Of a stretch of DNA of 64,000 nucleotides, positions 1 to 64,000 are shown piece by piece. The notes under the pieces are model-generated. The model made no database searches. It worked only from the letters and a program-made list of their open reading frames with translations, and was not told the origin of the DNA. Source of the stretch: Escherichia phage P896; sequence record OL451225.1, one strand, 5' to 3'. The translations under genes were made by a program, and so were the position numbers. Within the stretch, counting starts at the first letter, position 1, and each line of letters opens with the position of its first letter.

Positions 1-513
1 CCCAGGGAATTTATGCAACTGGGTAAAGTCGCCATCTGAAGAAACAACCATAATCGGATGGCCGAGACCAGTGAGCAATTTTGTTAATACTGCAATATGG
101 TCATCAGCCTCGACTTTATCTATATTCATCACGATGTAAGGCATATGTTTTTCCATTTCATCGATGATGATGTGCATAGCAGCATGTAGACCTTCCCAAT
201 CAAATTGAGACTCTTCACGAGCTTTCGCACGGTTTTTCTTATAATAATAAGATTTTGTGCGGCGCCAATAGCCATTCTTCGAGTTATCAACACAAATAAT
301 TGGAATTGTATAACCAAGCTTCTTGAACTGCACAATATTTTTTCGGATAGAGTTCAGAACCAGATGTCTAGTCATTGCAGTTGTTACCTTCGGAAAGCCT
401 GCGTCTTTGCCGAATTCCTGGAAGGCGGCTGCCATAATAAGCTGGCTAAAATCGAGTAACAGAAAACCATCTTTTTGACGGTCTTCTTCGGGGAGTAAAA
501 AATCTAAATTCAT
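1..513 (-). CDS. rnh: RNase H (5'-3' exonuclease / flap endonuclease), N-terminal part; gene continues beyond window start
   Basis: Reverse-strand translation from ATG at 513 reads MNLDFLLPEEDRQKDGFLLLDFSQ...GYWRRTKSYYYKKNRAKAREESQFDWEG...EADDHIAVL...SSDGDFTQLHKFPG with no stop to the window edge; matches T4 RNase H as I recall it; lies directly upstream of gene 34 as in T4. Not in the ORF track because it is truncated. Confidence 0.8.
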   Translation of the reverse strand, partial: MNLDFLLPEEDRQKDGFLLLDFSQLIMAAAFQEFGKDAGFPKVTTAMTRHLVLNSIRKNIVQFKKLGYTIPIICVDNSKNGYWRRTKSYYYKKNRAKAREESQFDWEGLHAAMHIIIDEMEKHMPYIVMNIDKVEADDHIAVLTKLLTGLGHPIMVVSSDGDFTQLHKFPG

Positions 514-542
514 ATGAACCTCTGTTCAATTAGTTGACTCGA

Positions 543-571
543 TTATATTAGCATAAAATTTTTAAAGCAAT
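543..571 (-). promoter_or_regulatory. Putative MotA-box middle promoter for rnh (TGCTTTA box plus TATAAT)
   Basis: Minus strand reads tatTGCTTTAaaaattttatgctaaTATAATcgag about 30 nt upstream of the rnh ATG; the box-to-minus-10 spacing is slightly longer than the recalled consensus. Confidence 0.3.
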
Positions 572-578
572 ATAAATA
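571..578 (+). promoter_or_regulatory. T4-type late promoter (TATAAATA) for gene 34
   Basis: Exact TATAAATA 30 nt upstream of the gene 34 ATG; SD AGGA at 597-600. Confidence 0.7.
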
Positions 579-608
579 CACGTATACCAATCAATAAGGA
601 TAAAGCAC

Positions 609-3600
609 ATGGCCGATATTTTAAAACCAGCATTCAGAGCAACATCCGGTCTCGATGCTGCTGGTGAGAAAGTCATTAATGTCGCGAAAGCTGATTACTC
701 AGTTTTATCAGACGGCGTTAACGTAGATTTCTTTATAGAAGAAAACACAGTTCAACAATATGATGCGACACGAGGATACAAAAAGAACTTTGCAGTTATT
801 AACGATAACCGTATTTGGGTTGCTCAACGTGATATCGCGGCTCCGGCAGGGACATTTACCCCTCAGTATTGGTTAGCAACCCGTACTGACCCGAAATGGG
901 AAACTGTTGCATCTCCAACTCGTCAGCTTAGCTCGGGTGAATTTATCGCGGTCGACTCAGCTGCAAGCTTTACCACATTTACATTGCCTCCGAACCCGAC
1001 TGATGGTGATACCATCGTTATTAAAGATATCGGTGGCAATACCGGTTATAATGAAATCAAAGTTCAATCGAGCAATGTACCTGGTCAAGGTAACCAAAAG
1101 ATTGTTCGTTTCGGTAACCAATTTACTGAAATATTAATCAGTAAGCCGTTCTCTTACAACATGCTTATTTTCTCCAACCGCTTATGGCAGTTCTGGGAAG
1201 CAGGTAACGAAGAACGCGGAATAAGAATTGAACCAAGCTCTGGCAAATATCGAACTCAAGCATCAGATTTTATTATGCGTCATTATACGACTGCAGAAAA
1301 AATTACATTTATTCTTCCTAAGTATGCTAACCAAGGTGATATTATTAAATCTGTTGATATAGATGGATTAGGCCCATTATATCACCTGGATGTTGAAACG
1401 TTTGACGAGTCAAGTTCTCTGGGTAAACAAGGCCAACACAGTATGGAATTCCGTACTACTGGTGATGGTTTCTTCGTTTATAATGCCACCGAAAAATTGT
1501 GGGTGACCTGGGACGGTGATAATAAAACTCGTTTGCGTGTAATTCGTGACAATGTGAAATTGTTACCAAACGAAAGTATCATCGTGTTCGGTAATGATAA
1601 CAACACTGCGCAGACAATTAACATCGACCTTCCGACGGGTGTTCGTCCAGGTGATGTTGTTAAGATTGCTCTGAACTATCTCCGTAAGGCACAGACTGTT
1701 AATATTAAAGCTTCGGGTACTGATAAAATTGCATCTTCTGTTCAGTTGCTTCAGTTCCCGAAACGTTCGGAATATCCGCCGGATACTGAATGGGTACTGG
1801 TTGACTCTTTGACTTTCAATGGTAACATAAGTTATACTCCGGTTATTGAATTAAGTTACATGGAAGATACAGATAAAGGAATTAACTATTGGGTTGTTGC
1901 TCAGAACGTTCCGACTGTTGAGCGTGTTGACTCGAAGGATGATTTGACCCGTGCTCGCCTGGGTGTTATTGCATTGGCTAACCAGGCTCAGGCTAACGTT
2001 GACCATGAAAATAACCCTGAAAAAGAATTAGCAATTACTCCGCAGACTTTAGCTAACCGTGTGGCTACTGAATCACGTCGTGGTATTGCACGAATTGCTA
2101 ACACTGCCCAGGTAAACCAGGATACGACTTTTGCTTTCCAGGATGATATTATTATCTCTCCGAAAAAGTTAAACGAACGTACAGCTACTGAAACAAGACG
2201 TGGGCTTGCAGAAATCGCCACACAGCAAGAAACTGATGCAGGCACAGATGATACTACCATCATCACTCCACGTAAGCTACAAGCTCGTCAGGGCTCAGAA
2301 AGCCTATCTGGTATCGTTAAGTATGTTCCTACTACCGGGACTACTCCAGCAGCAAGCCGTATAACTGTTGGGACCAACGTTTATAATAAAAATACAACTA
2401 CTCTGGTAATTTCTCCGAAAGCTTTGGACCAATATAAAGCTGACCAGAACAACCAAGGTGCTGTATATTTGGCCACACAGTCAGAAGTTAACGCGGGGGC
2501 AACAAATACAGGATTCAGTAACTCGGTCGTGACTCCGGAAACATTAGGTGCACGCAGAGCAACAGATTCAAACCATGGTTTAATCGAGATTGCAACTCAG
2601 GCTGAAACTAATGCCGGAACCGATTATACCAGAGCTGTGACTCCTAAAACGTTGAATGACCGTAAAGCATCAGAATCATTATCCGGCATAGCCGAGATTG
2701 CTACGCAATCAGAATTTGATACTGGCACGGATGATACTCGTATCGCAACGCCATTAAAAATTAAAACTAGACTTAATAATACTGCTCGTACTTCTGTTAT
2801 TGCAGCAAGTGGTTTAGTAGAAACAGGGACGCTCTGGGACCATTATACGCTGAATATTCTTGAAGCAAATGAGACTCAACGTGGCACTGCAAGACTGGCT
2901 ACTCAACTTGAAGTTAATACCGGTACTGACGATAAAACAATCGTTACTCCGCTTAAGTTGATGTCGAAAAAAGCCACAGAAAGTACAGAAGGTATTGTTC
3001 GCATCGCTACTCGTGCAGAAACTATCACAGGAACAAGTTCGATTCTTGCTGTTTCTCCGGTTAGTCTGAAATGGATTGCACAGTCCGAACCAACATGGGC
3101 AGCAACCACGACGACCCGCGGTTTTGCTAAGATGTCCGAAGGCGCAATTACTTTTGTCGGTAATGCAACTGCAGGTTCGACCCAGGCTCTTGACCTGTAC
3201 GAGAAAAATAGCTATGCTATCTCTCCGTACGAGTTAAACAAAACTCTTGGTAACTTCCTGCCGCGGCTGGCTAAAGCAGCAGACTCGGATAAACTGGATA
3301 ACCTGGATAGCACGCAGTTTATTCGTCGTGATGTAGCACAAGATATTAATGCTAATATGACATTCAAACAGCCTGTTAGAATTGAAAGTACTTTAACAGT
3401 TACCGGCGTAGTTAATTTGAGTGGTTCTGTTACTTCAAATAATACTACATTAACCGGTGCTACTGCAATCAATAGCAATTCTACTGTAGGTGCTTTGAAT
3501 TACATTGAGTTCACTTCAGAATCTCAAGGTGCGGGTACTTGGAACTCTCAACATGATAGTAATGTTAAAGCTCCTGTATTTTTAAATATAACTACTCCGT

Positions 3601-4484
3601 CTGGCTCATCTAAATACGTTCCTTTAATTAAGCAACGTTATAAAGATGGGACATTTACCTTTGGTACATTGATAAATGAACCTACCTCAAATGATGAAGG
3701 TGCTTTTGTTCTTCATTATATAGATGCAGTAAAAACCCAGCGTAAATGGACCTTTAGACGGAATGGTGATTTAGAAATAACTGCAGGTAATTTCGTTATT
3801 GGTAATGGGTCTGCTGTAATTAATGGTGGTCTTAATGTTACTAAAGCTTCTGGTATTACAACCACTGGGCTAGTTGCCAATAGTGAATCCAGATTCGAAG
3901 GTGCTGTTGCTATTAACAACTTCCTTACGGTAAGCAACAAAGCTACACTTAACAACGGCTTAGCTGTTCAGAAATATGCAAGGGTTACAGGCGATAAGAC
4001 TTCTGACATCTATAACAGAAAACCTACAATGGATACTGTCGGCTTCTGGTCCGTTGATATCGATGACCCTGCTACATATAATCAGTTCCCGGGCTATTTC
4101 AAAATGGTCGAAAAGACTAACGAAGTAACTGGTCTGCCTTATTTGGAGCGTGGTGAAGAAGTTAAATCACCTGGCACATTGACTCAGTTTGGCAACACGC
4201 TGAATTCACTCTATCAAGACTGGATTACTTATCCGAATACTGCTAATGCCAGCACCACTCGTTGGACTCGTACATGGCAGCAGAACAAAAACGCGTGGTC
4301 TGGTTTTGTTCAGGTCTTTGATGGAGGTAACCCACCTCAGCCGTCGGATATTGGTGCATTGCCTGCTGATAACGCTTCGATGAGTAACCTGACTATCAGG
4401 GATTGGTTAAGAATCGGTAACGTACGTATTGTTCCGGACCCAGTAACCAAATCCGTTAAATTCGAATGGATTGATACACCATAA
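609..4484 (+). CDS. 34: Long tail fiber proximal subunit gp34
   Basis: 1291 aa ORF (T4 gp34 about 1289 aa); first gene of a 34-35-36-37-38 block; repetitive fibrous sequence (RxxGIARIAxxAE-type repeats). Confidence 0.9.
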   Translation: MADILKPAFRATSGLDAAGEKVINVAKADYSVLSDGVNVDFFIEENTVQQYDATRGYKKNFAVINDNRIWVAQRDIAAPAGTFTPQYWLATRTDPKWETVASPTRQLSSGEFIAVDSAASFTTFTLPPNPTDGDTIVIKDIGGNTGYNEIKVQSSNVPGQGNQKIVRFGNQFTEILISKPFSYNMLIFSNRLWQFWEAGNEERGIRIEPSSGKYRTQASDFIMRHYTTAEKITFILPKYANQGDIIKSVDIDGLGPLYHLDVETFDESSSLGKQGQHSMEFRTTGDGFFVYNATEKLWVTWDGDNKTRLRVIRDNVKLLPNESIIVFGNDNNTAQTINIDLPTGVRPGDVVKIALNYLRKAQTVNIKASGTDKIASSVQLLQFPKRSEYPPDTEWVLVDSLTFNGNISYTPVIELSYMEDTDKGINYWVVAQNVPTVERVDSKDDLTRARLGVIALANQAQANVDHENNPEKELAITPQTLANRVATESRRGIARIANTAQVNQDTTFAFQDDIIISPKKLNERTATETRRGLAEIATQQETDAGTDDTTIITPRKLQARQGSESLSGIVKYVPTTGTTPAASRITVGTNVYNKNTTTLVISPKALDQYKADQNNQGAVYLATQSEVNAGATNTGFSNSVVTPETLGARRATDSNHGLIEIATQAETNAGTDYTRAVTPKTLNDRKASESLSGIAEIATQSEFDTGTDDTRIATPLKIKTRLNNTARTSVIAASGLVETGTLWDHYTLNILEANETQRGTARLATQLEVNTGTDDKTIVTPLKLMSKKATESTEGIVRIATRAETITGTSSILAVSPVSLKWIAQSEPTWAATTTTRGFAKMSEGAITFVGNATAGSTQALDLYEKNSYAISPYELNKTLGNFLPRLAKAADSDKLDNLDSTQFIRRDVAQDINANMTFKQPVRIESTLTVTGVVNLSGSVTSNNTTLTGATAINSNSTVGALNYIEFTSESQGAGTWNSQHDSNVKAPVFLNITTPSGSSKYVPLIKQRYKDGTFTFGTLINEPTSNDEGAFVLHYIDAVKTQRKWTFRRNGDLEITAGNFVIGNGSAVINGGLNVTKASGITTTGLVANSESRFEGAVAINNFLTVSNKATLNNGLAVQKYARVTGDKTSDIYNRKPTMDTVGFWSVDIDDPATYNQFPGYFKMVEKTNEVTGLPYLERGEEVKSPGTLTQFGNTLNSLYQDWITYPNTANASTTRWTRTWQQNKNAWSGFVQVFDGGNPPQPSDIGALPADNASMSNLTIRDWLRIGNVRIVPDPVTKSVKFEWIDTP

Positions 4485-4492
4485 GAGGTATT

Positions 4493-5629
4493 ATGGAAAG
4501 ATTTATGGCTGAATTTGGACAGGGATATGTCCAAGTTCCCGTGCTTTCTGAAAATAACGCAGTAAGATATAAATTGTCGATTGCTGGGACTTGTACCAAA
4601 TCGCCAAACTATCCCTACGTTAAGTTTCAAGATGAGGCCTTCGGGCCTCAGAACTTCCAGAATGGATTAAACCTTATTGAGATTGACCCTGTAACAAATA
4701 CAATCACTGCAACCAAAAGTTATGGCTTCACAAAAGACTACGATGTTATTTCGCAGGCTTTTGTGGCTTATATTAATTCCATCCCGGCGGGTAGGATTGT
4801 TTGTTTGATATCACAGGGGAAATTGAATGCTTCTCAAACTTTAATTGATTGGTTCAGAACACACGGCTCGACTGCATTCCCGGATAAGTGGCTGATTGAC
4901 CAAGTTGATACTTCATATTCGGCATTTTATATAACTGGTCGAAATGCAATCGTTAAAGAGCATGTGTTGTATAATGACGGGAAAACTGTTGAGGATGTAT
5001 TGACTCCATTGGAAATGGTGTATGACAACTTTGCTGATGTGGGCGGCACAGGGTTCCCTCTGCGCATCGTGGAAGACGAAAACACATATTACAGTAATAG
5101 TACACAAGAAATAAAACGTTTCCCCACAGACTCTCCTATCACTCCTGCGGCCGATTATAATATGGCCCCTGGTGATACTTTTTACCTGAAGTTTCAGCTG
5201 ACATATGACCAGGCACTTAAAGACCTTGGAACAACTCAGATGTCTGTTCGATTCTTTAATGGTCAGACGATGATTCAGTCAAACGATTATGATATCCCAT
5301 CTTCAGGACAAGCAAGCCCACCGGCTGGTGCATGGATGACGTTTGAACGTTATGTAGTTGTTCCACCGAATGCTGATGGATTTACACTGTACGCAAGGAA
5401 GACTGTTACTGCTGGACAAGGTGGAGTAAGGAATATTTTCTTTACAGAAATCGCGCGACAAGAAACACAAGCTAAATCCGCGGAAATCGGTGTCAACGGT
5501 ATAAGAATGGTTGTAGCTGGAGAACCAGGAAATCTTGGTAATGTCATTGCACAATTGAATGATAAAAATGCAACTAAAGCAAGTCAGTCTGGATTTGTAT
5601 TTGCCGCAGAATTCCGTGAAAAAGAATAA
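4493..5629 (+). CDS. 35: Long tail fiber hinge protein gp35
   Basis: 378 aa ORF immediately after 34 (T4 gp35 about 372 aa); SD aagagg upstream. Confidence 0.85.
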   Translation: MERFMAEFGQGYVQVPVLSENNAVRYKLSIAGTCTKSPNYPYVKFQDEAFGPQNFQNGLNLIEIDPVTNTITATKSYGFTKDYDVISQAFVAYINSIPAGRIVCLISQGKLNASQTLIDWFRTHGSTAFPDKWLIDQVDTSYSAFYITGRNAIVKEHVLYNDGKTVEDVLTPLEMVYDNFADVGGTGFPLRIVEDENTYYSNSTQEIKRFPTDSPITPAADYNMAPGDTFYLKFQLTYDQALKDLGTTQMSVRFFNGQTMIQSNDYDIPSSGQASPPAGAWMTFERYVVVPPNADGFTLYARKTVTAGQGGVRNIFFTEIARQETQAKSAEIGVNGIRMVVAGEPGNLGNVIAQLNDKNATKASQSGFVFAAEFREKE

Positions 5630-5650
5630 GGACCTTCGGGTCCTTTTTTC
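5629..5650 (+). terminator. Intrinsic terminator-like hairpin after gene 35
   Basis: aggaccttcgggtcct hairpin followed by a T-run, just after the gp35 stop. Confidence 0.6.
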
Positions 5651-5652
5651 AT

Positions 5653-5660
5653 TATAAATA
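5653..5660 (+). promoter_or_regulatory. T4-type late promoter (TATAAATA) for gene 36
   Basis: Exact TATAAATA 25 nt upstream of the gene 36 ATG. Confidence 0.65.
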
Positions 5661-5685
5661 CTCTTATCTAATAAAGGGGAATAAT

Positions 5686-6333
5686 ATGGCCGATTTAAGA
5701 GTAGGCTCAACGACTGGAGGCTCAGTTATCTGGCACCAGGGTAACTTTCCGTTGACGCCAGTAAGCAATGATTTATTTTACAAAACATATAAAGTATATA
5801 CAGAATTCAATAAACCACAGGCAGCAGATAACGACTTTGTTTCAAAGGCTCTTGGTGGTAATTATAAAGCAAACGTATATTTCGAGCAAGGTCTGACCTT
5901 TAACGATACAAATGGTTATGGCATTAAACTCGGAGCAAGAACTGGTGGTGCACCATTTACGGCTTCATTCCGTATAAAAGGTCCGTTTGGTTTCGAAACC
6001 GAAACAGGCACGCCATTTATTATTTTTGACCCTGATACTACAACCGGAGCCAAAAGATTCACGGTTATGGGTGATACGCTGGCTCGTCAAGTTTATGATG
6101 ATTCGGGTCGTGTATTTTCCCCAGGGAATACTCCGTCAAAAGCACAAGTTGGATTAAGTGATGTGGATAACGCAAAACAGGTCCAAATAAATAATAGTAA
6201 CATACAATCTATGGCTGGCGTTCTTTCAGCCCCCAATTTTATATCTAGGAGCCCAGGTACATTGAACGAACACGTTCCTCGTATTGACCAGGTTGTTCTT
6301 AGAGGTACATCTGAAGATTTTGGATATTATTAA
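5686..6333 (+). CDS. 36: Long tail fiber distal-half connector gp36
   Basis: 215 aa ORF (T4 gp36 about 221 aa) between 35 and 37. Confidence 0.85.
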
Positions 6334-6341
6334 GAGGCATT

Positions 6342-9300
6342 ATGGCTACTTTAAAATCGATACAATTTAAAAGAAGTAAAACACCAGGAGCCAAGCCTAC
6401 TGCAGCTCAGTTAGATGAAGGCGAACTGGCTATTAACTTGCGTGACCGTACTATTTTTACCAAGTCAGACCAGGGACAGATTATTGATTTAGGCTTTGCT
6501 AAAGGTGGTACTATTGATGGTGATGTGACTATTAATGGTAAATTTACTTTAAATGGTGCGCATGTTCAGACATTAGGTGGTATTAATACTACTGGCGGAA
6601 TTTATTCCGGCGCGGATGTGAGTGCATTGATTTATCGTGCTCGAAATGGTTCGTTTTATTCTAGAGCGTCGAATGATACTTCTAATGCTCATTTGTGGTT
6701 TGAAAATACCAACGGTTCTGAACGCGGTGTTTTATATGCCAAACCCCAGCTTGAAAATGAAGGCGTAATTACCATGCGCGTTCGCCAGGGTACTGCTGCC
6801 GGTGCGCAAAATTCAGAGTTCCATTTTATTTCTAATGATGGTGGTATTTTCCAGGCACGCAAATTAACTGCTTTAACTTCTATTAGTACACCAACTATTA
6901 GTGTTAATTTAATTAATCATGATTCAAAAACATTTGGACAATACGACAGTCAATCTTTAGTTAACTACGTATATCCAGGCACCGGCGAAACAAATGGTGT
7001 AAACTATCTTCGTAAAGTTCGAGCTAAATCAGGCGGAACCATTTATCATGAAATTTGTACGGCTCAAACAGATCAGGCAGATGAGGTTTCTTGGTGGTCC
7101 GGTAATACACCATCATTTAAATTATATGGTATTCGTAATGACGGCCGAATGATCGTCCGCAATAGCGTAGCCATCGGGACCGTGACTGCAGGATACCCGT
7201 CAAGCGACTATGGTAATGGTGCCGCTTTAGGATTCGGTGTTTATTTAGCTCTAGGCGATAACGGGACGGGGCTGTCATACAAAAAAACCGGTGTATTTGA
7301 TTTAGTTGGTTCAGGGAATTCTGTCGCATCTATTACTCCAGATAGTTTCCGTAGTACTCGTAAAGGTATATTTGGTTGTTCAGAAGACCAAGGCACCACA
7401 TGGATTATGCCTGGCACTAATGCCGCTTTCTTGTCTGTTCAAACACAAGCTGATAATAACAATGCTGGAGACGGACAAACTCATATTGGATACAATGCTG
7501 GCGGTAAAATGAGTCATTATTTCCGCGGTAAAGGCAAAACTAATATTAATACTCAGGAAGGTGTAGACGTTAACCCTGGTATATTGAAGTTAACCACCGG
7601 CAGTGAAAGTATTAGCTTTAATGCCGCAACTGGAAGTATTAATTCTACATTAGCTTTTCGTCTTAATAAAGGCATAATTATTGACGGACCTGATAATCAG
7701 GGATTCCAGTTTAACGCCCCGACGGCCGCAGATGGTACTAGAAGTATATACTGGAATAGTGGTACTCTCGCAGGTCAAAACAAAAACCCTGTTACAGTTA
7801 AAGTGTGGGGTAATTCATTTAACGCATCTGGTGATCGTAATCGTGAAACCGTTTTTGAAGTAGCTGATGGGCAAGGTTATTATTTTTACGCTCAACGTAC
7901 TAATCCTGCATCAGGTCAAACGGTAGGTCCGGTCAACTTTAAATTTAACGGAACTGTCGAAACAGGTCATATCATAGGCCTTGGAAATATAAGTGCCTCC
8001 GGTACAGGTTCTTTCGGTGGCAATGTTACCATGTCTAATGGTTTGTTTGTCCAAGGTGGTTCTTCTATTACTGGACAAGTTAAAATCGGCGGAACAGCAG
8101 ATGCATTAAGAATTTGGAATGCTGAATATGGCGCTATTTTCCGTCGTTCAGAAAGTAACTTTTATATTCTTCCAACCAATCAAAATGAAGGCGAAAGTGG
8201 AGACATTCACAGCTCTTTGAGACCTGTGAGAATAGGATTAAACGATGGCATGGTTGGGTTAGGAAGAGATTCTTTTATAGTAGATCAAAATAACGCTTTA
8301 ACTACAATAAACAGTAACTCTCGCATTAATGCCAACTTTAAAATGCAATTGGGACAGTCGACATACATTTATGCAGAATGTACTGATGCTGTTCGTCCAG
8401 CAGGGTGTGGTTCCTTTGCATCACAGAATAATGAAAACGTCCGTGCTCCGATTTATATGAATATAGAGCGTACTGCTACTTCTGAATATATTCCTATTGT
8501 TAAACAGCGGTATGTTAAGGGTAACGGTTGCTATTCATTAGGGACTTTAATTAATAATGGTAACTTTAGAGTTCATTATCATGGTGGCGGAGATAATGGT
8601 TCAACAGGACCACAGACAGCTGATTTTGGATGGGAATTTATTAAAAACGGTGATTTTATTTCTCCTGGTAGAATTATTGCCGGTGCTGCTATTCTTGGCA
8701 CTGATGGTAATATCACCGGTGGCTCTGGTAACTTTGCTAACTTAAACAGTACAATTGAATCACTTAAAACTGATATTGTTTCAAGTTATCCTATTGGAGC
8801 CCCAATTCCATGGCCAACGGATACTCCTCCTAATGGTTATGCTTTGATGGAAGGTCAGACCTTTGATACTGCAGCTTATCCTAAGCTCGCTATCGCATAT
8901 CCTACAGGTACTATTCCGGATATGCGTGGACAAACTATCAAGGGTAAGCCAAGTGGGCGTGCTGTGTTGAGTGCAGAAGCTGATGGTATTAAGTCCCATA
9001 CCCATGGTGCATCTGCTTCGAGTACTGACTTGGGCACTAAAACCACATCAAGCTTTGATTATGGCACTAAAACATCTTCAAGCTTTGATTATGGTACTAA
9101 AACTACCAACACCACAGGTAACCATAACCATAGTGTTAGTGGTAATACCAACACCACAGGTAACCATAGCCATAGAGATGGACGTCGATTTAACCCCAGT
9201 ATTTTTAAAGATACTTATCAATATGGTTATACAAGCTCAGGTCAAAATAACTGGGGTGTACAAGGCTCAGTAGGTATGTCTATGGGGTGGTTAGCGAATA

Positions 9301-9530
9301 CCAGTACAGATGGTAATCATAGCCACTCGTTCTCGGCTACTACTAACACAACAGGTAACCACGCTCATACTGTTGGTATCGGTGCCCATACTCACACTGT
9401 AGGTATCGGCGCTCACACTCACACGGTAGCGATTGGTTCACATGGACACTCTGTTACCATTAACAGCACCGGTAATACAGAAAACACGGTTAAAAACATT
9501 GCTTTTAACTATATCGTTCGTTTAGCATAA
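6342..9530 (+). CDS. 37: Long tail fiber distal subunit gp37 (receptor-binding fiber, T4 type with His-box tip)
   Basis: 1062 aa ORF; C-terminal region has GNHSHS / [34 protein letters not shown] His-x-His repeats and ends [11 protein letters not shown], as I recall for T4 gp37; a phage tail collar-like motif ([23 protein letters not shown]) precedes it. Confidence 0.9.
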
Positions 9531-9557
9531 GGAGAGGGGCTTAGGCCCCTTCTGAAT
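9531..9557 (+). promoter_or_regulatory. Translation-initiation-region hairpin of gene 38 (split ribosome binding site)
   Basis: GGAG at 9531-9534, then a 6 bp stem/tetraloop hairpin (AGGGGC tta g GCCCCT, 9535-9550), then 7 nt to the ATG at 9558; linear SD-ATG spacing is 23 nt. Confidence 0.55.
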
Positions 9558-10103
9558 ATGAAAATTTATCATTTTTATTTTGACACAAAAGAATTTTACA
9601 AAGAAGAAAATTATAAACCAGTTAAAGGCCTTGGTCTCCCGGCCCATTCAACAGCTAAAAAGCCTTTAGAACCTAAAGAAGGATATGCAGTTGTATTTGA
9701 TGAACGCATTCAAGATTGGATTTATGAAGAAGACCATCGAGGCAAACGTGCATGGACTTTTAATAAAGAAGAAATCTTAATAAATGACATAGGAAGCCCA
9801 GTCGGTATAACTTTCGATAAACCTGGCGAGTTTGATATATGGACAGATGATGGCTGGAAAGAAGATGAAACATATAAACGAGTGATGATTCGCAATCGAA
9901 AAATTGACGATTTGTATAAAGAATTCCAGGTATTAAGTAATATGGTTGAAGCCTCAGTCGCCGATAAGAAAGAAAAATTCTATCACCAGAATCTTAAACG
10001 TTTCTTTGCTCTTTTAGAAAAACACGAACACCTCGGTGGTGAATTCCCGGCTTGGCCAGAAAAAGAGAAAAAATCATTCTTCAAAAGATGGTTTAAAAAA
10101 TAG
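9558..10103 (+). CDS. 38: gp38, T4-type tail fiber assembly chaperone (short form, not the T2-type adhesin)
   Basis: 181 aa ORF directly after 37 (T4 gp38 about 183 aa; the T2-type adhesin is about 260 aa). Confidence 0.85.
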   Translation: MKIYHFYFDTKEFYKEENYKPVKGLGLPAHSTAKKPLEPKEGYAVVFDERIQDWIYEEDHRGKRAWTFNKEEILINDIGSPVGITFDKPGEFDIWTDDGWKEDETYKRVMIRNRKIDDLYKEFQVLSNMVEASVADKKEKFYHQNLKRFFALLEKHEHLGGEFPAWPEKEKKSFFKRWFKK

Positions 10104-10117
10104 TAGCACAAAAGCAT

Positions 10118-10125
10118 TATAAATA
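10118..10125 (+). promoter_or_regulatory. T4-type late promoter (TATAAATA) for holin gene t
   Basis: Exact TATAAATA 18 nt upstream of the t ATG; SD aaggag. Confidence 0.65.
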
Positions 10126-10143
10126 TCTTTAAAGGAGAAAAGT

Positions 10144-10797
10144 ATGGAACCAAAAGTAGGATTTTCATTATCAGACCTACTTTTTGGACTTCTTGATAGA
10201 ATTTTTAAAGATAATGCGACCGGGAAAGTTGTTTTTTCCCGGGTACTAGTTATTGTTCTATTATTTTTAATGGCGGTAATCTGGTATAAAGGTGATGCAA
10301 TTTTAGATGCGTACAGGGATGCTTCATATGCCTCGTACACAGAAATGATAAGGCAAGACCAGGATAACAGATTTAAAATTGCAGCTATCGAGCAAATCCA
10401 GATAGTTCACTCATCAAGCGGGGCTGACTTCACGGCGATATATTCTTTTAGACCAACTAACCTTAACTACTTTGTGGATATGGTAGGGTACGAGGGGATA
10501 TTACCTGAATCAGTTGATGAAAAAAATTTGGGTGGGTTTCCAATAGATAAGACTTCAGCAGAATATTTGGCGGGGGTTAATGGTAATTATTTTGAATCCA
10601 GTACGGAATCTGTATTCTTACCAACAAAGAAAAAAAGCAGCTTCGCATATATGTTTAGCTGCCCATTCTTTAATTTGGAAAACGTTTATGCAGGTACAGT
10701 CTCGCTGTACTGGTATAAGCAAAAACCTATCCTTGGTTTTGATAGGCTTTCTGCTATGTGTGGACAAGCAGGTCGTACGCTTGGGCGTACACGTTAG
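10144..10797 (+). CDS. t: Holin T (lysis timing / lysis inhibition)
   Basis: 217 aa (T4 T about 218 aa); N-terminal TM segment (VLVIVLLFLMAVIWY) followed by a large periplasmic domain; position after 38. Confidence 0.9.
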   Translation: MEPKVGFSLSDLLFGLLDRIFKDNATGKVVFSRVLVIVLLFLMAVIWYKGDAILDAYRDASYASYTEMIRQDQDNRFKIAAIEQIQIVHSSSGADFTAIYSFRPTNLNYFVDMVGYEGILPESVDEKNLGGFPIDKTSAEYLAGVNGNYFESSTESVFLPTKKKSSFAYMFSCPFFNLENVYAGTVSLYWYKQKPILGFDRLSAMCGQAGRTLGRTR

Positions 10798-11069
10798 AAT
10801 CCGGAGGTATACATCATAAGATAACGGTGTATATCTTCGAATCCTTCGTTAAATTGTTCAATGATTTGTTCAATTTCATCTTCAGATAAACTTTTAAACA
10901 ACTTGTTAAACGATACATTGTTTAACTCATTACCATTCTCATTCCTCAATCCCAACTCATTCAAAAACGCGATAAACACATCACGCTTCATCGTAATATC
11001 TTCCCGGTCGGTTTTAATCAAAATTGAAGTTACAGTAACAATTTCAGAAACGATTTCAAATTTAGTCAT
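10794..11069 (-). CDS. asiA: Anti-sigma70 factor AsiA
   Basis: 91 aa; motifs ...VTSILIK..REDI...FIAFLNE...EQFNEGFE...RYLMMYT match my recollection of T4 AsiA (90 aa); convergent with t, overlapping by 4 nt. Confidence 0.85.
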   Translation of the reverse strand: MTKFEIVSEIVTVTSILIKTDREDITMKRDVFIAFLNELGLRNENGNELNNVSFNKLFKSLSEDEIEQIIEQFNEGFEDIHRYLMMYTSGF

Positions 11070-11127
11070 TTTAATTTACTCAAGTATTCAATAAGACATT
11101 CAATTATTCAGTAAGGATATTGTACTA

Positions 11128-11292
11128 TTATTCCTCTGGGTTGTACACATGATTTTCCATCTGTACAACATATTCCTGATACATCTGTTCAACTGGTTCC
11201 TGGAACTTAAAATCAGCTCCAAGGAATTCCTCAAAGCAAGACTGTTCGTGTGTACGTTGGCCAGTGATGGTGTTCTCTAAGTTATGACTCAT
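11128..11292 (-). CDS. Small hypothetical protein (asiA.1 position)
   Basis: 54 aa ORF (MSHNLENTITGQRTHEQSCFEEF...) read by hand, below the track length cut-off; fills the asiA-arn gap. Confidence 0.35.
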   Translation of the reverse strand: MSHNLENTITGQRTHEQSCFEEFLGADFKFQEPVEQMYQEYVVQMENHVYNPEE

Positions 11293-11301
11293 AACGATTC
11301 C

Positions 11302-11583
11302 TCAATCAATATAATATTCTAGACCAAAATCATCAATTTCTTCTTGAATTTCTCTTAATACTTGTTCTTCATCTAGACCAGACCCAAAAGTTACTTTAGC
11401 ATAACCTGGACGTTCACAAGAGAACCGAATTGTGTATTCCGGTTGGATATATCCAAAACTACTATCCAAATCACAAAGAATTTCTGCATAGATTTCGTCG
11501 CCGACAGCAGCATGAATTTTAAAAAGTTCATCAATGAGAATAACTAGTTCAGTTGCTTCGTACGTATGGAGTTTAGTAATCAT
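11302..11583 (-). CDS. arn: Acidic small protein, Arn-like (anti-restriction, DNA mimic) by size and position
   Basis: 93 aa, strongly acidic (many D/E), between asiA and motA; T4 Arn is about 92 aa. Assignment is by size, position and charge only. Confidence 0.45.
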   Translation of the reverse strand: MITKLHTYEATELVILIDELFKIHAAVGDEIYAEILCDLDSSFGYIQPEYTIRFSCERPGYAKVTFGSGLDEEQVLREIQEEIDDFGLEYYID

Positions 11584-11672
11584 AACCTTTACCCTTATGT
11601 TTCTGTTTACGATTAGATTCTTTAAAGTTTTTCTTCTTATCCTTATGGACAGACGCCTTATTGAAATCGTGT

Positions 11673-11951
11673 TTAGCTACCAGGTTGTTCATGTAATTTC
11701 CTTAATTGGTATTCAAGAGAGCTAATAATTTCTTTATTAGTCGCAATATACATATCACGCAGGAAGGGCTTCAGACCTTCTCTAACTCTATATGTGTTAT
11801 CACTAATATCCTTTATATATTCATGGTCTAGGGCATCCCAACCTGGCTGGTTAACATAAGTTCCCCAGTTGTCTTCCATCATGGTATTCAGATGTTTGAT
11901 ATGATTAATATGGTTTTCAATCGCATCAATTTGGAGTTGTTTAAGGTTCAT
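11673..11951 (-). CDS. Hypothetical protein
   Basis: 92 aa ORF in track; stop overlaps the next gene start. Confidence 0.5.
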   Translation of the reverse strand: MNLKQLQIDAIENHINHIKHLNTMMEDNWGTYVNQPGWDALDHEYIKDISDNTYRVREGLKPFLRDMYIATNKEIISSLEYQLRKLHEQPGS

Positions 11952-12412
11952 TAGTAAAGGTCCTCTGAATAAAGTTCTTTCTCACTGCCGCCACGTTCAA
12001 TGTGCACCTGATTTGCATAAGTCGCAATAATCATTGCTTCTTCGCGGGTCCAGTAATTGCTGTATTGGTCAATAAATCCTTGATTATCACCACAAACATG
12101 GTCTGACACAAGTTTATCACTTACCTGGTCAAGCACTTCTGCCATATCCTTGGAATAATGTCTGGCGCCGGGAATAACCAGAGTCCCGCCATCTTTCAAC
12201 TTAAAGCGGTTGGCTGCACACACAATCCTGCGCTGATATTTTTCATTGTTGTTCCAATGAGCAATCTGCCAACAGATTTCAGGAACTTCCTTTAGAATAT
12301 CTTCTTCTGTGCATTTATAACCATGTGCTTTAAATTTTTCAGCAAGACTTTCTGGAGTCTCACGAGATAAAGGAACATTCAGCATTTTTAAACGATTAAT
12401 AAATGGATTCAT
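11951..12412 (-). CDS. Hypothetical protein (153 aa from ATG overlapping the upstream stop)
   Basis: Track ORF 11951..12421; likely start is the ATG at 12412 in an ATGA overlap with the upstream gene stop. Contains IVCAANRF...DGG...PGARHYS...[10 protein letters not shown]; function unknown. Confidence 0.5.
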
Positions 12413-12741
12413 TTGAACCAACCTTTAACACGTTGCCACAGACTTTTCTGTTGAGCTTTATTAACACCAATTGAGCGAATAACTGGTTGTGATTCCTGGT
12501 ATTCTTTGTAGTCAGCTTTATATACTTCATATGCTGCTGGAACAAAGGCACCAATCGCTGCCATGAAGTTCTTGCGTGCACCAAACGGAGCTACTGCATC
12601 ATCCTGACGATGGATAAGATACTGGCCAGCTTTGACCTTGACAATAGTTCCAAGGTAAGCGCCATGATACCAAACATCCCAACCTTCTTGAGTAGGTTCC
12701 ACACAAGCGCGTAATTCATTAACAATATTCAGCTTATTCAT
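12409..12741 (-). CDS. Hypothetical protein
   Basis: 110 aa ORF in track. Confidence 0.5.
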
Positions 12742-12748
12742 AATTTCC

Positions 12749-13357
12749 TCACTTTAAGATGTTAATAACATGTTGAATGTTTTCAGTTGACATAACGTTG
12801 TCAATGTAGGTATTCAATCCACCTACTTTAACGCTAAATCCCACGTCTGTAAACTGTTTTACTATCTTTTGTTCAGTATTATACGCATGCACACGAATCT
12901 GACCATCACGACGTACATCAATCTGTTTTAATGTCTTGATACGTTTGAACTTCACAATCAGATTGCTGCGGTCTTCTGAAATGCTCTTAAAGTCAATACC
13001 AATAGACAACAATTGCTCTTTGATATATTCTGCAGTCGCTTCCATTTCATCAGTCACACCGCGTTTTGTTCTTGTCTTTTTCACTTCCAGAAGGTCAGGA
13101 TTATTTTCATTCGCCCAAAGTTCAGCTGCATCCAGAATAAGGTCAACGCCTTTTTCTGTAACCATCAAACCATCACCAGAAGCTTCAACATAGTTGTTAT
13201 TCAACAAGGTCTGTACGCTATCAATTGATGTGTTCTGCTGGTCTAAAACAACCTCTGGACTCACGAAGTTGTTTTTGTATACAAACACCAGAGCATTGAC
13301 ATCAGTCTCATGCAGCGCGTTCTGGGAGCATTTAACGATATAATTTAACTTGTTCAC
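12749..13357 (-). CDS. motA: Middle transcription activator MotA (candidate)
   Basis: 202 aa (T4 MotA 211 aa); between the asiA/arn block and gene 52 as in T4; divergent from the T4 sequence I recall, so partly positional. Confidence 0.6.
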   Translation of the reverse strand: MNKLNYIVKCSQNALHETDVNALVFVYKNNFVSPEVVLDQQNTSIDSVQTLLNNNYVEASGDGLMVTEKGVDLILDAAELWANENNPDLLEVKKTRTKRGVTDEMEATAEYIKEQLLSIGIDFKSISEDRSNLIVKFKRIKTLKQIDVRRDGQIRVHAYNTEQKIVKQFTDVGFSVKVGGLNTYIDNVMSTENIQHVINILK

Positions 13358-13359
13358 AA

Positions 13360-13587
13360 TTATCCCTTAATAGATTTCATGTAATTTGATGCATATGATT
13401 GTACCACAGTACGTTTCATATGGGAAGTAGAAACAATCACATCAATCGCTTGTTTACGTTCTTCTTTAGAATTCGCCAGTTTGAACATGTCAAAGTAATA
13501 ATAGCAAGCTTCTTTGTTAGATTTGAATTTAGCGTTGATGTATTCTTGACCTTCATTCTGTTGTGCAGTAAACATTTTATTCTCCAA
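13360..13587 (-). CDS. Hypothetical protein (motA.1 position)
   Basis: 75 aa ORF; preceded by an early promoter cassette. Confidence 0.5.
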   Translation of the reverse strand: MENKMFTAQQNEGQEYINAKFKSNKEACYYYFDMFKLANSKEERKQAIDVIVSTSHMKRTVVQSYASNYMKSIKG

Positions 13588-13624
13588 AGTTTTTGTGATT
13601 CAGTGTGTAACTCAGTATGGAATC

Positions 13625-13662
13625 ATTATGCCTCATGACCATCTGGTTGTACACTACTTTTT
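13625..13662 (-). promoter_or_regulatory. Early promoter cassette (A-rich / TGTACA / 17 bp / CATAAT), PeSL-like
   Basis: Minus strand: aaaaaagtagTGTACAaccagatggtcatgaggCATAATgattccatactgagttac; shares the aactcagtatggaatcattatg block with cassettes at 17721, 31066 and 39521. Confidence 0.6.
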
Positions 13663-13690
13663 TAAAATAAAAAAGGACCCCGAAGGGTCC
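13661..13690 (-). terminator. Intrinsic terminator-like hairpin downstream of gene 52
   Basis: ggaccccgaagggtcc hairpin (13675-13690) followed on the minus strand by a T-run. Confidence 0.55.
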
Positions 13691-13788
13691 TAGTCTTTAT
13701 CTATCTTATTACCAATAAACATACCAACAATCACACCTGCGATTGCCGCAAAAATACAAAGCAATGCAAACTCAACTCCAAAACTCAT
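13690..13788 (-). CDS. Small hydrophobic peptide (32 aa)
   Basis: MSFGVEFALLCIFAAIAGVIVGMFIGNKIDKD read by hand; ATG overlaps the gp52 stop (ATGA). Confidence 0.3.
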   Translation of the reverse strand: MSFGVEFALLCIFAAIAGVIVGMFIGNKIDKD

Positions 13789-15164
13789 AGAGCCTCCAAA
13801 TCATTAAGGTATTCAGTTTTAACATCAGTTGTCTTCCAGTACTCATGCTCAGCTTTCTTAGCCTTTGCTTCGTCTGCAAGCTTCTTGGCTTCATCAGAGG
13901 TCATATGGTAGATGTTCATCGCCACTAACTTCTCTGCATAATCGCCATATATTTCACTCGCCTGGAGTTCCTCAATCAACTTCTTACGAGGTTTCCCCTG
14001 GATAACAACCTTACCATCAATCACTTCTTTAATAAAGAAGACTTTCGCGCGGGCCAGTTTAAATGCCGCTTCAGTTTCTTTAATCTTACTGTCAATTCGC
14101 ACTTGAACATAAGTCTTACGGACATCAACGAAATCGCGAATCAGGTCAAGCGTGTTGGTGTATTCAGCCAGCTTGCCTTTGTGATTAAGCACCGTTAAGT
14201 TCTGGGAGAGCTTCTCAATCAGACCGAAGTCTTTCATGATTTTCTCATGATTCTCTTCTTCAGTACCATCCAGCTTGTATTCTTTGCGGAATTTAATCTT
14301 AAACCCGAAACCATGCTCGCCGCAGTTATCTTTCCAGGTGATAAAACCTTTCTCTTCCAGTGGGTCCAGAATTTTACTTATATACTTTTCCAGGTTCCAT
14401 TGGACCGGGATTTCAGTAATTTCCATTTGAGTCCTGGAGGTCATTTTGTATGTGCCATGAAGCTCATACTTGCCAGGCTCTTCCAATTCAACAACTTTGC
14501 CACGGAATTCTGGATATTTTACTTTCGGAGCAACCGGCTCACGACCTTCCACGATAGCTTTAACAGCTTCCTTGACGTCCTGGAACGAATGAGGAAGAAT
14601 ATCAGTAGCGAAGCCAACAGCAATCCCAGAAGTGGCGTTAAGTAATACAGTAGGAATAACAGGAAGATAAAAAGCAGGAGGCTTATGTTCTTCATCAGGA
14701 TGGACCGGAGCATATTCTGTATCCTTAAACAAGTTATAAAAGTTCTTTGAAACCCTTGCGAATACATAACGAGCTGATGATGCTTCTGGCACCATTCTGG
14801 AACCAAAGTTACCTTGCCCATCAAACATGGGGTATTCATTTTTATATGTTGCAACCAGACCAGAAGTTGCTTCTTCCGCTGATGCTTCGCCATGGTGATA
14901 ACCATAATCAGCTACGCCACCTGCAATGGATGCAACCTTATGGAATTTATTCTTATCACCGCGCGCCAGGTCTAATGCTCTCGCCATAACAAATCTGTGA
15001 ACTGGTTTAAAACCATCAATCATGTTTGGGATGGCACGACCTTCCACAGTGTATATAGCATATGACAATGCTTCCACATCAATAATGTCTTTTAGACTGC
15101 GTGGGTTAAGGGTCCCCATGGAATCACTGAACTGTTTGGACATCATACTTAAAACGTCAGACAT
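13785..15164 (-). CDS. 52: DNA topoisomerase II medium subunit gp52 (GyrA-like)
   Basis: 459 aa (T4 gp52 about 442 aa); GyrA/ParC-type N-terminal motifs (RAIPNMIDGFKPVHRFV...). Confidence 0.9.
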   Translation of the reverse strand: MSDVLSMMSKQFSDSMGTLNPRSLKDIIDVEALSYAIYTVEGRAIPNMIDGFKPVHRFVMARALDLARGDKNKFHKVASIAGGVADYGYHHGEASAEEATSGLVATYKNEYPMFDGQGNFGSRMVPEASSARYVFARVSKNFYNLFKDTEYAPVHPDEEHKPPAFYLPVIPTVLLNATSGIAVGFATDILPHSFQDVKEAVKAIVEGREPVAPKVKYPEFRGKVVELEEPGKYELHGTYKMTSRTQMEITEIPVQWNLEKYISKILDPLEEKGFITWKDNCGEHGFGFKIKFRKEYKLDGTEEENHEKIMKDFGLIEKLSQNLTVLNHKGKLAEYTNTLDLIRDFVDVRKTYVQVRIDSKIKETEAAFKLARAKVFFIKEVIDGKVVIQGKPRKKLIEELQASEIYGDYAEKLVAMNIYHMTSDEAKKLADEAKAKKAEHEYWKTTDVKTEYLNDLEAL

Positions 15165-15172
15165 ATATCACC

Positions 15173-15313
15173 TTACCAGATTAACGAATGTACTGCCATT
15201 ATAGCATCAGAAATAAAAAGCACAACCTGCACTAATGCAAATACAACTCCATAATACAGCGCTACCAATAATGCAGCAAGGGCTAACGAGTAGCCCAGGA
15301 TTTTCTTAATCAT
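15173..15313 (-). CDS. Small membrane peptide (46 aa; 52.1 position)
   Basis: MIKKILGYSLALAALLVALYYGVVFALVQVVLFISDAIMAVHSLIW read by hand; ATGA overlap with the upstream gene stop. Confidence 0.4.
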   Translation of the reverse strand: MIKKILGYSLALAALLVALYYGVVFALVQVVLFISDAIMAVHSLIW

Positions 15314-15474
15314 CTATTAACCACAGAAATCATAAATTTAACAAAAGCGTCAGTTACAAACCATCCACATAAGAAATAAACAAACCCCATAGGCGGAACA
15401 AAGACACCTGCAAGAAAAAGCGTTACCAAAACAACTACTGCTATCATATAAATGAACGAAAAGACCGTTGACAT
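15310..15474 (-). CDS. ac: Small membrane protein, Ac-like (acriflavine sensitivity) by size and position
   Basis: Track ORF 15310..15495 appears to use a non-ATG start; the first ATG gives a 54 aa protein MSTVFSFIYMIAVVVLVTLFLAGVFVPP... (T4 Ac is about 51 aa) between stp and 52. Confidence 0.45.
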   Translation of the reverse strand: MSTVFSFIYMIAVVVLVTLFLAGVFVPPMGFVYFLCGWFVTDAFVKFMISVVNR

Positions 15475-15481
15475 ATTTTCC

Positions 15482-15562
15482 TCAGGGGCGTCCAAAGACG
15501 CCAGTTAATTTCAGATTATGACGATGCCATTGCATCACATGTTCATTATGGAAATTACTCAT
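15482..15562 (-). CDS. stp: Stp peptide (26 aa; anti-restriction peptide that also triggers the PrrC anticodon nuclease)
   Basis: Hand translation [26 protein letters not shown] closely matches the T4 Stp peptide as I recall it ([26 protein letters not shown]); starts 1 nt after the ndd stop. Confidence 0.8.
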
Positions 15563-15563
15563 A

Positions 15564-16013
15564 TTAATAGCTCTGCAAAATGAATTTAAAGTTATCAGCA
15601 AGCATGCGATTCATTTCTGAAAGGGTCTGACAATCAGAACTATGTGAGCGAGTGAACGCCATCGCAATTTGACCTTTACCATAACCAGTTGTCAGAGATT
15701 TCATTTTAGAAACTGGGACAAACAGGACTTCATAGATAACACCATTGTTCGCCATTGTGCGAGACAGTTGAGAACGCTGTTTGCGGATGTGACTTAACAC
15801 AGTGTCAAACCCTTGTTGTGAACGTTGGTTACCAACATAAAAACGTGCCGCAACAATACGTGATTCACCTTCACCTTTAACCACGAAATAAAAACCTGGC
15901 TGGGCGATAGCTTCTTTAGTTGGACGCCCTGCAACATAATTACCATTATGGATGTAAGCAACAGTGGTAGCGCCGGCATTCAGTACGTCACGACGGGTCA
16001 TGTAAGTAGTCAT
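15564..16013 (-). CDS. ndd: Nucleoid disruption protein Ndd (candidate)
   Basis: 149 aa (T4 Ndd about 151 aa), immediately upstream of stp and ac as in T4. Confidence 0.6.
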
Positions 16014-16056
16014 ATTAATTTCCTCAGTAAGTTAAAGTTTTGTGCTCCAGTGGGGT

Positions 16057-16095
16057 CATTATACTCTGACCCCAAGAGTATGTACACTATTTTTG
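16057..16095 (-). promoter_or_regulatory. Early promoter cassette (TGTACA / 17 bp / TATAAT inside an inverted repeat), PeSL-like
   Basis: Minus strand: aaaaatagTGTACAtactcttGGGGTCAgagTATAATGACCCCactggag, 45 nt upstream of the ndd ATG; near-identical copy at 26650-26695. Confidence 0.6.
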
Positions 16096-16431
16096 AAGTT
16101 GTTCTAAAATAAATCCGCTGGTGTAAAGGCTTGCATTATACAGGCGGTCAAGAGACAACGAATCCAATCCATAAGCTTCGCGAATTGCATTGATAGCACT
16201 CTCATAACTTGTATAATAAACATCGCGATAATCGCGGTCCATAGTCATGCGGAACTTAATAAATTTGTAGAAACCAGTTTCAGGGTCCTGATAGAATGCA
16301 AATTCTGCAGACATCAAATTTTTAAGGTTAACAGCTTTTGTACCACCTGAATAACTTAAATCAAATGCTTCTGATATGCTAATCTGTTTAAAGAACATAA
16401 TGTTGCGATTACCAAAAAAGATTTTAGACAT
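16087..16431 (-). CDS. Hypothetical protein
   Basis: 114 aa ORF preceded by a promoter cassette. Confidence 0.5.
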   Translation of the reverse strand: MSKIFFGNRNIMFFKQISISEAFDLSYSGGTKAVNLKNLMSAEFAFYQDPETGFYKFIKFRMTMDRDYRDVYYTSYESAINAIREAYGLDSLSLDRLYNASLYTSGFILEQLQK

Positions 16432-16470
16432 AATGATTTCCTCAGTTAAATTTTATTATCCACTGGGAAC

Positions 16471-16510
16471 ATTATACTCTGCTCCCAAGAGTTTGTACAC
16501 TATTCTACAT
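16471..16510 (-). promoter_or_regulatory. Early promoter cassette (TGTACA / 17 bp / TATAAT), PeSL-like
   Basis: Minus strand: gaatagTGTACAaactcttgggagcagagTATAATgttcccagtgg. Confidence 0.6.
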
Positions 16511-16745
16511 CAACTGCGTCATCCCACAAGTCAACTTCTTCTGATGATTCCATCAGTTCATCAACTGTGAAGCACTCAGTATTATTTTCAATTGCAAAAC
16601 GCTTCTGATAAAAAGGATAATCCAAACAGTTTTCAGTGCGCACGGGGCGTTCACTGTTATCCATTAAAGGCGAAATGCGAATCAGTTGTTGACCATTACC
16701 CAGGACAAATTTTTCACCAACTGCAATGTCTTTAAAAAGTTTCAT
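16500..16745 (-). CDS. Hypothetical protein
   Basis: 81 aa ORF in track. Confidence 0.45.
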   Translation of the reverse strand: MKLFKDIAVGEKFVLGNGQQLIRISPLMDNSERPVRTENCLDYPFYQKRFAIENNTECFTVDELMESSEEVDLWDDAVDVE

Positions 16746-16948
16746 TGCTTAGCTCCATTCCAAATTACATCAACAACAGACTTCAAACCATTATCCTGGA
16801 TTTGTGTGAATACTTCAGCAGCAATCCAGACCTGGAAACCAATCATTGCAATGGCACCAATGAAAATCAGGATAATCATCGCCACAATAAACTTGAACAT
16901 AAAGTCAAAGCGACGATTGGATTTCTGAAAGTGTGAATTGTAATTCAT
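16742..16948 (-). CDS. Small membrane protein
   Basis: Track ORF 16742..16996; likely start is the internal ATG at 16948 (SD GAGGA upstream); hydrophobic core FIVAMIILIFIGAIAMIGF. Confidence 0.45.
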   Translation of the reverse strand: MNYNSHFQKSNRRFDFMFKFIVAMIILIFIGAIAMIGFQVWIAAEVFTQIQDNGLKSVVDVIWNGAKQ

Positions 16949-16958
16949 AATATTATCC

Positions 16959-17081
16959 TCAAAAGAAATAGTTAAAGTAAACACGCACATGGTCAATCAT
17001 AAAAACAATTGGGAAAATGCTCAGGACAACAAACAGTACAAACATGTTCCAAATGGCTTTAAGTAACTTTTTCATAATCAT
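16959..17081 (-). CDS. Small membrane peptide (40 aa)
   Basis: MIMKKLLKAIWNMFVLFVVLSIFPIVFMIDHVRVYFNYFF read by hand, directly downstream of a promoter cassette with the ATCAACTACTG leader. Confidence 0.35.
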   Translation of the reverse strand: MIMKKLLKAIWNMFVLFVVLSIFPIVFMIDHVRVYFNYFF

Positions 17082-17101
17082 CTCCAGTAGTTGATAGGTT
17101 C

Positions 17102-17140
17102 ATTATACTACAACCACCGGAGATGTACACTTTTTTATGC
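17102..17140 (-). promoter_or_regulatory. Early promoter cassette (TGTACA / 16 bp / TATAAT) with ATCAACTACTG leader
   Basis: Minus strand: aaaaaagTGTACAtctccggtggttgtagTATAATgaacctATCAACTACTGGAGATgattATG. Confidence 0.55.
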
Positions 17141-17220
17141 AAGTTTCATTAATAATAAACTAAAACAAACGCAAATTACTGGGATACACAACATCCAGAT
17201 AAGACACCAGGTTTTGCTGC

Positions 17221-17487
17221 TCAAAATATCACCTCTTTGATTTCAATCAGACCCCTGTGCAATGCGGTGCGAAGGTCATAAAGAATATCTATGCCATCAA
17301 CATTATCCAGTTTTCCATCAATAAGCTTTTTTAAATCATGCTTTGATGCAACTAGCGGGCGAAGAAATTTACATTCAGAAAGAGACAATTCTGTAGTAAT
17401 ATCATCACCATCACCTGACGCATCATACATGGCAGCAACAACCATACCTGTAACTTTGTGCTTGGCGTAATATAATTTGATATCCAT
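17221..17487 (-). CDS. Hypothetical protein
   Basis: Track ORF 17221..17583; likely start is the ATG at 17487 (MDIKLYYAKHK..., SD GAGGA), which avoids overlap with the upstream gene. Confidence 0.5.
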   Translation of the reverse strand: MDIKLYYAKHKVTGMVVAAMYDASGDGDDITTELSLSECKFLRPLVASKHDLKKLIDGKLDNVDGIDILYDLRTALHRGLIEIKEVIF

Positions 17488-17497
17488 TTTGTTTTCC

Positions 17498-17704
17498 TCA
17501 ATAATCAGCAAGCAAATCAACAATACAATCGCGAAGACATTTGTTTGCAATACGTTTAAGAGCAATTTCAGTTTCTGGAGCATTTTGAATAATCAAGGAA
17601 TTCAATTCAGCTTCAGCAAATTGCAATTCTTTAACCAGTTCAGCTTTATGCTTGCCTTCGCCTTGTTTTGCTTTAGCACGTTTTAATTCAGCAGTAGTCG
17701 ACAT
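17498..17704 (-). CDS. Hypothetical protein
   Basis: 68 aa ORF preceded by a promoter cassette. Confidence 0.5.
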   Translation of the reverse strand: MSTTAELKRAKAKQGEGKHKAELVKELQFAEAELNSLIIQNAPETEIALKRIANKCLRDCIVDLLADY

Positions 17705-17738
17705 TTTATTCTCCAGTTTGGTAACTCAGTATGGAATC

Positions 17739-17778
17739 ATTATGCACTGACTCCATACTGATGTACACTACTTTTTAA
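17739..17778 (-). promoter_or_regulatory. Early promoter cassette (TGTACA / 17 bp / CATAAT), PeSL-like
   Basis: Minus strand: aaaaagtagTGTACAtcagtatggagtcagtgCATAATgattccatactgagttacc. Confidence 0.6.
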
Positions 17779-18054
17779 TTAATTGTGCATTTGTTCTTTA
17801 ACTTCTTTATATGCGCCAACTGCATTCACGACCCCAGTAAAATCTGCAGTCCCACGATAGAGATAGAAAGCAATTTCAGTCAGGTGGTAGACTTCAAATT
17901 CTGAAAGATAAACGATAACGTCATAATATGCAACTTGGCCCTGGACTTCGTTGAATACCACATCAAAAATTTCATGGGTTGGAAAATTGATGTTGTTGTT
18001 TTTGAGTGCTTGAATAAGAATTTGTTTGATGTTGTGAGTAGTAACGTGTTCCAT
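17779..18054 (-). CDS. Hypothetical protein
   Basis: Track ORF 17779..18144; likely start is the ATG at 18054 (MEHVTTHNIKQ..., SD GAGGA). Confidence 0.45.
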   Translation of the reverse strand: MEHVTTHNIKQILIQALKNNNINFPTHEIFDVVFNEVQGQVAYYDVIVYLSEFEVYHLTEIAFYLYRGTADFTGVVNAVGAYKEVKEQMHN

Positions 18055-18101
18055 GATAATGTCCTCATTTGTTGGTGTGAGGACATTATTCCATAGTTGG
18101 T

Positions 18102-18695
18102 TCAGCTTGTAAACCGGTGATAGGGAAATTTTTCTTCTGAACAAGAACGGAGGTACCAGCCATCCCCTTGTGACTTCTGCACAAGACCAGACTCAGGAAC
18201 GAAAGCACCAGGTCCAGCAAGGAATTTTGGTTTAAATCTATAACCTTTGAGAGTCTCTTTTACATCGAGCATAATCATAAGGTCAGCAAGCTTGTGTTGC
18301 ATAAAAGGACCAAGATTGACCCCGTAACCATGCGGATAATCGCCCTGGTGACCAGTATGCACGGATATCCATTTGGAACCGGACTGATGAGTCTTGACTT
18401 CAATTCTTACGCCTTCTTTCGAAACTACATCAAATGCAAAGGAATAAGGATTATCGTAATCTTCATCACCGCCGCATAAAAAACCGGAGGTCCATTTGGC
18501 AATAGCTTGTTCAGCCATTGTGGCCACCATACATCTTTGCATGACTTGCTCACGGTCCTGACCTGGGTCTTTACGCAATGAATACCTGGCCGTGTCTACA
18601 ATCTTCTGCAGGGATTCAGGGGTTAAGTCTTCCTTCGTATAAAGAAAGGAGGGCATCTTTTTCAGATGCTCCCATGTTTTACTCTTCTGAATCAT
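18102..18695 (-). CDS. denB: Endonuclease IV DenB (candidate, by size and position)
   Basis: 197 aa ORF (T4 DenB about 185 aa) located before rIIB as in T4; no motif-level confirmation. Confidence 0.45.
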   Translation of the reverse strand: MIQKSKTWEHLKKMPSFLYTKEDLTPESLQKIVDTARYSLRKDPGQDREQVMQRCMVATMAEQAIAKWTSGFLCGGDEDYDNPYSFAFDVVSKEGVRIEVKTHQSGSKWISVHTGHQGDYPHGYGVNLGPFMQHKLADLMIMLDVKETLKGYRFKPKFLAGPGAFVPESGLVQKSQGDGWYLRSCSEEKFPYHRFTS

Positions 18696-18948
18696 TTACG
18701 ACCTCATCGATGCCGACGATTCCCCGGATATGAAGCTCGCCATAGTACAAACGGTCATTAGCATCAAATGTATCAGAATCCGGGTCAGGGAATTCCCCAA
18801 CAACTACTTCATCACATTCCAACCAGCCATAGTGAACATCACCTTCATGCTTGATGAGCTTACCGCAGTAAACTATTCCTGCGTAATGGTGACCCCGGAG
18901 ATTTGAAACTTTGATGTCACGGTCTGACACATTGAAATGCTTAATCAT
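18679..18948 (-). CDS. Hypothetical protein
   Basis: 89 aa ORF in track. Confidence 0.45.
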   Translation of the reverse strand: MIKHFNVSDRDIKVSNLRGHHYAGIVYCGKLIKHEGDVHYGWLECDEVVVGEFPDPDSDTFDANDRLYYGELHIRGIVGIDEVVNDSEE

Positions 18949-18951
18949 AAT

Positions 18952-19149
18952 TTATTCACCAAAATAAGAGATACGAGTTGCCAGTACATGAGCATATGCG
19001 CCCATCGCGTCAAGTTGTGAAATCAAAAAACCTTGTTGACGAGCATCGAGAGTTTCAAAAACACCGCCCTTAATAAATTCTTCAAGAGCATTAATTTTCA
19101 AAACCAGCTGGTCATGTTCTTCAACTACACGTGCTTGGAAACCTAACAT
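18952..19149 (-). CDS. Hypothetical protein
   Basis: 65 aa ORF in track. Confidence 0.4.
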   Translation of the reverse strand: MLGFQARVVEEHDQLVLKINALEEFIKGGVFETLDARQQGFLISQLDAMGAYAHVLATRISYFGE

Positions 19150-19182
19150 AAAGCCTCATTAGGGGCCGAAGCCCCGATTAAT

Positions 19183-20157
19183 TTAGAATTGTTCAGTTAC
19201 ATCATCAAGGACTAAGTAACCACACACCCTCATTTTTGCATTATTATAATCCACCGGGATACTTACAACATCACGCGGGTGAACTTTACAGGATACGATG
19301 CGTCCATCACCATGACCAAAACCACTTCCGATATAACCTTTAGAGCAAACATGCAACCCAGTCGAACAAGTCTGTTCGTCATTGTCATTCACACGAGAGC
19401 GCGGCATTTTAACATATTGACCAGGGCTGTTGTCAAATGTGTTTGAGTGGCAATCTTTGTAAGTTGCACGAACCATTTTCCATGCGATGAAATGACCGTC
19501 TTCGGTGATTTCGATATCGTTCGCAACCAGGAAGTCAAACAAACGCTGTACAGCTTTCTCACTCGGGTTCTCAAGGAGATTCTCGAGGAATGGCAGATAG
19601 AATTCAAAGTCTTCGCCATTTTGCATTGAATCAATGATACGAGTAACCAGGCCAGAGCGCAGTTCAATTCCCTGATAGAACAGGCTACCACCTTCAATAC
19701 GCACATCGCCTTTCACATATTTTTGTACTGCAGCTTTGATTGAGATAAACTCGATAGCATCATCAAAACGAGATTCAATCAATGCCTGAATAATATCATT
19801 AAAGTGTTTATGGTCTTTTGTTGCGTTCCAAACCGTACGACCTTCGGTGATGGAAACGAATTTGCTTGATGCATTCCATACGATTTCTGGGCGGCTACCG
19901 CCGATTGTATCTTCAACAACCGGAACTTCAACCGTTACTGCCACTGGAGCATTAATCGCCACCCCGACATCGGCTTTCAATGATGCAGAAATGGTTTTAG
20001 CTAATTTTGATTCTTTATCATTTTTCAAAACACGGCGAATGGTGTCAACCGATACACCGAAATTATCTGCTAGTTCCTGTTGGGTATAATTACCAGTTTT
20101 ATAAAGAGAAACTACCTGATTTTGGTCAAATTTGGATAAAGCTTTAATATTAAACAT
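19183..20157 (-). CDS. rIIB: rIIB (membrane-associated rapid-lysis / exclusion protein)
   Basis: 324 aa; MFNIKALSK..GNYTQQELAD.FGVSVDTIRRVLKN...GDVRIEGGSLFYQGIELRSGLV...FLENLLENPS.KAV.RLFDFLVANDIEITEDG...HPRDVVSIP.DYN.AKMR.C.Y matches T4 rIIB as I recall it. Confidence 0.92.
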   Translation of the reverse strand: MFNIKALSKFDQNQVVSLYKTGNYTQQELADNFGVSVDTIRRVLKNDKESKLAKTISASLKADVGVAINAPVAVTVEVPVVEDTIGGSRPEIVWNASSKFVSITEGRTVWNATKDHKHFNDIIQALIESRFDDAIEFISIKAAVQKYVKGDVRIEGGSLFYQGIELRSGLVTRIIDSMQNGEDFEFYLPFLENLLENPSEKAVQRLFDFLVANDIEITEDGHFIAWKMVRATYKDCHSNTFDNSPGQYVKMPRSRVNDNDEQTCSTGLHVCSKGYIGSGFGHGDGRIVSCKVHPRDVVSIPVDYNNAKMRVCGYLVLDDVTEQF

Positions 20158-20158
20158 A

Positions 20159-22393
20159 TTATTCCTTATTGGTCGCTTCCACGGCCTTCATGATTTGAGC
20201 AACGTTCTGCACTTGTTCAGTTGACATGGCGTTACGGTTATATAAAAAGTGTGAAACAATCGGGTGATTCTTTTCAAATTCAAAAACCATTTTATCGCTT
20301 GTTACCGAAGCGTTTTTGGTCAGGTCGTCATAAATCTTATTACAAAGGACCAGCGTTTCCTGCATGGTCTTATCAACCGTTCCACTGTTATATGCGTTAT
20401 AGGCAAAGAACTTATTGAACTGCATTAGTTCGGCATAGTCAGTATTCACATCTTTCTGAACATCTTTCGCATAAAAATACTTGAACATAAAATTCAGTTC
20501 TGCATATTCAGACAGGATAGGAATATAATAACGCGAACGGCTTGAAGCGGCAATGTACTGGTCCGCATCAACCGCATCAATCAATTCCACATAACGATTG
20601 ACTGCAGCTTCAATCAAACAATCACACTGTGCCAGCTTGGTAACCTTTTTCTGAAGCTGTGGACGAATAACACAGAATTCATTGATTTCCAACAGGTTTG
20701 CCAGTTTACACAATGTCTGGGTCCCGAAGGTCGTGGTGCCATATTCTTGATTCAACGGGGAAATGCTACTGCGGTTAATGAATACAGCATAACCATCGAT
20801 TTCCTCTGCATCAGCTGCACATGTAAATTCTTCAACAGACTGCCATTTGCCGTTGGTTTTAGTCCAACGAATCAATGATGGAGTCTTTGACTTAACGCGC
20901 GCTTTCGGGTCGGCAACCGGAATCCAGTCTTTTACAAGGGCAATCAGTTCAGACGTACGATAGATATTAACCGTATCGCCTTCAAATCGTTCCTGGAGTT
21001 GAACCATCAACCGTGTTTGAATTTCGCTGGTTGGGTCAACGAACAATAGACTACTACCTTGTACAGTCGGAACTTTACCAGATGCTTTGAGCTTTTTGGC
21101 TTTCGCGCTGGTGTCATACAGCATTGAACTGATACCACGAATCATCGCAATTCGCCCTTTAGCATCGTCAATAACAATATTCAAGGTATCATTATGAATA
21201 CCAAACATGCTTGTCAGGCTTGCAGTATTCGTGTTCGAGCTTGAGTTGCGCAGACGTTTCAGACGAGTAGTGCTATAGATATCATAGACAACCCCGGCAT
21301 TAACAAGGTCTTTGTCCAGCTCGAACATTTCGTACATCTGGTTAAAAGTCAATTGTGATTTTGTAAATTTCGTTTCAGCATTACGAGCTTTCAGAAAATT
21401 ACGAGCTTCATAATTCAAACTCTGCAATTCGCGATACGTATGGCGGATGCATTCTGATTCCTGCCATTTCTTACAATCATCTTCCATGACCTTCTTATCA
21501 AGGGATTCAATACGTTCAACGATATTTGCGACCGTACGTTTGTCCAGTGATAATGCTTCGCGAGAAGGTGCAATATCCAACGAACCCATCGGGAACTTAA
21601 TAAAGACAACATCATTTTTGGCAGTCATCCAGGTTTTCTTTGTATAACCGTCACCAATCGGATAAACAATACCACCGTAAATTGCATAAAGTCCATAACG
21701 TTCTGGACTGCTATAATTAATACGCGCTGGAGCATAATAATCATCAAATTCCGGGAAGTATTCAATTTCGCCAGCGCCTTGCACTTCAGCCAGCCCGGCA
21801 AATGGACGCATGATATATGCAATCTCGTGGCGGAACTTACCGAAATCATTACTATCAACCGGGACAACAACTTCAATCCCTGTGCGGTCACCAGGTTTCA
21901 TTGGTTCGCTAAAGGTTGGCTTAATCTGTGGACCATCGCCATCCATATAAGCGACATAACCATTAACTTGTCCATCATGATATGAAATCAGGCTAAACGT
22001 CTCTGTATAACTGAACGGAGATTTAGAACCCAGGCCAAAGCCACCAATAAAATCGTTGGATTCAGCCTTGGATGATGCAAAGAAACTGTTATACAGACCT
22101 GGAGTATTTTCATCACCACGAATCTGGAAATCACTCATACCCGGACCAAAGTCACGACATACAAAACGTGGGTCCAGTTCACCAGGAGCTTGCACAATGA
22201 ATTTATCCTGACAGCCATTGAGCATATGAGCATCAATCATATTGGTAATCAGCTCACGAACAACTGCGCGCACCTTATTTGTGTAAAGGTCGCTGGTCAG
22301 AATCTTAAACACCTTTGGAGATGCCTGGATTGTGAATGCTGACGCCTTGGCACCATTACCAAGGATTGTTTCCTTTTCAGTTTCTAAAATCAT
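20159..22393 (-). CDS. rIIA: rIIA
   Basis: 744 aa (T4 rIIA 725 aa), directly upstream of rIIB; N-terminal GHKL-type ATPase-like region. Confidence 0.9.
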   Translation of the reverse strand: MILETEKETILGNGAKASAFTIQASPKVFKILTSDLYTNKVRAVVRELITNMIDAHMLNGCQDKFIVQAPGELDPRFVCRDFGPGMSDFQIRGDENTPGLYNSFFASSKAESNDFIGGFGLGSKSPFSYTETFSLISYHDGQVNGYVAYMDGDGPQIKPTFSEPMKPGDRTGIEVVVPVDSNDFGKFRHEIAYIMRPFAGLAEVQGAGEIEYFPEFDDYYAPARINYSSPERYGLYAIYGGIVYPIGDGYTKKTWMTAKNDVVFIKFPMGSLDIAPSREALSLDKRTVANIVERIESLDKKVMEDDCKKWQESECIRHTYRELQSLNYEARNFLKARNAETKFTKSQLTFNQMYEMFELDKDLVNAGVVYDIYSTTRLKRLRNSSSNTNTASLTSMFGIHNDTLNIVIDDAKGRIAMIRGISSMLYDTSAKAKKLKASGKVPTVQGSSLLFVDPTSEIQTRLMVQLQERFEGDTVNIYRTSELIALVKDWIPVADPKARVKSKTPSLIRWTKTNGKWQSVEEFTCAADAEEIDGYAVFINRSSISPLNQEYGTTTFGTQTLCKLANLLEINEFCVIRPQLQKKVTKLAQCDCLIEAAVNRYVELIDAVDADQYIAASSRSRYYIPILSEYAELNFMFKYFYAKDVQKDVNTDYAELMQFNKFFAYNAYNSGTVDKTMQETLVLCNKIYDDLTKNASVTSDKMVFEFEKNHPIVSHFLYNRNAMSTEQVQNVAQIMKAVEATNKE

Positions 22394-22400
22394 GTTTTTC

Positions 22401-22610
22401 TCACTTTATGTTACGTTTGATTAATTCTGCAACTTCAAGAAGTTCATCCTTTGTTGCGGTGTCTGAAGCTATTTTATTACGGATTTCTTTGAAGCGTTCT
22501 TTAAACTCTTCGGCTTCTCTTATATCAAAAAATCGTTGGATAACGCGGTATTCTTTATGAACAGCTTTATCAAACAGCTCCATATTAACTTTGAAGTTCG
22601 TCATTTCCAA
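22401..22610 (-). CDS. Hypothetical protein (rIIA.1 position)
   Basis: 69 aa ORF in track. Confidence 0.45.
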   Translation of the reverse strand: MEMTNFKVNMELFDKAVHKEYRVIQRFFDIREAEEFKERFKEIRNKIASDTATKDELLEVAELIKRNIK

Positions 22611-22869
22611 TCTCCTGTAATATTTTTCTCATACTACGCATGGTAGCTTTATGTTCTTGGTCATGGTATATCAATGCAAGGAGTGCTTCAATTCGCTCCT
22701 CAGGGACCTTCTGGCCAGCCTTAATACTCATGGCTGTTGTTCTTACAGCTAATAAGTAACTTCGCTTCCTGTCGCTGTCTGGGAGCTCCTGCACCTTCCT
22801 CAGACCAGCTTCCATAATACAACGAGCAACATTTTGCAGATTAACTAAACTTCCGTCAGACATAATCAT
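22585..22869 (-). CDS. Hypothetical protein
   Basis: 94 aa ORF in track. Confidence 0.45.
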   Translation of the reverse strand: MIMSDGSLVNLQNVARCIMEAGLRKVQELPDSDRKRSYLLAVRTTAMSIKAGQKVPEERIEALLALIYHDQEHKATMRSMRKILQEIGNDELQS

Positions 22870-22917
22870 ATTTTCACCTCAAAGACATCTTAACACACTT
22901 TTTGTGGCTTGTACATA

Positions 22918-22942
22918 ATAAAAAGGTCTCCCGAAGGAGACC
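22918..22942 (-). terminator. Intrinsic terminator-like hairpin
   Basis: ggtctcccgaaggagacc hairpin followed on the minus strand by a T-run. Confidence 0.5.
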
Positions 22943-22947
22943 AAATT

Positions 22948-23136
22948 TTATTCTACTTTATAGACCTGACCATACGCCATGAAAGTTTCACCTTCCCAGG
23001 TTTCGCACGTGATTGTCACAAATTCTGCAAACAAAGGTTTTTTCTCTGCCCAGAGAAAACCATATTCACCGGTAGCGAGTGTAATCCAGTATTTAGTCAT
23101 ATTGTCTCCTAGTAGCGGGAGAATATTCTCCCACAT
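22948..23136 (-). CDS. Hypothetical protein
   Basis: 62 aa ORF in track, just downstream of gene 39. Confidence 0.4.
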   Translation of the reverse strand: MWENILPLLGDNMTKYWITLATGEYGFLWAEKKPLFAEFVTITCETWEGETFMAYGQVYKVE

Positions 23137-23140
23137 CTAT

Positions 23141-24973
23141 TTATAGCGTCGCATTCATCCAATCTTTACGCTGTTGGGAATCTTTACCGAATAGCATTTC
23201 GAACAGTTCTTTCCAGTTATCAGGCAATTGAACAACTTCGAATACCGGCTCGAGCAATACGCGTTTGTACTCAGAATCTTCCAAAGAACCAAGCCCCTTG
23301 ATATATCGGATGGTGTGCTTCGGAAGTTTATCCTTAGCTTCTTCATAGTCAGGAAGAGAATAGAACCATTCTTGTTTGTCTTTGAGCTGCGCAATAATAA
23401 CAGGAGTTTTCACAAAGCGAATTCGTCCTTCATGGAACAGCTCTGGCCAGTTACTGAAAAACGCCAATAACGATGGATAGATACTACCGACACCATCCAC
23501 ATCCGCATCTGTCATGATAGCAATGTTTCGGTAATTCATATTCTTGGCCGGTTGTCCAATCGTTAACCCAGTAATTGCACACACATCAAAGGCTTCAGCG
23601 TTCTTCATAACTTCAACAGCTTTCAGACCCCATGTGTTTTTAAACTTACCACGTAATGGATAAGCACCTTGCAATTCACGGTCGCGAACCTTAATAAATG
23701 GCCCTGTTGCAGAATCACCTTCGGTCAGGAACAGAGTCGTTTCCAACTTATCATTGCCCCATTCGTTGGCTTTGATATGCTTTTGTACCTTGGCCTTTGA
23801 AGCTTTCTTATTTGCTTTAGTCTCTGCTGCTTTCTCTGCAGCCAATTTACGGGCTAATGCAGCTTCAACAATCGGCATAATCAGCGGTTCATTTTTCAGA
23901 ATAGCTTGTGCGATTTTCTTGGCATCAATCTTGATGTGATTTCGAATTTCACCGGCCGGAGAAGTCAATCGCTCCTTAGTCTGGGAATCAAATCGCATAT
24001 TGCTCATATCGCGGATGAACATAAGCATGGTGAGGCATTCTTTAACTCGTGCCTTGGTCACCTCAATGCCTTTATATTTGCGCTTAATCGCTGGTTGAAG
24101 ATGTTCGCAGATATCATCCATAACACATTCAACGTGGTGCCCGCCATTCTTTGTATGAATGTTGTTGACATAAGTCAACTGACGAAAACCATCCGGGCTA
24201 GTCGTAAAGGCCATCGATACCGTATCAGTTTCCTGGATAACAACTTCGGTTCCAAATTGCTTGGAGAACTTCTTGAAGTTGCCATCAACCTTTTTACCAT
24301 TAAAGGTAAACTGAATATCCGGATAAACAACTGCAAGAGTCTGTAGACGGTCCAATGTAATATCCAGATAAATCTGGGACAGACTATTTTCTTCAAAGTG
24401 ACTAAAGTCTGGAATAAATATAACAGTCGTACCTTTACCCTTTGATTTCTTAGTCGACCAACATTTGTTTTCCATACCGTTGGAGCAGTTAACAGTGATT
24501 TCATTTGCACCATCAGCGGTAATCCCGGTGAACAATACAGAGAAAATATTAGTCAGAGAAGACCCGACGCCATTCATCCCGCCAGTTTTACGTTCAGCAT
24601 CATCGCCAAAGTTGCCACCTGCTTTTGGAATAGTCCATGCTGCAACAGGGCCAGGGATTTGTTCACCGTTTTGGTCTGTAACCATTGCTTGTGGAATACC
24701 ACGGCCATTATCAGAAACCGAAATCTGATTATCTTTAATTTGGACATCAATTTTATTGGCAAATTTAAAACTGGTGCGAATTGCTTCATCAACAGAGTTA
24801 TCGATAATTTCATCAATCAGTTTTACAATACCAGGAACATAGCTTACGGACTTATATTCACCAAACAAGAATCGCTCATGCGCTTCATTTGAACTGGAAC
24901 CAATATACATCCCGGAACGTTTTTTGATATGCTCGACGTCCGAGAGTACTTTAATTTCATTATTAATCATCAT
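23141..24973 (-). CDS. 39: DNA topoisomerase II large subunit, unsplit (T4 gp39 + gp60 equivalent; GyrB-like ATPase plus Toprim)
   Basis: Single 610 aa ORF with GHKL ATPase motifs (IDNSVDEA, DNGRGIP, GGMNGVGSS) and a Toprim-type C-terminal half (LFLTEGDSA...); T4 splits this into 39 (about 516 aa) and 60 (160 aa). Confidence 0.9.
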   Translation of the reverse strand: MMINNEIKVLSDVEHIKKRSGMYIGSSSNEAHERFLFGEYKSVSYVPGIVKLIDEIIDNSVDEAIRTSFKFANKIDVQIKDNQISVSDNGRGIPQAMVTDQNGEQIPGPVAAWTIPKAGGNFGDDAERKTGGMNGVGSSLTNIFSVLFTGITADGANEITVNCSNGMENKCWSTKKSKGKGTTVIFIPDFSHFEENSLSQIYLDITLDRLQTLAVVYPDIQFTFNGKKVDGNFKKFSKQFGTEVVIQETDTVSMAFTTSPDGFRQLTYVNNIHTKNGGHHVECVMDDICEHLQPAIKRKYKGIEVTKARVKECLTMLMFIRDMSNMRFDSQTKERLTSPAGEIRNHIKIDAKKIAQAILKNEPLIMPIVEAALARKLAAEKAAETKANKKASKAKVQKHIKANEWGNDKLETTLFLTEGDSATGPFIKVRDRELQGAYPLRGKFKNTWGLKAVEVMKNAEAFDVCAITGLTIGQPAKNMNYRNIAIMTDADVDGVGSIYPSLLAFFSNWPELFHEGRIRFVKTPVIIAQLKDKQEWFYSLPDYEEAKDKLPKHTIRYIKGLGSLEDSEYKRVLLEPVFEVVQLPDNWKELFEMLFGKDSQQRKDWMNATL

Positions 24974-25014
24974 CTTTCCTCTTGTGTATGGAGGTATTAT
25001 AAGTCACATATTTT

Positions 25015-25038
25015 AAAGCAAAAAGGCCCGAAGGCCTT
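25015..25038 (-). terminator. Intrinsic terminator-like hairpin
   Basis: aggcccgaaggcct hairpin followed on the minus strand by a T-run, at the 3' end of the lipoprotein gene. Confidence 0.5.
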
Positions 25039-25297
25039 ATTCAAATCGGATGGTACTGTTCTTGAACAATAATCCAGAACAAACAGTTCCTTCAACTTTC
25101 TTACCAGTTGGCCCCACGGCTGTAAAACCTGTGTGTTGAAAATCATCTTTACCACAAGAGAACCAGTTATATCCGGTGATTTGGATTTGCTCATAGCCGT
25201 TTGCATCTAATACCCGAATGGCATTATCTGCATCAGTACAACCTGCCAATGAAACCGCCAGCACCAGCGCGGCAATAGAACGATTAATGTATTTCAT
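25037..25297 (-). CDS. Small lipoprotein (signal peptide with lipobox LAGC)
   Basis: 86 aa; N-terminus MKYINRSIAALVLAVSLAGCTD is a typical lipoprotein signal peptide. Confidence 0.6.
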   Translation of the reverse strand: MKYINRSIAALVLAVSLAGCTDADNAIRVLDANGYEQIQITGYNWFSCGKDDFQHTGFTAVGPTGKKVEGTVCSGLLFKNSTIRFE

Positions 25298-25303
25298 AAT
25301 TTC

Positions 25304-25480
25304 TCACTTAGTCAGCAGGTCATAGAACCCGCCGTTAACATGTTTAGGAGCTGAAACTAACCGAACAGCCAGCCGATGGCAATCAGGACAAACATCATTA
25401 TCTCTTTCAGAGATTTTCTTGATTTTTTCGTATTCTTTCGCGCAGTCTTCGGATTGGCATTTGTAGTCATAAAGTGGCAT
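25304..25480 (-). CDS. FmdB-family-like zinc-ribbon protein (58 aa)
   Basis: Hand translation MPLYDYKCQSEDCAKEYEKIKKISERDNDVCPDCHRLAVRLVSAPKH... shows the M-P-x-Y-x-Y-x-C...C / CPxC zinc-ribbon pattern; below the track length cut-off. Confidence 0.45.
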   Translation of the reverse strand: MPLYDYKCQSEDCAKEYEKIKKISERDNDVCPDCHRLAVRLVSAPKHVNGGFYDLLTK

Positions 25481-25481
25481 G

Positions 25482-25856
25482 TTATTCCTTAAAGTGTGCT
25501 TTCAACATCTGGTAAACGGTCCAGGCTTCAGAGTTATTAGAAATGGTGATTTTAGTCAAAGGGAATTCGCTTGGTTCAAATGCTTCATCAGCGTCTTCGC
25601 ATTCGTCTTCAGTATCGTCATCTTTTTCTTCTTCAAAGAAACGACGCTCATCTTCCTTTATGAATATTCTCTCCATTCCACCGGTCGAAAATTCTATCCG
25701 ATATACATCACCGCCTTCAATTCCGACTGGTCTAAATCCTTCACCATTGATTATAGCATCAGCTATATTATCATTATCAGAGCATAACAAACGAAATCTG
25801 CTTTCAGCAACATTATCTTTAAAATAATACCATTTATCAGTTTCAAATTTCAACAT
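25482..25856 (-). CDS. Hypothetical acidic protein
   Basis: Track ORF 25482..25979; likely start at the internal ATG (MLKFETDKWYYF...) to avoid a long overlap with the upstream gene; acidic C-terminal stretch. Confidence 0.45.
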   Translation of the reverse strand: MLKFETDKWYYFKDNVAESRFRLLCSDNDNIADAIINGEGFRPVGIEGGDVYRIEFSTGGMERIFIKEDERRFFEEEKDDDTEDECEDADEAFEPSEFPLTKITISNNSEAWTVYQMLKAHFKE

Positions 25857-26073
25857 GATAAGTCTCCTTCCAAAAATCTGTACCATCTTCTGATTCTTCG
25901 CGGAACAGTGCATAGCTAGGTAATTCCGCACCTTCATACGCATACACATAAATGATATCAGTGGTGCAAAGAAATTCATTGATGTTTTTCTTCACAATCA
26001 CTTTATCACTTTCAGCGGTTTCCCAGAACTCTTCAGCGGTCAGGGAAGTGGTCACACAATCTTCATTAAACAT
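25843..26073 (-). CDS. Hypothetical protein
   Basis: 76 aa ORF in track. Confidence 0.45.
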   Translation of the reverse strand: MFNEDCVTTSLTAEEFWETAESDKVIVKKNINEFLCTTDIIYVYAYEGAELPSYALFREESEDGTDFWKETYHVEI

Positions 26074-26120
26074 AATATTCTCCTCATTGATAGGGCAAAT
26101 TACCCTATCATTTTTATAAT

Positions 26121-26612
26121 TTAGGCAAAATGAATATCAGCATACTCAACGATAAAGCTTTCAGGAACAACCTTAAAGGTTCCAAGGAACACAATATTAT
26201 ACAATTTAACCCCTTCTTCAACCCACTGGTCGGTGATGTAACCGGACATACTAGTGGTTTCATAAGTCGGACCATACATGCAATTGTATTCAAACGGTTT
26301 AGGTGAAACAAAAAAGACACCTTTGCCCAATTTCCATTTAAAATCAACCCCAACATGAGACTGGTCAATGGTTTCAACGTCTTCGGCCACAGGAGCGATG
26401 TACCCAGTAAATTCGGTTGATTCCAGGAATTTAGGATGCACATAAGCCAATTGAGTTTCAGTCTGACCATGTTTAGGAATAATACGCACTTTAACTTCTT
26501 TAATTCCGCCTACTAAATTAGTGCGAAGACTCACAACCTCAACAAAACGACCAGCCGCTTTAGAACGAGATTCTTTAGAAACACGTACAATATCACCAGC
26601 TTCAACTTTCAT
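26121..26612 (-). CDS. Hypothetical protein (MotB-position; paralogous C-terminal domain with 26689..27444)
   Basis: 163 aa; C-terminus GYITDQWVEEGVKLYNIVFLGTFKVVPESFIVEY resembles the C-terminus of the adjacent 251 aa protein. Confidence 0.55.
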   Translation of the reverse strand: MKVEAGDIVRVSKESRSKAAGRFVEVVSLRTNLVGGIKEVKVRIIPKHGQTETQLAYVHPKFLESTEFTGYIAPVAEDVETIDQSHVGVDFKWKLGKGVFFVSPKPFEYNCMYGPTYETTSMSGYITDQWVEEGVKLYNIVFLGTFKVVPESFIVEYADIHFA

Positions 26613-26654
26613 AATTTTCTCTCTTGGTTAATAAATTTATTCTCCAGTGGGGTC

Positions 26655-26695
26655 ATTATACTCTGACCCCAAGAGTTTGTACACAAATTTAATTA
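26655..26695 (-). promoter_or_regulatory. Early promoter cassette (TGTACA / 17 bp / TATAAT inside an inverted repeat), PeSL-like
   Basis: Minus strand: aatttgTGTACAaactcttGGGGTCAgagTATAATGACCCCactggagaa; near-identical to the cassette at 16051-16095. Confidence 0.6.
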
Positions 26696-27444
26696 AAAAT
26701 TTCAACAACCATGGAACGTGGTACAACAGTAAATTCACCAGCATGGACAACGTTCAGGAGTTCAACACCATCTTCAATCCACTGGTCTGTTACCCAACCA
26801 CAAATGGAACTATTAAATGGACGTTTGATTTGAACTGGTTTGCACAACAAGTCAATAGGGTCACCCAGTTCGCTAACTTCTTTCAGCAGTACAGATTCAC
26901 GCGGATAAAGGATAGCTTCAAGATTGTCACCTGATTCATTGACTGCAGTAAATTCAAAGATGCTTTGGTGATTGTGGTACTTAACTGTTTTAACGGTAAA
27001 TGGAGTAAATCCAAAAATACCTTTTAGTACACGCCAACCAGCATGCATTGCAACGGTCTTTCCAAACTGACTGGCATCTTCAATAAGCTGATAGGTTTTA
27101 CCAACTTTGATAGGAGTTTCTTCAACTTCTTTGAAGAGTTCAATCTCAGCTTCATAAACCATAATTTTTTCTACTTCATTTGTATCAAGGCGACGTGCAT
27201 GTAGAATATATGCTTTATCAAACCAGTTACTTTTTACAAAAGTTTCAACAATAAATTCACCTTCGCCTAAAGCATCAGTCAGAGTATTATACCCAGAAAC
27301 CATAGCTGCATTTTGAATAATAGGTTCAATCAGTTGATAAGTTTTGTTAATTTCAATAGTCATATTTTGTTTCTCAAGTTTTAATGGTTTAATTGGGCGA
27401 ACATACATACTTACAACATCAAAGTCAATAAATTCTGGTTTCAT
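26689..27444 (-). CDS. Hypothetical protein with internal duplication and a C-terminal domain paralogous to 26121..26612
   Basis: 251 aa; two KTYQLIE-containing segments; C-terminus GWVTDQWIEDGVELLNVVHAGEFTVVPRSMVVE. Confidence 0.55.
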   Translation of the reverse strand: MKPEFIDFDVVSMYVRPIKPLKLEKQNMTIEINKTYQLIEPIIQNAAMVSGYNTLTDALGEGEFIVETFVKSNWFDKAYILHARRLDTNEVEKIMVYEAEIELFKEVEETPIKVGKTYQLIEDASQFGKTVAMHAGWRVLKGIFGFTPFTVKTVKYHNHQSIFEFTAVNESGDNLEAILYPRESVLLKEVSELGDPIDLLCKPVQIKRPFNSSICGWVTDQWIEDGVELLNVVHAGEFTVVPRSMVVEIFN

Positions 27445-27701
27445 TATGCAACCTTATTGAACATCGCCAGTTGATTAGGTTGTACAACCATAATTTCACG
27501 ACGACCTTTTGTATTTGACACGTTCAGGTAGATGCCTTTGTTCATGTCTGTTTCTTTATCATATACCGCAATTTTATTGACAGTAAAGATTTTACCACGA
27601 ATATTTGCAAATGCACATTCAAACGCTTTAGTCAGACCTGCTTCAGCAGCTTGAAGAGCGGACATTTCATATTGTTGGCCAATTTCAAAAGAAGTAATCA
27701 T
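27444..27701 (-). CDS. Hypothetical protein (85 aa)
   Basis: Track ORF 27444..27749; likely start is the ATG at 27701 (MITSFEIG...), preceded by a promoter cassette and the ATCAACTACTGATGAGGA leader. Confidence 0.5.
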   Translation of the reverse strand: MITSFEIGQQYEMSALQAAEAGLTKAFECAFANIRGKIFTVNKIAVYDKETDMNKGIYLNVSNTKGRREIMVVQPNQLAMFNKVA

Positions 27702-27732
27702 TTTGTTGTCCTCATCAGTAGTTGATGAGATG

Positions 27733-27772
27733 ATTATGTCTCTTTCCATTGGCCTTGTACACTACTTTTTAT
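27733..27772 (-). promoter_or_regulatory. Early promoter cassette (TGTACA / 17 bp / CATAAT) with ATCAACTACTG leader
   Basis: Minus strand: aaaaagtagTGTACAaggccaatggaaagagaCATAATcatctcATCAACTACTGATGAGGAcaacaaaATG. Confidence 0.6.
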
Positions 27773-28452
27773 CGTTTTTTCGGCAAAGATAATGGGTCTG
27801 CATCTTCTTCGGAAGGAACTTCATCTAAACCAAGGGCATAGCGCTGGGCATACTTCAACATCAAAATATCTTTCGCGCAGTCATGTACCGAATCGTGCGC
27901 CACGAATCCATCTAAAGTCCCCTTTGGTAATGGAGTTTCACACATTTTACGGACGAGTGACAGGGCTTCGATTGCTGTTCTGATATCTCGCTGGTTCCAG
28001 AATACAACCGGCTCCAGGTTATAGGTATTCAATTCGCGCTCAGGAATCCCCTCATTGCGCTGTAGGTCACGGATAAGGTCAACAAACAACGGGAAGTCAA
28101 AAGACATTCCACGACACCACATAAGGCTTTCGTATTTGTTAATTCCATTACCATTCAGATAATCAATTGCCTGTTGGATACCAGTTAAAGTATCAACATC
28201 TTGCGCAGAAGGGACCAGGTTAACACGTGCTTCTGCTGATTGCTTTTTCCACCAATCCATGGTTGTTGTATCGAACAGACGCTTACCTTTTTGGTATTCA
28301 AGGCTGAACTTGATACGTTTGCCGCGATTAACTAGGGTTTCGAATGATTCCACAATAGCAGGGTCAGATTCGAATGTAATCAGAGCCAGGTCAATAACGG
28401 CTCCCTTCGAGCCGTTTCCCAGAGTTTCAAAGTCAATAATAGCATCAATCAT
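27769..28452 (-). CDS. dexA: Exonuclease A DexA (DnaQ-like 3'-5' exonuclease)
   Basis: 227 aa (T4 DexA 227 aa); N-terminal DxE exonuclease motif (MIDAIIDFETLGN) and C-terminal H...D motif (HDSVHDCAKD). Confidence 0.85.
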   Translation of the reverse strand: MIDAIIDFETLGNGSKGAVIDLALITFESDPAIVESFETLVNRGKRIKFSLEYQKGKRLFDTTTMDWWKKQSAEARVNLVPSAQDVDTLTGIQQAIDYLNGNGINKYESLMWCRGMSFDFPLFVDLIRDLQRNEGIPERELNTYNLEPVVFWNQRDIRTAIEALSLVRKMCETPLPKGTLDGFVAHDSVHDCAKDILMLKYAQRYALGLDEVPSEEDADPLSLPKKR

Positions 28453-28720
28453 CGCACATCTCTTTTAATTTCTGAATTTCACCAGCAACATAGTCGGAGA
28501 TAAAAATCCCTGGCTCTTCATTGTTAAAATATTCAATCGCGGCCATACGTTTCCGAATAAGATTCAGTTCCAGTAAAACGTAATTACCCTGCACGACGAT
28601 AGTCGGATTATCTTCGAAAAATTCAACCGCGTCCTGAATACCATAGATGAGATTATCTAAATCTTCTTTATGTACCTTATACATAATATGCGTCGTACCT
28701 CGCTCGTGTGATTCCAACAT
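28445..28720 (-). CDS. Hypothetical protein
   Basis: 91 aa ORF in track between dda and dexA. Confidence 0.45.
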   Translation of the reverse strand: MLESHERGTTHIMYKVHKEDLDNLIYGIQDAVEFFEDNPTIVVQGNYVLLELNLIRKRMAAIEYFNNEEPGIFISDYVAGEIQKLKEMCDD

Positions 28721-30005
28721 AAGCTAACTGGCTCGCTAATGAAGCTTCGGCCATATGGATGCATGGAGTATAGATGAATGCTTTGTCCACTGAAACACCC
28801 TGTGCCTTATGGATTGTACTGACCGGAAGAGCACGAACTTTCAAGAAGGTCCGGCGAGCTTTCCAGAAGTCTTTCCATTCTGGACGTTTACCAGCGGCTT
28901 TCATCTGTTTGTATGTGTCAGCAACTTTAGCCAGGTATGCCTGGAATTTTGGTTGCTGGTCTTCTGGTAAAACTTTGATGCGGTCAACCTGATATTCTTC
29001 ATCTTCATCAATTGACTCAACTTCCAGGTCCCAGTAATTAATCACCAACTGGTGCGATTCGCCTTTACAACGGAGAATTGTGGAAGTGTATTTGCAATCC
29101 TTGATGCGAACCAACTGACCATTATTAAAAATGGTTTCGCTGAATTTCTTGCCTTCAAATTCCAGCTCTTTCATGTGTGGCTCTTGCATAACCAGGACTT
29201 CATACGGTAAAAATGCTTTATCTGTTTCATAGAGCTTGCGACGAATAATATTGTTCAGTTTTTCAACTGATTTATTCGTGTACGCATACATCCTGTTTTC
29301 CATCAACATATCAGCATCTTTTACAATACCGAAATAGTTTATCATGAAATCCTTTAAAGCGGTTTGTGAGGTAAAACCCTGCACACCATGACCATCATAC
29401 ATACAGTCGCGGAACCAACCACCATTGCGAATTTCTGTCGCCACTTCAATGATAGGAGCATTGCTTCGCATGACTTCAGTCAGATGAATCTGTTTGAACT
29501 TAGGATGCGTAAAGAATGGGCTTATCTTTTGTTGTGTGCTTCCTGGGTCAACTGGCTGCAGCTGGTGCATATCACCAATCCCAAGAATAGTACACCATTC
29601 AGGAACAGAGTTAAGAATAATCTTAAACAGAGACCCGTCATACATACTCGCTTCATCACAAACCAGAACATTACATTTTGACATATCAGGCATTTCGCGC
29701 TGTTCAAAAACGTTTTGGTCTTCATATGTGGTCGGGTTAATCTTCAAGATACTATGGATTGTATTCGCTGTTTGACCAGACAATTTAGATAAAACTTTTT
29801 TCGCCTGGTGAGTTGGTGCAGCAAGCACAATTCCCATAACTCCATTACGCACTAAATGGTCAATGACAAATTTTGTCAGAGTAGTTTTACCTGTACCAGC
29901 TGGACCATTCAGAGTGATACATTCCCCTGAACGTCGCTGAATAGCTTCAGTGATATAATCAAAAGCTTCTTTTTGTCCTGTGTTCAAGTCTTCAAATTTA
30001 ATCAT
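28677..30005 (-). CDS. dda: Dda DNA helicase (SF1B)
   Basis: 442 aa (T4 Dda 439 aa); Walker A GPAGTGKTT and blocks LAAPTH.AKK.LSKLSG..A.TIHSILKINP and YVG.TR.RYD match T4 Dda as I recall it. Confidence 0.92.
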   Translation of the reverse strand: MIKFEDLNTGQKEAFDYITEAIQRRSGECITLNGPAGTGKTTLTKFVIDHLVRNGVMGIVLAAPTHQAKKVLSKLSGQTANTIHSILKINPTTYEDQNVFEQREMPDMSKCNVLVCDEASMYDGSLFKIILNSVPEWCTILGIGDMHQLQPVDPGSTQQKISPFFTHPKFKQIHLTEVMRSNAPIIEVATEIRNGGWFRDCMYDGHGVQGFTSQTALKDFMINYFGIVKDADMLMENRMYAYTNKSVEKLNNIIRRKLYETDKAFLPYEVLVMQEPHMKELEFEGKKFSETIFNNGQLVRIKDCKYTSTILRCKGESHQLVINYWDLEVESIDEDEEYQVDRIKVLPEDQQPKFQAYLAKVADTYKQMKAAGKRPEWKDFWKARRTFLKVRALPVSTIHKAQGVSVDKAFIYTPCIHMAEASLASQLAYVGITRARYDAYYV

Positions 30006-30301
30006 GCCAATTTTACTCGCTTAACATATAAAGTATCTAAAACTAATTTCAATTCTCGTGCGTGTTCTTCAGTAGGAAAAACAGTTTTTGTTTCCCGCTT
30101 ATCAAACCACCATTTTCTGGGAGTACACCGTGTTTCTATACGTCCCATACTTAAATATCTTTTTGTATTATATAAATAGCCAGCCATTTCATAATCTGCG
30201 ACAGCTTTTGTGGCGTATAAGGTCACCTTTCCATCATACTCCAATGGGCGTTCAAAACCATCTTTATCTTTGTGGACCAGCACATATGCGTAGTACATCA
30301 C
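30002..30301 (-). CDS. Hypothetical protein (dda.1 position)
   Basis: 99 aa ORF in track. Confidence 0.45.
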   Translation of the reverse strand: MMYYAYVLVHKDKDGFERPLEYDGKVTLYATKAVADYEMAGYLYNTKRYLSMGRIETRCTPRKWWFDKRETKTVFPTEEHARELKLVLDTLYVKRVKLA

Positions 30302-30302
30302 A

Positions 30303-31046
30303 TTAACCTCTAATCAGTTTAAAAATTGACGCGTTCAAAGGTAGACCTTTTTTCAGTTTAAGGCGGTCAATGAATGACAACTTATCTAAACGCTCCAGAC
30401 CTTGAATAATTTTATCATACATATCGTAACGCGTTTCAGCGTCAGATGATTTCATTTTCAGACGCCAGTCAGGACCGCCCATAACCATTTTCAGTCCACG
30501 TTGACTAGTTCCGATGGAAGCCATTTGTCCATGGATACGAGCCTTGACTGCAATCACAGAAGGGGTGGTATCTTTAGCGCCACTTTTATAAAGCTCTTTT
30601 AAATGTTTTTGACGCTTCTTGATTCCACGTTCGGTATCTTTAATATTTTTAACAATTTTGCGAATTTTATAATAGTCAGCAGGAGTTACTTTAAAACTAT
30701 TGGGCATCTTAGAACCACCATTAATACGCACCGCCAAACGAGTCTGTGCACGTTTAAGTTCATCAAGAGATAAATCAGCACGTAAACCGTTGTACTTAGT
30801 TTTGACAGGGATAACATTGCCTTCAATATAACCTATATCATTGTTAAAGCGTTCAAAGGAAACTTTATCTTGAGTTGAATTTTCATCAAAACGTTCACCA
30901 GAATACGCACAGAATTCTTGTTTCAAAAGATTGGCGATATACTTACTAGACAGATTGAAATCCTTGTTACGACGTTTTGCAGACGTTTTGGTATGCTCGC
31001 GACGTTTGTAAACTTTTAATTCAAACTCTTCTTTTGACATATTCAT
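30303..31046 (-). CDS. Srd-like protein (by size and position)
   Basis: 247 aa basic protein between dda.1 and the ART genes, where T4 carries srd (about 250 aa); no motif confirmation. Confidence 0.4.
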   Translation of the reverse strand: MNMSKEEFELKVYKRREHTKTSAKRRNKDFNLSSKYIANLLKQEFCAYSGERFDENSTQDKVSFERFNNDIGYIEGNVIPVKTKYNGLRADLSLDELKRAQTRLAVRINGGSKMPNSFKVTPADYYKIRKIVKNIKDTERGIKKRQKHLKELYKSGAKDTTPSVIAVKARIHGQMASIGTSQRGLKMVMGGPDWRLKMKSSDAETRYDMYDKIIQGLERLDKLSFIDRLKLKKGLPLNASIFKLIRG

Positions 31047-31082
31047 GATATTTTTCTCATCTTACGGACGATTGAAAACTCA

Positions 31083-31120
31083 GTATGGATTCATTATACA
31101 CTATTCATCTTTTATGTACA
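31083..31120 (-). promoter_or_regulatory. Early promoter cassette (TGTACA / 16 bp / TATAAT), PeSL-like
   Basis: Minus strand: aaaaagtagTGTACAtaaaagatgaatagtgTATAATgaatccatactgagtttt. Confidence 0.55.
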
Positions 31121-31202
31121 CTACTTTTTAGCCTTTAACGCTTTTATTTTTACTGTGTATAATGGTTCTAAGGTCTTTGGCCTTTTGTTAACCCAGAATA
31201 CT

Positions 31203-31817
31203 TCAGTAAGAAAGAACGGAAAGATTCCATAATTTATAGTCTTCCCATCTATAAATGCTCTCAATAGAGTCCACGCGTAGCGTAGTTCCCGCAGGGAACA
31301 TCATCTCATCTTCATCATTTACTAATTGTAAGTTTGAAGAACGAGTTATTTCAGGATATAGTCCGTTGAACTCTTCAGGAGGTGCCGCACAAATCATTTT
31401 AAAAATCGCTTCCTGATAATCAAATGCGAATGGTGCATCATTAATACAGAAAATATTTTTGGTTCCATAGAAGCTAAAGGAAGCAAAGTTACGCGCAACA
31501 CTGAAATCTTTGGAGAAACTCATTACACGGTCAAACTCAATCGTAGCACCAACACATCCTACGGTTTCAAGATATGCCAAAGTTTTCTTAGAAATCCCGC
31601 GATATAACTTACCAGGCACAACAGAAGTCAAATTCTTACGAATAATTTTGTTCAAAGTTTCCTGGATAGTGTCTGGCTTATTTTCCATGCACTGCCAGAG
31701 TGTACTCTGTTCCAACTCAGAGTAAATTTCATCAATTTCAATCTGGGTATTTTCGCGAAAATATTCACATTTAACTGCATTGATGTACTCTGCTAATTGG
31801 TGACTTGCGTACAGCAT
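31203..31817 (-). CDS. ModA/ModB-family mono-ADP-ribosyltransferase (R-S-ExE class)
   Basis: Track ORF 31203..31850; likely start at ATG 31817 (MLYASHQ...). Motifs in order: LYRG (Arg), SFSKD (S-x-S), DEDEMMF (ExE). Which of the pair is modA and which modB is not resolved. Confidence 0.7.
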   Translation of the reverse strand: MLYASHQLAEYINAVKCEYFRENTQIEIDEIYSELEQSTLWQCMENKPDTIQETLNKIIRKNLTSVVPGKLYRGISKKTLAYLETVGCVGATIEFDRVMSFSKDFSVARNFASFSFYGTKNIFCINDAPFAFDYQEAIFKMICAAPPEEFNGLYPEITRSSNLQLVNDEDEMMFPAGTTLRVDSIESIYRWEDYKLWNLSVLSY

Positions 31818-31848
31818 TTTATTATCCTCATCAGTAGTTGATAGGAAC

Positions 31849-31885
31849 ATCTTAACATGTCTTATTGTGCTTGTACACAGTCAAG
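31849..31885 (-). promoter_or_regulatory. Early promoter cassette (TGTACA / 17 bp / TAAGAT) with ATCAACTACTG leader
   Basis: Minus strand: TGTACAagcacaataagacatgtTAAGATgttcctATCAACTACTGATGAGgataataaaATG. Confidence 0.5.
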
Positions 31886-32422
31886 AACATAATAATCACC
31901 AACAAATCCAGCATCAACTATCACGAATTTCTGGTCAACTGGAACAAACCATTCAAGCTCAGAATCAATCATGTCCATGTATTCTTCACGTCTTAACGTT
32001 GCCGCCTGTTCGGAACCAGAAGCAGTATTGAAGAATTCCAGTGGGACGTCAAGCGCGATTTTGCGCATCGCATCATGGTAACAAAAAGCTTTGGTCTGAT
32101 TCAATCTGACGATAGTCCTAGTCACATATTCCATTGCAGCAAAATCTCTGGCAATACCATAGTCTTCTGTAAAGGAGGTTATCCTTCCAAATTCAAAAGG
32201 TTGCATTGATTCTTTTGCTTCATCTAACAAATCAATCTCTTGTTGGGTAACCCCGCGATACAAGACTGTATCGGGTATAGATAACCTTGACTTGATGATT
32301 GAGTTAACGTTTGAATGCAAGGTCTTATCAACCTTTGATGTGCGGCATTCAAATAATGAAGCTATCTCCATTTCATTAAATTTTAACTGGTTGGGTTCGG
32401 TATCAGATTTGATGATGTTCAT
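31862..32422 (-). CDS. ModA/ModB-family mono-ADP-ribosyltransferase (R-S-ExE class)
   Basis: 186 aa; motifs VLYRGV (Arg), ITSFTEDYG (S-x-S/T), SELEWFVP (ExE); adjacent to its paralogue as modA-modB are in T4. Confidence 0.7.
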   Translation of the reverse strand: MNIIKSDTEPNQLKFNEMEIASLFECRTSKVDKTLHSNVNSIIKSRLSIPDTVLYRGVTQQEIDLLDEAKESMQPFEFGRITSFTEDYGIARDFAAMEYVTRTIVRLNQTKAFCYHDAMRKIALDVPLEFFNTASGSEQAATLRREEYMDMIDSELEWFVPVDQKFVIVDAGFVGDYYVLDCVQAQ

Positions 32423-32478
32423 AATGGCCTCTCTGTTGTAAGAAAGACCATTATGTCATTAGGAGGGGAGTAAGTAAA

Positions 32479-32733
32479 CTACTTAAATACTCCAAGTGGG
32501 ACGCCAAAGACTGCAATGTCTACGGCCATGCCAATCGGAGATTGATATGATGAGTAAGAACTTTTCGATTCTGGCGGTCGTTCGGCTTTAATTGTCTTGG
32601 ATTCAGTCTTAATCCTTTGTAAGCGATTAATTTTTTGTTGCTCAATTTCCTTATGAGCATGTTTACGGTCGATATCCAGTGCCGATATGGGGATATTTGT
32701 TAACCAGTTCATCGTTTCACCCATGGTGCCCAT
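32479..32733 (-). CDS. Hypothetical protein
   Basis: 84 aa ORF; hydrophobic C-terminus and an SSYSSY low-complexity stretch. Confidence 0.4.
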   Translation of the reverse strand: MGTMGETMNWLTNIPISALDIDRKHAHKEIEQQKINRLQRIKTESKTIKAERPPESKSSYSSYQSPIGMAVDIAVFGVPLGVFK

Positions 32734-32887
32734 GGAGGTGGGTCGTCGTAATATGAGGCCAGGTCGCGCAGAACTTCCGTTGGGAGACTAAAACCATGCT
32801 TCTGTATAATCGCATCAAGTTCGTCAACTAGGTCCACACGGGCTTCCGTATGAGCTTTAGGCTCTTCAAAAAGTTCAAATAAATCCA

Positions 32888-33376
32888 TTAGTAACCACCA
32901 ATCGGACCGTAACCATACATACGAGCACGCATTTTAGTATCTTGAATAGCTTCTTCTGTTAAAGTAAAGCGTAAACCAATATCAAAGTGCTTCCAAATCT
33001 GACGTTCAACTTCAGCAAGGTCGTCGGTAGTGGAAATCAGATATGTGCGACCTTTAAGTCGTTCTTCCGAAATTCTATCGGTATCTTTATAGAAAATATC
33101 CGCAGTACCTTCTGCATACGGGTCCGGGTGGCGATAGCCTTTGATGTGTAGAGCTTCGGAAACAGTAAACGGACACCCTTCAGCCACATTAACGTTTTTG
33201 TTATGATATACCTTCAACATAATATTTTCTGGCATCGTCAGGTTCATTAATTTTGTTTCCAACTCAGTAACCGAATCCATGCCATTATATGCAAAGATAA
33301 GACAGGCTGTTGCATCGTAAGGCCGTGTTTGCCCAGCAGAATCACGGACATAGAATTCTAATTCATATACTTTCAT
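32888..33376 (-). CDS. Hypothetical protein (Mrh-position)
   Basis: 162 aa ORF between the ART genes and soc, where T4 has mrh (about 161 aa). Confidence 0.45.
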
Positions 33377-33522
33377 AATGTTTTCCTCTTACCAACTAAT
33401 GGACCATCAGGAACTTTATTTTCCTTGATGTACTTTTCATTTTCTTCCATCATTTTACTGCCAATTTTCAAAAGCAAATCCAGTGCTTCTTTTGCCTGAC
33501 GTTCAGCTTCTTCTTGTGTCAT
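33373..33522 (-). CDS. Small hypothetical protein (49 aa)
   Basis: [49 protein letters not shown] read by hand; ATGA/TGATG overlaps with both neighbours. Confidence 0.35.
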
Positions 33523-33713
33523 GATTTATCTCCGTAGATATCACGCATCAGTTTAAGCACAGCTCGTTCAGCCTTCTTTTCCTGCATGACTTTAAGCCCT
33601 GTAGCCGCCCATTCTTCCGCTTCGCGCTGCATTTCTTCCTCGGCTCTGGCCACCCAAGAATCATCAATCCCTGGAGTAACCAACCAATCTTTAAGCCAAC
33701 TTGTAATTCTCAT
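33519..33713 (-). CDS. Hypothetical protein
   Basis: 64 aa ORF in track. Confidence 0.4.
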
Positions 33714-34073
33714 TTAATCACACGAGCTGGAAGACGAATCGCAGCTTCCTGAATCATAGGAGGAATAAGACGAATCACCAGTCCACGAACTGACAGCGGC
33801 CGCAGTAACCACAATCGGAGTGGTATCTATAATCGGAGTAGTATCAACATGACTCGTAGAACGTCTTGAATCCAGATGCTCTTTTAACTTTTTCGAATTC
33901 AATGGCAATGCACCTGGTCCGACATTACCGGCTTTTTCTGGTCGGCGACGAACTTCTTCCATCATACCATCGCCCATGTAAACATATTCTCTTAGCTTGA
34001 CATCTGGTAGGCTAACAGGAACCACACCTTCATTCGGTTTAGTCTTGAATAAATTCTTGAGCCAACTAATCAT
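33714..34073 (-). CDS. Hypothetical protein with Ser-rich C-terminus
   Basis: 119 aa; C-terminal SSYSSYDSGSCDSSSSSCD low-complexity tail. Confidence 0.4.
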   Translation of the reverse strand: MISWLKNLFKTKPNEGVVPVSLPDVKLREYVYMGDGMMEEVRRRPEKAGNVGPGALPLNSKKLKEHLDSRRSTSHVDTTPIIDTTPIVVTAAAVSSWTGDSSYSSYDSGSCDSSSSSCD

Positions 34074-34267
34074 AGGAAACCTCGTTTAAATTCAACTTTA
34101 CCATCATCACAACGGATTTCAATATTGAATTCTAAAGAATCATCATCGTGCATCATGAACGAGTGTACGACAACCTCATCAAACACACCCAGACCATACT
34201 TAAAATGTACATCATGGGCAATAACTTCGTCTAAAGTTTTGTTCGGTTTAATCCAACGGTTTAACAT
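34070..34267 (-). CDS. Hypothetical protein
   Basis: 65 aa ORF in track. Confidence 0.4.
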   Translation of the reverse strand: MLNRWIKPNKTLDEVIAHDVHFKYGLGVFDEVVVHSFMMHDDDSLEFNIEIRCDDGKVEFKRGFL

Positions 34268-34312
34268 AGTATTCTCCTCTGTAGTTGAGATAATTATACC
34301 ATCTCTATTAAA

Positions 34313-34338
34313 AGCAAAAAGGGAACCCGAAGGTTCCC
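34313..34338 (-). terminator. Intrinsic terminator after soc
   Basis: gggaacccgaaggttccc hairpin followed on the minus strand by a T-run, immediately 3' of soc. Confidence 0.6.
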
Positions 34339-34343
34339 TATAA

Positions 34344-34577
34344 TTAAACTACTGGGGTAGGCGTAAACATTGCCGCGTTCTTAGTTCGCCAATCGGCTGC
34401 ATCAGTCACTACAGTAGTATATGCTGCAACGGCCGAAGGGAAAGTCTGATAGTGCGCATCAGCAATACGGTGCTCGTTCGAATAGATTTCAAACGGAACT
34501 GATACTTCAACGCCTTTAACTTCTTTACCTTCACCAGCTGGATGCGTGAAGGTTTTGATATTAACGAAACCACCCAT
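34344..34577 (-). CDS. soc: Small outer capsid protein Soc
   Basis: 77 aa; GFVNIKTF and ADAHYQTFPS motifs match T4 Soc (GYVNIKTF, GAHYQTFPS) as I recall it. Confidence 0.85.
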   Translation of the reverse strand: MGGFVNIKTFTHPAGEGKEVKGVEVSVPFEIYSNEHRIADAHYQTFPSAVAAYTTVVTDAADWRTKNAAMFTPTPVV

Positions 34578-34608
34578 AATAAACTCCTTTGTTGTTTAAT
34601 TACAGGTG

Positions 34609-34616
34609 TATTTATA
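34609..34616 (-). promoter_or_regulatory. T4-type late promoter (TATAAATA) for soc
   Basis: Minus strand reads TATAAATA 31 nt upstream of the soc ATG. Confidence 0.6.
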
Positions 34617-34618
34617 AC

Positions 34619-34900
34619 TTACAATTTGGCGGCTTGGACTGCTTTATTGGCTTCAGTCATTTTAGCTAGATTTTCAGCAGTAGGATTGGCAATGTATTCG
34701 GCTGTAGCTTGAGCAAAAACATTATGAGTTTCGATTACATTTTTAGCATTTTCAGTATTCATATCAATTTCTTGTTTAGATAAATTTTTTAGTTGATTGG
34801 CTAAGAGTTCTACAAAGATTTCAACATTAGCGTTTTCAATTATAGCATTAATATGCTTCTTACGAGCTTTCTTAAGTTGACGTTTATTTAAACGAGCCAT
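34619..34900 (-). CDS. Hypothetical protein (soc.1 position)
   Basis: 93 aa ORF in track. Confidence 0.45.
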   Translation of the reverse strand: MARLNKRQLKKARKKHINAIIENANVEIFVELLANQLKNLSKQEIDMNTENAKNVIETHNVFAQATAEYIANPTAENLAKMTEANKAVQAAKL

Positions 34901-35418
34901 TAATAACCTCGGTCTTGGCGAGCAAAGTTCTCGGCATTTTTCAGGTAATACAGTTTAAAGATTTCTTCTGCTGTCAGACCAAGACCATGGAACATATTCA
35001 GAACAAAGTGCAGGATATCAATCATTTCGAATTTAATTTCGAGCTGGTCTTCAGGAGACAATTCATCAATACGACGATTACGGAATTCAGCATGTTGCGC
35101 TTTCCACGGCTTCCAGCAACTGGATGCGGCTTTCTCACCATTAGACATGCCACCGAGCGAAGTCAGAAGTTCACGGAATTCGTCGTCGACATAATCTTTC
35201 TGGTTACGAAGCCATGCAACAACATCGCCTGCGGTTGCCAATTCATCTGGATGTGTGTTATATTCTGGTTTTTCTGTAGCCAGACGAACCTGCAAAGATT
35301 TCTGCATATCAAGCATAATCTGCAGAGGGTCATCATTGCCTTTTAGGACATCATTATACGCATCTTGCGCTTTATCAACACCAGCAATCAGTTGAGAACA
35401 CTCGTTAAAATGAGCCAT
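34900..35418 (-). CDS. 56: dCTP pyrophosphatase (dCTPase/dUTPase) gp56
   Basis: Track ORF 34900..35436; likely start at ATG 35418 (MAHFNECSQLIAGVDKAQ...); MAHFNEC, DPLQ.MLDMQ, ETAGDVV.W, IDDEFRELLTSLG, SPEDQLEIKFE..DI.HFVLNMF and EEIFKLYYLKN.ENFARQDRGY blocks match T4 gp56 as I recall it. Confidence 0.88.
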   Translation of the reverse strand: MAHFNECSQLIAGVDKAQDAYNDVLKGNDDPLQIMLDMQKSLQVRLATEKPEYNTHPDELATAGDVVAWLRNQKDYVDDEFRELLTSLGGMSNGEKAASSCWKPWKAQHAEFRNRRIDELSPEDQLEIKFEMIDILHFVLNMFHGLGLTAEEIFKLYYLKNAENFARQDRGY

Positions 35419-35502
35419 TATATTTTTCCTTATCAATTCATATTGTTTGTATGTTAATTATATCATATTGGTTTAAAGCATAAATACAAGAAAGGAGGAT
35501 GT

Positions 35503-35700
35503 ATGCTCAAACTATCTAGTCTAATTCAAGCCATCAAAGGCAGTCGTAAGCGAACGATTCTGGTCCTTTCGATACTCTGTTTTGTTCTACTCTGGAATTT
35601 CATTGTTGTCCCTATTGCATTGGCACATGGTGTTATATTGCCAGTCGTCGCGCTCGAATCAGTTGTAGATGTTTCACTGGCATTAATCGGCCTTATATAA
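35503..35700 (+). CDS. Small two-TM membrane protein on the opposite (+) strand
   Basis: 65 aa ORF with a strong SD (aaaggagg, 5 nt before the ATG); hydrophobic segments TILVLSILCFVLLWNFIVVPIALA and VVDVSLALIGLI; the only plausible + strand gene inside the minus-strand early block. Confidence 0.45.
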   Translation: MLKLSSLIQAIKGSRKRTILVLSILCFVLLWNFIVVPIALAHGVILPVVALESVVDVSLALIGLI

Positions 35701-35808
35701 ATGGAACTTACTGGTTGTGCCTATCGCTGCAACACAAGGGGTGCACTTACCCCAGGTCACAATAGAACATATTCATTCCATCATCGGTTACTTTACCGGA
35801 ATCCCTTC

Positions 35809-36837
35809 CTAAACTTTTGCGTACTTCGAAAGTCGCATTCTCGCCATCAATCCTTGAGCAACGTTATCGGCCATATATGATTCGATTTGTTCAGGGGTTG
35901 CCCCTTCTGATTTAACCATCTCATTTATGTCTTTCGTATGCCATGGTGCATTGTCCCAGAACATAACAGCTTCGCCAGCTTCAACGAGCTTCTTCATACG
36001 TTTAATCGTATCCGGATGTCTTGGCTCGTTGTCCATTACCCATACTCTTGTTTCAGCATAAGGAACAGCTTCCAATGCCAATGTGCCACCGGTTATCGCA
36101 ATGCTGTTAGGGATAAACAAACTATCAATTGGACCTTCCATTACCCATACGCGTTTACGCTCATCAATCTTGTCTACTCCATAGACTTTGGAAGCTTCTG
36201 GGTGAGCTTTGATTGTGATATATTTTTGTGGTGCATCTTTGCGAAGAGCTCGTCCTTGGAAAGATTCGATTTCTTTTTTGCCGTTGAAGATAGGAATAAC
36301 CAAGCGTGGTTCATTCGTTTCATTCTTATACGTCCCAGGATTGACGGAGTTAACTAATGCAGGCCATTTGTTTGTAAACCATAACCGGTTCCAAACATTG
36401 CTAGGAATACACCGACTTTTTACATACTTAATTATCGGATGTGCTTCTGGTAAAGTATCGAGTCTTTCACAAAAAGCAAGCTGCTCGATAACCGGAGTTT
36501 TTTCTGGTTCTTTCGGAGTTTCTGCAACTTCATTGCGCTGTCTGCCAAAGGCATTCTCCTTATACTTCTCAACCATATATTCCCGGTGTAAATCCGGCTC
36601 AAACTCTTTTATGTATTTGCTTATATGCGTGGAGTAGTCACAGTTAAAACATTTCACGTAAACCGCGCCATCAGACGGATTGGTATACGCCCAGAATCTG
36701 GCTTTATGTGAATCTTTCTGGGAGTCGCCACAAACTTTACATCTGCAGTTTGCCTTAAATGTGCTCCCGGTGACTTCTCTATAACGTGGTTGATACGATA
36801 AAGCTCTGATTGCAAATTCTCTATCAATATATGACAT
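35809..36837 (-). CDS. 61: DNA primase gp61
   Basis: 342 aa (T4 gp61 342 aa); zinc-binding CxxC...C.NC motif at the N-terminus and a Toprim region (SFQGRAL.KDAPQKYITI, EGPIDSLFI, RVWV.DNEPRHPDTIKRM) matching T4 gp61 as I recall it. Confidence 0.92.
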   Translation of the reverse strand: MSYIDREFAIRALSYQPRYREVTGSTFKANCRCKVCGDSQKDSHKARFWAYTNPSDGAVYVKCFNCDYSTHISKYIKEFEPDLHREYMVEKYKENAFGRQRNEVAETPKEPEKTPVIEQLAFCERLDTLPEAHPIIKYVKSRCIPSNVWNRLWFTNKWPALVNSVNPGTYKNETNEPRLVIPIFNGKKEIESFQGRALRKDAPQKYITIKAHPEASKVYGVDKIDERKRVWVMEGPIDSLFIPNSIAITGGTLALEAVPYAETRVWVMDNEPRHPDTIKRMKKLVEAGEAVMFWDNAPWHTKDINEMVKSEGATPEQIESYMADNVAQGLMARMRLSKYAKV

Positions 36838-37056
36838 AGTTTCCTCATTTCAATGGCCCCGAAGGACCATTATACTGTAGGTTTATCGTCTTTGTTCTTA
36901 CGCTTTTTTGATGGGATTTGTTCAGGGCCTTTATTGACAACTGCCCCGGAAGTGGTACCTGTTGTGATATTAGTTGGGTTTCCACCTGCATCACCTGCAA
37001 CCATATCTTCGTTGATAAAATCTTTGAATGTTTTCATAACACCCCCTTTCCGCTAT

Positions 37057-37248
37057 TTATACAACAAAGATAGCTTTATCACCATTTGCATCAGTCACTT
37101 CATAAGTGTCTTCATGATACAACGGAATAATCCAGGTAACACCATCATCAGCGATAACATGGATTGCTTCTTGGTCTTGCGACACGATTTCATATTCTTC
37201 AAAAAGCTGGAAGACCGAAATCTTAGAGCCCGTACACATTGCACTCAT
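37057..37248 (-). CDS. Hypothetical protein
   Basis: 63 aa ORF in track. Confidence 0.4.
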   Translation of the reverse strand: MSAMCTGSKISVFQLFEEYEIVSQDQEAIHVIADDGVTWIIPLYHEDTYEVTDANGDKAIFVV

Positions 37249-37444
37249 ATTGTTCCCTTCTTTTAATCAATTGACGATGTGCCTTTTTAAGTTTACGAAT
37301 CTGACGTTTAGTCGGTCGCGCAACGTAAGCTTGTGTAGTTACTCGTCCAAAAACACCATACTTAGGCGAAGGAGTATCAATAAAGACTTCCCACTGGCAA
37401 GAGTAACTATATATTGCTTTAGAGAATTGGGTCAAAACAAACAT
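37223..37444 (-). CDS. Hypothetical basic protein
   Basis: 73 aa ORF; start codon lies inside the 45 nt junction repeat. Confidence 0.45.
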   Translation of the reverse strand: MFVLTQFSKAIYSYSCQWEVFIDTPSPKYGVFGRVTTQAYVARPTKRQIRKLKKAHRQLIKRREQYECNVYGL

Positions 37445-37485
37445 ATTAACCTCGCTTCATGAAGGCATTAAAAATCTGGTCATCA
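37441..37485 (-). repeat. Direct repeat copy 1 (gene-junction cassette: last 12 codons + stop + 5 nt + ATG)
   Basis: catattaacctcgcttcatgaaggcattaaaaatctggtcatcaa matches 37801-37845 at 42 of 44 positions. Confidence 0.8.
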
Positions 37486-37805
37486 ATATCAGTAGGCGGT
37501 TCTTGAGCTTTGACCCAAGCCCCTTCCAGAATGTCATTTGCTTCAGTAGATATCATGACCCCAATTTCAGGGTTTCCGGTTATCCAGGCTGCACAATCGC
37601 GGACATTCTTTTTATCAAATGGATAACCACGATTATCTTCACAAGGCCCATTCATTGTCATAAATGAACGAGCCTTTATGATAACATCATCTTTAACGAT
37701 AATATAACCAATCGCCTGATTAAACCGTGGCTCACGAAATTCATAATGGGCATTACCATCATTATTGCTCGCCAGTTCAAAATTCAGAAAATTATAATAA
37801 CTCAT
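37446..37805 (-). CDS. Hypothetical protein ending in DDQIFNAFMKRG
   Basis: 119 aa ORF; C-terminal 12 residues and the downstream junction are shared with the next gene upstream. Confidence 0.5.
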   Translation of the reverse strand: MSYYNFLNFELASNNDGNAHYEFREPRFNQAIGYIIVKDDVIIKARSFMTMNGPCEDNRGYPFDKKNVRDCAAWITGNPEIGVMISTEANDILEGAWVKAQEPPTDIDDQIFNAFMKRG

Positions 37806-37845
37806 ATTAATCTCGCTTCATGAAAGCATTAAAAATCTGGTCATC
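37801..37845 (-). repeat. Direct repeat copy 2 (gene-junction cassette)
   Basis: catattaatctcgcttcatgaaagcattaaaaatctggtcatcaa; see copy 1. Confidence 0.8.
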
Positions 37846-38241
37846 AACTGAATATACAGGGGTTTCCAGAAGTTTCAAAAGACTGTTTTTGATGTACTTA
37901 CCCGGGATACCCTTAACAATACTGTCATTCAACTCATTATCAGGGTTGATGTCTTTAAATTCAAACCCGTCAAACTCAACCTTGTCAGGAATACCGTCAG
38001 CGAAAAAATAAACCAATTGGTGCATTGTATTGCGCGAAAATAATTTAGACTTGACCGCAATAAGTTCTTGCCAATGGTTTAATTCTTTGTTAAGAAGTTT
38101 ATGAGCAAACGTAATTCTATTATCACTATCAACAAGAAAATAACCCAGGTATTGAATCTCGTCGCTCCAAAACACCCTGTATGCCTGCGCATTTGGATTT
38201 TTACAACGAAGTTTTTTGATAACCAAATTTCTGTTAATCAT
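37807..38241 (-). CDS. Hypothetical protein ending in DDQIFNAFMKRD
   Basis: Track ORF 37807..38376; likely start at ATG 38241 (MINRNLVIKK...) in a TAAAATG overlap with the upstream lipoprotein gene stop. Confidence 0.5.
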   Translation of the reverse strand: MINRNLVIKKLRCKNPNAQAYRVFWSDEIQYLGYFLVDSDNRITFAHKLLNKELNHWQELIAVKSKLFSRNTMHQLVYFFADGIPDKVEFDGFEFKDINPDNELNDSIVKGIPGKYIKNSLLKLLETPVYSVDDQIFNAFMKRD

Positions 38242-38242
38242 T

Positions 38243-38536
38243 TTATTCACCTGTAACCCATTGAACAATTTTGCTATTGTCAAATGAAGCATCGCAATAC
38301 AGAATATAGTTATACTGCATAACGTCACCAGAAGACAATTGGTCAGATACTTCTTTAACCATATCAGGGCGGTCACGTTTGGTTATGTTCATGATATCAG
38401 CACGAATCTGGGTTTCAACTTCAGATTGCTCTGCTGTCATAGACCATTCACAAAGGTTTTTATCAAGCCCAGCAGTAACTGGAGCTGTACCACATGATGC
38501 TACGGTAAGAATTGCTGCAATAATTAACTTTTTCAT
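38243..38536 (-). CDS. sp: Periplasmic lipoprotein, Spackle (Sp)-like by size and position
   Basis: 97 aa with signal peptide/lipobox MKKLIIAAILTVASCG; T4 Sp (61.3) is a 97 aa secreted protein in the 61-41 interval. Assignment is by size and position only. Confidence 0.45.
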   Translation of the reverse strand: MKKLIIAAILTVASCGTAPVTAGLDKNLCEWSMTAEQSEVETQIRADIMNITKRDRPDMVKEVSDQLSSGDVMQYNYILYCDASFDNSKIVQWVTGE

Positions 38537-38564
38537 AATGTTCTCCTCAGTAGTTGATATGGAT

Positions 38565-38594
38565 AATATACTGCATTATCCCTTTGATGTAAAC
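38565..38594 (-). promoter_or_regulatory. Early promoter (GTTTACA minus-35 / 17 bp / TATATT) with ATCAACTACTG leader
   Basis: Minus strand: GTTTACAtcaaagggataatgcagTATATTatccatATCAACTACTGAGGAGaacattATG. Confidence 0.5.
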
Positions 38595-38596
38595 TG

Positions 38597-38800
38597 TTAT
38601 TTTTCGTTAGAACGATAATCACATTCAAAAACTTTATTGTCATTAACAAAGGCTTTAACCAGCGCATTATTCACTTCTGCATACTGCACTGTAACCCATT
38701 CAATCATATTTTTGTCACTGACATCCAGCGCGGTTTCTTTGGTAAACATATTACCATTTTCAAACCAACCAATAAACAATACGTTCTCTAATTTATACAT
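38597..38800 (-). CDS. Hypothetical protein
   Basis: 67 aa ORF in track. Confidence 0.45.
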   Translation of the reverse strand: MYKLENVLFIGWFENGNMFTKETALDVSDKNMIEWVTVQYAEVNNALVKAFVNDNKVFECDYRSNEK

Positions 38801-39118
38801 TTAGATTTCCTCACAAAACGCCCAGGCAGCGTGATAAACTGTTGCGCCTTTAGTATCATTTAAACAAACCACGTCAACAGGTGCAATCACACGATAAAGA
38901 CGGGGTTCTCCTCCATATGAGCGAGCTGCTCTTCCTGCATAGATACGCGCCAAACCAATATCTTCAGTAAAAAACACACGCCCTAAATTTTTCTTACGCC
39001 CAACTTCTGACAGAACACCAGTTGCATCAGGAGGACAAAGCATATTTTGGATTCCAGCATTAGAGCTTGACCCATGATAATAAACTTTGTATTCTGCCTT
39101 GCAATCAATGGTTTTCAT
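38801..39118 (-). CDS. Hypothetical protein with possible H-G-S (PARP/diphtheria-toxin-class) ADP-ribosyltransferase-like signature
   Basis: 105 aa; YHGSSSNAGIQNM..PP....G then GRVFFTEDIGLARIYAG resembles the PARP catalytic-core pattern HGS..NFAGIL......PP....G...GKGIYFA; too short for a canonical domain, so speculative. Confidence 0.5.
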   Translation of the reverse strand: MKTIDCKAEYKVYYHGSSSNAGIQNMLCPPDATGVLSEVGRKKNLGRVFFTEDIGLARIYAGRAARSYGGEPRLYRVIAPVDVVCLNDTKGATVYHAAWAFCEEI

Positions 39119-39154
39119 TTTATTCTCCAGTAGTTGATAGGGTCATTATAACAT

Positions 39155-39177
39155 AAGAAAAAGGGGCTGTAAGCCCC
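39155..39177 (-). terminator. Intrinsic terminator-like hairpin
   Basis: ggggctgtaagcccc hairpin followed on the minus strand by a T-run; next is a TATAAT plus ATCAACTACTGGAGA leader for the downstream gene. Confidence 0.5.
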
Positions 39178-39186
39178 TTTGTTCAC

Positions 39187-39489
39187 TTACGCCAACTCAT
39201 AGTTGTGCATAGTCAGACAACGAATTTTCCCAGTAGTTGGGTGCATAACAGTCACACTAATTGTGTAATCATCGCACACGTTAACAAAAGGTTCAGCGAT
39301 AACATATACTGCCCCGCCTGCAAGCAGATACTCACGAAGAGAGCTGCGAACAGATGAAGGTTGAACATCGCTTTTGAGCTTTATTAATTTACCAGTTTGA
39401 ATGCCTGATGCGATAAGAGCAGCACAGTTTTCATCACGGCGAGCGAATTGTCCAAAATAGTAACGATTCATATCGGTTTGATTAAACAT
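39187..39489 (-). CDS. Hypothetical protein
   Basis: 100 aa ORF in track, preceded by a promoter cassette. Confidence 0.45.
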   Translation of the reverse strand: MFNQTDMNRYYFGQFARRDENCAALIASGIQTGKLIKLKSDVQPSSVRSSLREYLLAGGAVYVIAEPFVNVCDDYTISVTVMHPTTGKIRCLTMHNYELA

Positions 39490-39538
39490 ATGGTTTTCCT
39501 TTTAACAGTTGGTTTATTGTGTAACTCAGTATGGAATC

Positions 39539-39578
39539 ATTATGTCCTAAGACAAGGGGCTTGTACACTATTTTAATT
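39539..39578 (-). promoter_or_regulatory. Early promoter cassette (TGTACA / 17 bp / CATAAT), PeSL-like
   Basis: Minus strand: aaaatagTGTACAagccccttgtcttaggaCATAATgattccatactgagttacac. Confidence 0.6.
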
Positions 39579-39816
39579 CATTAATTAAATGAAAATCTTG
39601 TGCATTGAAAGTAATGAAAAAATAATCATTCCCTTCAACTGAAGCATGACAGGCAACACTACACCAGCGCCTTGCTCTGTTCAAGGAGCAATCCAAAATT
39701 TTAAAAGGCTTCAGACCAACAATGGCAGCTGTTCTTTTATTATGCTCACAAATATCAGCATACTTTTGGAGAGCTTCTTCAGATTTGAACTGGTAATGCA
39801 CATTAACTAATAACAT
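39568..39816 (-). CDS. Hypothetical protein (adjacent to gene 41, where T4 carries dmd)
   Basis: 82 aa ORF with the ATCAACTACTGATGAGGA leader upstream; T4 Dmd is 60 aa, so equivalence is only positional. Confidence 0.4.
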   Translation of the reverse strand: MLLVNVHYQFKSEEALQKYADICEHNKRTAAIVGLKPFKILDCSLNRARRWCSVACHASVEGNDYFFITFNAQDFHLINELK

Positions 39817-39882
39817 TTTATTATCCTCATCAGTAGTTGATGGGATAATAGTACACCCTTTTTATGAGGATGTAAACCCCTA

Positions 39883-39905
39883 AATGAAAAAAGGTCCACC
39901 CGAAG
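39883..39905 (-). terminator. Weak terminator-like hairpin after gene 41
   Basis: Short GC stem (accc..gggt) followed on the minus strand by a T-run, just 3' of the gp41 stop. Confidence 0.3.
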
Positions 39906-39910
39906 GGTCT

Positions 39911-41350
39911 TTAGAATTTCATTTGAGCAGCAAGGTCGTCCAGGTCGCTCCTGTTGACCCTGGTTTGTCTATTCATTTCAGCCTGGCGATTCATCTCACC
40001 GGTGGCTTCTTTAACCGTAGGGCCTTGTTTAGGAGCTGAATCATCATCAACCTCGTACCAGCGCTGATTACCTTTCTTAACACCCATCTTGAATTTATTA
40101 TAGTAGTTCTTATCGCCATAACGAGACTTAAGCTGTTTGATTAACTGCAGACCCATTTGAGCGAATTCTTCAGTCTCAACAACACCCAACATAAAGTCGG
40201 CCGTGTGAGCAATACCAAAGGATTCTGCGATGTCAGCCATATCAATCTCAGCTGCAACGTTCGCGCCCCTGGTTGTCTGTGCTGCAGTCCACAGGACCAC
40301 ATTTTTCTCAACAGCCAGACCACGAAGTTCTTCTGCAACCATCTTAATCAGGCCGTAACTGTTTTCGGTAAACGTTTTCAGTCTTGAGCTTGCACAGATT
40401 GCCAGGTAGTCAACAATAATCACATCCGGCACAAACCCTTGCTTCAGTTTGTATTCATTCAATAATGCACGGAAGGTATCTGCATGAGCACCGCCAGTTG
40501 GATATTGTTTTATCTTCAGAGTCCCAAGAGTCCCTGATGCCCGCCATTTTTCCATCTTAGCTTTGTATTCTGCCCATGATATATGACCTTCATCAATATC
40601 ATCCAGAGACACATCCAGCAAGTTGGCATCAATACGTTTGGCACATACTTCTTCAGCCATTTCCATGCTTATATAAAGCACGTTATGACCAGTCTGAAGA
40701 TAGTCGGCCGCTAACGAACAAAGTCCCAGAGATTTCCCGACGTTGGTCCCGGCCAGTAAAACGTTCTCTGTGCCATACTCAACCCCACCCTTTGTGATTT
40801 TATTCAGGATGTTAATACGGAACGGAACCTTCTTCGATTTGTTCAGATAAGTCTGGAATCGAGCCTCGTAATCGTTTAACCAGTCATGGCCGAGGGCAGA
40901 ATCAAAACAGATGGACAATGCATCACGCATGATGTCAGGGATAGCACCGATATCCGGGATTCGTTTATCACGTTTATCTTTCGGAAGTTCGGCATTACTC
41001 TGGATTTCGATAATCCTGGATGTGGCATTGAACATCGCAGATTTCTGCACATACTTCTCGGTTTCTCTAACCAACCATTCTTGGTCTTCTGGAGTATCGG
41101 CCAGGACTCCTAAGAGTTTCTTTGTGCCTTCATATTCGACTTCAGAAAGGTCAGAACTGTCGAGCGCGATATCAAGTGCAGTCTTAGTTGGTACCGCTTG
41201 ATATTCTTTTACGTGTTCGTTAATCGTATTAAAAAGAGTCTTCGCGGGACCCTTTTCAAAATATGTGTTATTCAGATACGGCCAGACTTTAACAAAATAT
41301 TCCTTGTTAAAGAGTAGCTGGGATAAAATAGTTTCTACCACTTCCACCAC
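39911..41350 (-). CDS. 41: Replicative DNA helicase gp41 (DnaB-like)
   Basis: 479 aa (T4 gp41 475 aa); Walker A GTNVGKS and DnaB-family blocks. Confidence 0.92.
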   Translation of the reverse strand: MVEVVETILSQLLFNKEYFVKVWPYLNNTYFEKGPAKTLFNTINEHVKEYQAVPTKTALDIALDSSDLSEVEYEGTKKLLGVLADTPEDQEWLVRETEKYVQKSAMFNATSRIIEIQSNAELPKDKRDKRIPDIGAIPDIMRDALSICFDSALGHDWLNDYEARFQTYLNKSKKVPFRINILNKITKGGVEYGTENVLLAGTNVGKSLGLCSLAADYLQTGHNVLYISMEMAEEVCAKRIDANLLDVSLDDIDEGHISWAEYKAKMEKWRASGTLGTLKIKQYPTGGAHADTFRALLNEYKLKQGFVPDVIIVDYLAICASSRLKTFTENSYGLIKMVAEELRGLAVEKNVVLWTAAQTTRGANVAAEIDMADIAESFGIAHTADFMLGVVETEEFAQMGLQLIKQLKSRYGDKNYYNKFKMGVKKGNQRWYEVDDDSAPKQGPTVKEATGEMNRQAEMNRQTRVNRSDLDDLAAQMKF

Positions 41351-41679
41351 CTCTTTTTCATTTTAATTTTATCAATTTCATCTTGTATTTGCATTGTAAC
41401 ACACTTTTCTACATGCACAGCAAGCTCCGCTTTGCGGTCTTCAGAAGGGGTGCCGAAATCAACTGAAACTTTTCCAGATGGTTCAATTTTAATTCCGGTT
41501 ACGTACACAATGTGACTGGACCCATCAGGGAGTGATAACAGAATTTCCTGCCGTACAGTTCCCATGGATTGCCGGATAATCTCCAAACTTTTTTCGTAGT
41601 AAGGTACAGAAGGAGCCTTAGCTCCCTCCGCATCTTTCTCGAAATTATCTAAATCAGATAAATCGATATCATTCATCAA
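41335..41679 (-). CDS. 40: gp40 (head vertex assembly chaperone)
   Basis: 114 aa ORF between uvsX and 41 as in T4. Confidence 0.7.
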   Translation of the reverse strand: MMNDIDLSDLDNFEKDAEGAKAPSVPYYEKSLEIIRQSMGTVRQEILLSLPDGSSHIVYVTGIKIEPSGKVSVDFGTPSEDRKAELAVHVEKCVTMQIQDEIDKIKMKKRWWKW

Positions 41680-42847
41680 GGTCTTCCATCATATCTAAAT
41701 CGTTTTCGATATCTGCCGCAGACGGTTTTGTCTTACCTTCAGGAGCAGTGTATTTTTCAACCTTGGAGGCAATAAGCGCATCAACTTCGGCATCAACAAC
41801 AGCATTGCTATCGATTGCACCCAGTTGGTAATGGCGTTTGATTGCATCACGGAAAGGTTCGTGCTTGAACAGCGGGCCCCAGAATTCGGTGCAGTTAGTA
41901 TCTTTTGCGCGCCATGATTTTTCTTCGCGGACCATTTCACCGGTCTCAACATCAAGATATTCACGGTTATACCAACCAACTTTTGGTTTCACCACAAATC
42001 CGATTTCCATTGCCATATCAAGCAGGCCAGAATACGGGTCAATACCCCCATCGAATTTTACATCAATGAAGAATTTACTTTTCTCTTTGACCATACGAGA
42101 TTTTTCGGCGTTCAGAACAAATTGGAAGCCTTCAAGTTCTTTACCAGTTTCTTTAATCTGGCGTTTGCCGATAATGAATACGGTGTCCGCAGAATACATA
42201 ACACCTGTACCGCCGGTCATAACGGTTTTACTGTACATCTCAATCGTCTCGATTGTATGGTTAACCGCGACACAAGGAATATCCTTGATGCTAAAATACG
42301 GGGTAACAATACGGAACAGAGATTTCAGGGATTTGGCACGAGTCATATCACCAACGACTTTTTCGTTCATCGCATCTTCTGTTTCTTTTTTCGACGCCAT
42401 GTTACCGATTGAGTCAATAAAAATAATGACTTTTTCACCACGCTCAATTGCTTCAAGCTGGTTAACCATATCAACTTTCAATTGTTCAACCGACTGGATT
42501 GGTGTATGGATAACACGTTCCGGGTCAACTTTCATTGCACGAAGATATGCTTCTGTGATACCAAATTCTGAATCATAGAACAAACAGATTGCATCGGGGT
42601 ATTTGTTCATATATGCAGAGACCATCGTTAAACCCATATTGGATTTAAAGTGTTTTGACGGACCAGCAAAAATAGTCAAACCTGACTGCATACCACCATC
42701 TAGTGCACCGCTGATTGCAATGTTCAGCATCGGGATTTTTGTACGAACTACATCTTTACCATTAAAGAACTTGGACTTGGTAAGAGTCGCGGTCATTTTG
42801 GATGTAGAAGCTTTAATCAAACGGGATTTCAAATCTGCAATAGACAT
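41669..42847 (-). CDS. uvsX: Recombinase UvsX (RecA-like)
   Basis: 392 aa (T4 UvsX 391 aa); Walker A GPSKHFKS and RecA-fold blocks. Confidence 0.92.
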   Translation of the reverse strand: MSIADLKSRLIKASTSKMTATLTKSKFFNGKDVVRTKIPMLNIAISGALDGGMQSGLTIFAGPSKHFKSNMGLTMVSAYMNKYPDAICLFYDSEFGITEAYLRAMKVDPERVIHTPIQSVEQLKVDMVNQLEAIERGEKVIIFIDSIGNMASKKETEDAMNEKVVGDMTRAKSLKSLFRIVTPYFSIKDIPCVAVNHTIETIEMYSKTVMTGGTGVMYSADTVFIIGKRQIKETGKELEGFQFVLNAEKSRMVKEKSKFFIDVKFDGGIDPYSGLLDMAMEIGFVVKPKVGWYNREYLDVETGEMVREEKSWRAKDTNCTEFWGPLFKHEPFRDAIKRHYQLGAIDSNAVVDAEVDALIASKVEKYTAPEGKTKPSAADIENDLDMMEDLDE

Positions 42848-42932
42848 TCATTTTTTCCATAGGCACCATCATATTTTTCTCACAGGTTTAAGATATGATA
42901 ATTATATCACTGTATTTTTAGAGCAATTAATG

Positions 42933-43436
42933 TTAGTTAATACCTTGGCGTGCTTTCTCTTTAGCTACACATTTATTAATATAGCTCAGACGGTTTTGAG
43001 CAGAACGCTGATACATATCGCGGTACTCATTAGCTTTTGGAGAACCCGTCTCCGCTGCCTGATAAGCTTCTGCGCGCATGATGTTTATCTGCATATTGAT
43101 ATATGACATGCAGACCTGCGAAATCTGGTTAACAGTATCCAGGTCATTTTGTCGCTTGGTTTCTGCTTCCAGCTTGGCAATGATTTCGTCATGCTTCGCA
43201 GCTTGCTCGCGTTTGTACTCAATTTCTTGTTGAGCATATTTCGCGCAGTTGTTTCCACATTGATTGTTGTCGCGTTTGTAGATAAGTCCAGTACCACCTT
43301 TGAAATCAAAGGAACCATTATGCACCTGACGGTCTGCAGCAATTCGCGCTTTACCAATCTCGTTGGCATTAACAACATCACCCTGGTAAGCACAACCAGA
43401 TAGCAGCATAACAGCTGCGATAGCTAACTTTTTCAT
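42933..43436 (-). CDS. Lipoprotein with coiled-coil region
   Basis: Track ORF 42933..43463; likely start at ATG 43436 (MKKLAIAAVMLLSGC..., SD GAGGA); it occupies the interval where T4 carries beta-gt and gene 42. Confidence 0.55.
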   Translation of the reverse strand: MKKLAIAAVMLLSGCAYQGDVVNANEIGKARIAADRQVHNGSFDFKGGTGLIYKRDNNQCGNNCAKYAQQEIEYKREQAAKHDEIIAKLEAETKRQNDLDTVNQISQVCMSYINMQINIMRAEAYQAAETGSPKANEYRDMYQRSAQNRLSYINKCVAKEKARQGIN

Positions 43437-43446
43437 TGTATTTTCC

Positions 43447-43590
43447 TCAATTAAAACATTCATAGCGGGCTTGGAGCCCCAAAAATACCCAACCCAAAAT
43501 TAAAGTTGGAATCATATGTGGAGTCATTATTGCCCAGTAGATTGACATACTAAAAAATGCAATCAGTACAATAATTGTAATTATCTTCAT
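43447..43590 (-). CDS. Small membrane peptide (imm.1 position)
   Basis: 47 aa MKIITIIVLIAFFSMSIYWAIMTPHMIPTLILGWVFLGLQARYECFN read by hand; ATGA overlap with the imm stop. Confidence 0.4.
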   Translation of the reverse strand: MKIITIIVLIAFFSMSIYWAIMTPHMIPTLILGWVFLGLQARYECFN

Positions 43591-43829
43591 TTTGCTTCCT
43601 TGATGATAATTACTTGTGCATTTGATTTACGTTCAGCAACGAGTGCCCAGATAAATGCAATAAACCATCCGACCATTGTCCAACCTAACAGGAGGTTAAC
43701 AAAGAAGATTCCGCAATTACTTTTGGTTCCACGCAGTAGCGCGATAATCCACGGCAGAAAATATACCAGTGCAGCCAGGAAGAAAGAACCAGCCCCAAGA
43801 ACAACAGTACCCGCAATTAATGCTTCCAT
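43587..43829 (-). CDS. imm: Superinfection immunity protein Imm (membrane)
   Basis: Track ORF 43587..43901; likely start at ATG 43829, giving an 80 aa two-TM protein (T4 Imm 83 aa) directly downstream of gene 43. Confidence 0.7.
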   Translation of the reverse strand: MEALIAGTVVLGAGSFFLAALVYFLPWIIALLRGTKSNCGIFFVNLLLGWTMVGWFIAFIWALVAERKSNAQVIIIKEAK

Positions 43830-43901
43830 TTTAATATCCTCAAGTTTGTAATCAGTAGTTGATGGAACAATCATACGGCAATCCTTTGCCGTTGTAAACA
43901 C

Positions 43902-46616
43902 TTAAAAATCAAACATATCAAAAAGAGTTGCTTTCTTTTCGTAATCAACCTTTGCAGCTTCGGAGAAACCTGTTAATGGCTTAACAAAAGTCTTCTGGAA
44001 CAGTGTGTTGTAGTCCATCCACTGCAGAACCTGGTCACGGATTTCAATCGGGAGTTCAATCCCAGATGGCCATGCAATCACGGTTTCACCAAACGGGTTG
44101 CCGACTTTGAGCGGAAGTACATACACCTTTTCCCCTTCCATGATTTGCGGAACAGTCTTCAGACCTTTAGTTGCACGCATATATGCAAGCACACCTTTGA
44201 TATGAGCCGGACACTTAAATCCAGGGAAACCGCCTTCATTATATTTCTGGATGTTGTTAACCGATGATACACCTGCGATGGTCATGTAGTTAAGCTCATT
44301 AAATTCCTTATTGAATTCCTTGAAGTATGTCTGCAGAGATTCTTCACCTTCTTGCAGCATACGGCGGATACATTCTTTCAGAGCTTTCTGACATGCCTTT
44401 GGAGTACTCGACTTTTGAGTTTCCAGACCCATGATTTTCAGTTTCGGAACAGCATATCGTGTGCCTTCCATATCGTACACGTTCAACGCATAACGCTTCT
44501 TCGCTGTCCAGAATCCACCAACACCCTTCGAACCCAGTGGAGGACATGCAATCGCCTCACGGTCCATAAACATAAGGTGCTGTTTGTTGTTCATGTATTC
44601 AGCCAGCTCACGGAAAGCTTTATCGATTGCCGGTTCCAGACGGTCTTTCGCAAACTTGTCCATGAAGTCAACCAGGTGGTTTGTATCGCGGAATTTAGAT
44701 TCACCACCAACCTTTTTAATCAGGTTATCGCACTGGATATAAATGGAGTCAGTGTCACCATAGAATACGTAGGTTTCGCCGCTTGTCCCACAGACACTAT
44801 CGAAGTATTCGTTAACTTTACGCTCAATCCACTGCAATGCAAGTTGTCCGAAAGATGTAATCGCGGTTGCATTTCGCAGGTCAAAGTAACGGAACCATAT
44901 ATTGCCCAGAGCGCCATAACAACTGTTGATAAGCAGTTTACGGTTAATCTGTGCGGTCATGCCTGCAACTTCTTCCATCTGCGCTTTGTACAGCATACCA
45001 TTTAGGACTGTTTGATTCAGACCATGCAGGGCCGTTTTCATATTGTCATCAAAGTCATGACGATAATCAACTTCAGGCTCGGTTGTACCAGTTCCTGGAT
45101 TACGCAGAGCTTCCTTAATCAGTTCACCATTACGTTGAGCCGCAAGCATATAGCCTTTGTGTTCTTTACGCTGATTAAACACCTTGGTGACTTCTGTCGG
45201 AATAATACCCGCAACATCTTTAAAATACATCATACCATTTGGAGCACAACTAAATGTATCAGATGGACGGTCAGCAGTTCCTGCAATGTATTCGTACATC
45301 GGCGCTGGCGCAAATGACCCGGCAATCGTTTCTGGACTGATGTTAATCTGTCGGATAATGCTTGGATACAGAGATGTTAAGTCACAGCTCATTACATATT
45401 TGTATGCGTTCGGAATCGGTTCCTTAACAAATGCACCAGGGAACGATTGGCGAACATGTGATTTGGTTTCCGGAATGACTTTGTTTTGAGTCTTCAGGCT
45501 GTTAAAGATAATCGCATCCCAAGTTTTGATTGGGCTGAATACAGACTGAATCTGCATTTTTGCATAATAACCCATTGACTGGCTCAGGTTAATAAACTGC
45601 CGCTTACGGTCAATCTGCACAACACGATAAACGTCGATGATGTTATAAGAAATATACCGCTGGTGATTTGATTCACGCAGTTTAGAAATCGGGCCATCAT
45701 ACGGGAGTTTACCAACACCCAGTTCAGATTCCGCAACATAATCCAACGAATAAGACGGTTGGTTTGTGAAGCTGAACTTTTTATACAGGTCCAGATAATC
45801 CAGAACAGAGATACCCAGAATCTGAATGATTTCTTGTTCTTCACCAAAGCCGTTGTTAATGACTTTAACTTTTGTACGACGATGTGGGCTCAGACGTTTT
45901 GCCGTAGCTTCACCAAATACATTTTTAAGGCGGTTGTAGATATATGGAATATCAAACTTCTCGATGTTCCAACCAGTTAACATAACCGGAGTTTTCTCGT
46001 TCCAGAATACCAAATACTGCTGGAGCATTTCTTCTTCTGAATCGAAAGCCATATAAACAATTTTTTCCAGGATTTCTTCCGGGACTTCATCACCACCATC
46101 TTCCTGCAGCTTAGCAGCAATATCAATAGACCATTGCTCCACAGTGGCGTATGGTGAGCCCAAAAGGTCAAAGACATAGAATTTATCGTCTACCGAATCA
46201 TAGTGCGTCAGGGCGTCAATAGGGTGACGTGCTTCAGACGGCTCAGGGAACCCATCAGGAGATGTCACCTCGATATCGAAGTTAGCCACACGGATTTTAC
46301 TTGAATCGTATTTGATTTCGTGCGGGTAACGGTCGGACAAGTATGCGAGTTTAAAGTCGTCCATGCCCATGGCTTCGAGGCCCATGTCATTCATTCGCTT
46401 CATCCACTGGGATGCATCACGCATGGAATCGAATTCTTTTTTCACACAACCTTTATTATAGATGTCTGTATACTTTGCAGCTTGGTCTTCACGGGCGTGC
46501 ATAAACAAGCATGGAGCATAAGGGATTTCACGAACACGTTCATGACCATTCTTGTCAATATATCGTTCGTGTAGGTTGTCACCGATTTGTTCGATAGTTA
46601 AATAAAATTCTTGCAT
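43902..46616 (-). CDS. 43: DNA polymerase gp43 (family B, with 3'-5' exonuclease)
   Basis: 904 aa (T4 gp43 898 aa); exonuclease motifs (FDIEV, YNIIDV) and polymerase motifs (SCYGALG, YGDTDS). Confidence 0.95.
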   Translation of the reverse strand: MQEFYLTIEQIGDNLHERYIDKNGHERVREIPYAPCLFMHAREDQAAKYTDIYNKGCVKKEFDSMRDASQWMKRMNDMGLEAMGMDDFKLAYLSDRYPHEIKYDSSKIRVANFDIEVTSPDGFPEPSEARHPIDALTHYDSVDDKFYVFDLLGSPYATVEQWSIDIAAKLQEDGGDEVPEEILEKIVYMAFDSEEEMLQQYLVFWNEKTPVMLTGWNIEKFDIPYIYNRLKNVFGEATAKRLSPHRRTKVKVINNGFGEEQEIIQILGISVLDYLDLYKKFSFTNQPSYSLDYVAESELGVGKLPYDGPISKLRESNHQRYISYNIIDVYRVVQIDRKRQFINLSQSMGYYAKMQIQSVFSPIKTWDAIIFNSLKTQNKVIPETKSHVRQSFPGAFVKEPIPNAYKYVMSCDLTSLYPSIIRQINISPETIAGSFAPAPMYEYIAGTADRPSDTFSCAPNGMMYFKDVAGIIPTEVTKVFNQRKEHKGYMLAAQRNGELIKEALRNPGTGTTEPEVDYRHDFDDNMKTALHGLNQTVLNGMLYKAQMEEVAGMTAQINRKLLINSCYGALGNIWFRYFDLRNATAITSFGQLALQWIERKVNEYFDSVCGTSGETYVFYGDTDSIYIQCDNLIKKVGGESKFRDTNHLVDFMDKFAKDRLEPAIDKAFRELAEYMNNKQHLMFMDREAIACPPLGSKGVGGFWTAKKRYALNVYDMEGTRYAVPKLKIMGLETQKSSTPKACQKALKECIRRMLQEGEESLQTYFKEFNKEFNELNYMTIAGVSSVNNIQKYNEGGFPGFKCPAHIKGVLAYMRATKGLKTVPQIMEGEKVYVLPLKVGNPFGETVIAWPSGIELPIEIRDQVLQWMDYNTLFQKTFVKPLTGFSEAAKVDYEKKATLFDMFDF

Positions 46617-46660
46617 TTGGTTTCCTTTATAGTCGAGTGATTGACTTTTGTTTTATGACT
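46617..46660 (-). promoter_or_regulatory. Putative gp43 translational operator hairpin next to the SD
   Basis: mRNA leader agtcAATCACTCgactataaaggaaaccaaATG: 4 bp stem with 8 nt loop immediately 5' of the SD, resembling the T4 gene 43 autoregulatory operator. Confidence 0.4.
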
Positions 46661-46671
46661 TGACGCTATTA

Positions 46672-46686
46672 TACTACAAAAGGGAC
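46672..46686 (-). terminator. Terminator-like hairpin between regA and 43
   Basis: gggaccgaagtccc hairpin followed on the minus strand by a T-rich run. Confidence 0.45.
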
Positions 46687-46706
46687 CGAAGTCCCTTTGC
46701 TTTAAA

Positions 46707-47075
46707 TCAATTACCAATTGTATATTTGGCTACGAGCTTCCAGTCGTCTTTTTGTTTGAAGGAGATAACACGGAAGTTATTTGTTACTGCGAACAATTCA
46801 TTATGCTCTTCTTCTTTGATAGCGATTAAGCCCCAGTCTTCAAGCAGTTGAGCAATGGAATCACGGCGCTGATAGTCTTCGCCATCAATATCCACCTGAC
46901 GACCATCCATGCGCAGCATTTCTTTGAAGTGAACAATATAATAACGACCTTGCTTTTGGAGGATGTGGCAGCTCTGGTACAGCACACGGTCTTTATTATT
47001 TGCGATGCCCATACGGGTCAGAGTTTCTTTAACTTTCAGGAAGTCTTCAGGTTGCTTTAATGTAATTTCAATCAT
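46707..47075 (-). CDS. regA: Translational repressor RegA
   Basis: 122 aa; MIEITLK.PEDFLKVKETLTRMGIANNKD.VLYQSCHILQK.G.YYIVHFKEMLRMDGRQV...NNFRVISFKQK..WKLV.KYTIGN matches T4 RegA as I recall it. Confidence 0.92.
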   Translation of the reverse strand: MIEITLKQPEDFLKVKETLTRMGIANNKDRVLYQSCHILQKQGRYYIVHFKEMLRMDGRQVDIDGEDYQRRDSIAQLLEDWGLIAIKEEEHNELFAVTNNFRVISFKQKDDWKLVAKYTIGN

Positions 47076-47076
47076 T

Positions 47077-47655
47077 TTACCATTCCAATATTTGTTTTTT
47101 AATTTCTTTTTGTTCTTTCACATTACTGGTAACGGTCTTTAAGAATTCATCCGTTACCAGACCTTTTGTCTTTTTCAAAACATCTTTAAGACTACCTTTG
47201 ACTTTCAATGTTTCCATATACATCAAAGCATCATCTGCATTAATTGTATAATATTTCATTAAAAGCTTGAGCACAAGCTGAACGCTGACTACATCCGGTT
47301 CAGACTTGGCCCATTTGCCATAACGCTTGCCTTGCGGAACCGCATGCAGCAAATAATTATAATGCTGCTGGTCTGTTAACCCGGAACCGATTAAGTTCAT
47401 CACGTTCACCTGCATGATGCAATCAACATGTTGACTCAATGCGTTATCCAGCCAGAATTTATTGTAGTTTTCCGATTGAATCAGGTTCCGTGGTTTTTTG
47501 CTAACGGTTATGTCGTTAAGAATCGCGAACAATTCATTTTCTGCTTTCTCTTTGTATGAATCGGACAATTCCTGAATTTTGTTAAAGTCGCGTGATTTCC
47601 ACGCAACCTCATGTTCGTTTAATTGAACGTCATCATCAAAGAGACTTACAGCCAT
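47077..47655 (-). CDS. 62: Clamp loader small subunit gp62
   Basis: 192 aa (T4 gp62 187 aa), between regA and 44. Confidence 0.85.
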   Translation of the reverse strand: MAVSLFDDDVQLNEHEVAWKSRDFNKIQELSDSYKEKAENELFAILNDITVSKKPRNLIQSENYNKFWLDNALSQHVDCIMQVNVMNLIGSGLTDQQHYNYLLHAVPQGKRYGKWAKSEPDVVSVQLVLKLLMKYYTINADDALMYMETLKVKGSLKDVLKKTKGLVTDEFLKTVTSNVKEQKEIKKQILEW

Positions 47656-48605
47656 TTCATTTCCCCAGCCAGTTGAGCAAACAAATAAGTCAAGTGAACT
47701 TCGGTATTGGCCGCAATGCCATGGTACTGATTATTCTCACCTACAATCTCATACATGCGGATGATACTTGCACCAGTCAGTTTGCCATACATTTCATCAG
47801 CCAGCTTTGCGATGAAGCTTGAATAATCATTTGCATGCTTAGGAGCCAGGCCACGGAGAACTTTAAAGTTACGGTCCTTAAGGGCATCAATCACATCATC
47901 AATTGGTGTGCGATTGTTTGTCACGATACTCAGAATACCAGAATCGATAACACCCTTTGCCGAGTAACGGTCAAGCTCGTTAATTGTCTTACGCAGGTCC
48001 GGGAAGTTATGCTTAACCAGAGCAGCAACAACTTTCAGGTCTTCGATTTCAACGCCTTCATTTTTACATACCGCAACTGCACGATGAATCATCTCTTTCA
48101 TCATGGTAGTCTGGTCAGCCGGAGTTGCTTCACCGAACTTAATGACGCGACAACGAGACTGCAACGGAGTAATGATGCCATCAATATTGTTCGCGGTCAT
48201 AATGATTGAACAGTTGCTCGAATAAGCTTCCATAAAGCTACGGAGGTGCCGTTGTGATTCAGCCAGACCTGCACGGTCGAACTCATCGATAACGATTACC
48301 TTGCGGCGACCTTCGATTGATTTGGATGATGCAAAGCGAGTCAATTCATTACGCACAAAGTCAATTCGACAATCGGAGCCGTTAACAAACAGCATATCAG
48401 AATTCGTATCTGCGCACATAGCTTTTGCAACTGTTGTCTTACCAGTACCAGGGGAACTACTGACCAGAATCAAGTTAGGAATCAAACCTTTTTTAACAAT
48501 CGCCTCTAATGTTTCTTTATCATGAGCCGGGAGAATACACTCTGATAATGTACCTGGGCGGTATTTTTGTTCCCACATGAATTCTTTGTCATTAACCGTT
48601 AACAT
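47646..48605 (-). CDS. 44: Clamp loader ATPase gp44 (AAA+)
   Basis: 319 aa (T4 gp44 319 aa); Walker A SPGTGKTT, Walker B VIVIDEFD. Confidence 0.92.
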   Translation of the reverse strand: MLTVNDKEFMWEQKYRPGTLSECILPAHDKETLEAIVKKGLIPNLILVSSSPGTGKTTVAKAMCADTNSDMLFVNGSDCRIDFVRNELTRFASSKSIEGRRKVIVIDEFDRAGLAESQRHLRSFMEAYSSNCSIIMTANNIDGIITPLQSRCRVIKFGEATPADQTTMMKEMIHRAVAVCKNEGVEIEDLKVVAALVKHNFPDLRKTINELDRYSAKGVIDSGILSIVTNNRTPIDDVIDALKDRNFKVLRGLAPKHANDYSSFIAKLADEMYGKLTGASIIRMYEIVGENNQYHGIAANTEVHLTYLFAQLAGEMKWL

Positions 48606-48661
48606 ATATTTTCCTCATATTAGTTTCTACTTTGTACTCCATGGGGTCAAAGCCCCATTTA

Positions 48662-49357
48662 TTAATCTTGGAATTCGTGGCTAGAGCCTTGTTCCATTGC
48701 AATCACATAGCTTGCTTGTGTGCCTTCAAACTTCGTAGCAAATTTATCATCTTTCGCCCAAAGCATAACACGGTAATCAGCCGGAATCATTTTCATGTTC
48801 AGTTTGTTAATGATAAATTTGAACGCTGCATCGCCTTCATAATCACCACACACCAGGGAATACAATGGACGCGTTAATTCTTTATCTTCGAGCTGGTTAT
48901 AACCATGGATAACAATCTTACCGTCTTTGTTGGTGATTGCAAAAGTATCCAGAGACAAACCACCAGCCACACGCAGAAGCTGCTGCAGGTCACTACCTTT
49001 CAGGTCGAAGATAACCTTAGCTACCGGGAAAGGAATCTTCTTAGCAGGGAACACGATAGTGCTCGGGTCAGCTGCAGGCCAGTGAATCGTTGAACGTTGG
49101 TCTTTGATAATGATATTCGATGCATCTTCAGCCAGGGATACTTCAGCTTGGTCAGTTACCAGGCCCAGAATACTTAAGAAGCCGTTCAGGTCATAAATTG
49201 CAGCTTCAAAGTCAATTGTATCATTGATTTCAGATTCACCATATGACGCTCCAGTTACAGAACGAGTCAGGATGGTATTACCCGGCTTAAGCATAATGCC
49301 AGAGTAAATGGAAGTGAAGTTTTTCAGAACTGCGATAGTGTCTTTAGAGAATTTCAT
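48662..49357 (-). CDS. 45: Sliding clamp gp45
   Basis: 231 aa; MKFSKDT.A.LKNF..I.SGIMLK, FWPAADPST.V.P.K.IPFPVA and MKM.P..Y..LLWAKG blocks match T4 gp45 as I recall it. Confidence 0.92.
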   Translation of the reverse strand: MKFSKDTIAVLKNFTSIYSGIMLKPGNTILTRSVTGASYGESEINDTIDFEAAIYDLNGFLSILGLVTDQAEVSLAEDASNIIIKDQRSTIHWPAADPSTIVFPAKKIPFPVAKVIFDLKGSDLQQLLRVAGGLSLDTFAITNKDGKIVIHGYNQLEDKELTRPLYSLVCGDYEGDAAFKFIINKLNMKMIPADYRVMLWAKDDKFATKFEGTQASYVIAMEQGSSHEFQD

Positions 49358-49387
49358 TTAATTACCTTTTATTCAAATCAAAATTAA

Positions 49388-49819
49388 TTAAGCAACAACT
49401 GCCATTTGTTTGCGGATAGCTTCTGGAAGAGATTCAATATACTCTGGAAGTTGCGCAGCAATAATAGAACCAGCTTGCACCAGATGGTCGTCAGAGTTAA
49501 CACAATAATCATCTTCAAGACGTTCGGAACCGTCGCGGTCGATAACCAGTTTAGCACCAGCAGCCAGTGAATCGTTGTAGTGATTGCGCATCAGTTCAAT
49601 CCACTTATCAGATACATCAGTATCAATCACACCATACAACATGAATTTAACTTCTTGAGGAAGTGATTTCAAACGGGTGGCAGATGCTTCATCACATGCC
49701 AGGACCCAGGATTTGCGGACGCGGTTTTGGTTATGTGGGTTGGCGTCGGTGCGGATGGTTTTAACTTGGATATCTTTAGCAGTTACGTTGTTCATAATAT
49801 TCTCTCTATTCATTATCAA
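49388..49819 (-). CDS. rpbA: RNA polymerase-binding protein RpbA (candidate)
   Basis: 143 aa ORF between 45 and 46 (T4 RpbA about 129 aa); positional. Confidence 0.5.
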   Translation of the reverse strand: MIMNRENIMNNVTAKDIQVKTIRTDANPHNQNRVRKSWVLACDEASATRLKSLPQEVKFMLYGVIDTDVSDKWIELMRNHYNDSLAAGAKLVIDRDGSERLEDDYCVNSDDHLVQAGSIIAAQLPEYIESLPEAIRKQMAVVA

Positions 49820-50071
49820 TTAATCAAAGTATTCATATGCAAACCAGGCTTTGTGTCTGTTCGCGATTATTTTAACATATTCTTCACCGAAAGCGTTTTG
49901 TAAGTCACGTTCAGTAACAAGGTGTTCATCTTTCGAAAAGGTATTAACTAACACATACCGTTTAATTTCAGGGACAGCCAGTAAATGCTGCCCGGTTAAG
50001 AAGTCAGCCATAATAGCCTCTATTATAACATCCTTGTTTAAAGCATTATTCCATAACAGTGAATCGACCAA
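49820..50071 (-). CDS. Hypothetical protein (45.2 position)
   Basis: 83 aa ORF in track. Confidence 0.45.
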   Translation of the reverse strand: MVDSLLWNNALNKDVIIEAIMADFLTGQHLLAVPEIKRYVLVNTFSKDEHLVTERDLQNAFGEEYVKIIANRHKAWFAYEYFD

Positions 50072-51728
50072 CTTTTTTCATCTGGAGATGTTGCCCGTAT
50101 GCTTCCGGGTCATGGTCTCGGTGACTGATAATAAAGATGTTGGTGTCTTCCAATTTGTTCAGGATGGTAGCAATTGCTTTAACCCCCTCTACATCAGTAG
50201 CTGAATCGAAAACTTCGTCCAGAATCAAGGTGTTAATATTAACACCAGATACTTTCGCAGCAATATCACGCCATGTAAACAGCAATGCAATATCGATACG
50301 AGCTTTTTCACCTTGGCTAAATGATGCATAGCTGAAGTCTTCACGTCCACGAGATTTAATCGTTTCGTTGAACTCTTCATCTAACGTAAAACTATAATCA
50401 GCTTCCATAACTTTAAGGTAAGCGTTTATCTGCTTATTAAAGATAGGAATATATTTCTTAATAATAGCACCTTTGATACCGGAATCTTTCAACATATCCG
50501 TTAGGATACCACGTTGATATTTTTCCATCACAAGGTCGGATTTCTGTTTGACTATTTTATCAAGCTGGTCTTGAAGCATTTTAATGTCTGCCGCATGGTC
50601 AATGAATTCTGACTTAGCTTGCTCGATTAATGCTTTAACCTTTTTAGCTTTTTCGACAGTCTGGACTAAGGTTTGTTTCTTAGTTTGAATGTCTTGAGCT
50701 ATTGTACGTTGTTTTTGTCTTGCAGCAGAATACGCATCAAATTGCTCCTGAACAGCGTTCTGGCGAGCTTTATGGTTATCAGCTGATACATTACATTCTT
50801 CAATCTTTGACTCAATCCTGGCGACAATGGGGTCTCCTGGATGCAACTGACTGGCACAAGTCTGACAACAACCACCTTTCTCGTACAGACCAACAACCTT
50901 TCGGTAATCGTCTATCTTCGACTTAATCAGGAATGATTCCTGCTTTAACTTCGTGAGTTCATGCTCAGGGTCTTCTCCCAAGATTATCTCGGTCAGTCTT
51001 GTCGTTGCTTCTTCGATAGTCGTTTTGATTCCACGTGCTTCCGTAGCAAGTTCATCATACATCGTTTGTAGCCGCAACAGATTATCACCTGATAATTTTC
51101 TTTGACGGTCTTCGTTGTCCTGATAGATTTTAATCTGTTGAACAATACCATCATGCTGCACATCCATCACCTGGATTTGACTATTGACTTCGCGGATAAG
51201 AGATTTGTTCAGCTTATCCATATCGGCCAGTACAGAAACCTCTAAAAGGTCTTCGACAAGTTTTCTTCTTGCAGGAGTGGATAGGCCCATAAAAGGGGTA
51301 TATCCAGCTGTGCCGAGTACGACAATCTGTTTGAAGCTTGCATAGGACATTCCGATAAGCTGTTCAAATTCCGCTTGGAAGTCTTTACTGCTGGCAGATT
51401 CATCAAGACGTTTACCGCCACAAGAGATTTCAAAAACATTGGGTTTTTGCCCGCGTTTGATATAGTATTCTTTTCCATCATATTCCATCCACAATTCAAC
51501 GAGCATATCTTTTTTGTTGCTCGAGTTAATCAACTGGCCTTTCTTTACATCACGGAAAGGCTTACCGAACATAGCAAAGGTAACCGCTTCAAGGAACGTA
51601 GATTTACCCGCGCCATTCTTACCGGTGACCAGAGTTTTTTGGACTTTATCCAGTTCAACAGTAATCGGTTGAGCACCAACCGACATAATATTTTTATAGA
51701 TAACTTTCTTAAGCTTAAAAGTCTTCAT
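50046..51728 (-). CDS. 46: Recombination endonuclease subunit gp46 (Rad50/SbcC-like)
   Basis: Track ORF 50046..51740; likely start at ATG 51728 (MKTFKLKKVIYKNIMSVG...), giving 560 aa (T4 gp46 560 aa); Walker A GKNGAGKST, signature FSQGEKARIDIALL, Walker B LILDEVFD. Confidence 0.92.
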   Translation of the reverse strand: MKTFKLKKVIYKNIMSVGAQPITVELDKVQKTLVTGKNGAGKSTFLEAVTFAMFGKPFRDVKKGQLINSSNKKDMLVELWMEYDGKEYYIKRGQKPNVFEISCGGKRLDESASSKDFQAEFEQLIGMSYASFKQIVVLGTAGYTPFMGLSTPARRKLVEDLLEVSVLADMDKLNKSLIREVNSQIQVMDVQHDGIVQQIKIYQDNEDRQRKLSGDNLLRLQTMYDELATEARGIKTTIEEATTRLTEIILGEDPEHELTKLKQESFLIKSKIDDYRKVVGLYEKGGCCQTCASQLHPGDPIVARIESKIEECNVSADNHKARQNAVQEQFDAYSAARQKQRTIAQDIQTKKQTLVQTVEKAKKVKALIEQAKSEFIDHAADIKMLQDQLDKIVKQKSDLVMEKYQRGILTDMLKDSGIKGAIIKKYIPIFNKQINAYLKVMEADYSFTLDEEFNETIKSRGREDFSYASFSQGEKARIDIALLFTWRDIAAKVSGVNINTLILDEVFDSATDVEGVKAIATILNKLEDTNIFIISHRDHDPEAYGQHLQMKKVGRFTVME

Positions 51729-51978
51729 CGTAATAAGCATCCTTGATACATGATTCAGCCATATGGATTAATGCCTCTGGAGTATCATCTTCCATTACAT
51801 TAAAGCTAAATTCCACGGCCCAATCGGTGACTACATAGACTTTGATAAGTTGACCAGTTTCCCGGTCAGTGATAGCTTCAAACCAATACTTAATAGTATT
51901 CGGTTGATTATCGTCGTCAACCACATCACATTCGCGGATATGCTCAAGTCCCGCTTCATTAAAATCATAAAGTCTCAT
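51715..51978 (-). CDS. Hypothetical protein (46.1 position)
   Basis: 87 aa ORF in track. Confidence 0.45.
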   Translation of the reverse strand: MRLYDFNEAGLEHIRECDVVDDDNQPNTIKYWFEAITDRETGQLIKVYVVTDWAVEFSFNVMEDDTPEALIHMAESCIKDAYYDEDF

Positions 51979-52994
51979 TGTTGCACCTCAAGATATAATT
52001 TGTTGGCCAATGCTTTGAGAGCTTTTGATTCTTTCTCATTGGCGTCAGGTAATGCATCGATATATTCTGCCATCATATCTGTTAAGCGTTTTATGTCTAA
52101 CTCTTCATCAGAGTCTGACGTATCAACACTGTTATCAACCTTATTGACAACACGCAATTCATGCACACGCTTTTCTAATTCAGATTCGAACTTGGTCAGG
52201 TCTTTATCGACTTTTTCTACAATAACACGGACTGATAAGTCTTTGAAGTCGTCGTAGTTAATAGTTTCGTTTGGATAGAAAATCTTCCGATGCCAGGTGG
52301 TTTCATTCGGAATAAATTTCATCTCTTCGGTTTCGGTATCAAATTCCCAGAACCCGCGCGGGTCGTTCTCATCACCTGCTGTTAATGTCCATGGTGTCCC
52401 GATGTACTTAACGTTTGCGGCTTCTGAAATGGTATGAAAGTGACCAGACCAAACTTGCTTGTACTTCTTAAGGAAATCAGGCTCAAGTCCGTGGGATTTC
52501 AATCCTTTATAGAAATAAAACCCGGTTAATTCCCAGTGACCGATGCAATATTCAGCCCCAGAAGTTTTGATGTGTTGATGAATGTCAGTTGCGTTCTCGT
52601 CACACATCCATGGAATCATATCAATCTGATAACCGTCAAAATCAACAGTCGTTGGCTTATCGTAGATTTTAACATGGTCATACTTATTCAGGAGTTCAGT
52701 GATAGCATTGGGATGAATCTTATTCTTCAGATTCATGTCATGGTTCCCGACTATCGTGTGCATAGTAATTCCTGCTTCACGAAGGAGTTCCATAATCTCA
52801 CGGCTGAATTCCATCGTCTTATGCGTTACGGCCTTACGGACGTCAAAAATATCACCATATTGAATCCAGACTTTAATCCCATTCGCTTTGGAATATGCAA
52901 TCGCCTGTAAAATACCATCGCGTTGAATGTTTTGAGCCCATGGGTCGTCAGCTTTGACACCCAAGTGCCAATCACCTAAATTTAAAATTTTCAT
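51975..52994 (-). CDS. 47: Recombination endonuclease subunit gp47 (Mre11/SbcD-like)
   Basis: Track ORF 51975..53021; likely start at ATG 52994 (MKILNLGDWHLG...), giving 339 aa (T4 gp47 339 aa); calcineurin-like phosphoesterase motifs GDWH, GNHD, GHFH. Confidence 0.9.
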   Translation of the reverse strand: MKILNLGDWHLGVKADDPWAQNIQRDGILQAIAYSKANGIKVWIQYGDIFDVRKAVTHKTMEFSREIMELLREAGITMHTIVGNHDMNLKNKIHPNAITELLNKYDHVKIYDKPTTVDFDGYQIDMIPWMCDENATDIHQHIKTSGAEYCIGHWELTGFYFYKGLKSHGLEPDFLKKYKQVWSGHFHTISEAANVKYIGTPWTLTAGDENDPRGFWEFDTETEEMKFIPNETTWHRKIFYPNETINYDDFKDLSVRVIVEKVDKDLTKFESELEKRVHELRVVNKVDNSVDTSDSDEELDIKRLTDMMAEYIDALPDANEKESKALKALANKLYLEVQQ

Positions 52995-53181
52995 AAGCCA
53001 AGCACCGTTATCGCAATGCAAAATAAAATTATTGAAATGAACCCGTCAGGAGTGGAAAAGAATCCTATCCAACAAGCTCGTGTGAATGTATAGAATGCCA
53101 TGAATAGCACGACATATCCTAAAAATAATTCCATATGTTCTCCTCAGTTGGTTCATTTTATCATCCCGAATATAAAGCAAA

Positions 53182-53198
53182 AAGGAAGCACTAGGCTT
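53182..53198 (-). terminator. Terminator-like hairpin
   Basis: ggaagcactaggcttcc hairpin followed on the minus strand by a T-run. Confidence 0.4.
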
Positions 53199-53422
53199 CC
53201 TTTCCAATTAATACACCATACAGAGGTTCATGAGAAGACCTGAACTTGATAGGCTTATAGGTAATAGTACCTTCATTTTCTGCTTTAATACGAGCGGCTT
53301 CAAATTGAAGTATCATCTCATTTTTGTCAGATTTAATCTTATCAAAATCCGTCGAATTCGTCATTCATATGACCTCTTAAACTTTTTCGTATTCGTCGTT
53401 CATTAGCCTGCTGTCCATGTTA

Positions 53423-53629
53423 TCATCGTTGCCACCATTTCTTAAGTTGATGTGAGTCTACCCAAACTTTGGATGTCGGCTCAATTTTAACAATACCTTT
53501 TGGAACACCATAAGGGCCAAGGAGCTTACATTCGGTTTCGGACTGCTTGATACAGATATTACCGTATGAGCGAAGTCTGAAAGCGGCTCCAATAAGAAGC
53601 CGTTTAAAAGGTTTATTTACTAATGCCAT
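53423..53629 (-). CDS. Hypothetical protein
   Basis: 68 aa ORF in track. Confidence 0.4.
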   Translation of the reverse strand: MALVNKPFKRLLIGAAFRLRSYGNICIKQSETECKLLGPYGVPKGIVKIEPTSKVWVDSHQLKKWWQR

Positions 53630-53924
53630 TTACGATTTCCCAAATTTGTTTGCGAGTAGAATCCCACATCAACTTAATCAGGTCTTCCGTAACGGGTTGG
53701 CGGTAAATCCCACGCAGTTTAACTAAAGCGTATTTGTATGCTTCAAAATTGTTTTCCAGCACTGCGCCTTGAGCATGCTTATTCAGTCGTGCAATTTCAC
53801 GAGCATTCTTTTTCAGAATCTTCGCTGCTTGGCTGGTTGCTTCAAGTGCGTTCGCTTCTTCGAGACGTTCCTGTGCTTCTTCAATCTGCTTATCGGTCAG
53901 TTGAGAAATATCTGGAGCTTGCAT
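53613..53924 (-). CDS. Hypothetical protein
   Basis: 103 aa ORF in track. Confidence 0.45.
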   Translation of the reverse strand: MQAPDISQLTDKQIEEAQERLEEANALEATSQAAKILKKNAREIARLNKHAQGAVLENNFEAYKYALVKLRGIYRQPVTEDLIKLMWDSTRKQIWEIVNGISK

Positions 53925-53925
53925 A

Positions 53926-54177
53926 TTAATCCTTGGGAGTTAACTCAATTGTAAAATATAGATTAGCATTATCCACATGATAACGGTAATCAACGTTATT
54001 ATCCGGTGAAGTAAATTCCAGATTCCGGACGTTTAAAGGGTCGATATCAATTGGAAGACCTTTTATGTCTCGCAGATAAAGTTTAATGAAATATGGGAGC
54101 GCCGTAAAGTCTTCCTCGATTTTATCTAAAAAATCGGTAATATCAAATTGATGTTCCATATAAAAAATCCAAATCAC
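53926..54177 (-). CDS. Hypothetical protein
   Basis: 83 aa ORF in track. Confidence 0.45.
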
Positions 54178-54700
54178 CCTCTTTATCTTTGGCGCTCTTA
54201 TCAGACCCTGGCGCTTTAACTAAGGAGGATTCGTACTGTGTCATTTTGTCGTAGATGTCCTGGATAAATGTTTCATCAGCCAGAGCCACCATATCGTCAT
54301 CACGTGAATCGTATACGTTATGGACGAAGTAGCTATATTTCTTTGCCATTTCTTTACGTTCTTTTTTGATACGCTGAACGAAAGCATTGAAGCAAGCCAT
54401 TGTTATGTAAGCATGTGGATTATCGTATTTTGTTTCGTCGAAGTTGTGAAGACCTTTTATTGCGGCCTCAATTCCGTCCGCTATCATTTCTTGCTTCCAG
54501 GATTGGGTATATCCGGAGAAGTTGAAACGTTTGCTAAGACCTTCGGCTATAAGCATAATCGCCAGACCAATAACATCGTTCTGGCGAATAATTTTGTTCG
54601 GGTCAGTGTTCGCATTCAGCTTCTGTTTCCACTCCGAAATAGCTTTCAAAAGCTCTTTATTATTTACATAGTTATTCTTGGTTAATTTAATTTCGTTCAT
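54143..54700 (-). CDS. 55: Late-transcription sigma factor gp55
   Basis: 185 aa (T4 gp55 185 aa); [127 protein letters not shown] matches T4 gp55 as I recall it. Confidence 0.93.
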
Positions 54701-54748
54701 ATCGCCTCACTTAGTATATGAATATTATATCATCCTTTATACAAAGCA

Positions 54749-55015
54749 TTAGCGAAGTAAACAGTAAGCCTGGAAGACCTTCTCCATAATTGCCTTAAAT
54801 TCATGGATGTCAATATAAGGGATAACCTCGGCATCACTAATGAATTCCATCAGACGGTCATGCTCGTTGCGGTATTGTCCTTCATTCAACATGCCGATAT
54901 GGGACTCCCACGAGCCATACCCTTCTACGTGTGGGAAGAATGTTATTTTCATGAATTCATCCACCCAAAACGTTCCCAGGTCCTGGATGGATATCATTGT
55001 ATGATTGATGTGCAT
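54749..55015 (-). CDS. Hypothetical protein
   Basis: 88 aa ORF in track. Confidence 0.45.
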   Translation of the reverse strand: MHINHTMISIQDLGTFWVDEFMKITFFPHVEGYGSWESHIGMLNEGQYRNEHDRLMEFISDAEVIPYIDIHEFKAIMEKVFQAYCLLR

Positions 55016-55281
55016 CAGTACACCAATTGAGCAGCTTCTAAAACATCATCAAGCTTATCAAACTGGTCAATATAATCAATCCCACCAACTTCATCTTTAG
55101 CATACAACCAATATTGGTGGAATTCATATTCAATAATAAAGTGGTCACCTTCAATCTGGAGAACCCCATCACCATTAAATTGAACTGCATAACCCGTAAA
55201 GCGGACATCATTCAGGAGTTCTTCTTTCATAGTAATCATTTCCAAGTTTTTATCGTAATTAGAGAGTTTTATTTTAATCAT
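55015..55281 (-). CDS. Hypothetical protein
   Basis: 88 aa ORF in track. Confidence 0.45.
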   Translation of the reverse strand: MIKIKLSNYDKNLEMITMKEELLNDVRFTGYAVQFNGDGVLQIEGDHFIIEYEFHQYWLYAKDEVGGIDYIDQFDKLDDVLEAAQLVY

Positions 55282-55537
55282 TTAAGTAGTCCAGGAATTC
55301 GTCTAATGTCATGCCTTCCGCCCAAGCTTCCCAAGCATCGATTTTAGTGTACTTGGTTTTAGTACACATAGGATAGATTCTGAATTCATATCCCATTGCA
55401 ATGAAATAATTTAAAGTCCTTTGTAAATAGTATCCTTGGCTAATTTTATGAGCTCGGCGAATTCCATTAGCATACGTATGTTTGTAAGATACTATCACCG
55501 CAACACCTTCAGGTAATTCAATAGCAGGACACATCAT
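55274..55537 (-). CDS. Hypothetical protein
   Basis: 87 aa ORF in track. Confidence 0.45.
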   Translation of the reverse strand: MMCPAIELPEGVAVIVSYKHTYANGIRRAHKISQGYYLQRTLNYFIAMGYEFRIYPMCTKTKYTKIDAWEAWAEGMTLDEFLDYLND

Positions 55538-55860
55538 TTCGCACCCTTAATAATTTTCAGGTCAACAAAACCTTTCTTACGCTGGGAATTCATGCGCTTG
55601 ATGGCTTTGTCAGAAACTTCTTTGTTTTCACGTGGAAGCGGCAGACCAAACGCTACTACATCAAATTCATTCAGGATATACTGGACAAGGCTTTCACGAA
55701 TACGCGCTTTACCCATTGTCTGACCTTCTGCAATAATTAGCTTCTGTACATCGCCTTCCCACTGGTCCAGAATTTCAGGGGTAACGAAACCAGATTTCAT
55801 CAGAGTGTTGACTTTAGCAAACGCGAAATTAGCGATGGTGTTAGTGATAGATGCAGTCAT
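55534..55860 (-). CDS. Hypothetical protein
   Basis: 108 aa ORF in track; first gene of a four-gene overlapping operon. Confidence 0.5.
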   Translation of the reverse strand: MTASITNTIANFAFAKVNTLMKSGFVTPEILDQWEGDVQKLIIAEGQTMGKARIRESLVQYILNEFDVVAFGLPLPRENKEVSDKAIKRMNSQRKKGFVDLKIIKGAK

Positions 55861-55902
55861 GATATATTCCTCAGTCTCATTAAATTAAAATTTTATTATC
55901 CT

Positions 55903-55924
55903 GGGGTCATTATACCATGACCCC
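55903..55924 (-). promoter_or_regulatory. Extended minus-10 promoter (TGgTATAAT) embedded in an 8 bp stem hairpin
   Basis: Minus strand: GGGGTCATGgTATAATGACCCC, about 45 nt upstream of the ATG at 55860; same ggggtca..tgacccc arms as the cassettes at 16051 and 26650. Confidence 0.5.
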
Positions 55925-55932
55925 GTTGGTTT

Positions 55933-56130
55933 TTATTGCGCTTTAGCCGCTTTCCAGCCTTCATACATCATTGCGGCTGATATTAATATCGCTCCTGAAC
56001 AACTTGAATACTTGTGATTCCAAAACCAGTTTAGAAAAACTTCGTCATCGATACCTTGAGCTATCATATTTTCAAAGAACTGACGACGAGCTTCAGCAAT
56101 TCGCTGTGATAATTTAGATTCAGGGTTCAT
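55933..56130 (-). CDS. Hypothetical protein
   Basis: 65 aa ORF in track. Confidence 0.4.
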   Translation of the reverse strand: MNPESKLSQRIAEARRQFFENMIAQGIDDEVFLNWFWNHKYSSCSGAILISAAMMYEGWKAAKAQ

Positions 56131-56262
56131 TTAAATTTTCCAGTTACCGTTTTCATCAATAAATTCAATCCAGTCATTTACTGACCACTTGGTTGTATCG
56201 CCTTTTGGAGCAGAATTTAAAGCGTATAATCCTTGTTTAAAAAGCATTCGTTTGATATTCAT
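56131..56262 (-). CDS. Small hypothetical protein (43 aa)
   Basis: Track ORF 56131..56355; likely start at ATG 56262 (MNIKRMLF..., SD GAGGA), avoiding overlap with the upstream gene. Confidence 0.35.
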   Translation of the reverse strand: MNIKRMLFKQGLYALNSAPKGDTTKWSVNDWIEFIDENGNWKI

Positions 56263-56269
56263 GTTTTCC

Positions 56270-56563
56270 TCAGCTGTAACGATAGCACTCGTTTGATTTA
56301 CGTTTTGCAACACGGTGAGAAGTATTATAATCAAAATCATCCTCAACGTATACATCTTTTTTCAACTGACGAACTTCTTTACGCAGTTGACGATTCATCT
56401 CATTCTTGACTTCTGAATCAACGCCACGCATACGCTTCCATTTGTCTGAACGGAAGATATTTTCTTCAACTTGTTCCTGACTTACACCATCAGGCGCTCG
56501 GCGACGCCCTGAATAATAAAAATCTTTTACAGACAATTCTTTGCGACGAATAGTTTTACCCAT
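56270..56563 (-). CDS. Hypothetical basic (Arg/Lys-rich) protein
   Basis: 97 aa ORF in track. Confidence 0.45.
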   Translation of the reverse strand: MGKTIRRKELSVKDFYYSGRRRAPDGVSQEQVEENIFRSDKWKRMRGVDSEVKNEMNRQLRKEVRQLKKDVYVEDDFDYNTSHRVAKRKSNECYRYS

Positions 56564-56565
56564 AG

Positions 56566-56820
56566 TTACCTCAGCAGTTTGTATCCAATAAGCTTTTTAA
56601 TGTACTGGATATCTTTGACATCCAAATCCAACTTAAGGTCTTTCAGACGGTCGACCAGGGTCAAAAAGGTTACATGTTTCCAATTCTTCACTGGGCAACA
56701 ATAAGTCTTAGGACCATTTGCAATTTCAATATTTTTATCTGTGACGGTGATAAAAATCAAACGTTCATCATCAAGATTAAGGGTGGCGACATTTTTCATT
56801 GAATGTAATTTCAGGCTCAT
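56566..56820 (-). CDS. Hypothetical protein
   Basis: 84 aa ORF in track. Confidence 0.45.
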   Translation of the reverse strand: MSLKLHSMKNVATLNLDDERLIFITVTDKNIEIANGPKTYCCPVKNWKHVTFLTLVDRLKDLKLDLDVKDIQYIKKLIGYKLLR

Positions 56821-56999
56821 AATTTAGGTCCTTTTGCAACTGTATTGAACAAGCTACGGTCACACACCATCAACGGAGCATCAGGCCATTTCAAAGGACG
56901 ATACCATACATCTTGGTCCGTCACTTTGGTTACTTGCACAGGATAGCCATTTACTGAATAATACTGGTCGGCTTTAATTTCTTTATCTTCAATAACCAT
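56817..56999 (-). CDS. Hypothetical protein (60 aa)
   Basis: Track ORF 56817..57077; likely start at ATG 56999 (MVIEDKE...), preceded by a promoter cassette and the ATCAACTACTGATGAGGA leader. Confidence 0.45.
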   Translation of the reverse strand: MVIEDKEIKADQYYSVNGYPVQVTKVTDQDVWYRPLKWPDAPLMVCDRSLFNTVAKGPKL

Positions 57000-57030
57000 T
57001 TTGTTTTCCTCATCAGTAGTTGATGGGATA

Positions 57031-57065
57031 ATGATACACCGTTCAAAGGGGCTTGTACACCCCTT
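57031..57065 (-). promoter_or_regulatory. Early promoter cassette (TGTACA in a hairpin loop / 17 bp / TATCAT) with ATCAACTACTG leader
   Basis: Minus strand: aaaaaGGGGtGTACAagCCCCtttgaacggtgTATCATtatcccATCAACTACTGATGAGGAaaacaaaATG. Confidence 0.55.
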
Positions 57066-57066
57066 T

Positions 57067-57384
57067 TTAATCTTCAATTAAGTCCTGGTCATACCCCAGG
57101 GATATCAGTTTTGTTTTAAAGGCAGGAATATTTGTCATTTTTTCATCATTGACAAAAATCACTGGGTAACGAATGTTAAGGGTAGGATATCCAGCACGCT
57201 TAGCCAAAGACACGATTAATGGCCTGTCATAAGCGATTTCAGAGCCTTGTTTGTTAAGGACTGAATAGAATGTATAAGGAAGGTTTAAGGAGCCCAGAAG
57301 GCTCCTGACGTGCATACAACCTGGGCATCGACCGACTTCTTCGGGGATACCATAGATTTCAATCTTAGTCGAGTTTTGGTCCAC
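57067..57384 (-). CDS. nrdH: Glutaredoxin-like redoxin (NrdH-like)
   Basis: 105 aa with a CPGC redox motif near the N-terminus; between 55 and nrdG as T4 nrdH is. Confidence 0.6.
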   Translation of the reverse strand: MDQNSTKIEIYGIPEEVGRCPGCMHVRSLLGSLNLPYTFYSVLNKQGSEIAYDRPLIVSLAKRAGYPTLNIRYPVIFVNDEKMTNIPAFKTKLISLGYDQDLIED

Positions 57385-57664
57385 AGGAAATCACTCCTTG
57401 GTAGTTCCAGGTTTTAATAACTTCTTCATCGCTGGCAGTTGCGTACGGGACATAAACCTGAATAAGGAAACCCGTGTCATCGAAAGAGAAATAAACCGTC
57501 GGTTTGATTCCATGAATCTCAGACAATGCATAGATGTCTTTAAGGTCTTCTTCCTTACCGACAAAGAATTCCGGGTCCAGGTCACAGTCGTGGAAGTACC
57601 ATTCATCACCGAACTTGTCCCATGCGGTCCAATTAGTAGCTACATATTCTTCAAAACGTTTCAT
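57365..57664 (-). CDS. Hypothetical protein
   Basis: 99 aa ORF in track. Confidence 0.45.
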   Translation of the reverse strand: MKRFEEYVATNWTAWDKFGDEWYFHDCDLDPEFFVGKEEDLKDIYALSEIHGIKPTVYFSFDDTGFLIQVYVPYATASDEEVIKTWNYQGVISCGPKLD

Positions 57665-57900
57665 TCTTTCACCTTCAGCATTTTTGCAATGGTACTATGA
57701 ATAGTCTGGATTCTTTTGTTGAATTCAGAGCTTTCGAGGCCAGGATTGGTGCTTAACCAACCGATAATAACAAACAGCAAACCAAACGGGATAGCCAGAA
57801 TAAGCAGACAAACGATGAACAAAACAAGCGTTATGTTTGCCAGAATATCTGCTGTAGCATTACGAAATTTATTCATATTTACCCTTAATTGATTAACCAA
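57661..57900 (-). CDS. Small membrane protein
   Basis: 79 aa; two hydrophobic segments (ILANITLVLFIVCLLILAIPFGLLFVIIGWL). Confidence 0.45.
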   Translation of the reverse strand: MVNQLRVNMNKFRNATADILANITLVLFIVCLLILAIPFGLLFVIIGWLSTNPGLESSEFNKRIQTIHSTIAKMLKVKE

Positions 57901-57990
57901 GCATTGATAAACACTAAACTATACTGCGAATAAAATTCTGGACCAAAACGAAAAATCATATCATTTATAGTATCCATAATGTAATTCAAT

Positions 57991-58461
57991 TTAATCATGT
58001 TTCCACACCCCATCGGTATTTGACCAAAGTCGCTGATTATCCGACCCTCGCCACAGTTTTTTGGTCGGAAGATTTTTCTCATACTTCCCATCAATAATAA
58101 CATCAACATATTTAAGCATTTCTAGTTGTTTAATATCTTCAAACTTATATCCTGTCCACATCCAAATGCTTTTATTGGGATAAAGATTTTTAATAGTTTG
58201 AACCACAGAGTGAATAACATCTCGGTTATCAGGATAGAGAGGGTCTCCTCCGGTTATAGTTAATCCTTCTATATAATCATTATTCAAACATTCAATTAAT
58301 TGTTCTAGTGTTTTACCAGTAAATGGAACACCATTTCTAGCATTCCATGTTGATTTATTATAACACCCTTCGCATTTATGCAAACAACCTGTAACGAAAA
58401 GAACGACCCTGCATCCAGGGCCATTCACAAAATCGCAAGGATAAAATCTATCATAATTCAT
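57991..58461 (-). CDS. nrdG: Anaerobic ribonucleotide reductase activating protein NrdG (radical SAM)
   Basis: 156 aa (T4 NrdG 156 aa); Cys cluster GCLHKCEGC. Confidence 0.9.
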   Translation of the reverse strand: MNYDRFYPCDFVNGPGCRVVLFVTGCLHKCEGCYNKSTWNARNGVPFTGKTLEQLIECLNNDYIEGLTITGGDPLYPDNRDVIHSVVQTIKNLYPNKSIWMWTGYKFEDIKQLEMLKYVDVIIDGKYEKNLPTKKLWRGSDNQRLWSNTDGVWKHD

Positions 58462-60275
58462 TGGTGTTTAACCCTATGCATGATTTCTTTATTTTTGCCG
58501 AGATTAAATCCGCGTTCGTTCGGATTTCCCAAATAACCACAAGTTCTTCTTATTGTGTTCATCTTTTTAGGGTCAGTTTCTCCACAAATAGAACAAACAA
58601 ATCCGTTTTCAGTAGGAGTCATTTCATGGGTACTTCCACATGTAAAACATTTATCTACTGGCATATTAACACCAAAATAATCTAAATGTTGTGCAGCATA
58701 ATCCCACACAGCCTCAAGACCTTTTAGGTTATTTTTCATATCAGGAAGTTCAACATAAGAAATGTGACCGCCTGTCGCAATGAAATGATACGGTGCTTCG
58801 CGAGAAATCTTTTCAAACGGAGTAATATTTTCTTCTACTGAAACATGGAAACTATTAGTGTACCAGCCTTTATCAGTAACATCTTTTACACTTCCATATT
58901 TTTCAGTATCAAGTTTACAGAAGCGATAGCACAGGTTTTCAGCAGGAGTAGAATACAAGCTAAAAGCAAAACCGGTTCTTTCGGTCCACTGCTTAAGACG
59001 AGCATTCATTTTAGTTAAAATTTCTTGCCCAATATCACGACCGACAAGAATATTCAATTCGTGAATACCAATGTATCCCAAAGACACTGAACTTCTACCG
59101 TTTTTAAATAACTCAATTATATCATCATCGGGTTTAAGACGAACCCCGAATGCACCTTCTTGGTAAAGAATAGGAGCAACAGTCGCTTTAACTCCTTTTA
59201 AGGAATTAATTCTACACATCAAAGCTTCAAAACACAAATCCATTCGCTCATTGAACAATTCAGTAAATTTCTGTTCATTGAACTGTGTTCCAATATAAGA
59301 ATCTAACGCAATACGAGGAAGATTCAGTGTTACAACGCCAAGATTATTACGCCCATCAAGAATTTCATTACCAGCCGAATCTTTCCATACGCTCAAGAAA
59401 CTACGGCAACCCATCGGAGAAACAGGAACTGAAGAACCGGTAATAGCTTTATTATTCTTAACCGAAATAATGTCAGGATACATTCTTTTGCTTGCACACT
59501 CTAAAGCAAGCTGCTTAATATCATAGTTCGGGTCGTCTTTATAAAGATTAACACCTTCTTCAACGAACATAACAAGTTTAGGGAAAATAGGAGTTATCCC
59601 ATCACGACCAAGACCTTTAATACGATTTTTCAGAATTGCTTTCTGAATCATTCGTTCGGTCCAGTCAGTTCCGGTACCAAATGTAATTGTCACAAAAGGA
59701 GTCTGACCATTTGAGCTAAAGAGAGTATTTACTTCATATTCATAAGCTTGGAATGCGTCGTATACGTCTTTTTCTGTTTTAGATTGTGCATAATTCAACG
59801 CATCAGTGATTTGCCATTTTTCCGCGTCCTCAATATGTTTCGCATAGGTACGTTTAACATAAGGAGAAAGTACTTTATCTACATTCGCAAAAGTCGTTCC
59901 GCCATATTGATGGGAAGCAACCTGTGCAGTAATTTGTGCCATAATTGCAGTAGCAACACTGATTGATTTAGGAGTTTCAATCTGTGCATTACCGAGCTTA
60001 AACCCGTTCTCAAGCATTCCTTTTAAATCTACTAAACAGCAATTAGTAAATGGAAGAGCAGGGGAATAATCAATATCATGGAAATGAATAATTCCACTTT
60101 CATGTGCTTTCATAATAAAAGACGCGACCATATTTTTGGCAATGTGTTTAGATACAATACCAGCCATAAGGTCCCGTTGAGTTGGAAAAACACGAGAATC
60201 TTTATTAGCATTCTCGTTTAAAAGGTCTTTATTAGTTTTATGAATCAATCCTTCAATTTCGTTTTCAATTGTCAT
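58458..60275 (-). CDS. nrdD: Anaerobic ribonucleoside-triphosphate reductase NrdD (glycyl radical enzyme), uninterrupted
   Basis: 605 aa continuous ORF (T4 NrdD 605 aa after intron splicing); C-terminal glycyl-radical motif RRTCGYLG and Zn-ribbon cysteines. Confidence 0.93.
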   Translation of the reverse strand: MTIENEIEGLIHKTNKDLLNENANKDSRVFPTQRDLMAGIVSKHIAKNMVASFIMKAHESGIIHFHDIDYSPALPFTNCCLVDLKGMLENGFKLGNAQIETPKSISVATAIMAQITAQVASHQYGGTTFANVDKVLSPYVKRTYAKHIEDAEKWQITDALNYAQSKTEKDVYDAFQAYEYEVNTLFSSNGQTPFVTITFGTGTDWTERMIQKAILKNRIKGLGRDGITPIFPKLVMFVEEGVNLYKDDPNYDIKQLALECASKRMYPDIISVKNNKAITGSSVPVSPMGCRSFLSVWKDSAGNEILDGRNNLGVVTLNLPRIALDSYIGTQFNEQKFTELFNERMDLCFEALMCRINSLKGVKATVAPILYQEGAFGVRLKPDDDIIELFKNGRSSVSLGYIGIHELNILVGRDIGQEILTKMNARLKQWTERTGFAFSLYSTPAENLCYRFCKLDTEKYGSVKDVTDKGWYTNSFHVSVEENITPFEKISREAPYHFIATGGHISYVELPDMKNNLKGLEAVWDYAAQHLDYFGVNMPVDKCFTCGSTHEMTPTENGFVCSICGETDPKKMNTIRRTCGYLGNPNERGFNLGKNKEIMHRVKHQ

Positions 60276-60745
60276 TTTAAACTCTTTCTAAGCTGCTTCT
60301 TAAATGAAGCCATTAATTGTGTTTTTGTGTCAGATTCATTATAATTCATACCGTTCAAAAGCATTTCCCGAATCATTTCTTCTTTCCCCAGGCGACCGAA
60401 CTCTTTGGCTTTGTCTGCCACAAAATTAGGGTGAATATTGTTTTCGGTATAATCAGATTTCAGATAGACAAGCAAACTCTCTAACCATTCCAGGTAGTCA
60501 ACATCGCGACCTTTTAGACCCGAACGGCTGAACTTATGCTTCATTTGTCCTTCTGTTCCATTGCACAGATTGCATAGTAACCCGCGAACCTTACCGGCTT
60601 TTGGTCCGTTCAATTCGTGGTCATGGTCAAGATGGTTGGCCTGAACATCAGAGTCCAAATCACGGTGGCAAATTGGACACTTACCAGCTTGTGCATCATA
60701 AAGTTTTTGTTTTTCTTCTTTGTATAATTTGCCAGTCAACAACAT
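60272..60745 (-). CDS. 49: Endonuclease VII gp49 (Holliday junction resolvase)
   Basis: 157 aa; near-identical over its full length to T4 endonuclease VII as I recall it (MLLTGKLYKEEKQK.YDAQ.GKC.IC.R.L..DVQANHLDHDHELNGPKAGKVRGLLCNLCN..EGQMKHKF.RSGLKG...DYLEWLE.LL.YLKSDYT.NNIHPNFV.DK.KEF.RLGKEEM..EML..G..YNESDTKTQL.ASFKKQLRKSLK). Confidence 0.95.
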   Translation of the reverse strand: MLLTGKLYKEEKQKLYDAQAGKCPICHRDLDSDVQANHLDHDHELNGPKAGKVRGLLCNLCNGTEGQMKHKFSRSGLKGRDVDYLEWLESLLVYLKSDYTENNIHPNFVADKAKEFGRLGKEEMIREMLLNGMNYNESDTKTQLMASFKKQLRKSLK

Positions 60746-60780
60746 AATAAACCCTTACCATTATTAGATAAGGGTATTTA

Positions 60781-60966
60781 TTATTTTTCAAATGTGCTAT
60801 AGAACGAACGATGCAACCGTTTAAATTGACGAATCATCTTTTTGGTAGGACGAGTATACAATCCTACACAGGTGGCCATAAACTGGTCAGTAGGACTTCC
60901 TTTGATAAGAAGTTTCCAGACCTTGTCACCGTTTAACTTTTCGGTATAGACTAATTTAGTTTTCAT
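60781..60966 (-). CDS. Hypothetical protein
   Basis: 61 aa ORF in track. Confidence 0.4.
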   Translation of the reverse strand: MKTKLVYTEKLNGDKVWKLLIKGSPTDQFMATCVGLYTRPTKKMIRQFKRLHRSFYSTFEK

Positions 60967-61235
60967 TAAACAATCCTAAAACAAGGATAATGGCAGTCAA
61001 CGTTACCATTATCAATTATCATATACTCAGTGATACAGGTCCATGACCCTTCAATTTCTATGGTATCAAAAAGGTATTCATCTGTTTCAACAACGTCCCA
61101 AACATTACATTCAACGTCAGGGTCAAAACGTTGTCTTAACGCATGGATAACATCACCATTTTTAAATCCTGCGTCTTGAAGCTCTTTCATAAAACCTGAT
61201 TGAGCAGCATGAATATTAACAATTTCTAAAAACAT
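60966..61235 (-). CDS. Hypothetical protein
   Basis: 89 aa ORF in track. Confidence 0.45.
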   Translation of the reverse strand: MFLEIVNIHAAQSGFMKELQDAGFKNGDVIHALRQRFDPDVECNVWDVVETDEYLFDTIEIEGSWTCITEYMIIDNGNVDCHYPCFRIV

Positions 61236-61525
61236 TAAAAGACCTCATCAGAAAAGCGGAGTTGAGCTTCAAGCCAATGAATGTAGTCAGCTGCAGCAAA
61301 AATTAAAGCAGATTCTTCATCAGGTAACTTACGGGAATCCGACAATTCGTAAAGTGAATGTTCAATCAGACGGCCTTTATGACGGCCAACTTCAATTTTG
61401 GTACTCATATCCAAACTCCATATCGATTAAATCATTGTTTGAAGGTTCATTATAATCTATTTCGGAATCGTTGTAAACCGGTTCCTCTGGCTCGACGGTT
61501 TCCCATCGAGCGGTATACCATGGTT

Positions 61526-61846
61526 TTATAGCGTAATCCATTCTCGGATAGTTTGGGTTACGACACGTTCTTGGAGCTTAACCAGTTCAACAGTCGGGAC
61601 CATATGGTCCCAGTCGGTATGATAAGAGCCGGTACGAGTTTCGTTTACAGCCACATGCACATTATGTTTTTTGCTGAAATAAATTGCCTGGCGATATTGG
61701 TATTTGCCGGTTTGTGTCCATTCGCCTAATTCAACCGGAACCAGGTAGTCCGAAAATTCAAACTCGTATGATTCAGTAAACGCATCATGGTCTTCAATGA
61801 TTTCGCTTAAAACAGCATCAACATCTAATTCATTTTCAATAGTCAT
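61526..61846 (-). CDS. Hypothetical protein
   Basis: 106 aa ORF in track. Confidence 0.45.
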   Translation of the reverse strand: MTIENELDVDAVLSEIIEDHDAFTESYEFEFSDYLVPVELGEWTQTGKYQYRQAIYFSKKHNVHVAVNETRTGSYHTDWDHMVPTVELVKLQERVVTQTIREWITL

Positions 61847-62151
61847 TGGTCACTCCAATAGCTTGATACTTCAAAATCAGGCTCGCCGTTTTCCCAGTAC
61901 CAAGGACCAACCGGATGCCAATCGCCATGCTTATCTTCTTCATATTCTTCAGATTCAAGCCCAACGTATTGCCATTGGACTTCATAAGCAGTGCCGCCGA
62001 TTACAACAGTGTTCTCACCATACGGGTGAGCCACAGCAAAGTCAATACCTTCTGCTTTAGCCAACCAAACCATATATTCGTATAGTTTATATTCCAGGTC
62101 ATCTTCGGTACCATCACCTAGAAAAATGGTTTGTTCGTTTAATTCAATCAT
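61843..62151 (-). CDS. Hypothetical acidic protein
   Basis: 102 aa ORF in track. Confidence 0.45.
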   Translation of the reverse strand: MIELNEQTIFLGDGTEDDLEYKLYEYMVWLAKAEGIDFAVAHPYGENTVVIGGTAYEVQWQYVGLESEEYEEDKHGDWHPVGPWYWENGEPDFEVSSYWSDQ

Positions 62152-62336
62152 AATTCCACCATAAATTCAAATAGCTGGTCACGTACACAAGTATCAGTCC
62201 AACCCCATTCGTTGGCTTCTTCTTTTAACCAATCCGGGAGATTTGCCAATACGGTTTCTTTACTAGGCGCGGGAGTATCAAACTCTCTCGTCAACTCTCT
62301 TGCGCAGGTTTTATAGGCCATATCAAATTCAGTCAT
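62148..62336 (-). CDS. Hypothetical protein
   Basis: 62 aa ORF in track. Confidence 0.4.
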   Translation of the reverse strand: MTEFDMAYKTCARELTREFDTPAPSKETVLANLPDWLKEEANEWGWTDTCVRDQLFEFMVEL

Positions 62337-62490
62337 TTAAAGTTCCAGAATGAAGCACCAACCAGAAATAAAGGCCAACAAATCATAGACGTCAGCCACC
62401 AACAAAAGTCACCTGAATCATCTAATTTAGCTAGGGTCTTAGCATAACCAATACCGATGATAAGATACAAAACAACCAACATTAATTCAA

Positions 62491-62754
62491 TCATTTGAAA
62501 TACGCTCGCAGTTGGTCAAAGCCACCAATATGACTTCCATCAGGGGCAAATACCTGTGGCAAGGTCAAACCAATTTGAGATTCACGACCAAGTGCCGCCA
62601 GGAGTTGAGCAATCTTCTCATCATCAAACACACCTTTTTCTGGCATAACGTTGATGAACTCGTAAGGTTGTTTTTTAACATCCAAAAAACGTTTTGCATT
62701 ATCGCAGAATACACAGCGATGAATAGATGAATCATAACCATATACTTTAAACAT
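62491..62754 (-). CDS. nrdC: Thioredoxin/glutaredoxin NrdC
   Basis: 87 aa; MFKVYGYDS.IH.CV.CDNAKR.L.VKKQP.EFIN.MPEKGVFDDEKIA.LL..LGR..QIGLT.PQVFAPDGSHIGGFDQLR.YFK matches T4 NrdC (87 aa) as I recall it. Confidence 0.92.
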   Translation of the reverse strand: MFKVYGYDSSIHRCVFCDNAKRFLDVKKQPYEFINVMPEKGVFDDEKIAQLLAALGRESQIGLTLPQVFAPDGSHIGGFDQLRAYFK

Positions 62755-62755
62755 A

Positions 62756-63013
62756 TTATTCCTTAATTCCTAATACTTGTTTGAAGGTCTCAGTATAATC
62801 GGGGTATTGACCGGTTTGTTCTTTATGTTTGACCATAATACCATAAACTTCTGAACGCATATTATTATATGAACGAGTTAAAGCAGATTTCAATACTGAA
62901 TAACTATCCGGAAGTTTACCGTGTTCTTTATAATAGGCCAGAGTTAATTCACGGACCGCCTTATCAGCAGTCTCAAGATATTCTTTACGCTTTGCCATTT
63001 TCTTCTCGCTCAA
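62756..63013 (-). CDS. Hypothetical protein (nrdC.1 position)
   Basis: 85 aa ORF in track. Confidence 0.45.
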
Positions 63014-63278
63014 ATTTGTGTTTGCAATGTCTGCATTTATAACGAAGATTACTAGTCTGCCAATGGACTAACTGGACCTGTTCAGTTCCACATTCTGGAC
63101 AGTTTGGAACGCTCTTAGAAGCACGTTCCCGGCGGCGAACCATAGCCATTACCATATCCCAATCAGGAACCTGACTATAATCATCAGTCCAGTTTATAAG
63201 ACCTTTATTAACCCCCGCTGCGGGGGTCCATTCTGGAAATGCAGTTTCTGCAATATCTTCAGCTAAACGTTGTTTCAT
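62985..63278 (-). CDS. Zinc-ribbon protein
   Basis: 97 aa; C-terminal CPECG...CRHCKHKF zinc-ribbon pattern. Confidence 0.45.
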
Positions 63279-63868
63279 TTCAGCAGCTCCAGAGCTTGTT
63301 CCAGTTTATCCAGACGATTGGTTGATTCTTCCCAAAGTCGCTTGGCTTTAGTATAGTCTTCAGTTGCCTTTTTATTAACAGCAAGAGCTTTATTATACGC
63401 CATTTCCAGAGCAATAATTTCAGGCGCTTTTTGTTTCACTGGCTCATTGTTCAGATTATCAATCAGGTCTTCAAGGGTGGTTTCTTGTGGTGCATTCATA
63501 ATTTCCTCACTTTTCTTTTTATGGATTTCTGTAACAGTTGGTTGCTTTGCACATTTAACTTCGCGTAATGTCACCACAATTTTCCAACCTTTCCAACCAT
63601 GAGTACTGGTGATAGGGTCTACTTTAATTTTTTCAACAGTGCGCATATAGTTAAGGGCACACACCAGCTGATGAGTAAGCGTACAGGCAACATCAAGATA
63701 CTTTTTGACATTTTCTGGAGTAGCCACCGGCGTAAAGAACTCATGCTTAACTGTAATAATTACCTGGTTTTCACCAGACTCTTTAACCTTTATCATGTGC
63801 TCAGCCAAATGGGAGATAGTGCGAAAATCACCGCCCATCAATTTTGTCGCTGATTTTATGATAGACAT
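63275..63868 (-). CDS. Hypothetical protein; start uncertain
   Basis: 197 aa from the ATG at 63868 in the track; by my hand reading the same frame stays open upstream to the window edge, so the true start may lie beyond the window. Confidence 0.45.
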   Translation of the reverse strand: MSIIKSATKLMGGDFRTISHLAEHMIKVKESGENQVIITVKHEFFTPVATPENVKKYLDVACTLTHQLVCALNYMRTVEKIKVDPITSTHGWKGWKIVVTLREVKCAKQPTVTEIHKKKSEEIMNAPQETTLEDLIDNLNNEPVKQKAPEIIALEMAYNKALAVNKKATEDYTKAKRLWEESTNRLDKLEQALELLK

Positions 63869-64000
63869 TTTATTATCTCTGAATTCACGAGCCCAGCAAT
63901 GTGCGAATTCAGAAACAGTATAGCCTTGTTTATCAAGGTAGTATTTTTCAACATCGCCAAACCAATGATACCCAATTGTACCTTTACCGCGGTTGGATTC

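Follow-up and report, generated by a model that had tools for sequence, protein, structure and literature searches.

The window analysed here, a 64,000-nt stretch of DNA from Escherichia phage P896 (sequence record OL451225.1), contains a tail-fibre locus with the gene order gp34-35-36-37-38-holin. The tail-fibre locus of T4 has the same order. The features that concern us, numbered by position in the window, are the following:

6342-9530, plus strand: gene 37, long tail fibre distal subunit, 1062 aa (open reading frame list, translation, and matches to 2XGF, Pfam and PHROG)
8997-9005, plus strand: HxH motif H1 (SHTHG, aa 886-888), at the base of the ascending arm and adjoining the collar domain; aligns with T4 H883/H885
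9009-9122, plus strand: His-free part of the ascending arm, starting with A0 (8 residues, ASASSTDL), followed by three 10-residue units, A1 (9033-9062), A2 (9063-9092; the unit absent from T4) and A3 (9093-9122) (Tandem Repeats Finder; gap in the 2XGF alignment)
9105-9175, plus strand: His boxes H2 (TNTTGNHNH, HxH at 9123-9131) and H3 (TNTTGNHSH, HxH at 9165-9173)
~9174-9317, plus strand: head, the predicted receptor-binding tip domain, 48 aa, of lambdoid prophage Stf type (DNA identity, tblastn)
9318-9326, plus strand: HxH motif H4 (GNHSHS), first His box of the descending arm
9348-9455, plus strand: descending HxH ladder of four 9-residue units with one HxH each, TTGNHAHTV (9348-9374), B1 GIGAHTHTV (9375-9401), B2 GIGAHTHTV (9402-9428) and AIGSHGHSV (9429-9455) (Tandem Repeats Finder; 9-aa gap against 2XGF)
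9462-9527, plus strand: conserved C-terminal segment, 22 aa, leading back to the collar domain; nearly invariant in 38 aligned homologues
9558-10103, plus strand: gene 38, T4-type tail-fibre assembly chaperone, 181 aa (phrog_105 'tail fiber assembly', E=3e-43)

The identification of the long reading frame as gene 37, which had been proposed in an earlier sequence-only reading of this DNA, is borne out by its gene order and by database matches. The C-terminal 274 aa match PDB entry 2XGF chain A in a phmmer search (E=5e-96; 5.3e-96), the alignment running from 53 to 326 of the query against 2 to 242 of the chain and covering the full crystallised fragment. The Pfam collar domain PF07484 occupies aa 819-866, directly upstream of the stem (44.8 bits, cut-off 24), the protein matches phrog_295 ('tail fiber protein', E=7e-111), and the neighbouring genes match PHROG families for the proximal subunit, proximal connector, hinge connector, tail fibre assembly and holin. 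The gp38 protein is 99% identical to DCP80 gp38, 94% to T4 gp38 and 28% to lambda Tfa. On these matches, gp37 appears to end in a T4-type receptor-binding tip of the 2XGF architecture with a predicted trimeric metal-binding stem. Two overlapping open reading frames, at 8971-9273 on the plus strand and 8781-9005 on the minus strand, were set aside, since hundreds of homologues conserve the protein read in frame 1. The Pfam family PF03335 (Phage_fiber, a 14-residue phage tail fibre repeat) misses its gathering threshold (16.9 bits, cut-off 20); the sub-threshold stretch, aa 1012-1023, is unit B1, and on many homologues this annotation is precomputed.

Tandem Repeats Finder detects a 30-nt array at 9033-9103 (2.4 copies, 90% matches, score 114) and a 27-nt array at 9359-9429 (2.6 copies, 81% matches, score 93). 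Units A1 and A2 are alike at 27 of 30 bases and encode 10 residues each; B1 and B2 are alike at 23 of 27 bases and encode the same peptide, and the HxH motifs of the ladder stand exactly 9 residues apart. A further pair, formed by the His boxes at 9105-9133 and 9147-9175, is alike at 28 of 29 bases with a 42-nt (14-codon) period. Every repeat unit lies in frame 1 of the 1062-aa reading frame. At an offset of 30, three window positions have at least 27 of 30 matches, and at an offset of 27, fifteen have at least 22 of 27, against none in 50 shuffles of the window in either case; a chance origin of the repeats is excluded. The in-frame tandem repeats of the sequence-only reading are thus real and its peptide strings were exactly right, although only two of its three repeats, the 30-nt and 27-nt arrays, are tandem in the strict sense, the third being the His-box pair.

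The tip of T4 gp37 provides the structural frame for these repeats. In T4 the stem comprises residues 882-931 and 960-1009, the tip residues 932-959 and domain D10 residues 1010-1026; seven iron ions lie along the needle, bound by HxH motifs, and replacing H929 or H931 by alanine is lethal, the HxH metal ligands being needed for folding (Islam et al. 2019, PMC6957217). Facts on the 2XGF structure itself (Bartual et al. 2010) are taken as described there. The T4 and window proteins share the collar domain, a two-arm stem with HxH metal ligands, a small head and a conserved C-terminus. In the 2XGF alignment the ascending arm of the window protein is longer by 10 residues and its descending arm by 9 (GIGAHTHTV), with no other stem indels, so that 39 residues separate H1 from H2, compared with 29 in T4. 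The window protein contains eight HxH motifs and T4 seven; seven of the eight align with T4 883/885, 915/917, 929/931, 966/968, 980/982, 989/991 and 998/1000, and the eighth sits in the extra 9-residue unit. The assignment of the His boxes as T4-like metal ligands, made in the earlier reading, is therefore probably right, as judged by their alignment with the iron-binding motifs. The heads, of 48 residues between H3 and H4 in the window and 34 in T4, are unrelated.

The T4 numbering used in our analysis was checked against the four residues of two published contacts between subunits, G921 with F970 and H929 with G964 (Islam et al. 2019, PMC6957217). By arithmetic on this numbering, the two contacts give an antiparallel register in which ascending and descending positions add up to about 1892. 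With this register, the descending HxH motifs 998-1000, 989-991 and 980-982 of T4 would lie opposite ascending D893/L894, F902-Y904 and approximately S911, and because of this placement we expect one ascending unit per descending HxH. The difference between a 10-residue and a 9-residue unit implies a bulge or a drift between the arms. An AlphaFold2 monomer of aa 789-1062, made from a 38-sequence alignment, gave a pLDDT of 50.6 and a pTM of 0.21, which is too poor to be of use; a monomer model had little prospect of success for a predicted intertwined trimer.

From these observations, we hypothesize that the repeats are structural layers of a T4-type gp37 stem, with paired arms and with specificity carried by the head, and we regard this as highly probable. 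Each chain would climb the stem as the ascending arm, form a small head at the distal pole and descend again, such that three chains make a six-stranded fibre whose axis is stapled by metal ions, each gripped by one HxH motif per chain. The ascending arm of the lower stem would be made of histidine-free units of about 10 residues that close with TDL or FDY, the descending arm of 9-residue G-I-G-x-H-x-H-x-V units, and one ascending unit facing one descending HxH unit would constitute a layer. The window tip would then have four layers and, from its eight HxH motifs, eight predicted metal sites, where T4 has three layers and seven sites; the eighth site and the exact register between the arms are what we infer from the alignment and the T4 contacts. 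Since both arms contribute to every layer, only a matched change in copy number (plus or minus 30 nt together with plus or minus 27 nt) would be viable, and with changes confined to such pairs, stem length would be quantised. A stricter version, in which pairing quantises stem length because mismatched arms fail to fold and length is perhaps tuned to the depth of the receptor under LPS or O-antigen, is in our view plausible, if a little short of probable.

The arms can be compared across a set of 157 unique complete homologous tip modules, which are related to each other. A 29-residue gap occurs with three descending HxH motifs in 89 modules, a 38- or 39-residue gap with four in 60, and a 49-residue gap with five in 4. 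Among the remaining four, three are explained by an extra or missing ascending HxH and one, L062, is a true mismatch with two ascending units and one descending unit; mismatch may thus be tolerated, unless the contig of L062 is an assembly artefact. A gap of 10n-1 residues fits all three states (n = 3, 4, 5), and the His-free FDY units co-vary with the HxH units across modules. Between the phages PhiZZ6 and PhiZZ23 the DNA is near-identical all the way from the A array into gp38, except for one 30-nt and one 27-nt indel, the flanks of the latter being free of mismatches. The proposal that repeat number alters tip length is well founded in this sense, given that three, four and five layers all occur and that this pair differs by one unit in each array. 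What had been overlooked is that the two arrays, as the comparison indicates, must change together, which points to selection against mismatched arms.

The same pairing could in principle be phylogenetic inertia, a few ancestral stems of three, four or five layers having been inherited en bloc, with mismatches workable but rare. The modules are indeed related, a head is usually swapped by a double crossover that leaves both arms from one parent, and the mismatched L062 exists. We nevertheless consider this explanation unlikely: the two separate indels between PhiZZ6 and PhiZZ23 in otherwise near-identical DNA represent a new matched change, several lineages that are unrelated to each other (P0138/P0210, ZQ3/P0189 and window/prophage) have one and the same head on matched three-layer and four-layer stems, and the 10n-1 relation is true over three states. 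If the pairing rule of the layered stem is true, the stem can only be lengthened or shortened by two indels that compensate each other and lie about 300 nt apart, and the rule becomes a practical one for the design of chimeric receptor-binding proteins. We found no mention of an arm-pairing rule in the searchable literature and no match to the repeat peptides in a full-text literature search; the review of Magaziner & Salmond 2022 (PMC9659904), which covers the T4/lambda receptor-binding protein family, is silent on repeats and HxH motifs.

The sequence-only reading had gone further and suggested that gain or loss of units, by slippage or recombination, would change receptor specificity by altering tip length, i.e. 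that the arrays are slippage-prone host-range switches. The 2+2 state (gap 39, run of four, eight HxH) is present in 22 of 25 sampled T4-like phages, and in lambda Stf, and the phages that have it represent six or more types of head and several hosts. Tevenvirinae whose adhesin is of the gp37 type (TuIa, TuIb, DCP80, 04086, C6, Ge15, JK45, O157 typing phage 3 and others) mostly have this same stem, T4 being the short exception among T4-like phages. That reading had itself named a unit number that does not vary among related phages of different host range as the outcome that would count against it, and near-invariance is largely what we observe. Furthermore, PhiZZ6 (2+2) and PhiZZ23 (1+1) share one head and were both isolated on C. 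rodentium DBS100, so that the one recent copy-number change found has no host change alongside it, and 6 of 17 multi-member head clusters are found on more than one stem length. By sequence comparison, copy number appears decoupled from head type and host, and the flagged repeats would be paired structural layers that do not set host choice.

The history of the copies bears on the same question. The synonymous differences between A1 and A2 of the window are shared by DCP80, 04086, Ge15, JK45 and O157 typing phage 3, and copies that sit in the same genome are on average no more alike (identity 0.86 for A, 0.84 for B) than orthologous copies taken from different genomes (0.88/0.84 for A, 0.84/0.83 for B); the duplication in the window is therefore old and stable, and recent slippage or concerted evolution was rejected as the source of its copies. 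We also considered a contingency or phase-variable locus and set it aside, as there are two copies, at 85-90% identity, in a number constant across most of the sampled T4-like phages.

In favour of a switch, the 1+1, 2+2 and 3+3 states are all present among relatives, the clean flanks of the 27-nt indel fit slippage or unequal crossing-over, and copies are 100% identical in VR7 (A1=A2) and 04086 (B1=B2), which suggests occasional homogenisation. Tetart et al. 1996 reportedly describe duplications in gp37 that expand the host range of T4. Tandem duplication in the gp37 C-terminus, the class to which those mutants belong, is an established kind of mutation, whereas the units in the window would be stem layers common to many phages and not newly selected host-range duplications. 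Given the constancy of the 2+2 state across heads and hosts, the occurrence of one head and one isolation host with both 1+1 and 2+2, the A1/A2 signature conserved across six phages, the poor substrate that two diverged copies offer to slippage, and a change confined to a single array in only one of the 157 modules, a switch seems improbable to us.

If specificity does not reside in the repeats, the host specificity of the tip should lie in the head, at about 9174-9317 between His boxes H3 and H4, and would be largely independent of stem length. We observed that this head has a different origin from its surroundings. DCP80 and 04086 are 97-100% identical in DNA to the window over 8705-9100 and 9470-9530, but relatives of their type have a head that is only about 40% identical over 9170-9320. 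In 30-nt sliding windows, the head is identical at 26-30 of 30 positions to the Stf gene of a prophage locus, L001 (approximately 96-100% DNA identity), as against 8-16 of 30 for T4-like relatives. Among 50,697 phage records the head occurs in only 7 lambdoid siphophages (tblastn, 94.5% protein identity over 55 aa) and is absent from the T4-like records of the collection, and of 5426 E. coli genomes 1142 have it in a prophage. The Stf proteins of lambdoid phages and E. coli prophages (lambda orf-314; PhiR42_1, mEp460_ev081, Kati) have a homologous collar/stem/head module, and lambda Stf also has a 2+2 stem with eight HxH motifs and its own head of a different type. All 131 sampled proteins with the head type of the window have a 1+1 stem, unlike the window, and in them H3 is preceded by STNAAGN, where the window has NTNTTGN; aa 1 to about 940 of the window protein, its chaperone and the upstream DNA are T4-like and not lambdoid. 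The left junction of the swap lies at H3 (9147-9173) and the right one just after H4, at about 9326-9352 (H4/H5, 9318-9360). A search for a donor with the exact H3 junction found no match in IMG/VR, and 1146 E. coli records match the head and not the junction. The IMG/VR scan mostly yielded E. coli prophage loci, which were informative on the head and not on the diversity of T4-like phages, the T4-like loci being taken from the phage collection. These comparisons indicate that the head, in a point missed by the earlier reading, was imported from the side-tail-fibre gene of a lambdoid E. coli prophage while stem, collar and gp38 chaperone stayed T4-like, and that gp37 appears to have an Stf-type head only, the protein as a whole not being an Stf.

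The conserved His-box DNA would, in this proposal, double as homology patches for head exchange. Tetart et al. 1998 reportedly proposed His boxes as recombination linkers for head swapping between phages. It could then be argued that the His-box DNA consists mainly of such linkers and that the stem repeats are by-products without structural pairing, which would agree with both junctions lying at or beside His boxes, with the modular assortment of heads over several stem lengths, and with P0121, a prophage fibre that has one and a half tip modules. However, the lethality of the alanine replacements identifies HxH motifs as metal ligands essential for folding, and the co-variation of FDY units, which have no His box, with HxH units is not predicted by a pure linker role. 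As a sole explanation we judge the linkers very unlikely; they complement the layered stem rather than replace it.

The kind of structure discussed here is already known and current understanding is not overturned; the rule of paired arms and the natural chimera of T4 and lambdoid parts are modest additions. The gp37/Stf tip is a main scaffold for the engineering of phage host range, and the corresponding rule for chimeric fibres would be to match ascending and descending units and to use His boxes H3 and H4 as the points of head exchange. Montag et al. 1989 reportedly put a segment of lambda stf in place of the T4 gp37 tip. Compared with those hybrids, the window would be a natural counterpart, a T4 fibre with a lambdoid tip segment, in which nothing but the head, flanked by two His boxes, was exchanged: a virulent T4-like phage with the head of a temperate lambdoid prophage, whose chaperone was not taken. 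Such an import bears on the speed with which lytic phages may be retargeted by way of prophages in their hosts, and roughly one complete E. coli genome in five has a prophage head of the donor type.

The repeats lie within the final 180 codons of the gp37 gene, whose neighbours were identified by PHROG family matches.

Features of the fibre locus and of the repeat region, in window coordinates
609-4484, long-tail-fibre proximal subunit, upstream of gp37
4493-5629, proximal connector, upstream of gp37
5686-6333, hinge connector, upstream of gp37
6342-9530, + strand, gp37 open reading frame, 1062 codons
9033-9062 and 9063-9092, 30-nt units A1 and A2 (ascending arm), 27/30 bases shared
9105-9133 and 9147-9175, TNTTGNHxH pair, 42-nt period, 28/29 bases shared
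9375-9401 and 9402-9428, 27-nt units B1 and B2 (descending arm), 23/27 bases shared
9558-10103, tail-fibre assembly protein (gp38), downstream of gp37
10144-10797, holin, downstream of gp37

The fibre gene order is that of T4 (gp34-35-36-37-38-t), and over 20-32 kb the window shares about 96% identity with three T4-like Escherichia phages, PSD2001, CJ20 and 212. ARAGORN found no tRNA genes in the 64-kb window (1-64000). A 12-nt tandem repeat of about two copies (10889-10911; TRF score 37) sits directly downstream of the holin gene.

Tandem Repeats Finder (TRF) picks out two arrays, one of 30-nt units (9033-9103, 90% matches) and one of 27-nt units (9359-9429, 81% matches); no tandem matches of array quality occurred in shuffled copies of the window. 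With the unit identities, these results bear out exactly the tandem repeats that the sequence-only reading had described in the gp37 tip. Its structural interpretation, a gp37 tip with T4-type His boxes, was also right: the last 274 residues of gp37 align over the full length of the T4 tip fragment that was crystallised (2XGF; E=5e-96). Pfam places a tail Collar domain at residues 819-866. An AlphaFold2 monomer of the tip has a pLDDT of 50.6, too low for a usable 3-D model. A1 and A2 differ synonymously (ACC ACA TCA versus ACA TCT TCA), a signature also present in DCP80, 04086, Ge15, JK45 and O157 typing phage 3. Relatives share this signature, and two repeat copies inside one genome resemble each other no more closely than orthologues from different genomes do; the duplication in the window is therefore old. 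The feature is real and was read correctly; the protein family is well known, and the configuration is the one most often seen in it.

In the T4 needle, seven iron atoms lie lengthwise with histidine triplets such as H929 as ligands, the stem comprises residues 882-931 and 960-1009, the tip subdomain residues 932-959, and inter-subunit contacts include G921-F970 and H929-G964 (Islam et al. 2019, PMC6957217). The T4 HxH motifs are at 883/885, 915/917, 929/931, 966/968, 980/982, 989/991 and 998/1000. Aligned with T4, the window protein differs in the stem solely by two insertions, one of 10 residues that precedes the second HxH and one of 9 residues, GIGAHTHTV, within the ladder of HxH motifs at the C-terminal end, and it has eight HxH motifs versus seven. 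The two contacts point to an antiparallel register of the arms in which ascending and descending residue numbers sum to about 1892. Descending HxH 998-1000, 989-991 and 980-982 would then face ascending D893/L894, F902-Y904 and approximately S911, so that one ascending (T/F)D(L/Y) unit would correspond to each descending HxH unit.

We pooled 120 close homologues, 150 representatives of 50%-identity clusters, 80 IMG/VR loci and the first 13 T4-like loci, obtaining 157 unique complete modules that are related by descent and hence not phylogenetically independent. For each we compared the gap, the His-free stretch from the first to the second HxH, with the run, the number of C-terminal HxH at exact 9-residue spacing.

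Gap and run in the 157 modules
Gap 29 residues, run of 3 HxH: 89/157
Gap 38-39 residues, run of 4 HxH: 60/157
Gap 49 residues, run of 5 HxH: 4/157
Other gap, other run: 4/157

The gap is therefore 10n-1 for a run of n. Three of the four exceptional modules are measurement artefacts, one having an additional HxH within the ascending arm and two being without the upper ascending HxH motifs; unit and HxH numbers agree between the arms in each. The only mismatched module is that of a metagenome contig, L062 (IMGVR_UViG_3300030021_000020; module within 3001-3600), with two FDY units but a single GIGAHxHxV unit. Its alignment to TuIa shows one clean gap of 27 nt, and the contig represents either an intermediate that is tolerated or an artefact of assembly (collapse).

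From these observations, we think it likely that the repeats form the structural layers of a stem stapled by metal, each layer pairing a unit from either arm. The stem would then change in length only if both arrays changed together, and specificity would reside in a head exchanged at His boxes. In this phage the lower stem would have four layers, and eight metal sites are predicted. The common descent of the 157 modules speaks for the alternative that the arms agree through shared ancestry only, which we nevertheless regard as improbable.

The stem of two units in each arm (2+2) is not unusual; it is the reference phage T4 that is exceptional, its stem being short. All 13 T4-like phages picked among the best hits are 2+2 (TuIa, DCP80, C6, teqskov, 04086, Ge15, mar009P5, JK45, SSE1, VR7, ZQ3, O157 typing phage 3 and AV112). 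A second, less biased 'spread' sample, obtained with a collar-only query, added four layers in nine further phages, with 1+1 confined to T4, PhiZZ23 and N2, whose gene is frameshifted. The Stf of lambda itself (orf-314) likewise has 2+2. GenBank records of teqskov, teqdroes and teqhad already carry a 'repeat_region' here, that of teqskov coinciding with the 27-nt array. Gene 37 of Escherichia phage N2 (L095, ON645936; arms 1+1) is annotated only as misc_feature; it is a pseudogene unless its frameshift, inside the head, is a sequencing error. Heads of the class of ZQ3 (L091), P0189 and P0192 are larger, start MEISGSFGYFRSD and are without both upper His boxes (H3 and H4, counted from the stem base), giving 5 or 6 HxH overall; the family is thus not uniform in how many metal sites lie near the head.

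The suggestion that repeat number tunes specificity found no support. Among T4-like phages with 2+2 stems there are at least six head types unrelated to one another, the hosts including E. coli K-12, O157, Shigella and Citrobacter, among others, and more than one stem length occurs in six of 17 multi-member head clusters (e.g. P0138/P0210, ZQ3/P0189). PhiZZ6 (L097, 2+2) and PhiZZ23 (L104, 1+1) share a head and an isolation host, Citrobacter rodentium DBS100; their DNA, beginning at the A array and continuing into gp38, is near-identical save one 30-nt and one 27-nt indel. Repeat number therefore does change, in both arrays, and the host need not change with it; we hold a slippage-driven specificity switch to be unlikely. 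Eight mismatches between the pair, clustered immediately upstream of the 30-nt indel, suggest a short conversion tract.

What sets this window apart is the head, the segment between H3 and H4, whose origin differs from that of the stem.

DNA identity along the tip (sliding 30-nt windows)
8705-9100: 97-100% to the nearest T4-like phages, DCP80 and 04086
about 9165-9330: 96-100% to the Stf gene of an E. coli lambdoid prophage (L001), about 40% to T4-like phages
from about 9350: mostly 80-93% to DCP80 and 04086, 100% over the final 60 nt

By these identities, gp37 is the product of a natural exchange in which a virulent phage acquired the head of a temperate one; the junctions fall in H3 and immediately past H4. 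Among 50,697 phage records, the 55-residue head occurs only in seven lambdoid siphophages and in no other T4-like phage; prophages carry it in 1142 of 5426 complete E. coli genomes. All 131 sampled proteins bearing this head have a 1+1 stem, whereas the window gp37 sets it on a T4-like 2+2 stem. That His boxes serve as recombination linkers only is an improbable reading; it complements the paired-layer explanation and does not replace it. Patches at the two junctions (9147-9167 and 9331-9352) are unlike both parents; the left one, 21 nt, has exactly the sequence of the first half of H2 (9105-9125) and may reflect conversion between boxes inside the gene or a donor not yet sampled. The chaperone gp38 is of T4 type, sharing 99% identity with that of DCP80 and 94% with that of T4 but 28% with lambda Tfa, so the lambdoid head came without its own Tfa, implying that a T4-type chaperone can probably fold it. 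This chimera and the paired-arm rule are modest additions, of practical value. A 938-residue E. coli prophage fibre (P0121) contains a tip module and a half. The first has a collar, an ascending arm and the beginning of a head and then gives way to unrelated fibre sequence; the second, which follows, is complete. The arrangement looks like the remnant of a tip replacement by insertion.

Follow-up and report, generated by a model that had tools for sequence, protein, structure and literature searches.

Nature and gene context of the repeated sites

The promoter-like elements that recur between the small genes of Escherichia phage P896 (OL451225.1) raise the question of whether they are early promoters of the familiar T-even type or mobile cassettes that delimit shuffled gene modules. 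The window analyzed here, a stretch of 64,000 nt, comes from a Gaprivervirus, a T4-like coliphage, matches phage PSD2001 at 96%, and carries the T4 early/middle block on its minus strand. Within it we found about 21 sites, all on the minus strand, in which an A-rich tract is followed by GTGTACA or GTTTACA, 16–17 nt, a TATAAT-like hexamer, a short leader, an SD and ATG. Every site had SD and ATG on the same strand 20–60 nt downstream, and at 12 of 20 sites the stop codon of the upstream gene lay 2–15 nt ahead of the −35. The downstream genes include the T4 early genes asiA (named from the PSD2001 annotation), the motA unit, ndd, motB, srd, modA, modB and imm. These sites are very probably σ70-dependent early promoters (Pe) of a T-even-type Gaprivervirus phage, each heading a short minus-strand early transcription unit, at positions mostly ancestral with T4 and with ~45-nt cores copied between sites; their promoter activity and early timing are predicted from the arrangement of the elements. 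They are ordinary T-even early promoters, a kind of signal already well known. Particular to this window are a genus-specific −35 spelling, a frequent conserved hairpin around the −10, and the copying of cores between sites, with no special link to gene gain or loss.

A preliminary description had claimed at least 13 minus-strand sites of shared architecture. All 13 were recovered, 12 with the full architecture; at the remaining one, 55903, the −35 is absent (AATAAA) but TGgTATAAT is present within an 8-bp hairpin. Eight members were additional (11148, 18114, which is weak, 22916, 32479, 39174, 39877, 43899 and 61478), two of them outside the range previously described. The coordinates in that description give the lowest position of each −10 hexamer, except 55903, which marks a hairpin end. 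The members, all on the minus strand, with stem-loop z and predicted +1 where available, are as follows.

11067..11168, minus: cassette with the asiA homologue downstream; GTGTACA 11148-11142, N17, TACAAT; a weaker member, with the upstream gene's stop codon inside the promoter
13573..13691, minus: type B cassette; terminator hairpin 13691-13674 and T-run, AAAAAAGTA, GTGTACA 13654, N17, CATAAT 13630-13625, GATTCCATACTGAGTTAC; SD, ATG 13575; +1 13618; z = −3.9
16011..16107, minus: type A cassette, ndd downstream; TAG stop fused to TGTACA 16087, N17, TATAAT; stem GGGGTC/GACCCC with loop AGAG plus −10; +1 16051
16429..16520, minus: type A cassette; TAG stop fused to TGTACA 16500; stem GGGAGC/GTTCCC spanning the −10, with compensatory differences from the 16087 stem; a replacement breakpoint in relatives at 16442-16446; +1 16464
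17073..17150, minus: type C cassette, 38-aa ndd.4-like membrane ORF downstream; GTGTACA 17130, N16, TATAAT, GAACCTATCAACTACTGGAG; positional orthologue of the T4 early promoter ahead of ndd.4; +1 17095; z = −4.7
17702..17788, minus: type B cassette; GTGTACA 17768; 14-bp stem TCAGTATGGAGTCA/TGATTCCATACTGA across the −10; downstream ORF replaced or deleted in 7/7 relatives, its start codon (17702) marking the breakpoint; +1 17732; z = −4.9
18052..18134, minus: weak member; GTTTACA 18114, N17, AATAAT; −35 within the upstream gene, SD covered by a leader hairpin
22867..22942, minus: additional member; terminator 22942-22925 and T-run, then ATGTACA 22916, N17, TAAGAT
26610..26704, minus: type A cassette, motB downstream; GTGTACA 26684; +1 26648
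27699..27782, minus: type C cassette; TAAAAAGTA, GTGTACA 27762, N17, CATAAT, CATCTCATCAACTACTGATGAGGA, ATG 27701; +1 27726
31044..31141, minus: type B cassette, srd downstream; GTGTACA 31121, N16, TATAAT; against the Dhakavirus orthologue, distal leader 100% identical but core only 55%; +1 31086
31815..31898, minus: type C cassette, modA downstream; GTGTACA 31878, N17, TAAGAT; −35 within the upstream modB reading frame; +1 31842
32420..32499, minus: additional member, modB downstream; TAG stop fused to TTTACT 32479, N17, CATAAT; SD covered by a leader hairpin; z = −3.6
38534..38614, minus: type C cassette, sp/61.3-like lipoprotein ORF downstream; −35 GTTTACA 38594 (GTGTACA in 7/7 relatives), −10 TATATT; +1 38558
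39116..39194, minus: type C cassette; −35 CTTACA in the loop and stem of terminator hairpin AAAGGGGC-TTA-CAGCCCCTTTTT, then TATAAT; lower edge of a 729-nt block missing from TH57, TH22 and TH40; +1 39138
39487..39588, minus: type B cassette inside the variable two-ORF block; TAG stop fused to TGTACA 39568, N17, CATAAT; +1 39532
39814..39907, minus: cassette after gene 41, at the upper edge of the variable two-ORF block; terminator-like hairpin, GTTTACA 39877, N17, TACTAT, TATCCCATCAACTACTGATGAGGA; +1 39841; z = −3.7
43827..43919, minus: type C cassette, imm-region ORF downstream, directly behind the stop codon of gene 43; GTTTACA 43899, spacer hairpin ACGGCAA/TTGCCGT, TATGAT; +1 43863
55858..55935, minus: atypical member with no recognisable −35; extended −10 TGgTATAAT (−10 at 55914-55909) in the loop of 8-bp hairpin GGGGTCAT/ATGACCCC (55924-55903)
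56997..57080, minus: type C cassette; GTGTACA 57060, then TATCAT; −35 in the loop of hairpin AAAGGGG/CCCCTTT; +1 57024
61406..61498, minus: member in the 3' end of the upstream ORF; GTTTACA 61478, N17, TATAAT; near base-for-base conservation in Dhakavirus

Extended motif and selective footprint

The pattern GT[GT]TACA-N16-18-TAnnAT matched 11 times on the minus strand and never on the plus strand, against 0.12 expected under a first-order Markov model. A two-block PWM, for which the 14 seed sites score high by construction, gave 18 minus-strand, no plus-strand and no null matches at a score of at least 12. A scan for generic σ70 hexamers returned 67 sites against 56.7 ± 7.4 expected, showing no excess and not singling out the family, which indicates that the family signal resides in the extended motif. 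Over seven relatives, divergence was 0.028 in the −35 and 0.037 in the −10, three- to fourfold below that of the spacer (0.106), which itself was close to third codon positions (0.109); this contrast between hexamers and spacer is a promoter footprint of purifying selection. Because TGTACA agrees with TTGACA at only four of six positions and most window sites, unlike T4 early promoters, lack a TGn motif, promoter strength cannot be presumed.

We propose that the host RNA polymerase holoenzyme would bind the A-rich, UP-like tract, usually made of the upstream gene's last codons, and recognise the −35 heptamer, GTGTACA at ~70% of sites and GTTTACA at the others, followed after a 16–17-nt spacer by TATAAT or CATAAT. 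Transcription would start at a conserved A 7 nt past the −10 (..CCA/..CTA) and yield a leader of 20–60 nt with SD and ATG at its end. The start-site block ..CTATCAACTA.. is common to the window's genus, T4 and Dhakavirus.

A genus-wide spelling of the −35

As had been noted, the −35 is mostly (G)TGTACA rather than GTTTAC, with GTTTACA in the rest. GTGTAC is a genus-wide dialect of Gaprivervirus, present in 63–77% of promoters in all eight genomes and in none of 14 T4 and none of 16 Dhakavirus promoters. The palindromic hexamer could be read differently, namely that a dimeric DNA-binding protein of phage or host uses TGTACA, or the inverted repeats at the −10, as operators to shut off early transcription. 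TGTACA is indeed a perfect palindrome, inverted repeats are centred on the −10, and the shut-off mechanism of T4 early promoters is given as unknown (PMC2988021). Nevertheless, the palindromy appears incidental. What is conserved is an asymmetric heptamer, GTGTACA (12 minus-strand and one plus-strand occurrences in the window), a single base different from the non-palindromic GTTTACA of T4. This operator reading, which we regard as extremely unlikely, is also at odds with the stem-loops described below.

Stem-loops and terminators

Folding of the sites bore out the earlier remark that inverted repeats include the −10 or −35, and the stem-loop z averaged −2.2 over 20 sites, falling below −2 at 11 of them. 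Placement varies: some stem-loops span the −10, others surround the −35, and still others occupy the spacer or the sequence upstream. A stem with the −10 in its loop was found in 16 of 89 distinct promoters, where 3.9 were expected and 1000 permutations never gave more than 10. In a recurrent form of it, N4 and the −10 hexamer together make up the entire loop, and the 3' arm is placed ahead of the predicted +1. In a set pre-selected for pairing, changes fell on both sides of the stem in 7/7 pairs, and the motB promoter and its T4 and Dhakavirus orthologues carry three different stems in the same register. The N4 plus −10 stem is maintained by compensatory changes across three genera. From site to site and from genus to genus the arms have wholly different sequences but still pair, which argues for structure and against a sequence-specific protein site. 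The inconstant stem position between cassettes likewise speaks against operators.

Wobble positions of the stems showed no strand bias (31 G.T and 31 A.C), which favors neither RNA nor DNA as the level at which the stem would act. Lacking a U-run, the hairpins across the −10 do not qualify as canonical intrinsic terminators. With its 3' arm ahead of the predicted +1, the N4 plus −10 stem can have no role in the mRNA made from its own promoter. Its action would be confined to DNA or to RNA reading through from upstream, in which it might serve as an attenuator, a processing site or a 3'-end stabiliser. The suggestion that several sites directly follow a terminator holds clearly for 13625, and at 57031 the −35 occupies the loop of a G-rich hairpin, but it was generous for the 13 sites originally listed; the same terminator-promoter order holds for the additional members 22916, 39174 and 39877.

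Copying of promoter cores

Near-identity between copies was likewise borne out: 16030-16110 and 26630-26710, covering the pair reported as 16051-16095 and 26650-26695, are ~90% identical over 60 nt, and the 42-nt cores of the ndd and motB cassettes agree at 41 of 42 positions, spacer included. The repeated block AACTCAGTATGGAATCATTATG, a 22-mer, is exact at 13609, 17723 and 39523, but its fourth reported copy, at 31077 rather than 31066, has two mismatches. The earlier coordinates for the other three copies were 2 nt off.

Comparison of cores and flanks revealed a mosaic. Paralogue cores (~45 nt) are 0.80–0.98 identical with flanks at 0.41–0.68, whereas orthologue cores are 0.55–0.83 identical with flanks at 0.62–1.0. 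Since paralogue cores are more alike than orthologue cores, we infer that cores were copied between sites. Copying of segments from the −35 to about +12 within the lineage, probably through gene conversion or short-patch recombination, would have given rise to the near-identical subfamilies A, B and C, while most promoter positions are inherited from the common ancestor with T4. Convergence alone, with each promoter separately selected to the optimum of the phage-modified RNA polymerase and no copying, would accommodate the purifying selection on the −35 and −10, a GTGTAC dialect that could mean an optimum shared across the genus, and a start-site block kept across genera. It does not readily account for a spacer that drifts at about the third-codon-position rate yet is included in the ndd/motB agreement, for the exact 22-mer of three type B copies, or for the unrelated spacers of orthologous Dhakavirus promoters, making convergence by itself very unlikely.

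Cassettes and module boundaries

The remaining question is whether the cassettes are chiefly recombination modules (PeSLs in the strong sense), with ~100 bp conserved for mini-circle excision and insertion of the ORFs they flank, driving most change in gene content. Across 33 indel or replacement events between the window and seven relatives, mobile cassettes flanking shuffled modules, as proposed earlier, were not supported as the general arrangement: on a gene map from heuristic ORF calling made for this analysis, breakpoints fell at 5/21 cassette junctions and 33/95 others, without enrichment (Fisher p = 0.44), and other wide gaps, those without a cassette, were more often at breakpoints (9/16). 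Only 7/33 events touched a cassette, compared to 10/14 in RB49/phi1; ORFs present in relatives but missing from the window mostly neither bear nor adjoin one; and Dhakavirus and T4 share most of the cassette positions.

Locally, two loci do fit the idea of flanking cassettes. Three relatives lack two cassette-plus-ORF units at 39180-39910. Each edge of this block falls in a cassette and the junction lies within the A-rich zone, in line with the proposal of Arbiol et al.; at the junction of this one clean deletion no hybrid cassette was found, only AAAG microhomology. At 38598-38618, three unrelated upstream sequences regain homology at the −35 heptamer. In addition, a replacement block in TH54 brings two cassettes in the T4/Dhakavirus dialect, and the copying of cores itself also speaks for recombination modules. 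On balance, we consider a chiefly recombinational role doubtful and favor early promoters.

Comparison with known systems

The 11 MotA-box sites in the window form a separate set with no overlap with the early cassettes. MotA-dependent middle promoters of T4 and PmSLs of nt-1 share with the early sites an intergenic location and a −10 element, and some are fused to terminator hairpins (25022, 34318, 53181), but in the early sites a −35-type heptamer stands 17 nt away from the −10, and a TGCTT box is absent from −30.

PeSLs (promoter-early stem-loops) have been described in RB49/phi1, PST/T4 and nt-1/KVP40 (Arbiol et al. 2010, PMC2839356; Comeau et al. 2014, PMC4122927). The window cassettes differ in their −35 (GTGTACA, compared to TTGACA in RB49 and TTTACW in PST/T4), in lacking a statistical association with breakpoints and a hybrid cassette at the clean deletion, and in that terminator and promoter activity here are predicted and any mini-circles hypothetical. 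In structure, the likeness proposed earlier stands: an AT-rich tract, a σ70-like promoter with −35/N17/−10, SD and ATG are all present, with a stem-loop variably upstream, over the −35, in the spacer, over the −10 or downstream. Like PeSLs, the cassettes precede small ORFs in variable regions, and some indels are cassette-bounded with the junction in the A-rich zone. PeSL-flanked exchange has been described at the T4 ndd.4 locus (Comeau et al. 2014, PMC4122927), where the window's 17130 cassette is the positional orthologue.

T4 early promoters comprise UP, −35, TGn and −10 elements with extra conserved regions and are σ70-dependent (Hinton 2010, PMC2988021), and lineage-specific −35 variants are already known (Nolan et al. 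2006, PMC1524935). The window differs from T4 in the G at −34 that makes GTGTAC, in a genus-specific block after the −10, GATTCCATACTGAGTT (type B), and in a −10 that is mostly TATAAT or CATAAT rather than the TGG-TACTAT frequent in T4, so that TGn is mostly absent. The earlier assignment to T4-type early promoters is nonetheless upheld by early-type σ70 cassettes, T4-like gene contexts, and orthologues in T4 and Dhakavirus. Orthologous promoters of the same architecture stand in both ahead of ndd, motB, srd, modA, modB, sp, the ndd.4-like ORF and imm. The likeness to T4 extends to promoters ahead of the motA unit and ndd-region ORFs, and to the A-rich tract (AAAAAGTn), the G at −36, the GTnTAC −35, the 17-nt spacer, the −10 and the start-site block.

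Genome context and census of early-type cassettes

By megablast, the window comes from a T4-like coliphage and falls in the genus Gaprivervirus. Its top matches are PSD2001, DK-13, VR26 and SP18, at 93–97% identity, and none was identical. From the PSD2001 annotation, the plus strand carries tail-fibre genes and a holin gene (1–10.8 kb), and the T4 early/middle block occupies the minus strand beyond 10.8 kb, beginning with asiA, motA, 52, ndd, denB, rIIB, rIIA, 39, motB, dexA and dda and continuing with srd, modA, modB, 56, 61, dmd, 41, uvsX, 43, regA, 62, 44 and 45 onward. All of the cassettes described here lie on the minus strand that carries this block.

The 13 promoter/stem-loop sites of the preliminary description are all present in the window, and the similarity reported between copies holds, with small errors in the coordinates that had been assigned to it. 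The pattern GT[GT]TACA-N16-18-TAnnAT had 11 minus-strand matches and no plus-strand match, compared to 0.12 expected under a first-order Markov model of the window. A profile and a two-block position weight matrix (PWM) built from 14 seeds recovered further members; at a PWM score of at least 12 there were 18 minus-strand, no plus-strand and no null matches, although the seeds score high by construction. A census over 116 minus-strand gene junctions, based on our own gene map, brought the family to about 21 members, named here by the first base of the −35 heptamer.

Early-type promoter cassettes, with the stem identified by folding where one is assigned to a positional class
11148, minus strand, cassette
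13654, minus strand, cassette with upstream terminator hairpin
16087, minus strand, cassette with stem across the −10
16500, minus strand, cassette with stem across the −10
17130, minus strand, cassette with stem across the −10
17768, minus strand, cassette with stem across the −10
18114, minus strand, cassette with stem in the leader
22916, minus strand, cassette with upstream terminator hairpin
26684, minus strand, cassette with stem across the −10
27762, minus strand, cassette
31121, minus strand, cassette
31878, minus strand, cassette
32479, minus strand, cassette with stem in the leader
38594, minus strand, cassette
39174, minus strand, cassette with stem around the −35
39568, minus strand, cassette
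39877, minus strand, cassette with upstream terminator hairpin
43899, minus strand, cassette with stem in the spacer
55930, minus strand, atypical member without a −35, stem across the −10
57060, minus strand, cassette with stem around the −35
61478, minus strand, cassette

Twenty of these sites have a GT[GT]TAC-like hexamer, a spacer of N16-17 and a TAnnnT-like −10, followed by a Shine-Dalgarno (SD) sequence and an ATG, all on the coding (minus) strand, with the SD and ATG 20–60 nt downstream of each site. Most copies also have an A-rich, UP-like tract (AAAAAGTA, AAAATA or similar) directly 5′ of the −35. The exact 15-mer AAAAAGTAGTGTACA occurs four times on the minus strand and not at all on the plus strand, and after the −10 the copies have one of three blocks, marking the subfamilies with near-identical cores that we call type A (GACCCCACTGGAG), type B (GATTCCATACTGAGTTAC) and type C (CC[C/T]ATCAACTACTG...). 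A scan with a generic σ70 consensus found 67 sites compared to 56.7 in shuffled sequences, which is not above chance, indicating that the signal resides in the extended, family-specific motif.

The stop codon of the upstream gene lies 2–15 nt before the −35 in 12 of the 20 cassettes, so that the UP-like tract is usually coding sequence. This tract encodes the C-terminal residues of whichever gene precedes the cassette. The stop codon is so placed at 16087, 16500, 32479 and 39568, among others; four copies contain the reading TAG-TGTACA, and in three cassettes (11148, 18114 and 31878) the upstream stop codon falls downstream of the −35. The AT-rich tract, σ70-like early promoter, SD and start codon found together within ~100 bp form the composite that characterizes promoter-early stem-loops (PeSLs; Arbiol et al. 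2010, PMC2839356; Comeau et al. 2014, PMC4122927).

The cassettes as predicted T4-type early promoters with a genus-specific −35

Across seven close relatives, divergence was 2.8% in the −35 heptamer and 3.7% in the −10 hexamer, compared to 10.6% in the spacer, a value close to that of third codon positions (10.9%); the two promoter elements are therefore conserved 3–4 times more than the spacer between them. When downstream ORFs were used in tblastn searches, the same architecture was found before the T4 and/or Dhakavirus orthologues of ndd, motB, srd, modA, modB, sp, an ndd.4-like ORF and imm, and a start-site block (..CTATCAACTA..) is common to Gaprivervirus, Dhakavirus and T4. Not all promoter positions are conserved, since the T4 locus directly upstream of ndd has a hairpin (GGCCG...CGGCC) in place of the early-type promoter present in Gaprivervirus and Dhakavirus.

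The alternative that the cassettes are MotA-dependent middle promoters, in which a TGCTT centred at −30 and 11–13 nt from the −10 replaces the −35, was examined at each site. None of the cassettes has TGCTT at −30, and MotA boxes occur in the window at other coordinates as a second promoter family: the pattern WWTGCTTnn-N10-12-TAnnAT matched 11 minus-strand sites and one plus-strand site, compared to 0.58 expected.

MotA-box sites from the pattern scan
571, plus strand, MotA-box site
25022, minus strand, MotA-box site, TGCTT fused to a terminator-hairpin T-run
33478, minus strand, MotA-box site
34318, minus strand, MotA-box site, TGCTT fused to a terminator-hairpin T-run
35482, minus strand, MotA-box site
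37830, minus strand, MotA-box site
50047, minus strand, MotA-box site
50580, minus strand, MotA-box site
53181, minus strand, MotA-box site, TGCTT fused to a terminator-hairpin T-run
54750, minus strand, MotA-box site
58120, minus strand, MotA-box site

The early-type cassettes agree with the literature description of T4 early promoters, which consist of UP, −35, TGn and −10 elements with additional conserved regions (PMC2988021), and with reports of lineage-specific −35 variants (PMC1524935). By every sequence-level criterion that could be applied, the cassettes are assigned to the T4-type early-promoter class, and they would be predicted to be read by the unmodified host σ70 holoenzyme from the onset of infection, with no need for phage protein synthesis. 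The −35 is GTTTAC at 14 of 14 sites in T4 and 16 of 16 in Dhakavirus, and GTGTAC at 63–77% of sites in all eight Gaprivervirus genomes examined. The variant described in RB49, RB43 and Aeh1 is another one, with G at −33; the Gaprivervirus T-to-G change is at −34 in T4 numbering.

The preliminary description had called TGTACA a palindrome. We rejected palindromy as a functional feature: the conserved unit is the asymmetric heptamer GTGTACA, which is strand-biased (12 minus, 1 plus), so the palindromy of TGTACA appears incidental.

For annotation, these data provide a usable early-promoter model for Gaprivervirus, made up of GTGTACA, N17 and (T/C)ATAAT, in which the A located seven bases further on is the predicted +1. 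This places predicted +1 residues at 13618, 16051, 16464, 17095, 17732, 26648, 27726, 31086, 31842, 38558, 39138, 39532, 39841, 43863 and 57024. Promoter features are missing from the public records of the genus. In the literature searched, which did not extend to the VR7 genome note (Archives of Virology), we found no early-promoter consensus for Gaprivervirus, VR7 or JS98, so a prior description may exist, and we found no 5′-end map for this phage group or for T4.

Stem-loops and the −10-enclosing stem

When the region from −45 to +30 was folded at each site, z averaged −2.2 and was below −2 at 11 of 20 sites. Stems of all five positional classes known for PeSLs are present, namely upstream of the promoter, around the −35, in the spacer, across the −10 and in the leader. 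Several members (31121, 31878, 38594 and 39568) have no convincing stem in these folds. A hairpin followed by a T-run occurs only at 13654, 22916, 39174 and 39877. An Rfam scan of the whole window returned no family at the gathering threshold. A conserved 5′-terminal leader hairpin in type C cassettes (CATCA-ACTAC-TGATG) was considered and rejected as a general feature; Dhakavirus retains ..CTATCAAC.. and lacks the 3′ arm, indicating that the conserved part is the start-site region rather than a structure.

The recurrent form has a fixed register, with a 6–9 bp stem and a loop made up of N4 plus the −10 hexamer. This register was paired in 16 of 89 distinct promoters from ten genomes, compared to 3.9 expected and a maximum of 10 in 1000 permutations. 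A pattern scan of IMG/VR for type A cassettes in which the stem positions were left free matched only four close relatives, too few for a broad view of covariation, which was assessed instead on the loci already collected. Changes on both sides were found at all seven pairs of the stem, but these sequences had been pre-selected for pairing, so the figure of 100% pairing arises partly by construction. More telling than this count are the three different stems at the orthologous motB promoters: GGGGTC/GACCCC in the window, GGGACC/GGTCCC in T4 and GAGAGCC/GGCTCTC in Dhakavirus.

The 3′ arm of the −10-enclosing stem precedes the predicted +1, which excludes the stem from the promoter's own transcript and leaves read-through RNA or DNA as the level at which it can act. 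Wobble counts at internal stem positions, a test of the strand of action, gave 31 G.T and 31 A.C, a result that favours neither level. Lacking a U-run, the stem is not a canonical terminator.

Apparent copying of promoter cores between fixed sites

Comparison of orthologous and paralogous promoters points to exchange of the ~45-nt core, which extends from the −35 to about +12. Orthologous promoters have flanks with 0.62–1.0 identity but cores with only 0.55–0.83, whereas paralogues inside the window have cores with 0.80–0.98 identity, including the fast-evolving spacer, and flanks with 0.41–0.68. In the window, for example, 41 of 42 positions agree between the ndd core and the motB core, and the Dhakavirus ndd and motB cores differ both from each other and from those of the window. 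Convergent selection alone, as an explanation for the similar cores, fails to account for identity in the spacer. Judged from these alignments, the sites stay put and the ~45-nt cores appear to be copied between them.

Breakpoints among close relatives

When the window was aligned to the seven relatives, 33 separate indels or replacements were counted in its minus-strand region. The preliminary description had also proposed that the cassettes flank shuffled gene modules, and this was borne out at two loci, 39180–39910 and 38598–38618, but not as an overall excess of breakpoints: 5 of 21 early-cassette junctions were struck, compared to 33 of 95 other gene junctions (Fisher p = 0.44; seven relatives, one window and our own gene map). 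Other wide gaps, which contain terminators and middle promoters and no early cassette, were struck most often (9/16), and breakpoints were also common at tight stop/start junctions (24/79; 10790–64000, seven relatives). Only about 10 of about 50 relative-specific segments included or adjoined a cassette, and most relative-specific ORFs neither carried nor adjoined one. PeSLs are described as preferentially associated with indels and replacements that distinguish close relatives; no such preference was found for these seven relatives in the window.

At the first of the two loci, a 729-nt block of two cassette-plus-ORF units (39180–39910) is absent from TH57, TH22 and TH40. Both edges of the block lie in cassettes and the junction falls in the A-rich zone, with only AAAG microhomology and no hybrid cassette. 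In TH54, the segment opposite window positions 39156–39869 is replaced by a 530-nt block containing two cassettes, whose promoters have the T4/Dhakavirus spelling (GTTTAC...TACTAT / TATTAT-AGACCTATCAACTA) rather than that of Gaprivervirus, suggesting import from another genus. At the second locus, three unrelated upstream sequences regain homology at the −35 heptamer (38598–38618). At 38597–38620 the window lacks an ORF that is present in all seven relatives between the dmd-like gene and the 38594 cassette; there the relatives have one of two unrelated alternative ORFs (~342 nt or ~240 nt), either of which is coupled in translation to the gene before it.

Other differences were seen among the relatives. 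At tight stop/start junctions, for example, whole small ORFs are present or absent at 11301–11580, 56141–56257, 61526–61848 and 62168–62329. Six of the seven relatives have, in place of ~300 nt of the srd homologue's reading frame (30453–30752), an equally long segment that does not align (298 versus 304 nt), which is an intragenic mosaic rather than an indel. A 2.4-kb stretch (57876–60285) that encodes ORFs of 156 and 605 aa gives way to 134 nt in TH44 only; from the annotation of relatives, these ORFs are probably the anaerobic ribonucleotide reductase genes.

Proposed model and comparison with known cassettes

Three linked proposals may be put forward, although we consider it improbable that they hold together. 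First, the stem with a loop of N4 plus the −10 hexamer would be a functional regulatory structure and not a by-product, as the orthologous motB and ndd promoters of Gaprivervirus, Dhakavirus and T4, with their compensatory changes, may suggest. In DNA, such a stem could form a hairpin or cruciform; in read-through RNA, it could be a hairpin that insulates early promoters or aids their shut-off, the mechanism of which is still unknown for T4 early promoters (PMC2988021). Second, the genus-wide T-to-G change at −34 might be the trace of co-evolution between the whole promoter set and an RNA polymerase-modifying factor of the phage. Third, this switch could have spread over the promoter set via short-patch conversion of the ~45-nt cores.

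Three features add a little to the existing catalogue: a one-base shift at −34 across the whole promoter set of a genus, the apparent exchange of cores between promoter sites that themselves stay put, and a −10-enclosing stem kept by compensatory change across genera yet located outside its own transcript.

In their predicted elements, the cassettes conform to the structural definition of PeSLs, and they show the same positional heterogeneity of stems by which PeSL subclasses are defined. The PeSL description further includes a stem-loop that works as terminator or attenuator, promoters that reporter assays show to be strong in vivo, and cassette-bounded mini-circles. The three MotA-box sites fused to terminators similarly resemble the PmSLs of phage nt-1. 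At least one window cassette is the positional orthologue of the promoter at T4 ndd.4, where PeSL-flanked exchange has been described. In RB49 and phi1, 10 of 14 differential ORFans are contiguous to a PeSL, in contrast to the Gaprivervirus window; the PeSL model is tempered accordingly, with gene gain and loss in this lineage as frequent at plain junctions as at cassettes.

Follow-up and report, generated by a model that had tools for sequence, protein, structure and literature searches.

A reading frame of 26 codons on the minus strand of the window (the whole 64-kb stretch of DNA analysed here) is identified as a genuine ortholog of the T4 gene stp. The identification is based on the identity of its product to the Stp peptides of phages VR25 and T4, on the order of the surrounding genes, on matches to the profiles PF08133 and PHROG 6763, and on tblastn similarities far beyond chance. 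We consider it very likely that this is the stp of a Gaprivervirus-type coliphage and that its product would work as T4 Stp does, as an anti-restriction peptide that triggers PrrC in a response countered by tRNA repair. The gene is already known: an identical copy is annotated in the close relative VR25.

PrrC, a latent tRNA-Lys anticodon nuclease, requires T4 Stp for its activation, and Stp also suffices for it (PMC3014915, PMC1484252, PMC12409349). The peptide lifts the restriction imposed by EcoprrI and EcoR124I, both type Ic enzymes, and leaves their modification in place (PMC3014915, PMC12409349). The cut tRNA is mended by T4 Pnk and RNA ligase 1 (PMC3014915, PMC1484252, PMC12409349). The activity of the peptide is carried by its N-proximal 18 residues, which are almost absolutely conserved in nine T4-type phages; mutations that cause loss of activation are mostly clustered in residues 4-14, and removal of eight C-terminal codons reduces both activities only moderately (PMC3014915). 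A preliminary description of this DNA, made from the sequence, had held that Stp inhibits type Ic restriction and thereby activates PrrC, and this account agrees with the T4 literature (PMC3014915, PMC12409349). How Stp inhibits EcoprrI was still described as unknown in a 2025 review (PMC12707154), and a literature search found no structural study of EcoprrI, PrrC and Stp in complex.

Results

The frame between ndd and gene 52

The window contains long tail-fibre genes followed by motA, 52, stp, ndd, rIIB and rIIA, and continues into replication genes. It is assigned to a T4-like coliphage of the same type as VR7, VR25 and SP18. The best-matching relatives are ~95-97% identical to it across the stp region, with PSD2001 96.5% identical over 24 kb, and none of the matching records is identical. 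Searches of the whole window with Rfam (at gathering thresholds) and with ARAGORN detected no RNA family and no tRNA.

The 26-codon peptide directly after ndd is encoded exactly as the preliminary description had quoted it, on the minus strand. The span given there, 15310-15562, does include stp; it is too wide, 15310-15474 being the next gene, and came with no strand. A single spacer base separates the stop codon of ndd from the start codon of stp (TAA-T-ATG), and at the other end the GAGG ribosome-binding site of the following 54-aa gene overlaps the stp stop codon (TGAGGAAAATATG). As in the T4-like members of the family, stp is placed downstream of ndd and upstream of the ac position, 52.1 and 52 on the same strand, and the order ndd-stp-small membrane protein-52.1-52 is common to the window, VR25 and T4 (Table 1).

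Table 1. Features of the stp region in the window, and Stp-family peptides of siphoviruses
Feature	Sequence	Coordinates	Strand	Description
stp	Window	15482..15562	minus	26 codons and TGA stop; ATG 15562-15560, Pro26 codon 15487-15485, TGA 15484-15482
ndd	Window	15564..16013	minus	Nucleoid disruption protein, 149 aa; Pfam Phage_T4_Ndd PF06591, E = 1.4e-67; TAA stop 15566-15564
54-aa gene, T4 ac position	Window	15310..15474	minus	Hydrophobic membrane protein; phrog_9347 (function unknown), E = 1.1e-19
gp52.1-like gene	Window	15173..15313	minus	46-aa membrane protein; PF24129 (DUF7396), E = 5.2e-20; position as in VR25 and T4
Gene 52	Window	13785..15164	minus	DNA topoisomerase II medium subunit, 459 aa; gp52 in the annotation of relatives; last large gene of the unit
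Promoter-like TGTACA-17-TATAAT, upstream of ndd	Window	16058..16086	minus	10/12 consensus matches; consensus match only
Further promoter-like copies	Window	16471-16499, 17102-17129, 17739-17767, 13625-13653	minus	TGTACA, 16-17 nt spacer, TATAAT or CATAAT
Terminator-like hairpin AGGACCC-UUCG-GGGUCCU and U-run	Window	13674..13691	minus	Downstream of gene 52; consensus match only
Perfect 6-bp hairpin GGCGUC-UUUG-GACGCC	Window	15487..15502	minus	In stp codons 21-26; -10.8 kcal/mol
Stp-family peptide, RP180	L004	1501-1578		Raoultella phage, Kagunavirus; 24/25 identical to T4 Stp; PF08133 70 bits
Stp-family peptide, T145P1	L026	583-675		Braunvirinae; PF08133 52.6 bits
Stp-family peptide, Mishu	L028	601-681		Tlsvirus; peptide MSSWHNEHVMQFYRHRIKKMINSTNC; PF08133 35 bits
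Stp-family peptide, N5822	L006	1501-1596		Henuseptimavirus; PF08133 34 bits; ~500 bp upstream of a PNKP-phosphatase gene
Stp-family peptide, seszw	L027	601-684		Skatevirus; PF08133 30.8 bits
Stp-family peptide, KW1.2	L005	1501-1584		Webervirus; PF08133 27.5 bits

In the ORF listing the stp frame appears only when the minimum is set at 20 aa, and then as a 39-aa ORF with a TTG start (15482-15601). On the ground of homology, the ATG at 15562, and not the upstream in-frame TTG, is taken as the real start of the gene. With its 81 nt, stp falls under the 90-nt minimum that is usual in common gene callers. It lacks annotation in many GenBank relatives and T4-like genomes, where tblastn matches have no feature, or only ndd, underneath.

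The peptide is identical to VR25 Stp at 26 of 26 residues and to T4 Stp (NP_049878.1) at 20 of 26, and the closeness to T4 Stp that had been claimed beforehand holds in alignment. Against the Pfam family PF08133 (Anticodon nuclease activator family; gathering score 25 bits) it scores 55.3 bits (E = 4.4e-15) over profile positions 1-25 of 26, and it matches the PHROG 6763 profile over positions 1-26 of 26 (E = 2e-19). A tblastn search of 50,697 phage records (a 2.3-Gb database) returned a Stp match in 969, including 39 at ≥99% identity, with E values of 4e-11 where the copy is identical and 3e-6 where it is of the T4 type. Its form is that of the family, a short stand-alone peptide (26 codons) beginning MSNFHNEH and sharing residues 1-11 with T4.

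The VR25 copy (phage vB_EcoM_VR25, Gaprivervirus; YP_009210023.1), which carries the RefSeq label "activator of host PrrC lysyl-tRNA endonuclease", has the same neighbours, the same TAA-T-ATG junction and the same hairpin within the gene. It differs from the window by two synonymous changes in stp (AAT/AAC in codon 6 and CCC/CCT in codon 26), and the flanking DNA is ~93-95% identical. T4 Stp is of equal length, and its gene shares the position between ndd and gene 52 and a 6-bp hairpin. In T4, however, the ndd stop overlaps the stp start (TAATG) where the window has a one-base gap, the hairpin loop is UUCG instead of UUUG, and the peptide differs by the substitutions F12W, Y13H, N15H, T19L, K20T and Q26P (T4 residue first).

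The gene at the ac position is labelled "acridine resistance protein" in some GenBank relatives. We rejected it as ac: BLASTP of the 54-aa protein against T4 Ac gave no alignment at all, and it belongs to a different PHROG (9347). Thus, while T4 has ac in that slot, the downstream gene of the window is not a detectable T4 ac homolog. Some Dhakavirus-type genomes (JS98; L023 4175-4348, minus strand; L009) have an extra 57-aa membrane-protein ORF between ndd and stp, which runs into the beginning of the stp frame. Even among phages with genomes of similar type, stp can be of the T4 or of the WH type, a mixture that points to local recombination around ndd and stp.

Synonymous-only change in the first 11 codons of stp

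The codon analysis included 13 distinct DNA versions of the gene from several phage families (18 IMG/VR loci together with GenBank loci); the 18 IMG/VR loci came from a degenerate-pattern scan, and they suffice for the analysis of codons while representing few independent lineages. Across these versions all codons among the first 11 that can vary synonymously do vary, while amino-acid changes number zero. Comparison of the window with the Drexlerviridae phage N5822 over the same codons revealed eight synonymous and no non-synonymous codon differences. Because variation in codons 1-11 is synonymous only, we conclude from these alignments that the Stp peptide is translated and under strong purifying selection; such a pattern is incompatible with an ORF that arose by chance and with an element acting solely as RNA.

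A frame as short as this one, uncalled by the initial ORF track, might in principle resemble Stp by accident. Given the strength of the Pfam match, an identical annotated ortholog, the conserved gene order and the synonymous-only variation, we find this explanation scarcely credible.

Neither the window nor T4 has a strong Shine-Dalgarno sequence before stp, only GAG or AGG 8 nt upstream. Since the Shine-Dalgarno in the window is weak (GAG, 8 nt upstream), stp expression would depend on coupling, and the TAA-T-ATG junction (TAATG in T4) indicates that translation is probably coupled to ndd termination by termination-reinitiation.

A conserved hairpin near the stp stop codon

The promoter-like element upstream of ndd is repeated ahead of successive small early genes, and in the ndd copy, at least, a short inverted repeat (GGGGTCA...TGACCCC) encloses the second hexamer in its loop.

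Two nucleotides separate the hairpin within stp from the stop codon, and the GAGG of the next gene follows closely. The T4 gene has a version with a C(UUCG)G tetraloop (-11.5 kcal/mol), and in the gene at locus L020 a change of GGC to GGT keeps a G.U pair (-8.9 kcal/mol). The structure is present in all collected T4-like GVFGR alleles and is absent in the Kagunavirus copies, which also encode GVFG. As an intrinsic terminator of the stp transcript it was rejected: the sense strand has no T-run, and the antisense (plus) strand was flagged weakly. The hairpin may have a role in mRNA stability or in setting the level at which the following gene is translated.

These features raise the alternative that the frame is conserved mainly at the RNA level, for its hairpin and for the ribosome-binding site it provides to the gene that follows, or as spacing that couples ndd to that membrane-protein gene, and that the peptide has no function. 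The hairpin is kept throughout the T4-like GVFGR alleles, yet only 32 of the 768 synonymous encodings of GVFGR(+C) preserve all six pairs, and the stp stop does overlap the next ribosome-binding site. On the other hand, codons 1-11 vary synonymously only across phage families, and the Kagunavirus and Drexlerviridae copies preserve the peptide in entirely different surroundings, where each has its own strong ribosome-binding site and the hairpin is lacking. Moreover, work with a synthetic peptide, together with T4 genetics, has shown that the Stp peptide itself is active (PMC3014915). We therefore regard a functionless peptide as very unlikely, and favour the reading in which stp is maintained for the peptide it encodes.

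A natural allele with substitutions at positions 12, 13 and 15

Within the functional N-terminal segment, 15 of the 18 residues are those of T4 (1-11, 14 and 16-18), the differences being those at positions 12, 13 and 15; the remaining substitutions (positions 19, 20 and 26) are confined to the dispensable tail. All six columns that are invariant in nine diverse family members (M1, H5, N6, H8, M10 and K18) are kept in the window peptide. The substituted residues recur elsewhere in the family, W12 in N5822, seszw and KW1.2, H13 in KW1.2, and H15 in T145P1, N5822 and Mishu. The allele is identical in VR20, VR25 and VR26 and in JS98- and IME281-size genomes, and W12/H13/H15 is judged to be a stable natural variant.

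Because positions 12 and 13 lie within the mutation-sensitive residues 4-14, full equivalence to T4 Stp, and with it full activity of the window allele on EcoprrI and PrrC, is not guaranteed. The allele could be a specificity variant, one that still blocks type I enzymes but no longer triggers EcoPrrC, or one directed at another set of type I enzymes. Consistent with such a role, the 4-14 segment is where the T4 suppressor mutations that abolish PrrC activation fall, and the allele is stable in nature: 39 records have it at ≥99% identity, it occurs in genomes of the JS98 and VR types, and it is common to Gaprivervirus and some Dhakavirus phages. However, the residues needed for PrrC activation are mostly required for EcoprrI inhibition too (PMC3014915), so the two activities would be hard to separate. 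The changes are also conservative (one aromatic residue for another, or His in place of Asn) and present in many other members, and the relatives keep pnk and rnlA. An altered specificity is thus improbable in our judgement, and activity of the T4 kind remains the preferred reading for the window peptide.

Stp-family peptides in siphoviruses

The family extends beyond the T-even phages: siphoviruses of Kagunavirus, three Drexlerviridae lineages, Webervirus and Skatevirus also encode such peptides, which are mostly unannotated or labelled "hypothetical" (Table 1). Each lies above the PF08133 threshold of 25 bits (range 27.5-70). The near-identity of the Kagunavirus copy to T4 Stp suggests that it was acquired by horizontal transfer. 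A full-text literature search combining Stp or anticodon nuclease with Kagunavirus, Webervirus, Drexlerviridae and Guernseyvirinae returned no paper linking them.

In RP180 a group of three genes (L025 13561-15727) lies amid the tail genes on the opposite strand and encodes a P-loop protein with a weak match to AAA_18, a HAD phosphatase of the PNKP type and a metallophosphoesterase; together they may form a split cassette for the healing of RNA or DNA ends. In a metagenomic Kagunavirus-like fragment (L015 226-405) an indel at the ATGA stop/start overlap has fused the Stp frame to the downstream ORF (GVFGGMKITD...); this may reflect an error in sequencing or a fusion that exists in nature.

tRNA repair genes and the prr locus

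The preliminary description had expected the matching repair genes, pnk and rnlA, elsewhere in the genome. A tblastn search of the 64-kb window with the VR25 proteins for pnk, rnlA and rnlB gave chance matches only (E ≥ 0.4), and support for the expectation is indirect. The VR25 genome has pseT, rnlA and rnlB; rnlA is found at 91-100% identity to VR25 in ~30 relatives, including the nearest ones PSD2001, CJ20 and DK-13 and also UPEC01, TH41 and EAWsc9, and Pnk is likewise found across the same group. By gene order, pseT and rnlA would be expected ~11-15 kb before the start of the window. The repair genes are thus very probably present elsewhere in the phage genome, but the prediction is a trivial one, because Pnk and RnlA are lineage-wide.

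Pnk matched 2261 records and RnlA 1822, compared with 969 for Stp, and both repair proteins reach phages of Aeromonas, Acinetobacter, Vibrio and Streptomyces, hosts that are absent among the most frequent names listed for Stp. In the Stp-bearing Kagunavirus phage RP180 a T4-type RNA ligase was not detected, only a PNKP-phosphatase-domain gene. Since Pnk and RnlA are far more widespread than Stp, and RP180 has Stp without an RNA ligase, the three co-occur by lineage and not as a matched set predicted by Stp.

The further suggestion that the presence of Stp implies prr-type hosts does not stand. Stp, matched in 969 records, is nearly universal among the enterobacterial T-even relatives, whereas the prr locus is optional, and its distribution has been described as sporadic (PMC1484252). 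What the peptide directly gains for the phage under selection is anti-restriction, with or without PrrC. The presence of Stp is therefore no proof that the phage meets prr+ hosts.

Discussion

Our analysis supports a model in which stp would probably be transcribed with ndd, the gene at the ac position, 52.1 and 52 from an early-type promoter upstream of ndd, and probably translated by coupling to ndd termination. Soon after infection, by analogy with the T4 literature, Stp would act on type Ic complexes (EcoprrI, EcoR124I) such that restriction is blocked and modification is not. In the minority of hosts that carry prrC in a type Ic locus, the same event would unmask latent PrrC and lead to cleavage of tRNA-Lys in the anticodon loop. 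The tRNA would then be healed by polynucleotide kinase/phosphatase and sealed by RNA ligase 1, from genes expected outside the window and present in relatives.

Other phage-host pairs follow a related logic. T7 Ocr is likewise a restriction inhibitor that triggers a back-up suicide nuclease or toxin, in its case PARIS, and in Ronin anti-restriction proteins are sensed by an abortive-infection guard in a manner like that of Stp and PrrC (PMC12409349, bioRxiv 10.1101/2023.04.06.535777). None of these factors is related to Stp in sequence. Ocr mimics DNA, whereas Stp is a peptide of only 26 residues.

The stp of the window is a point of annotation: its recognition by hand was correct and useful, and it brings no new biology. 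If the W12/H13/H15 allele were a specificity variant after all, then it and the siphovirus peptides would together mark Stp as an anti-restriction family that has diversified and moves horizontally, and not as a T4 curiosity. The Stp-PrrC-Pnk/Rnl1 system is a textbook case of a phage counter-defence that is sensed by a back-up defence, and the type of stp allele could help to predict the behaviour of phages on type Ic/prr hosts, for example their host range in phage therapy.
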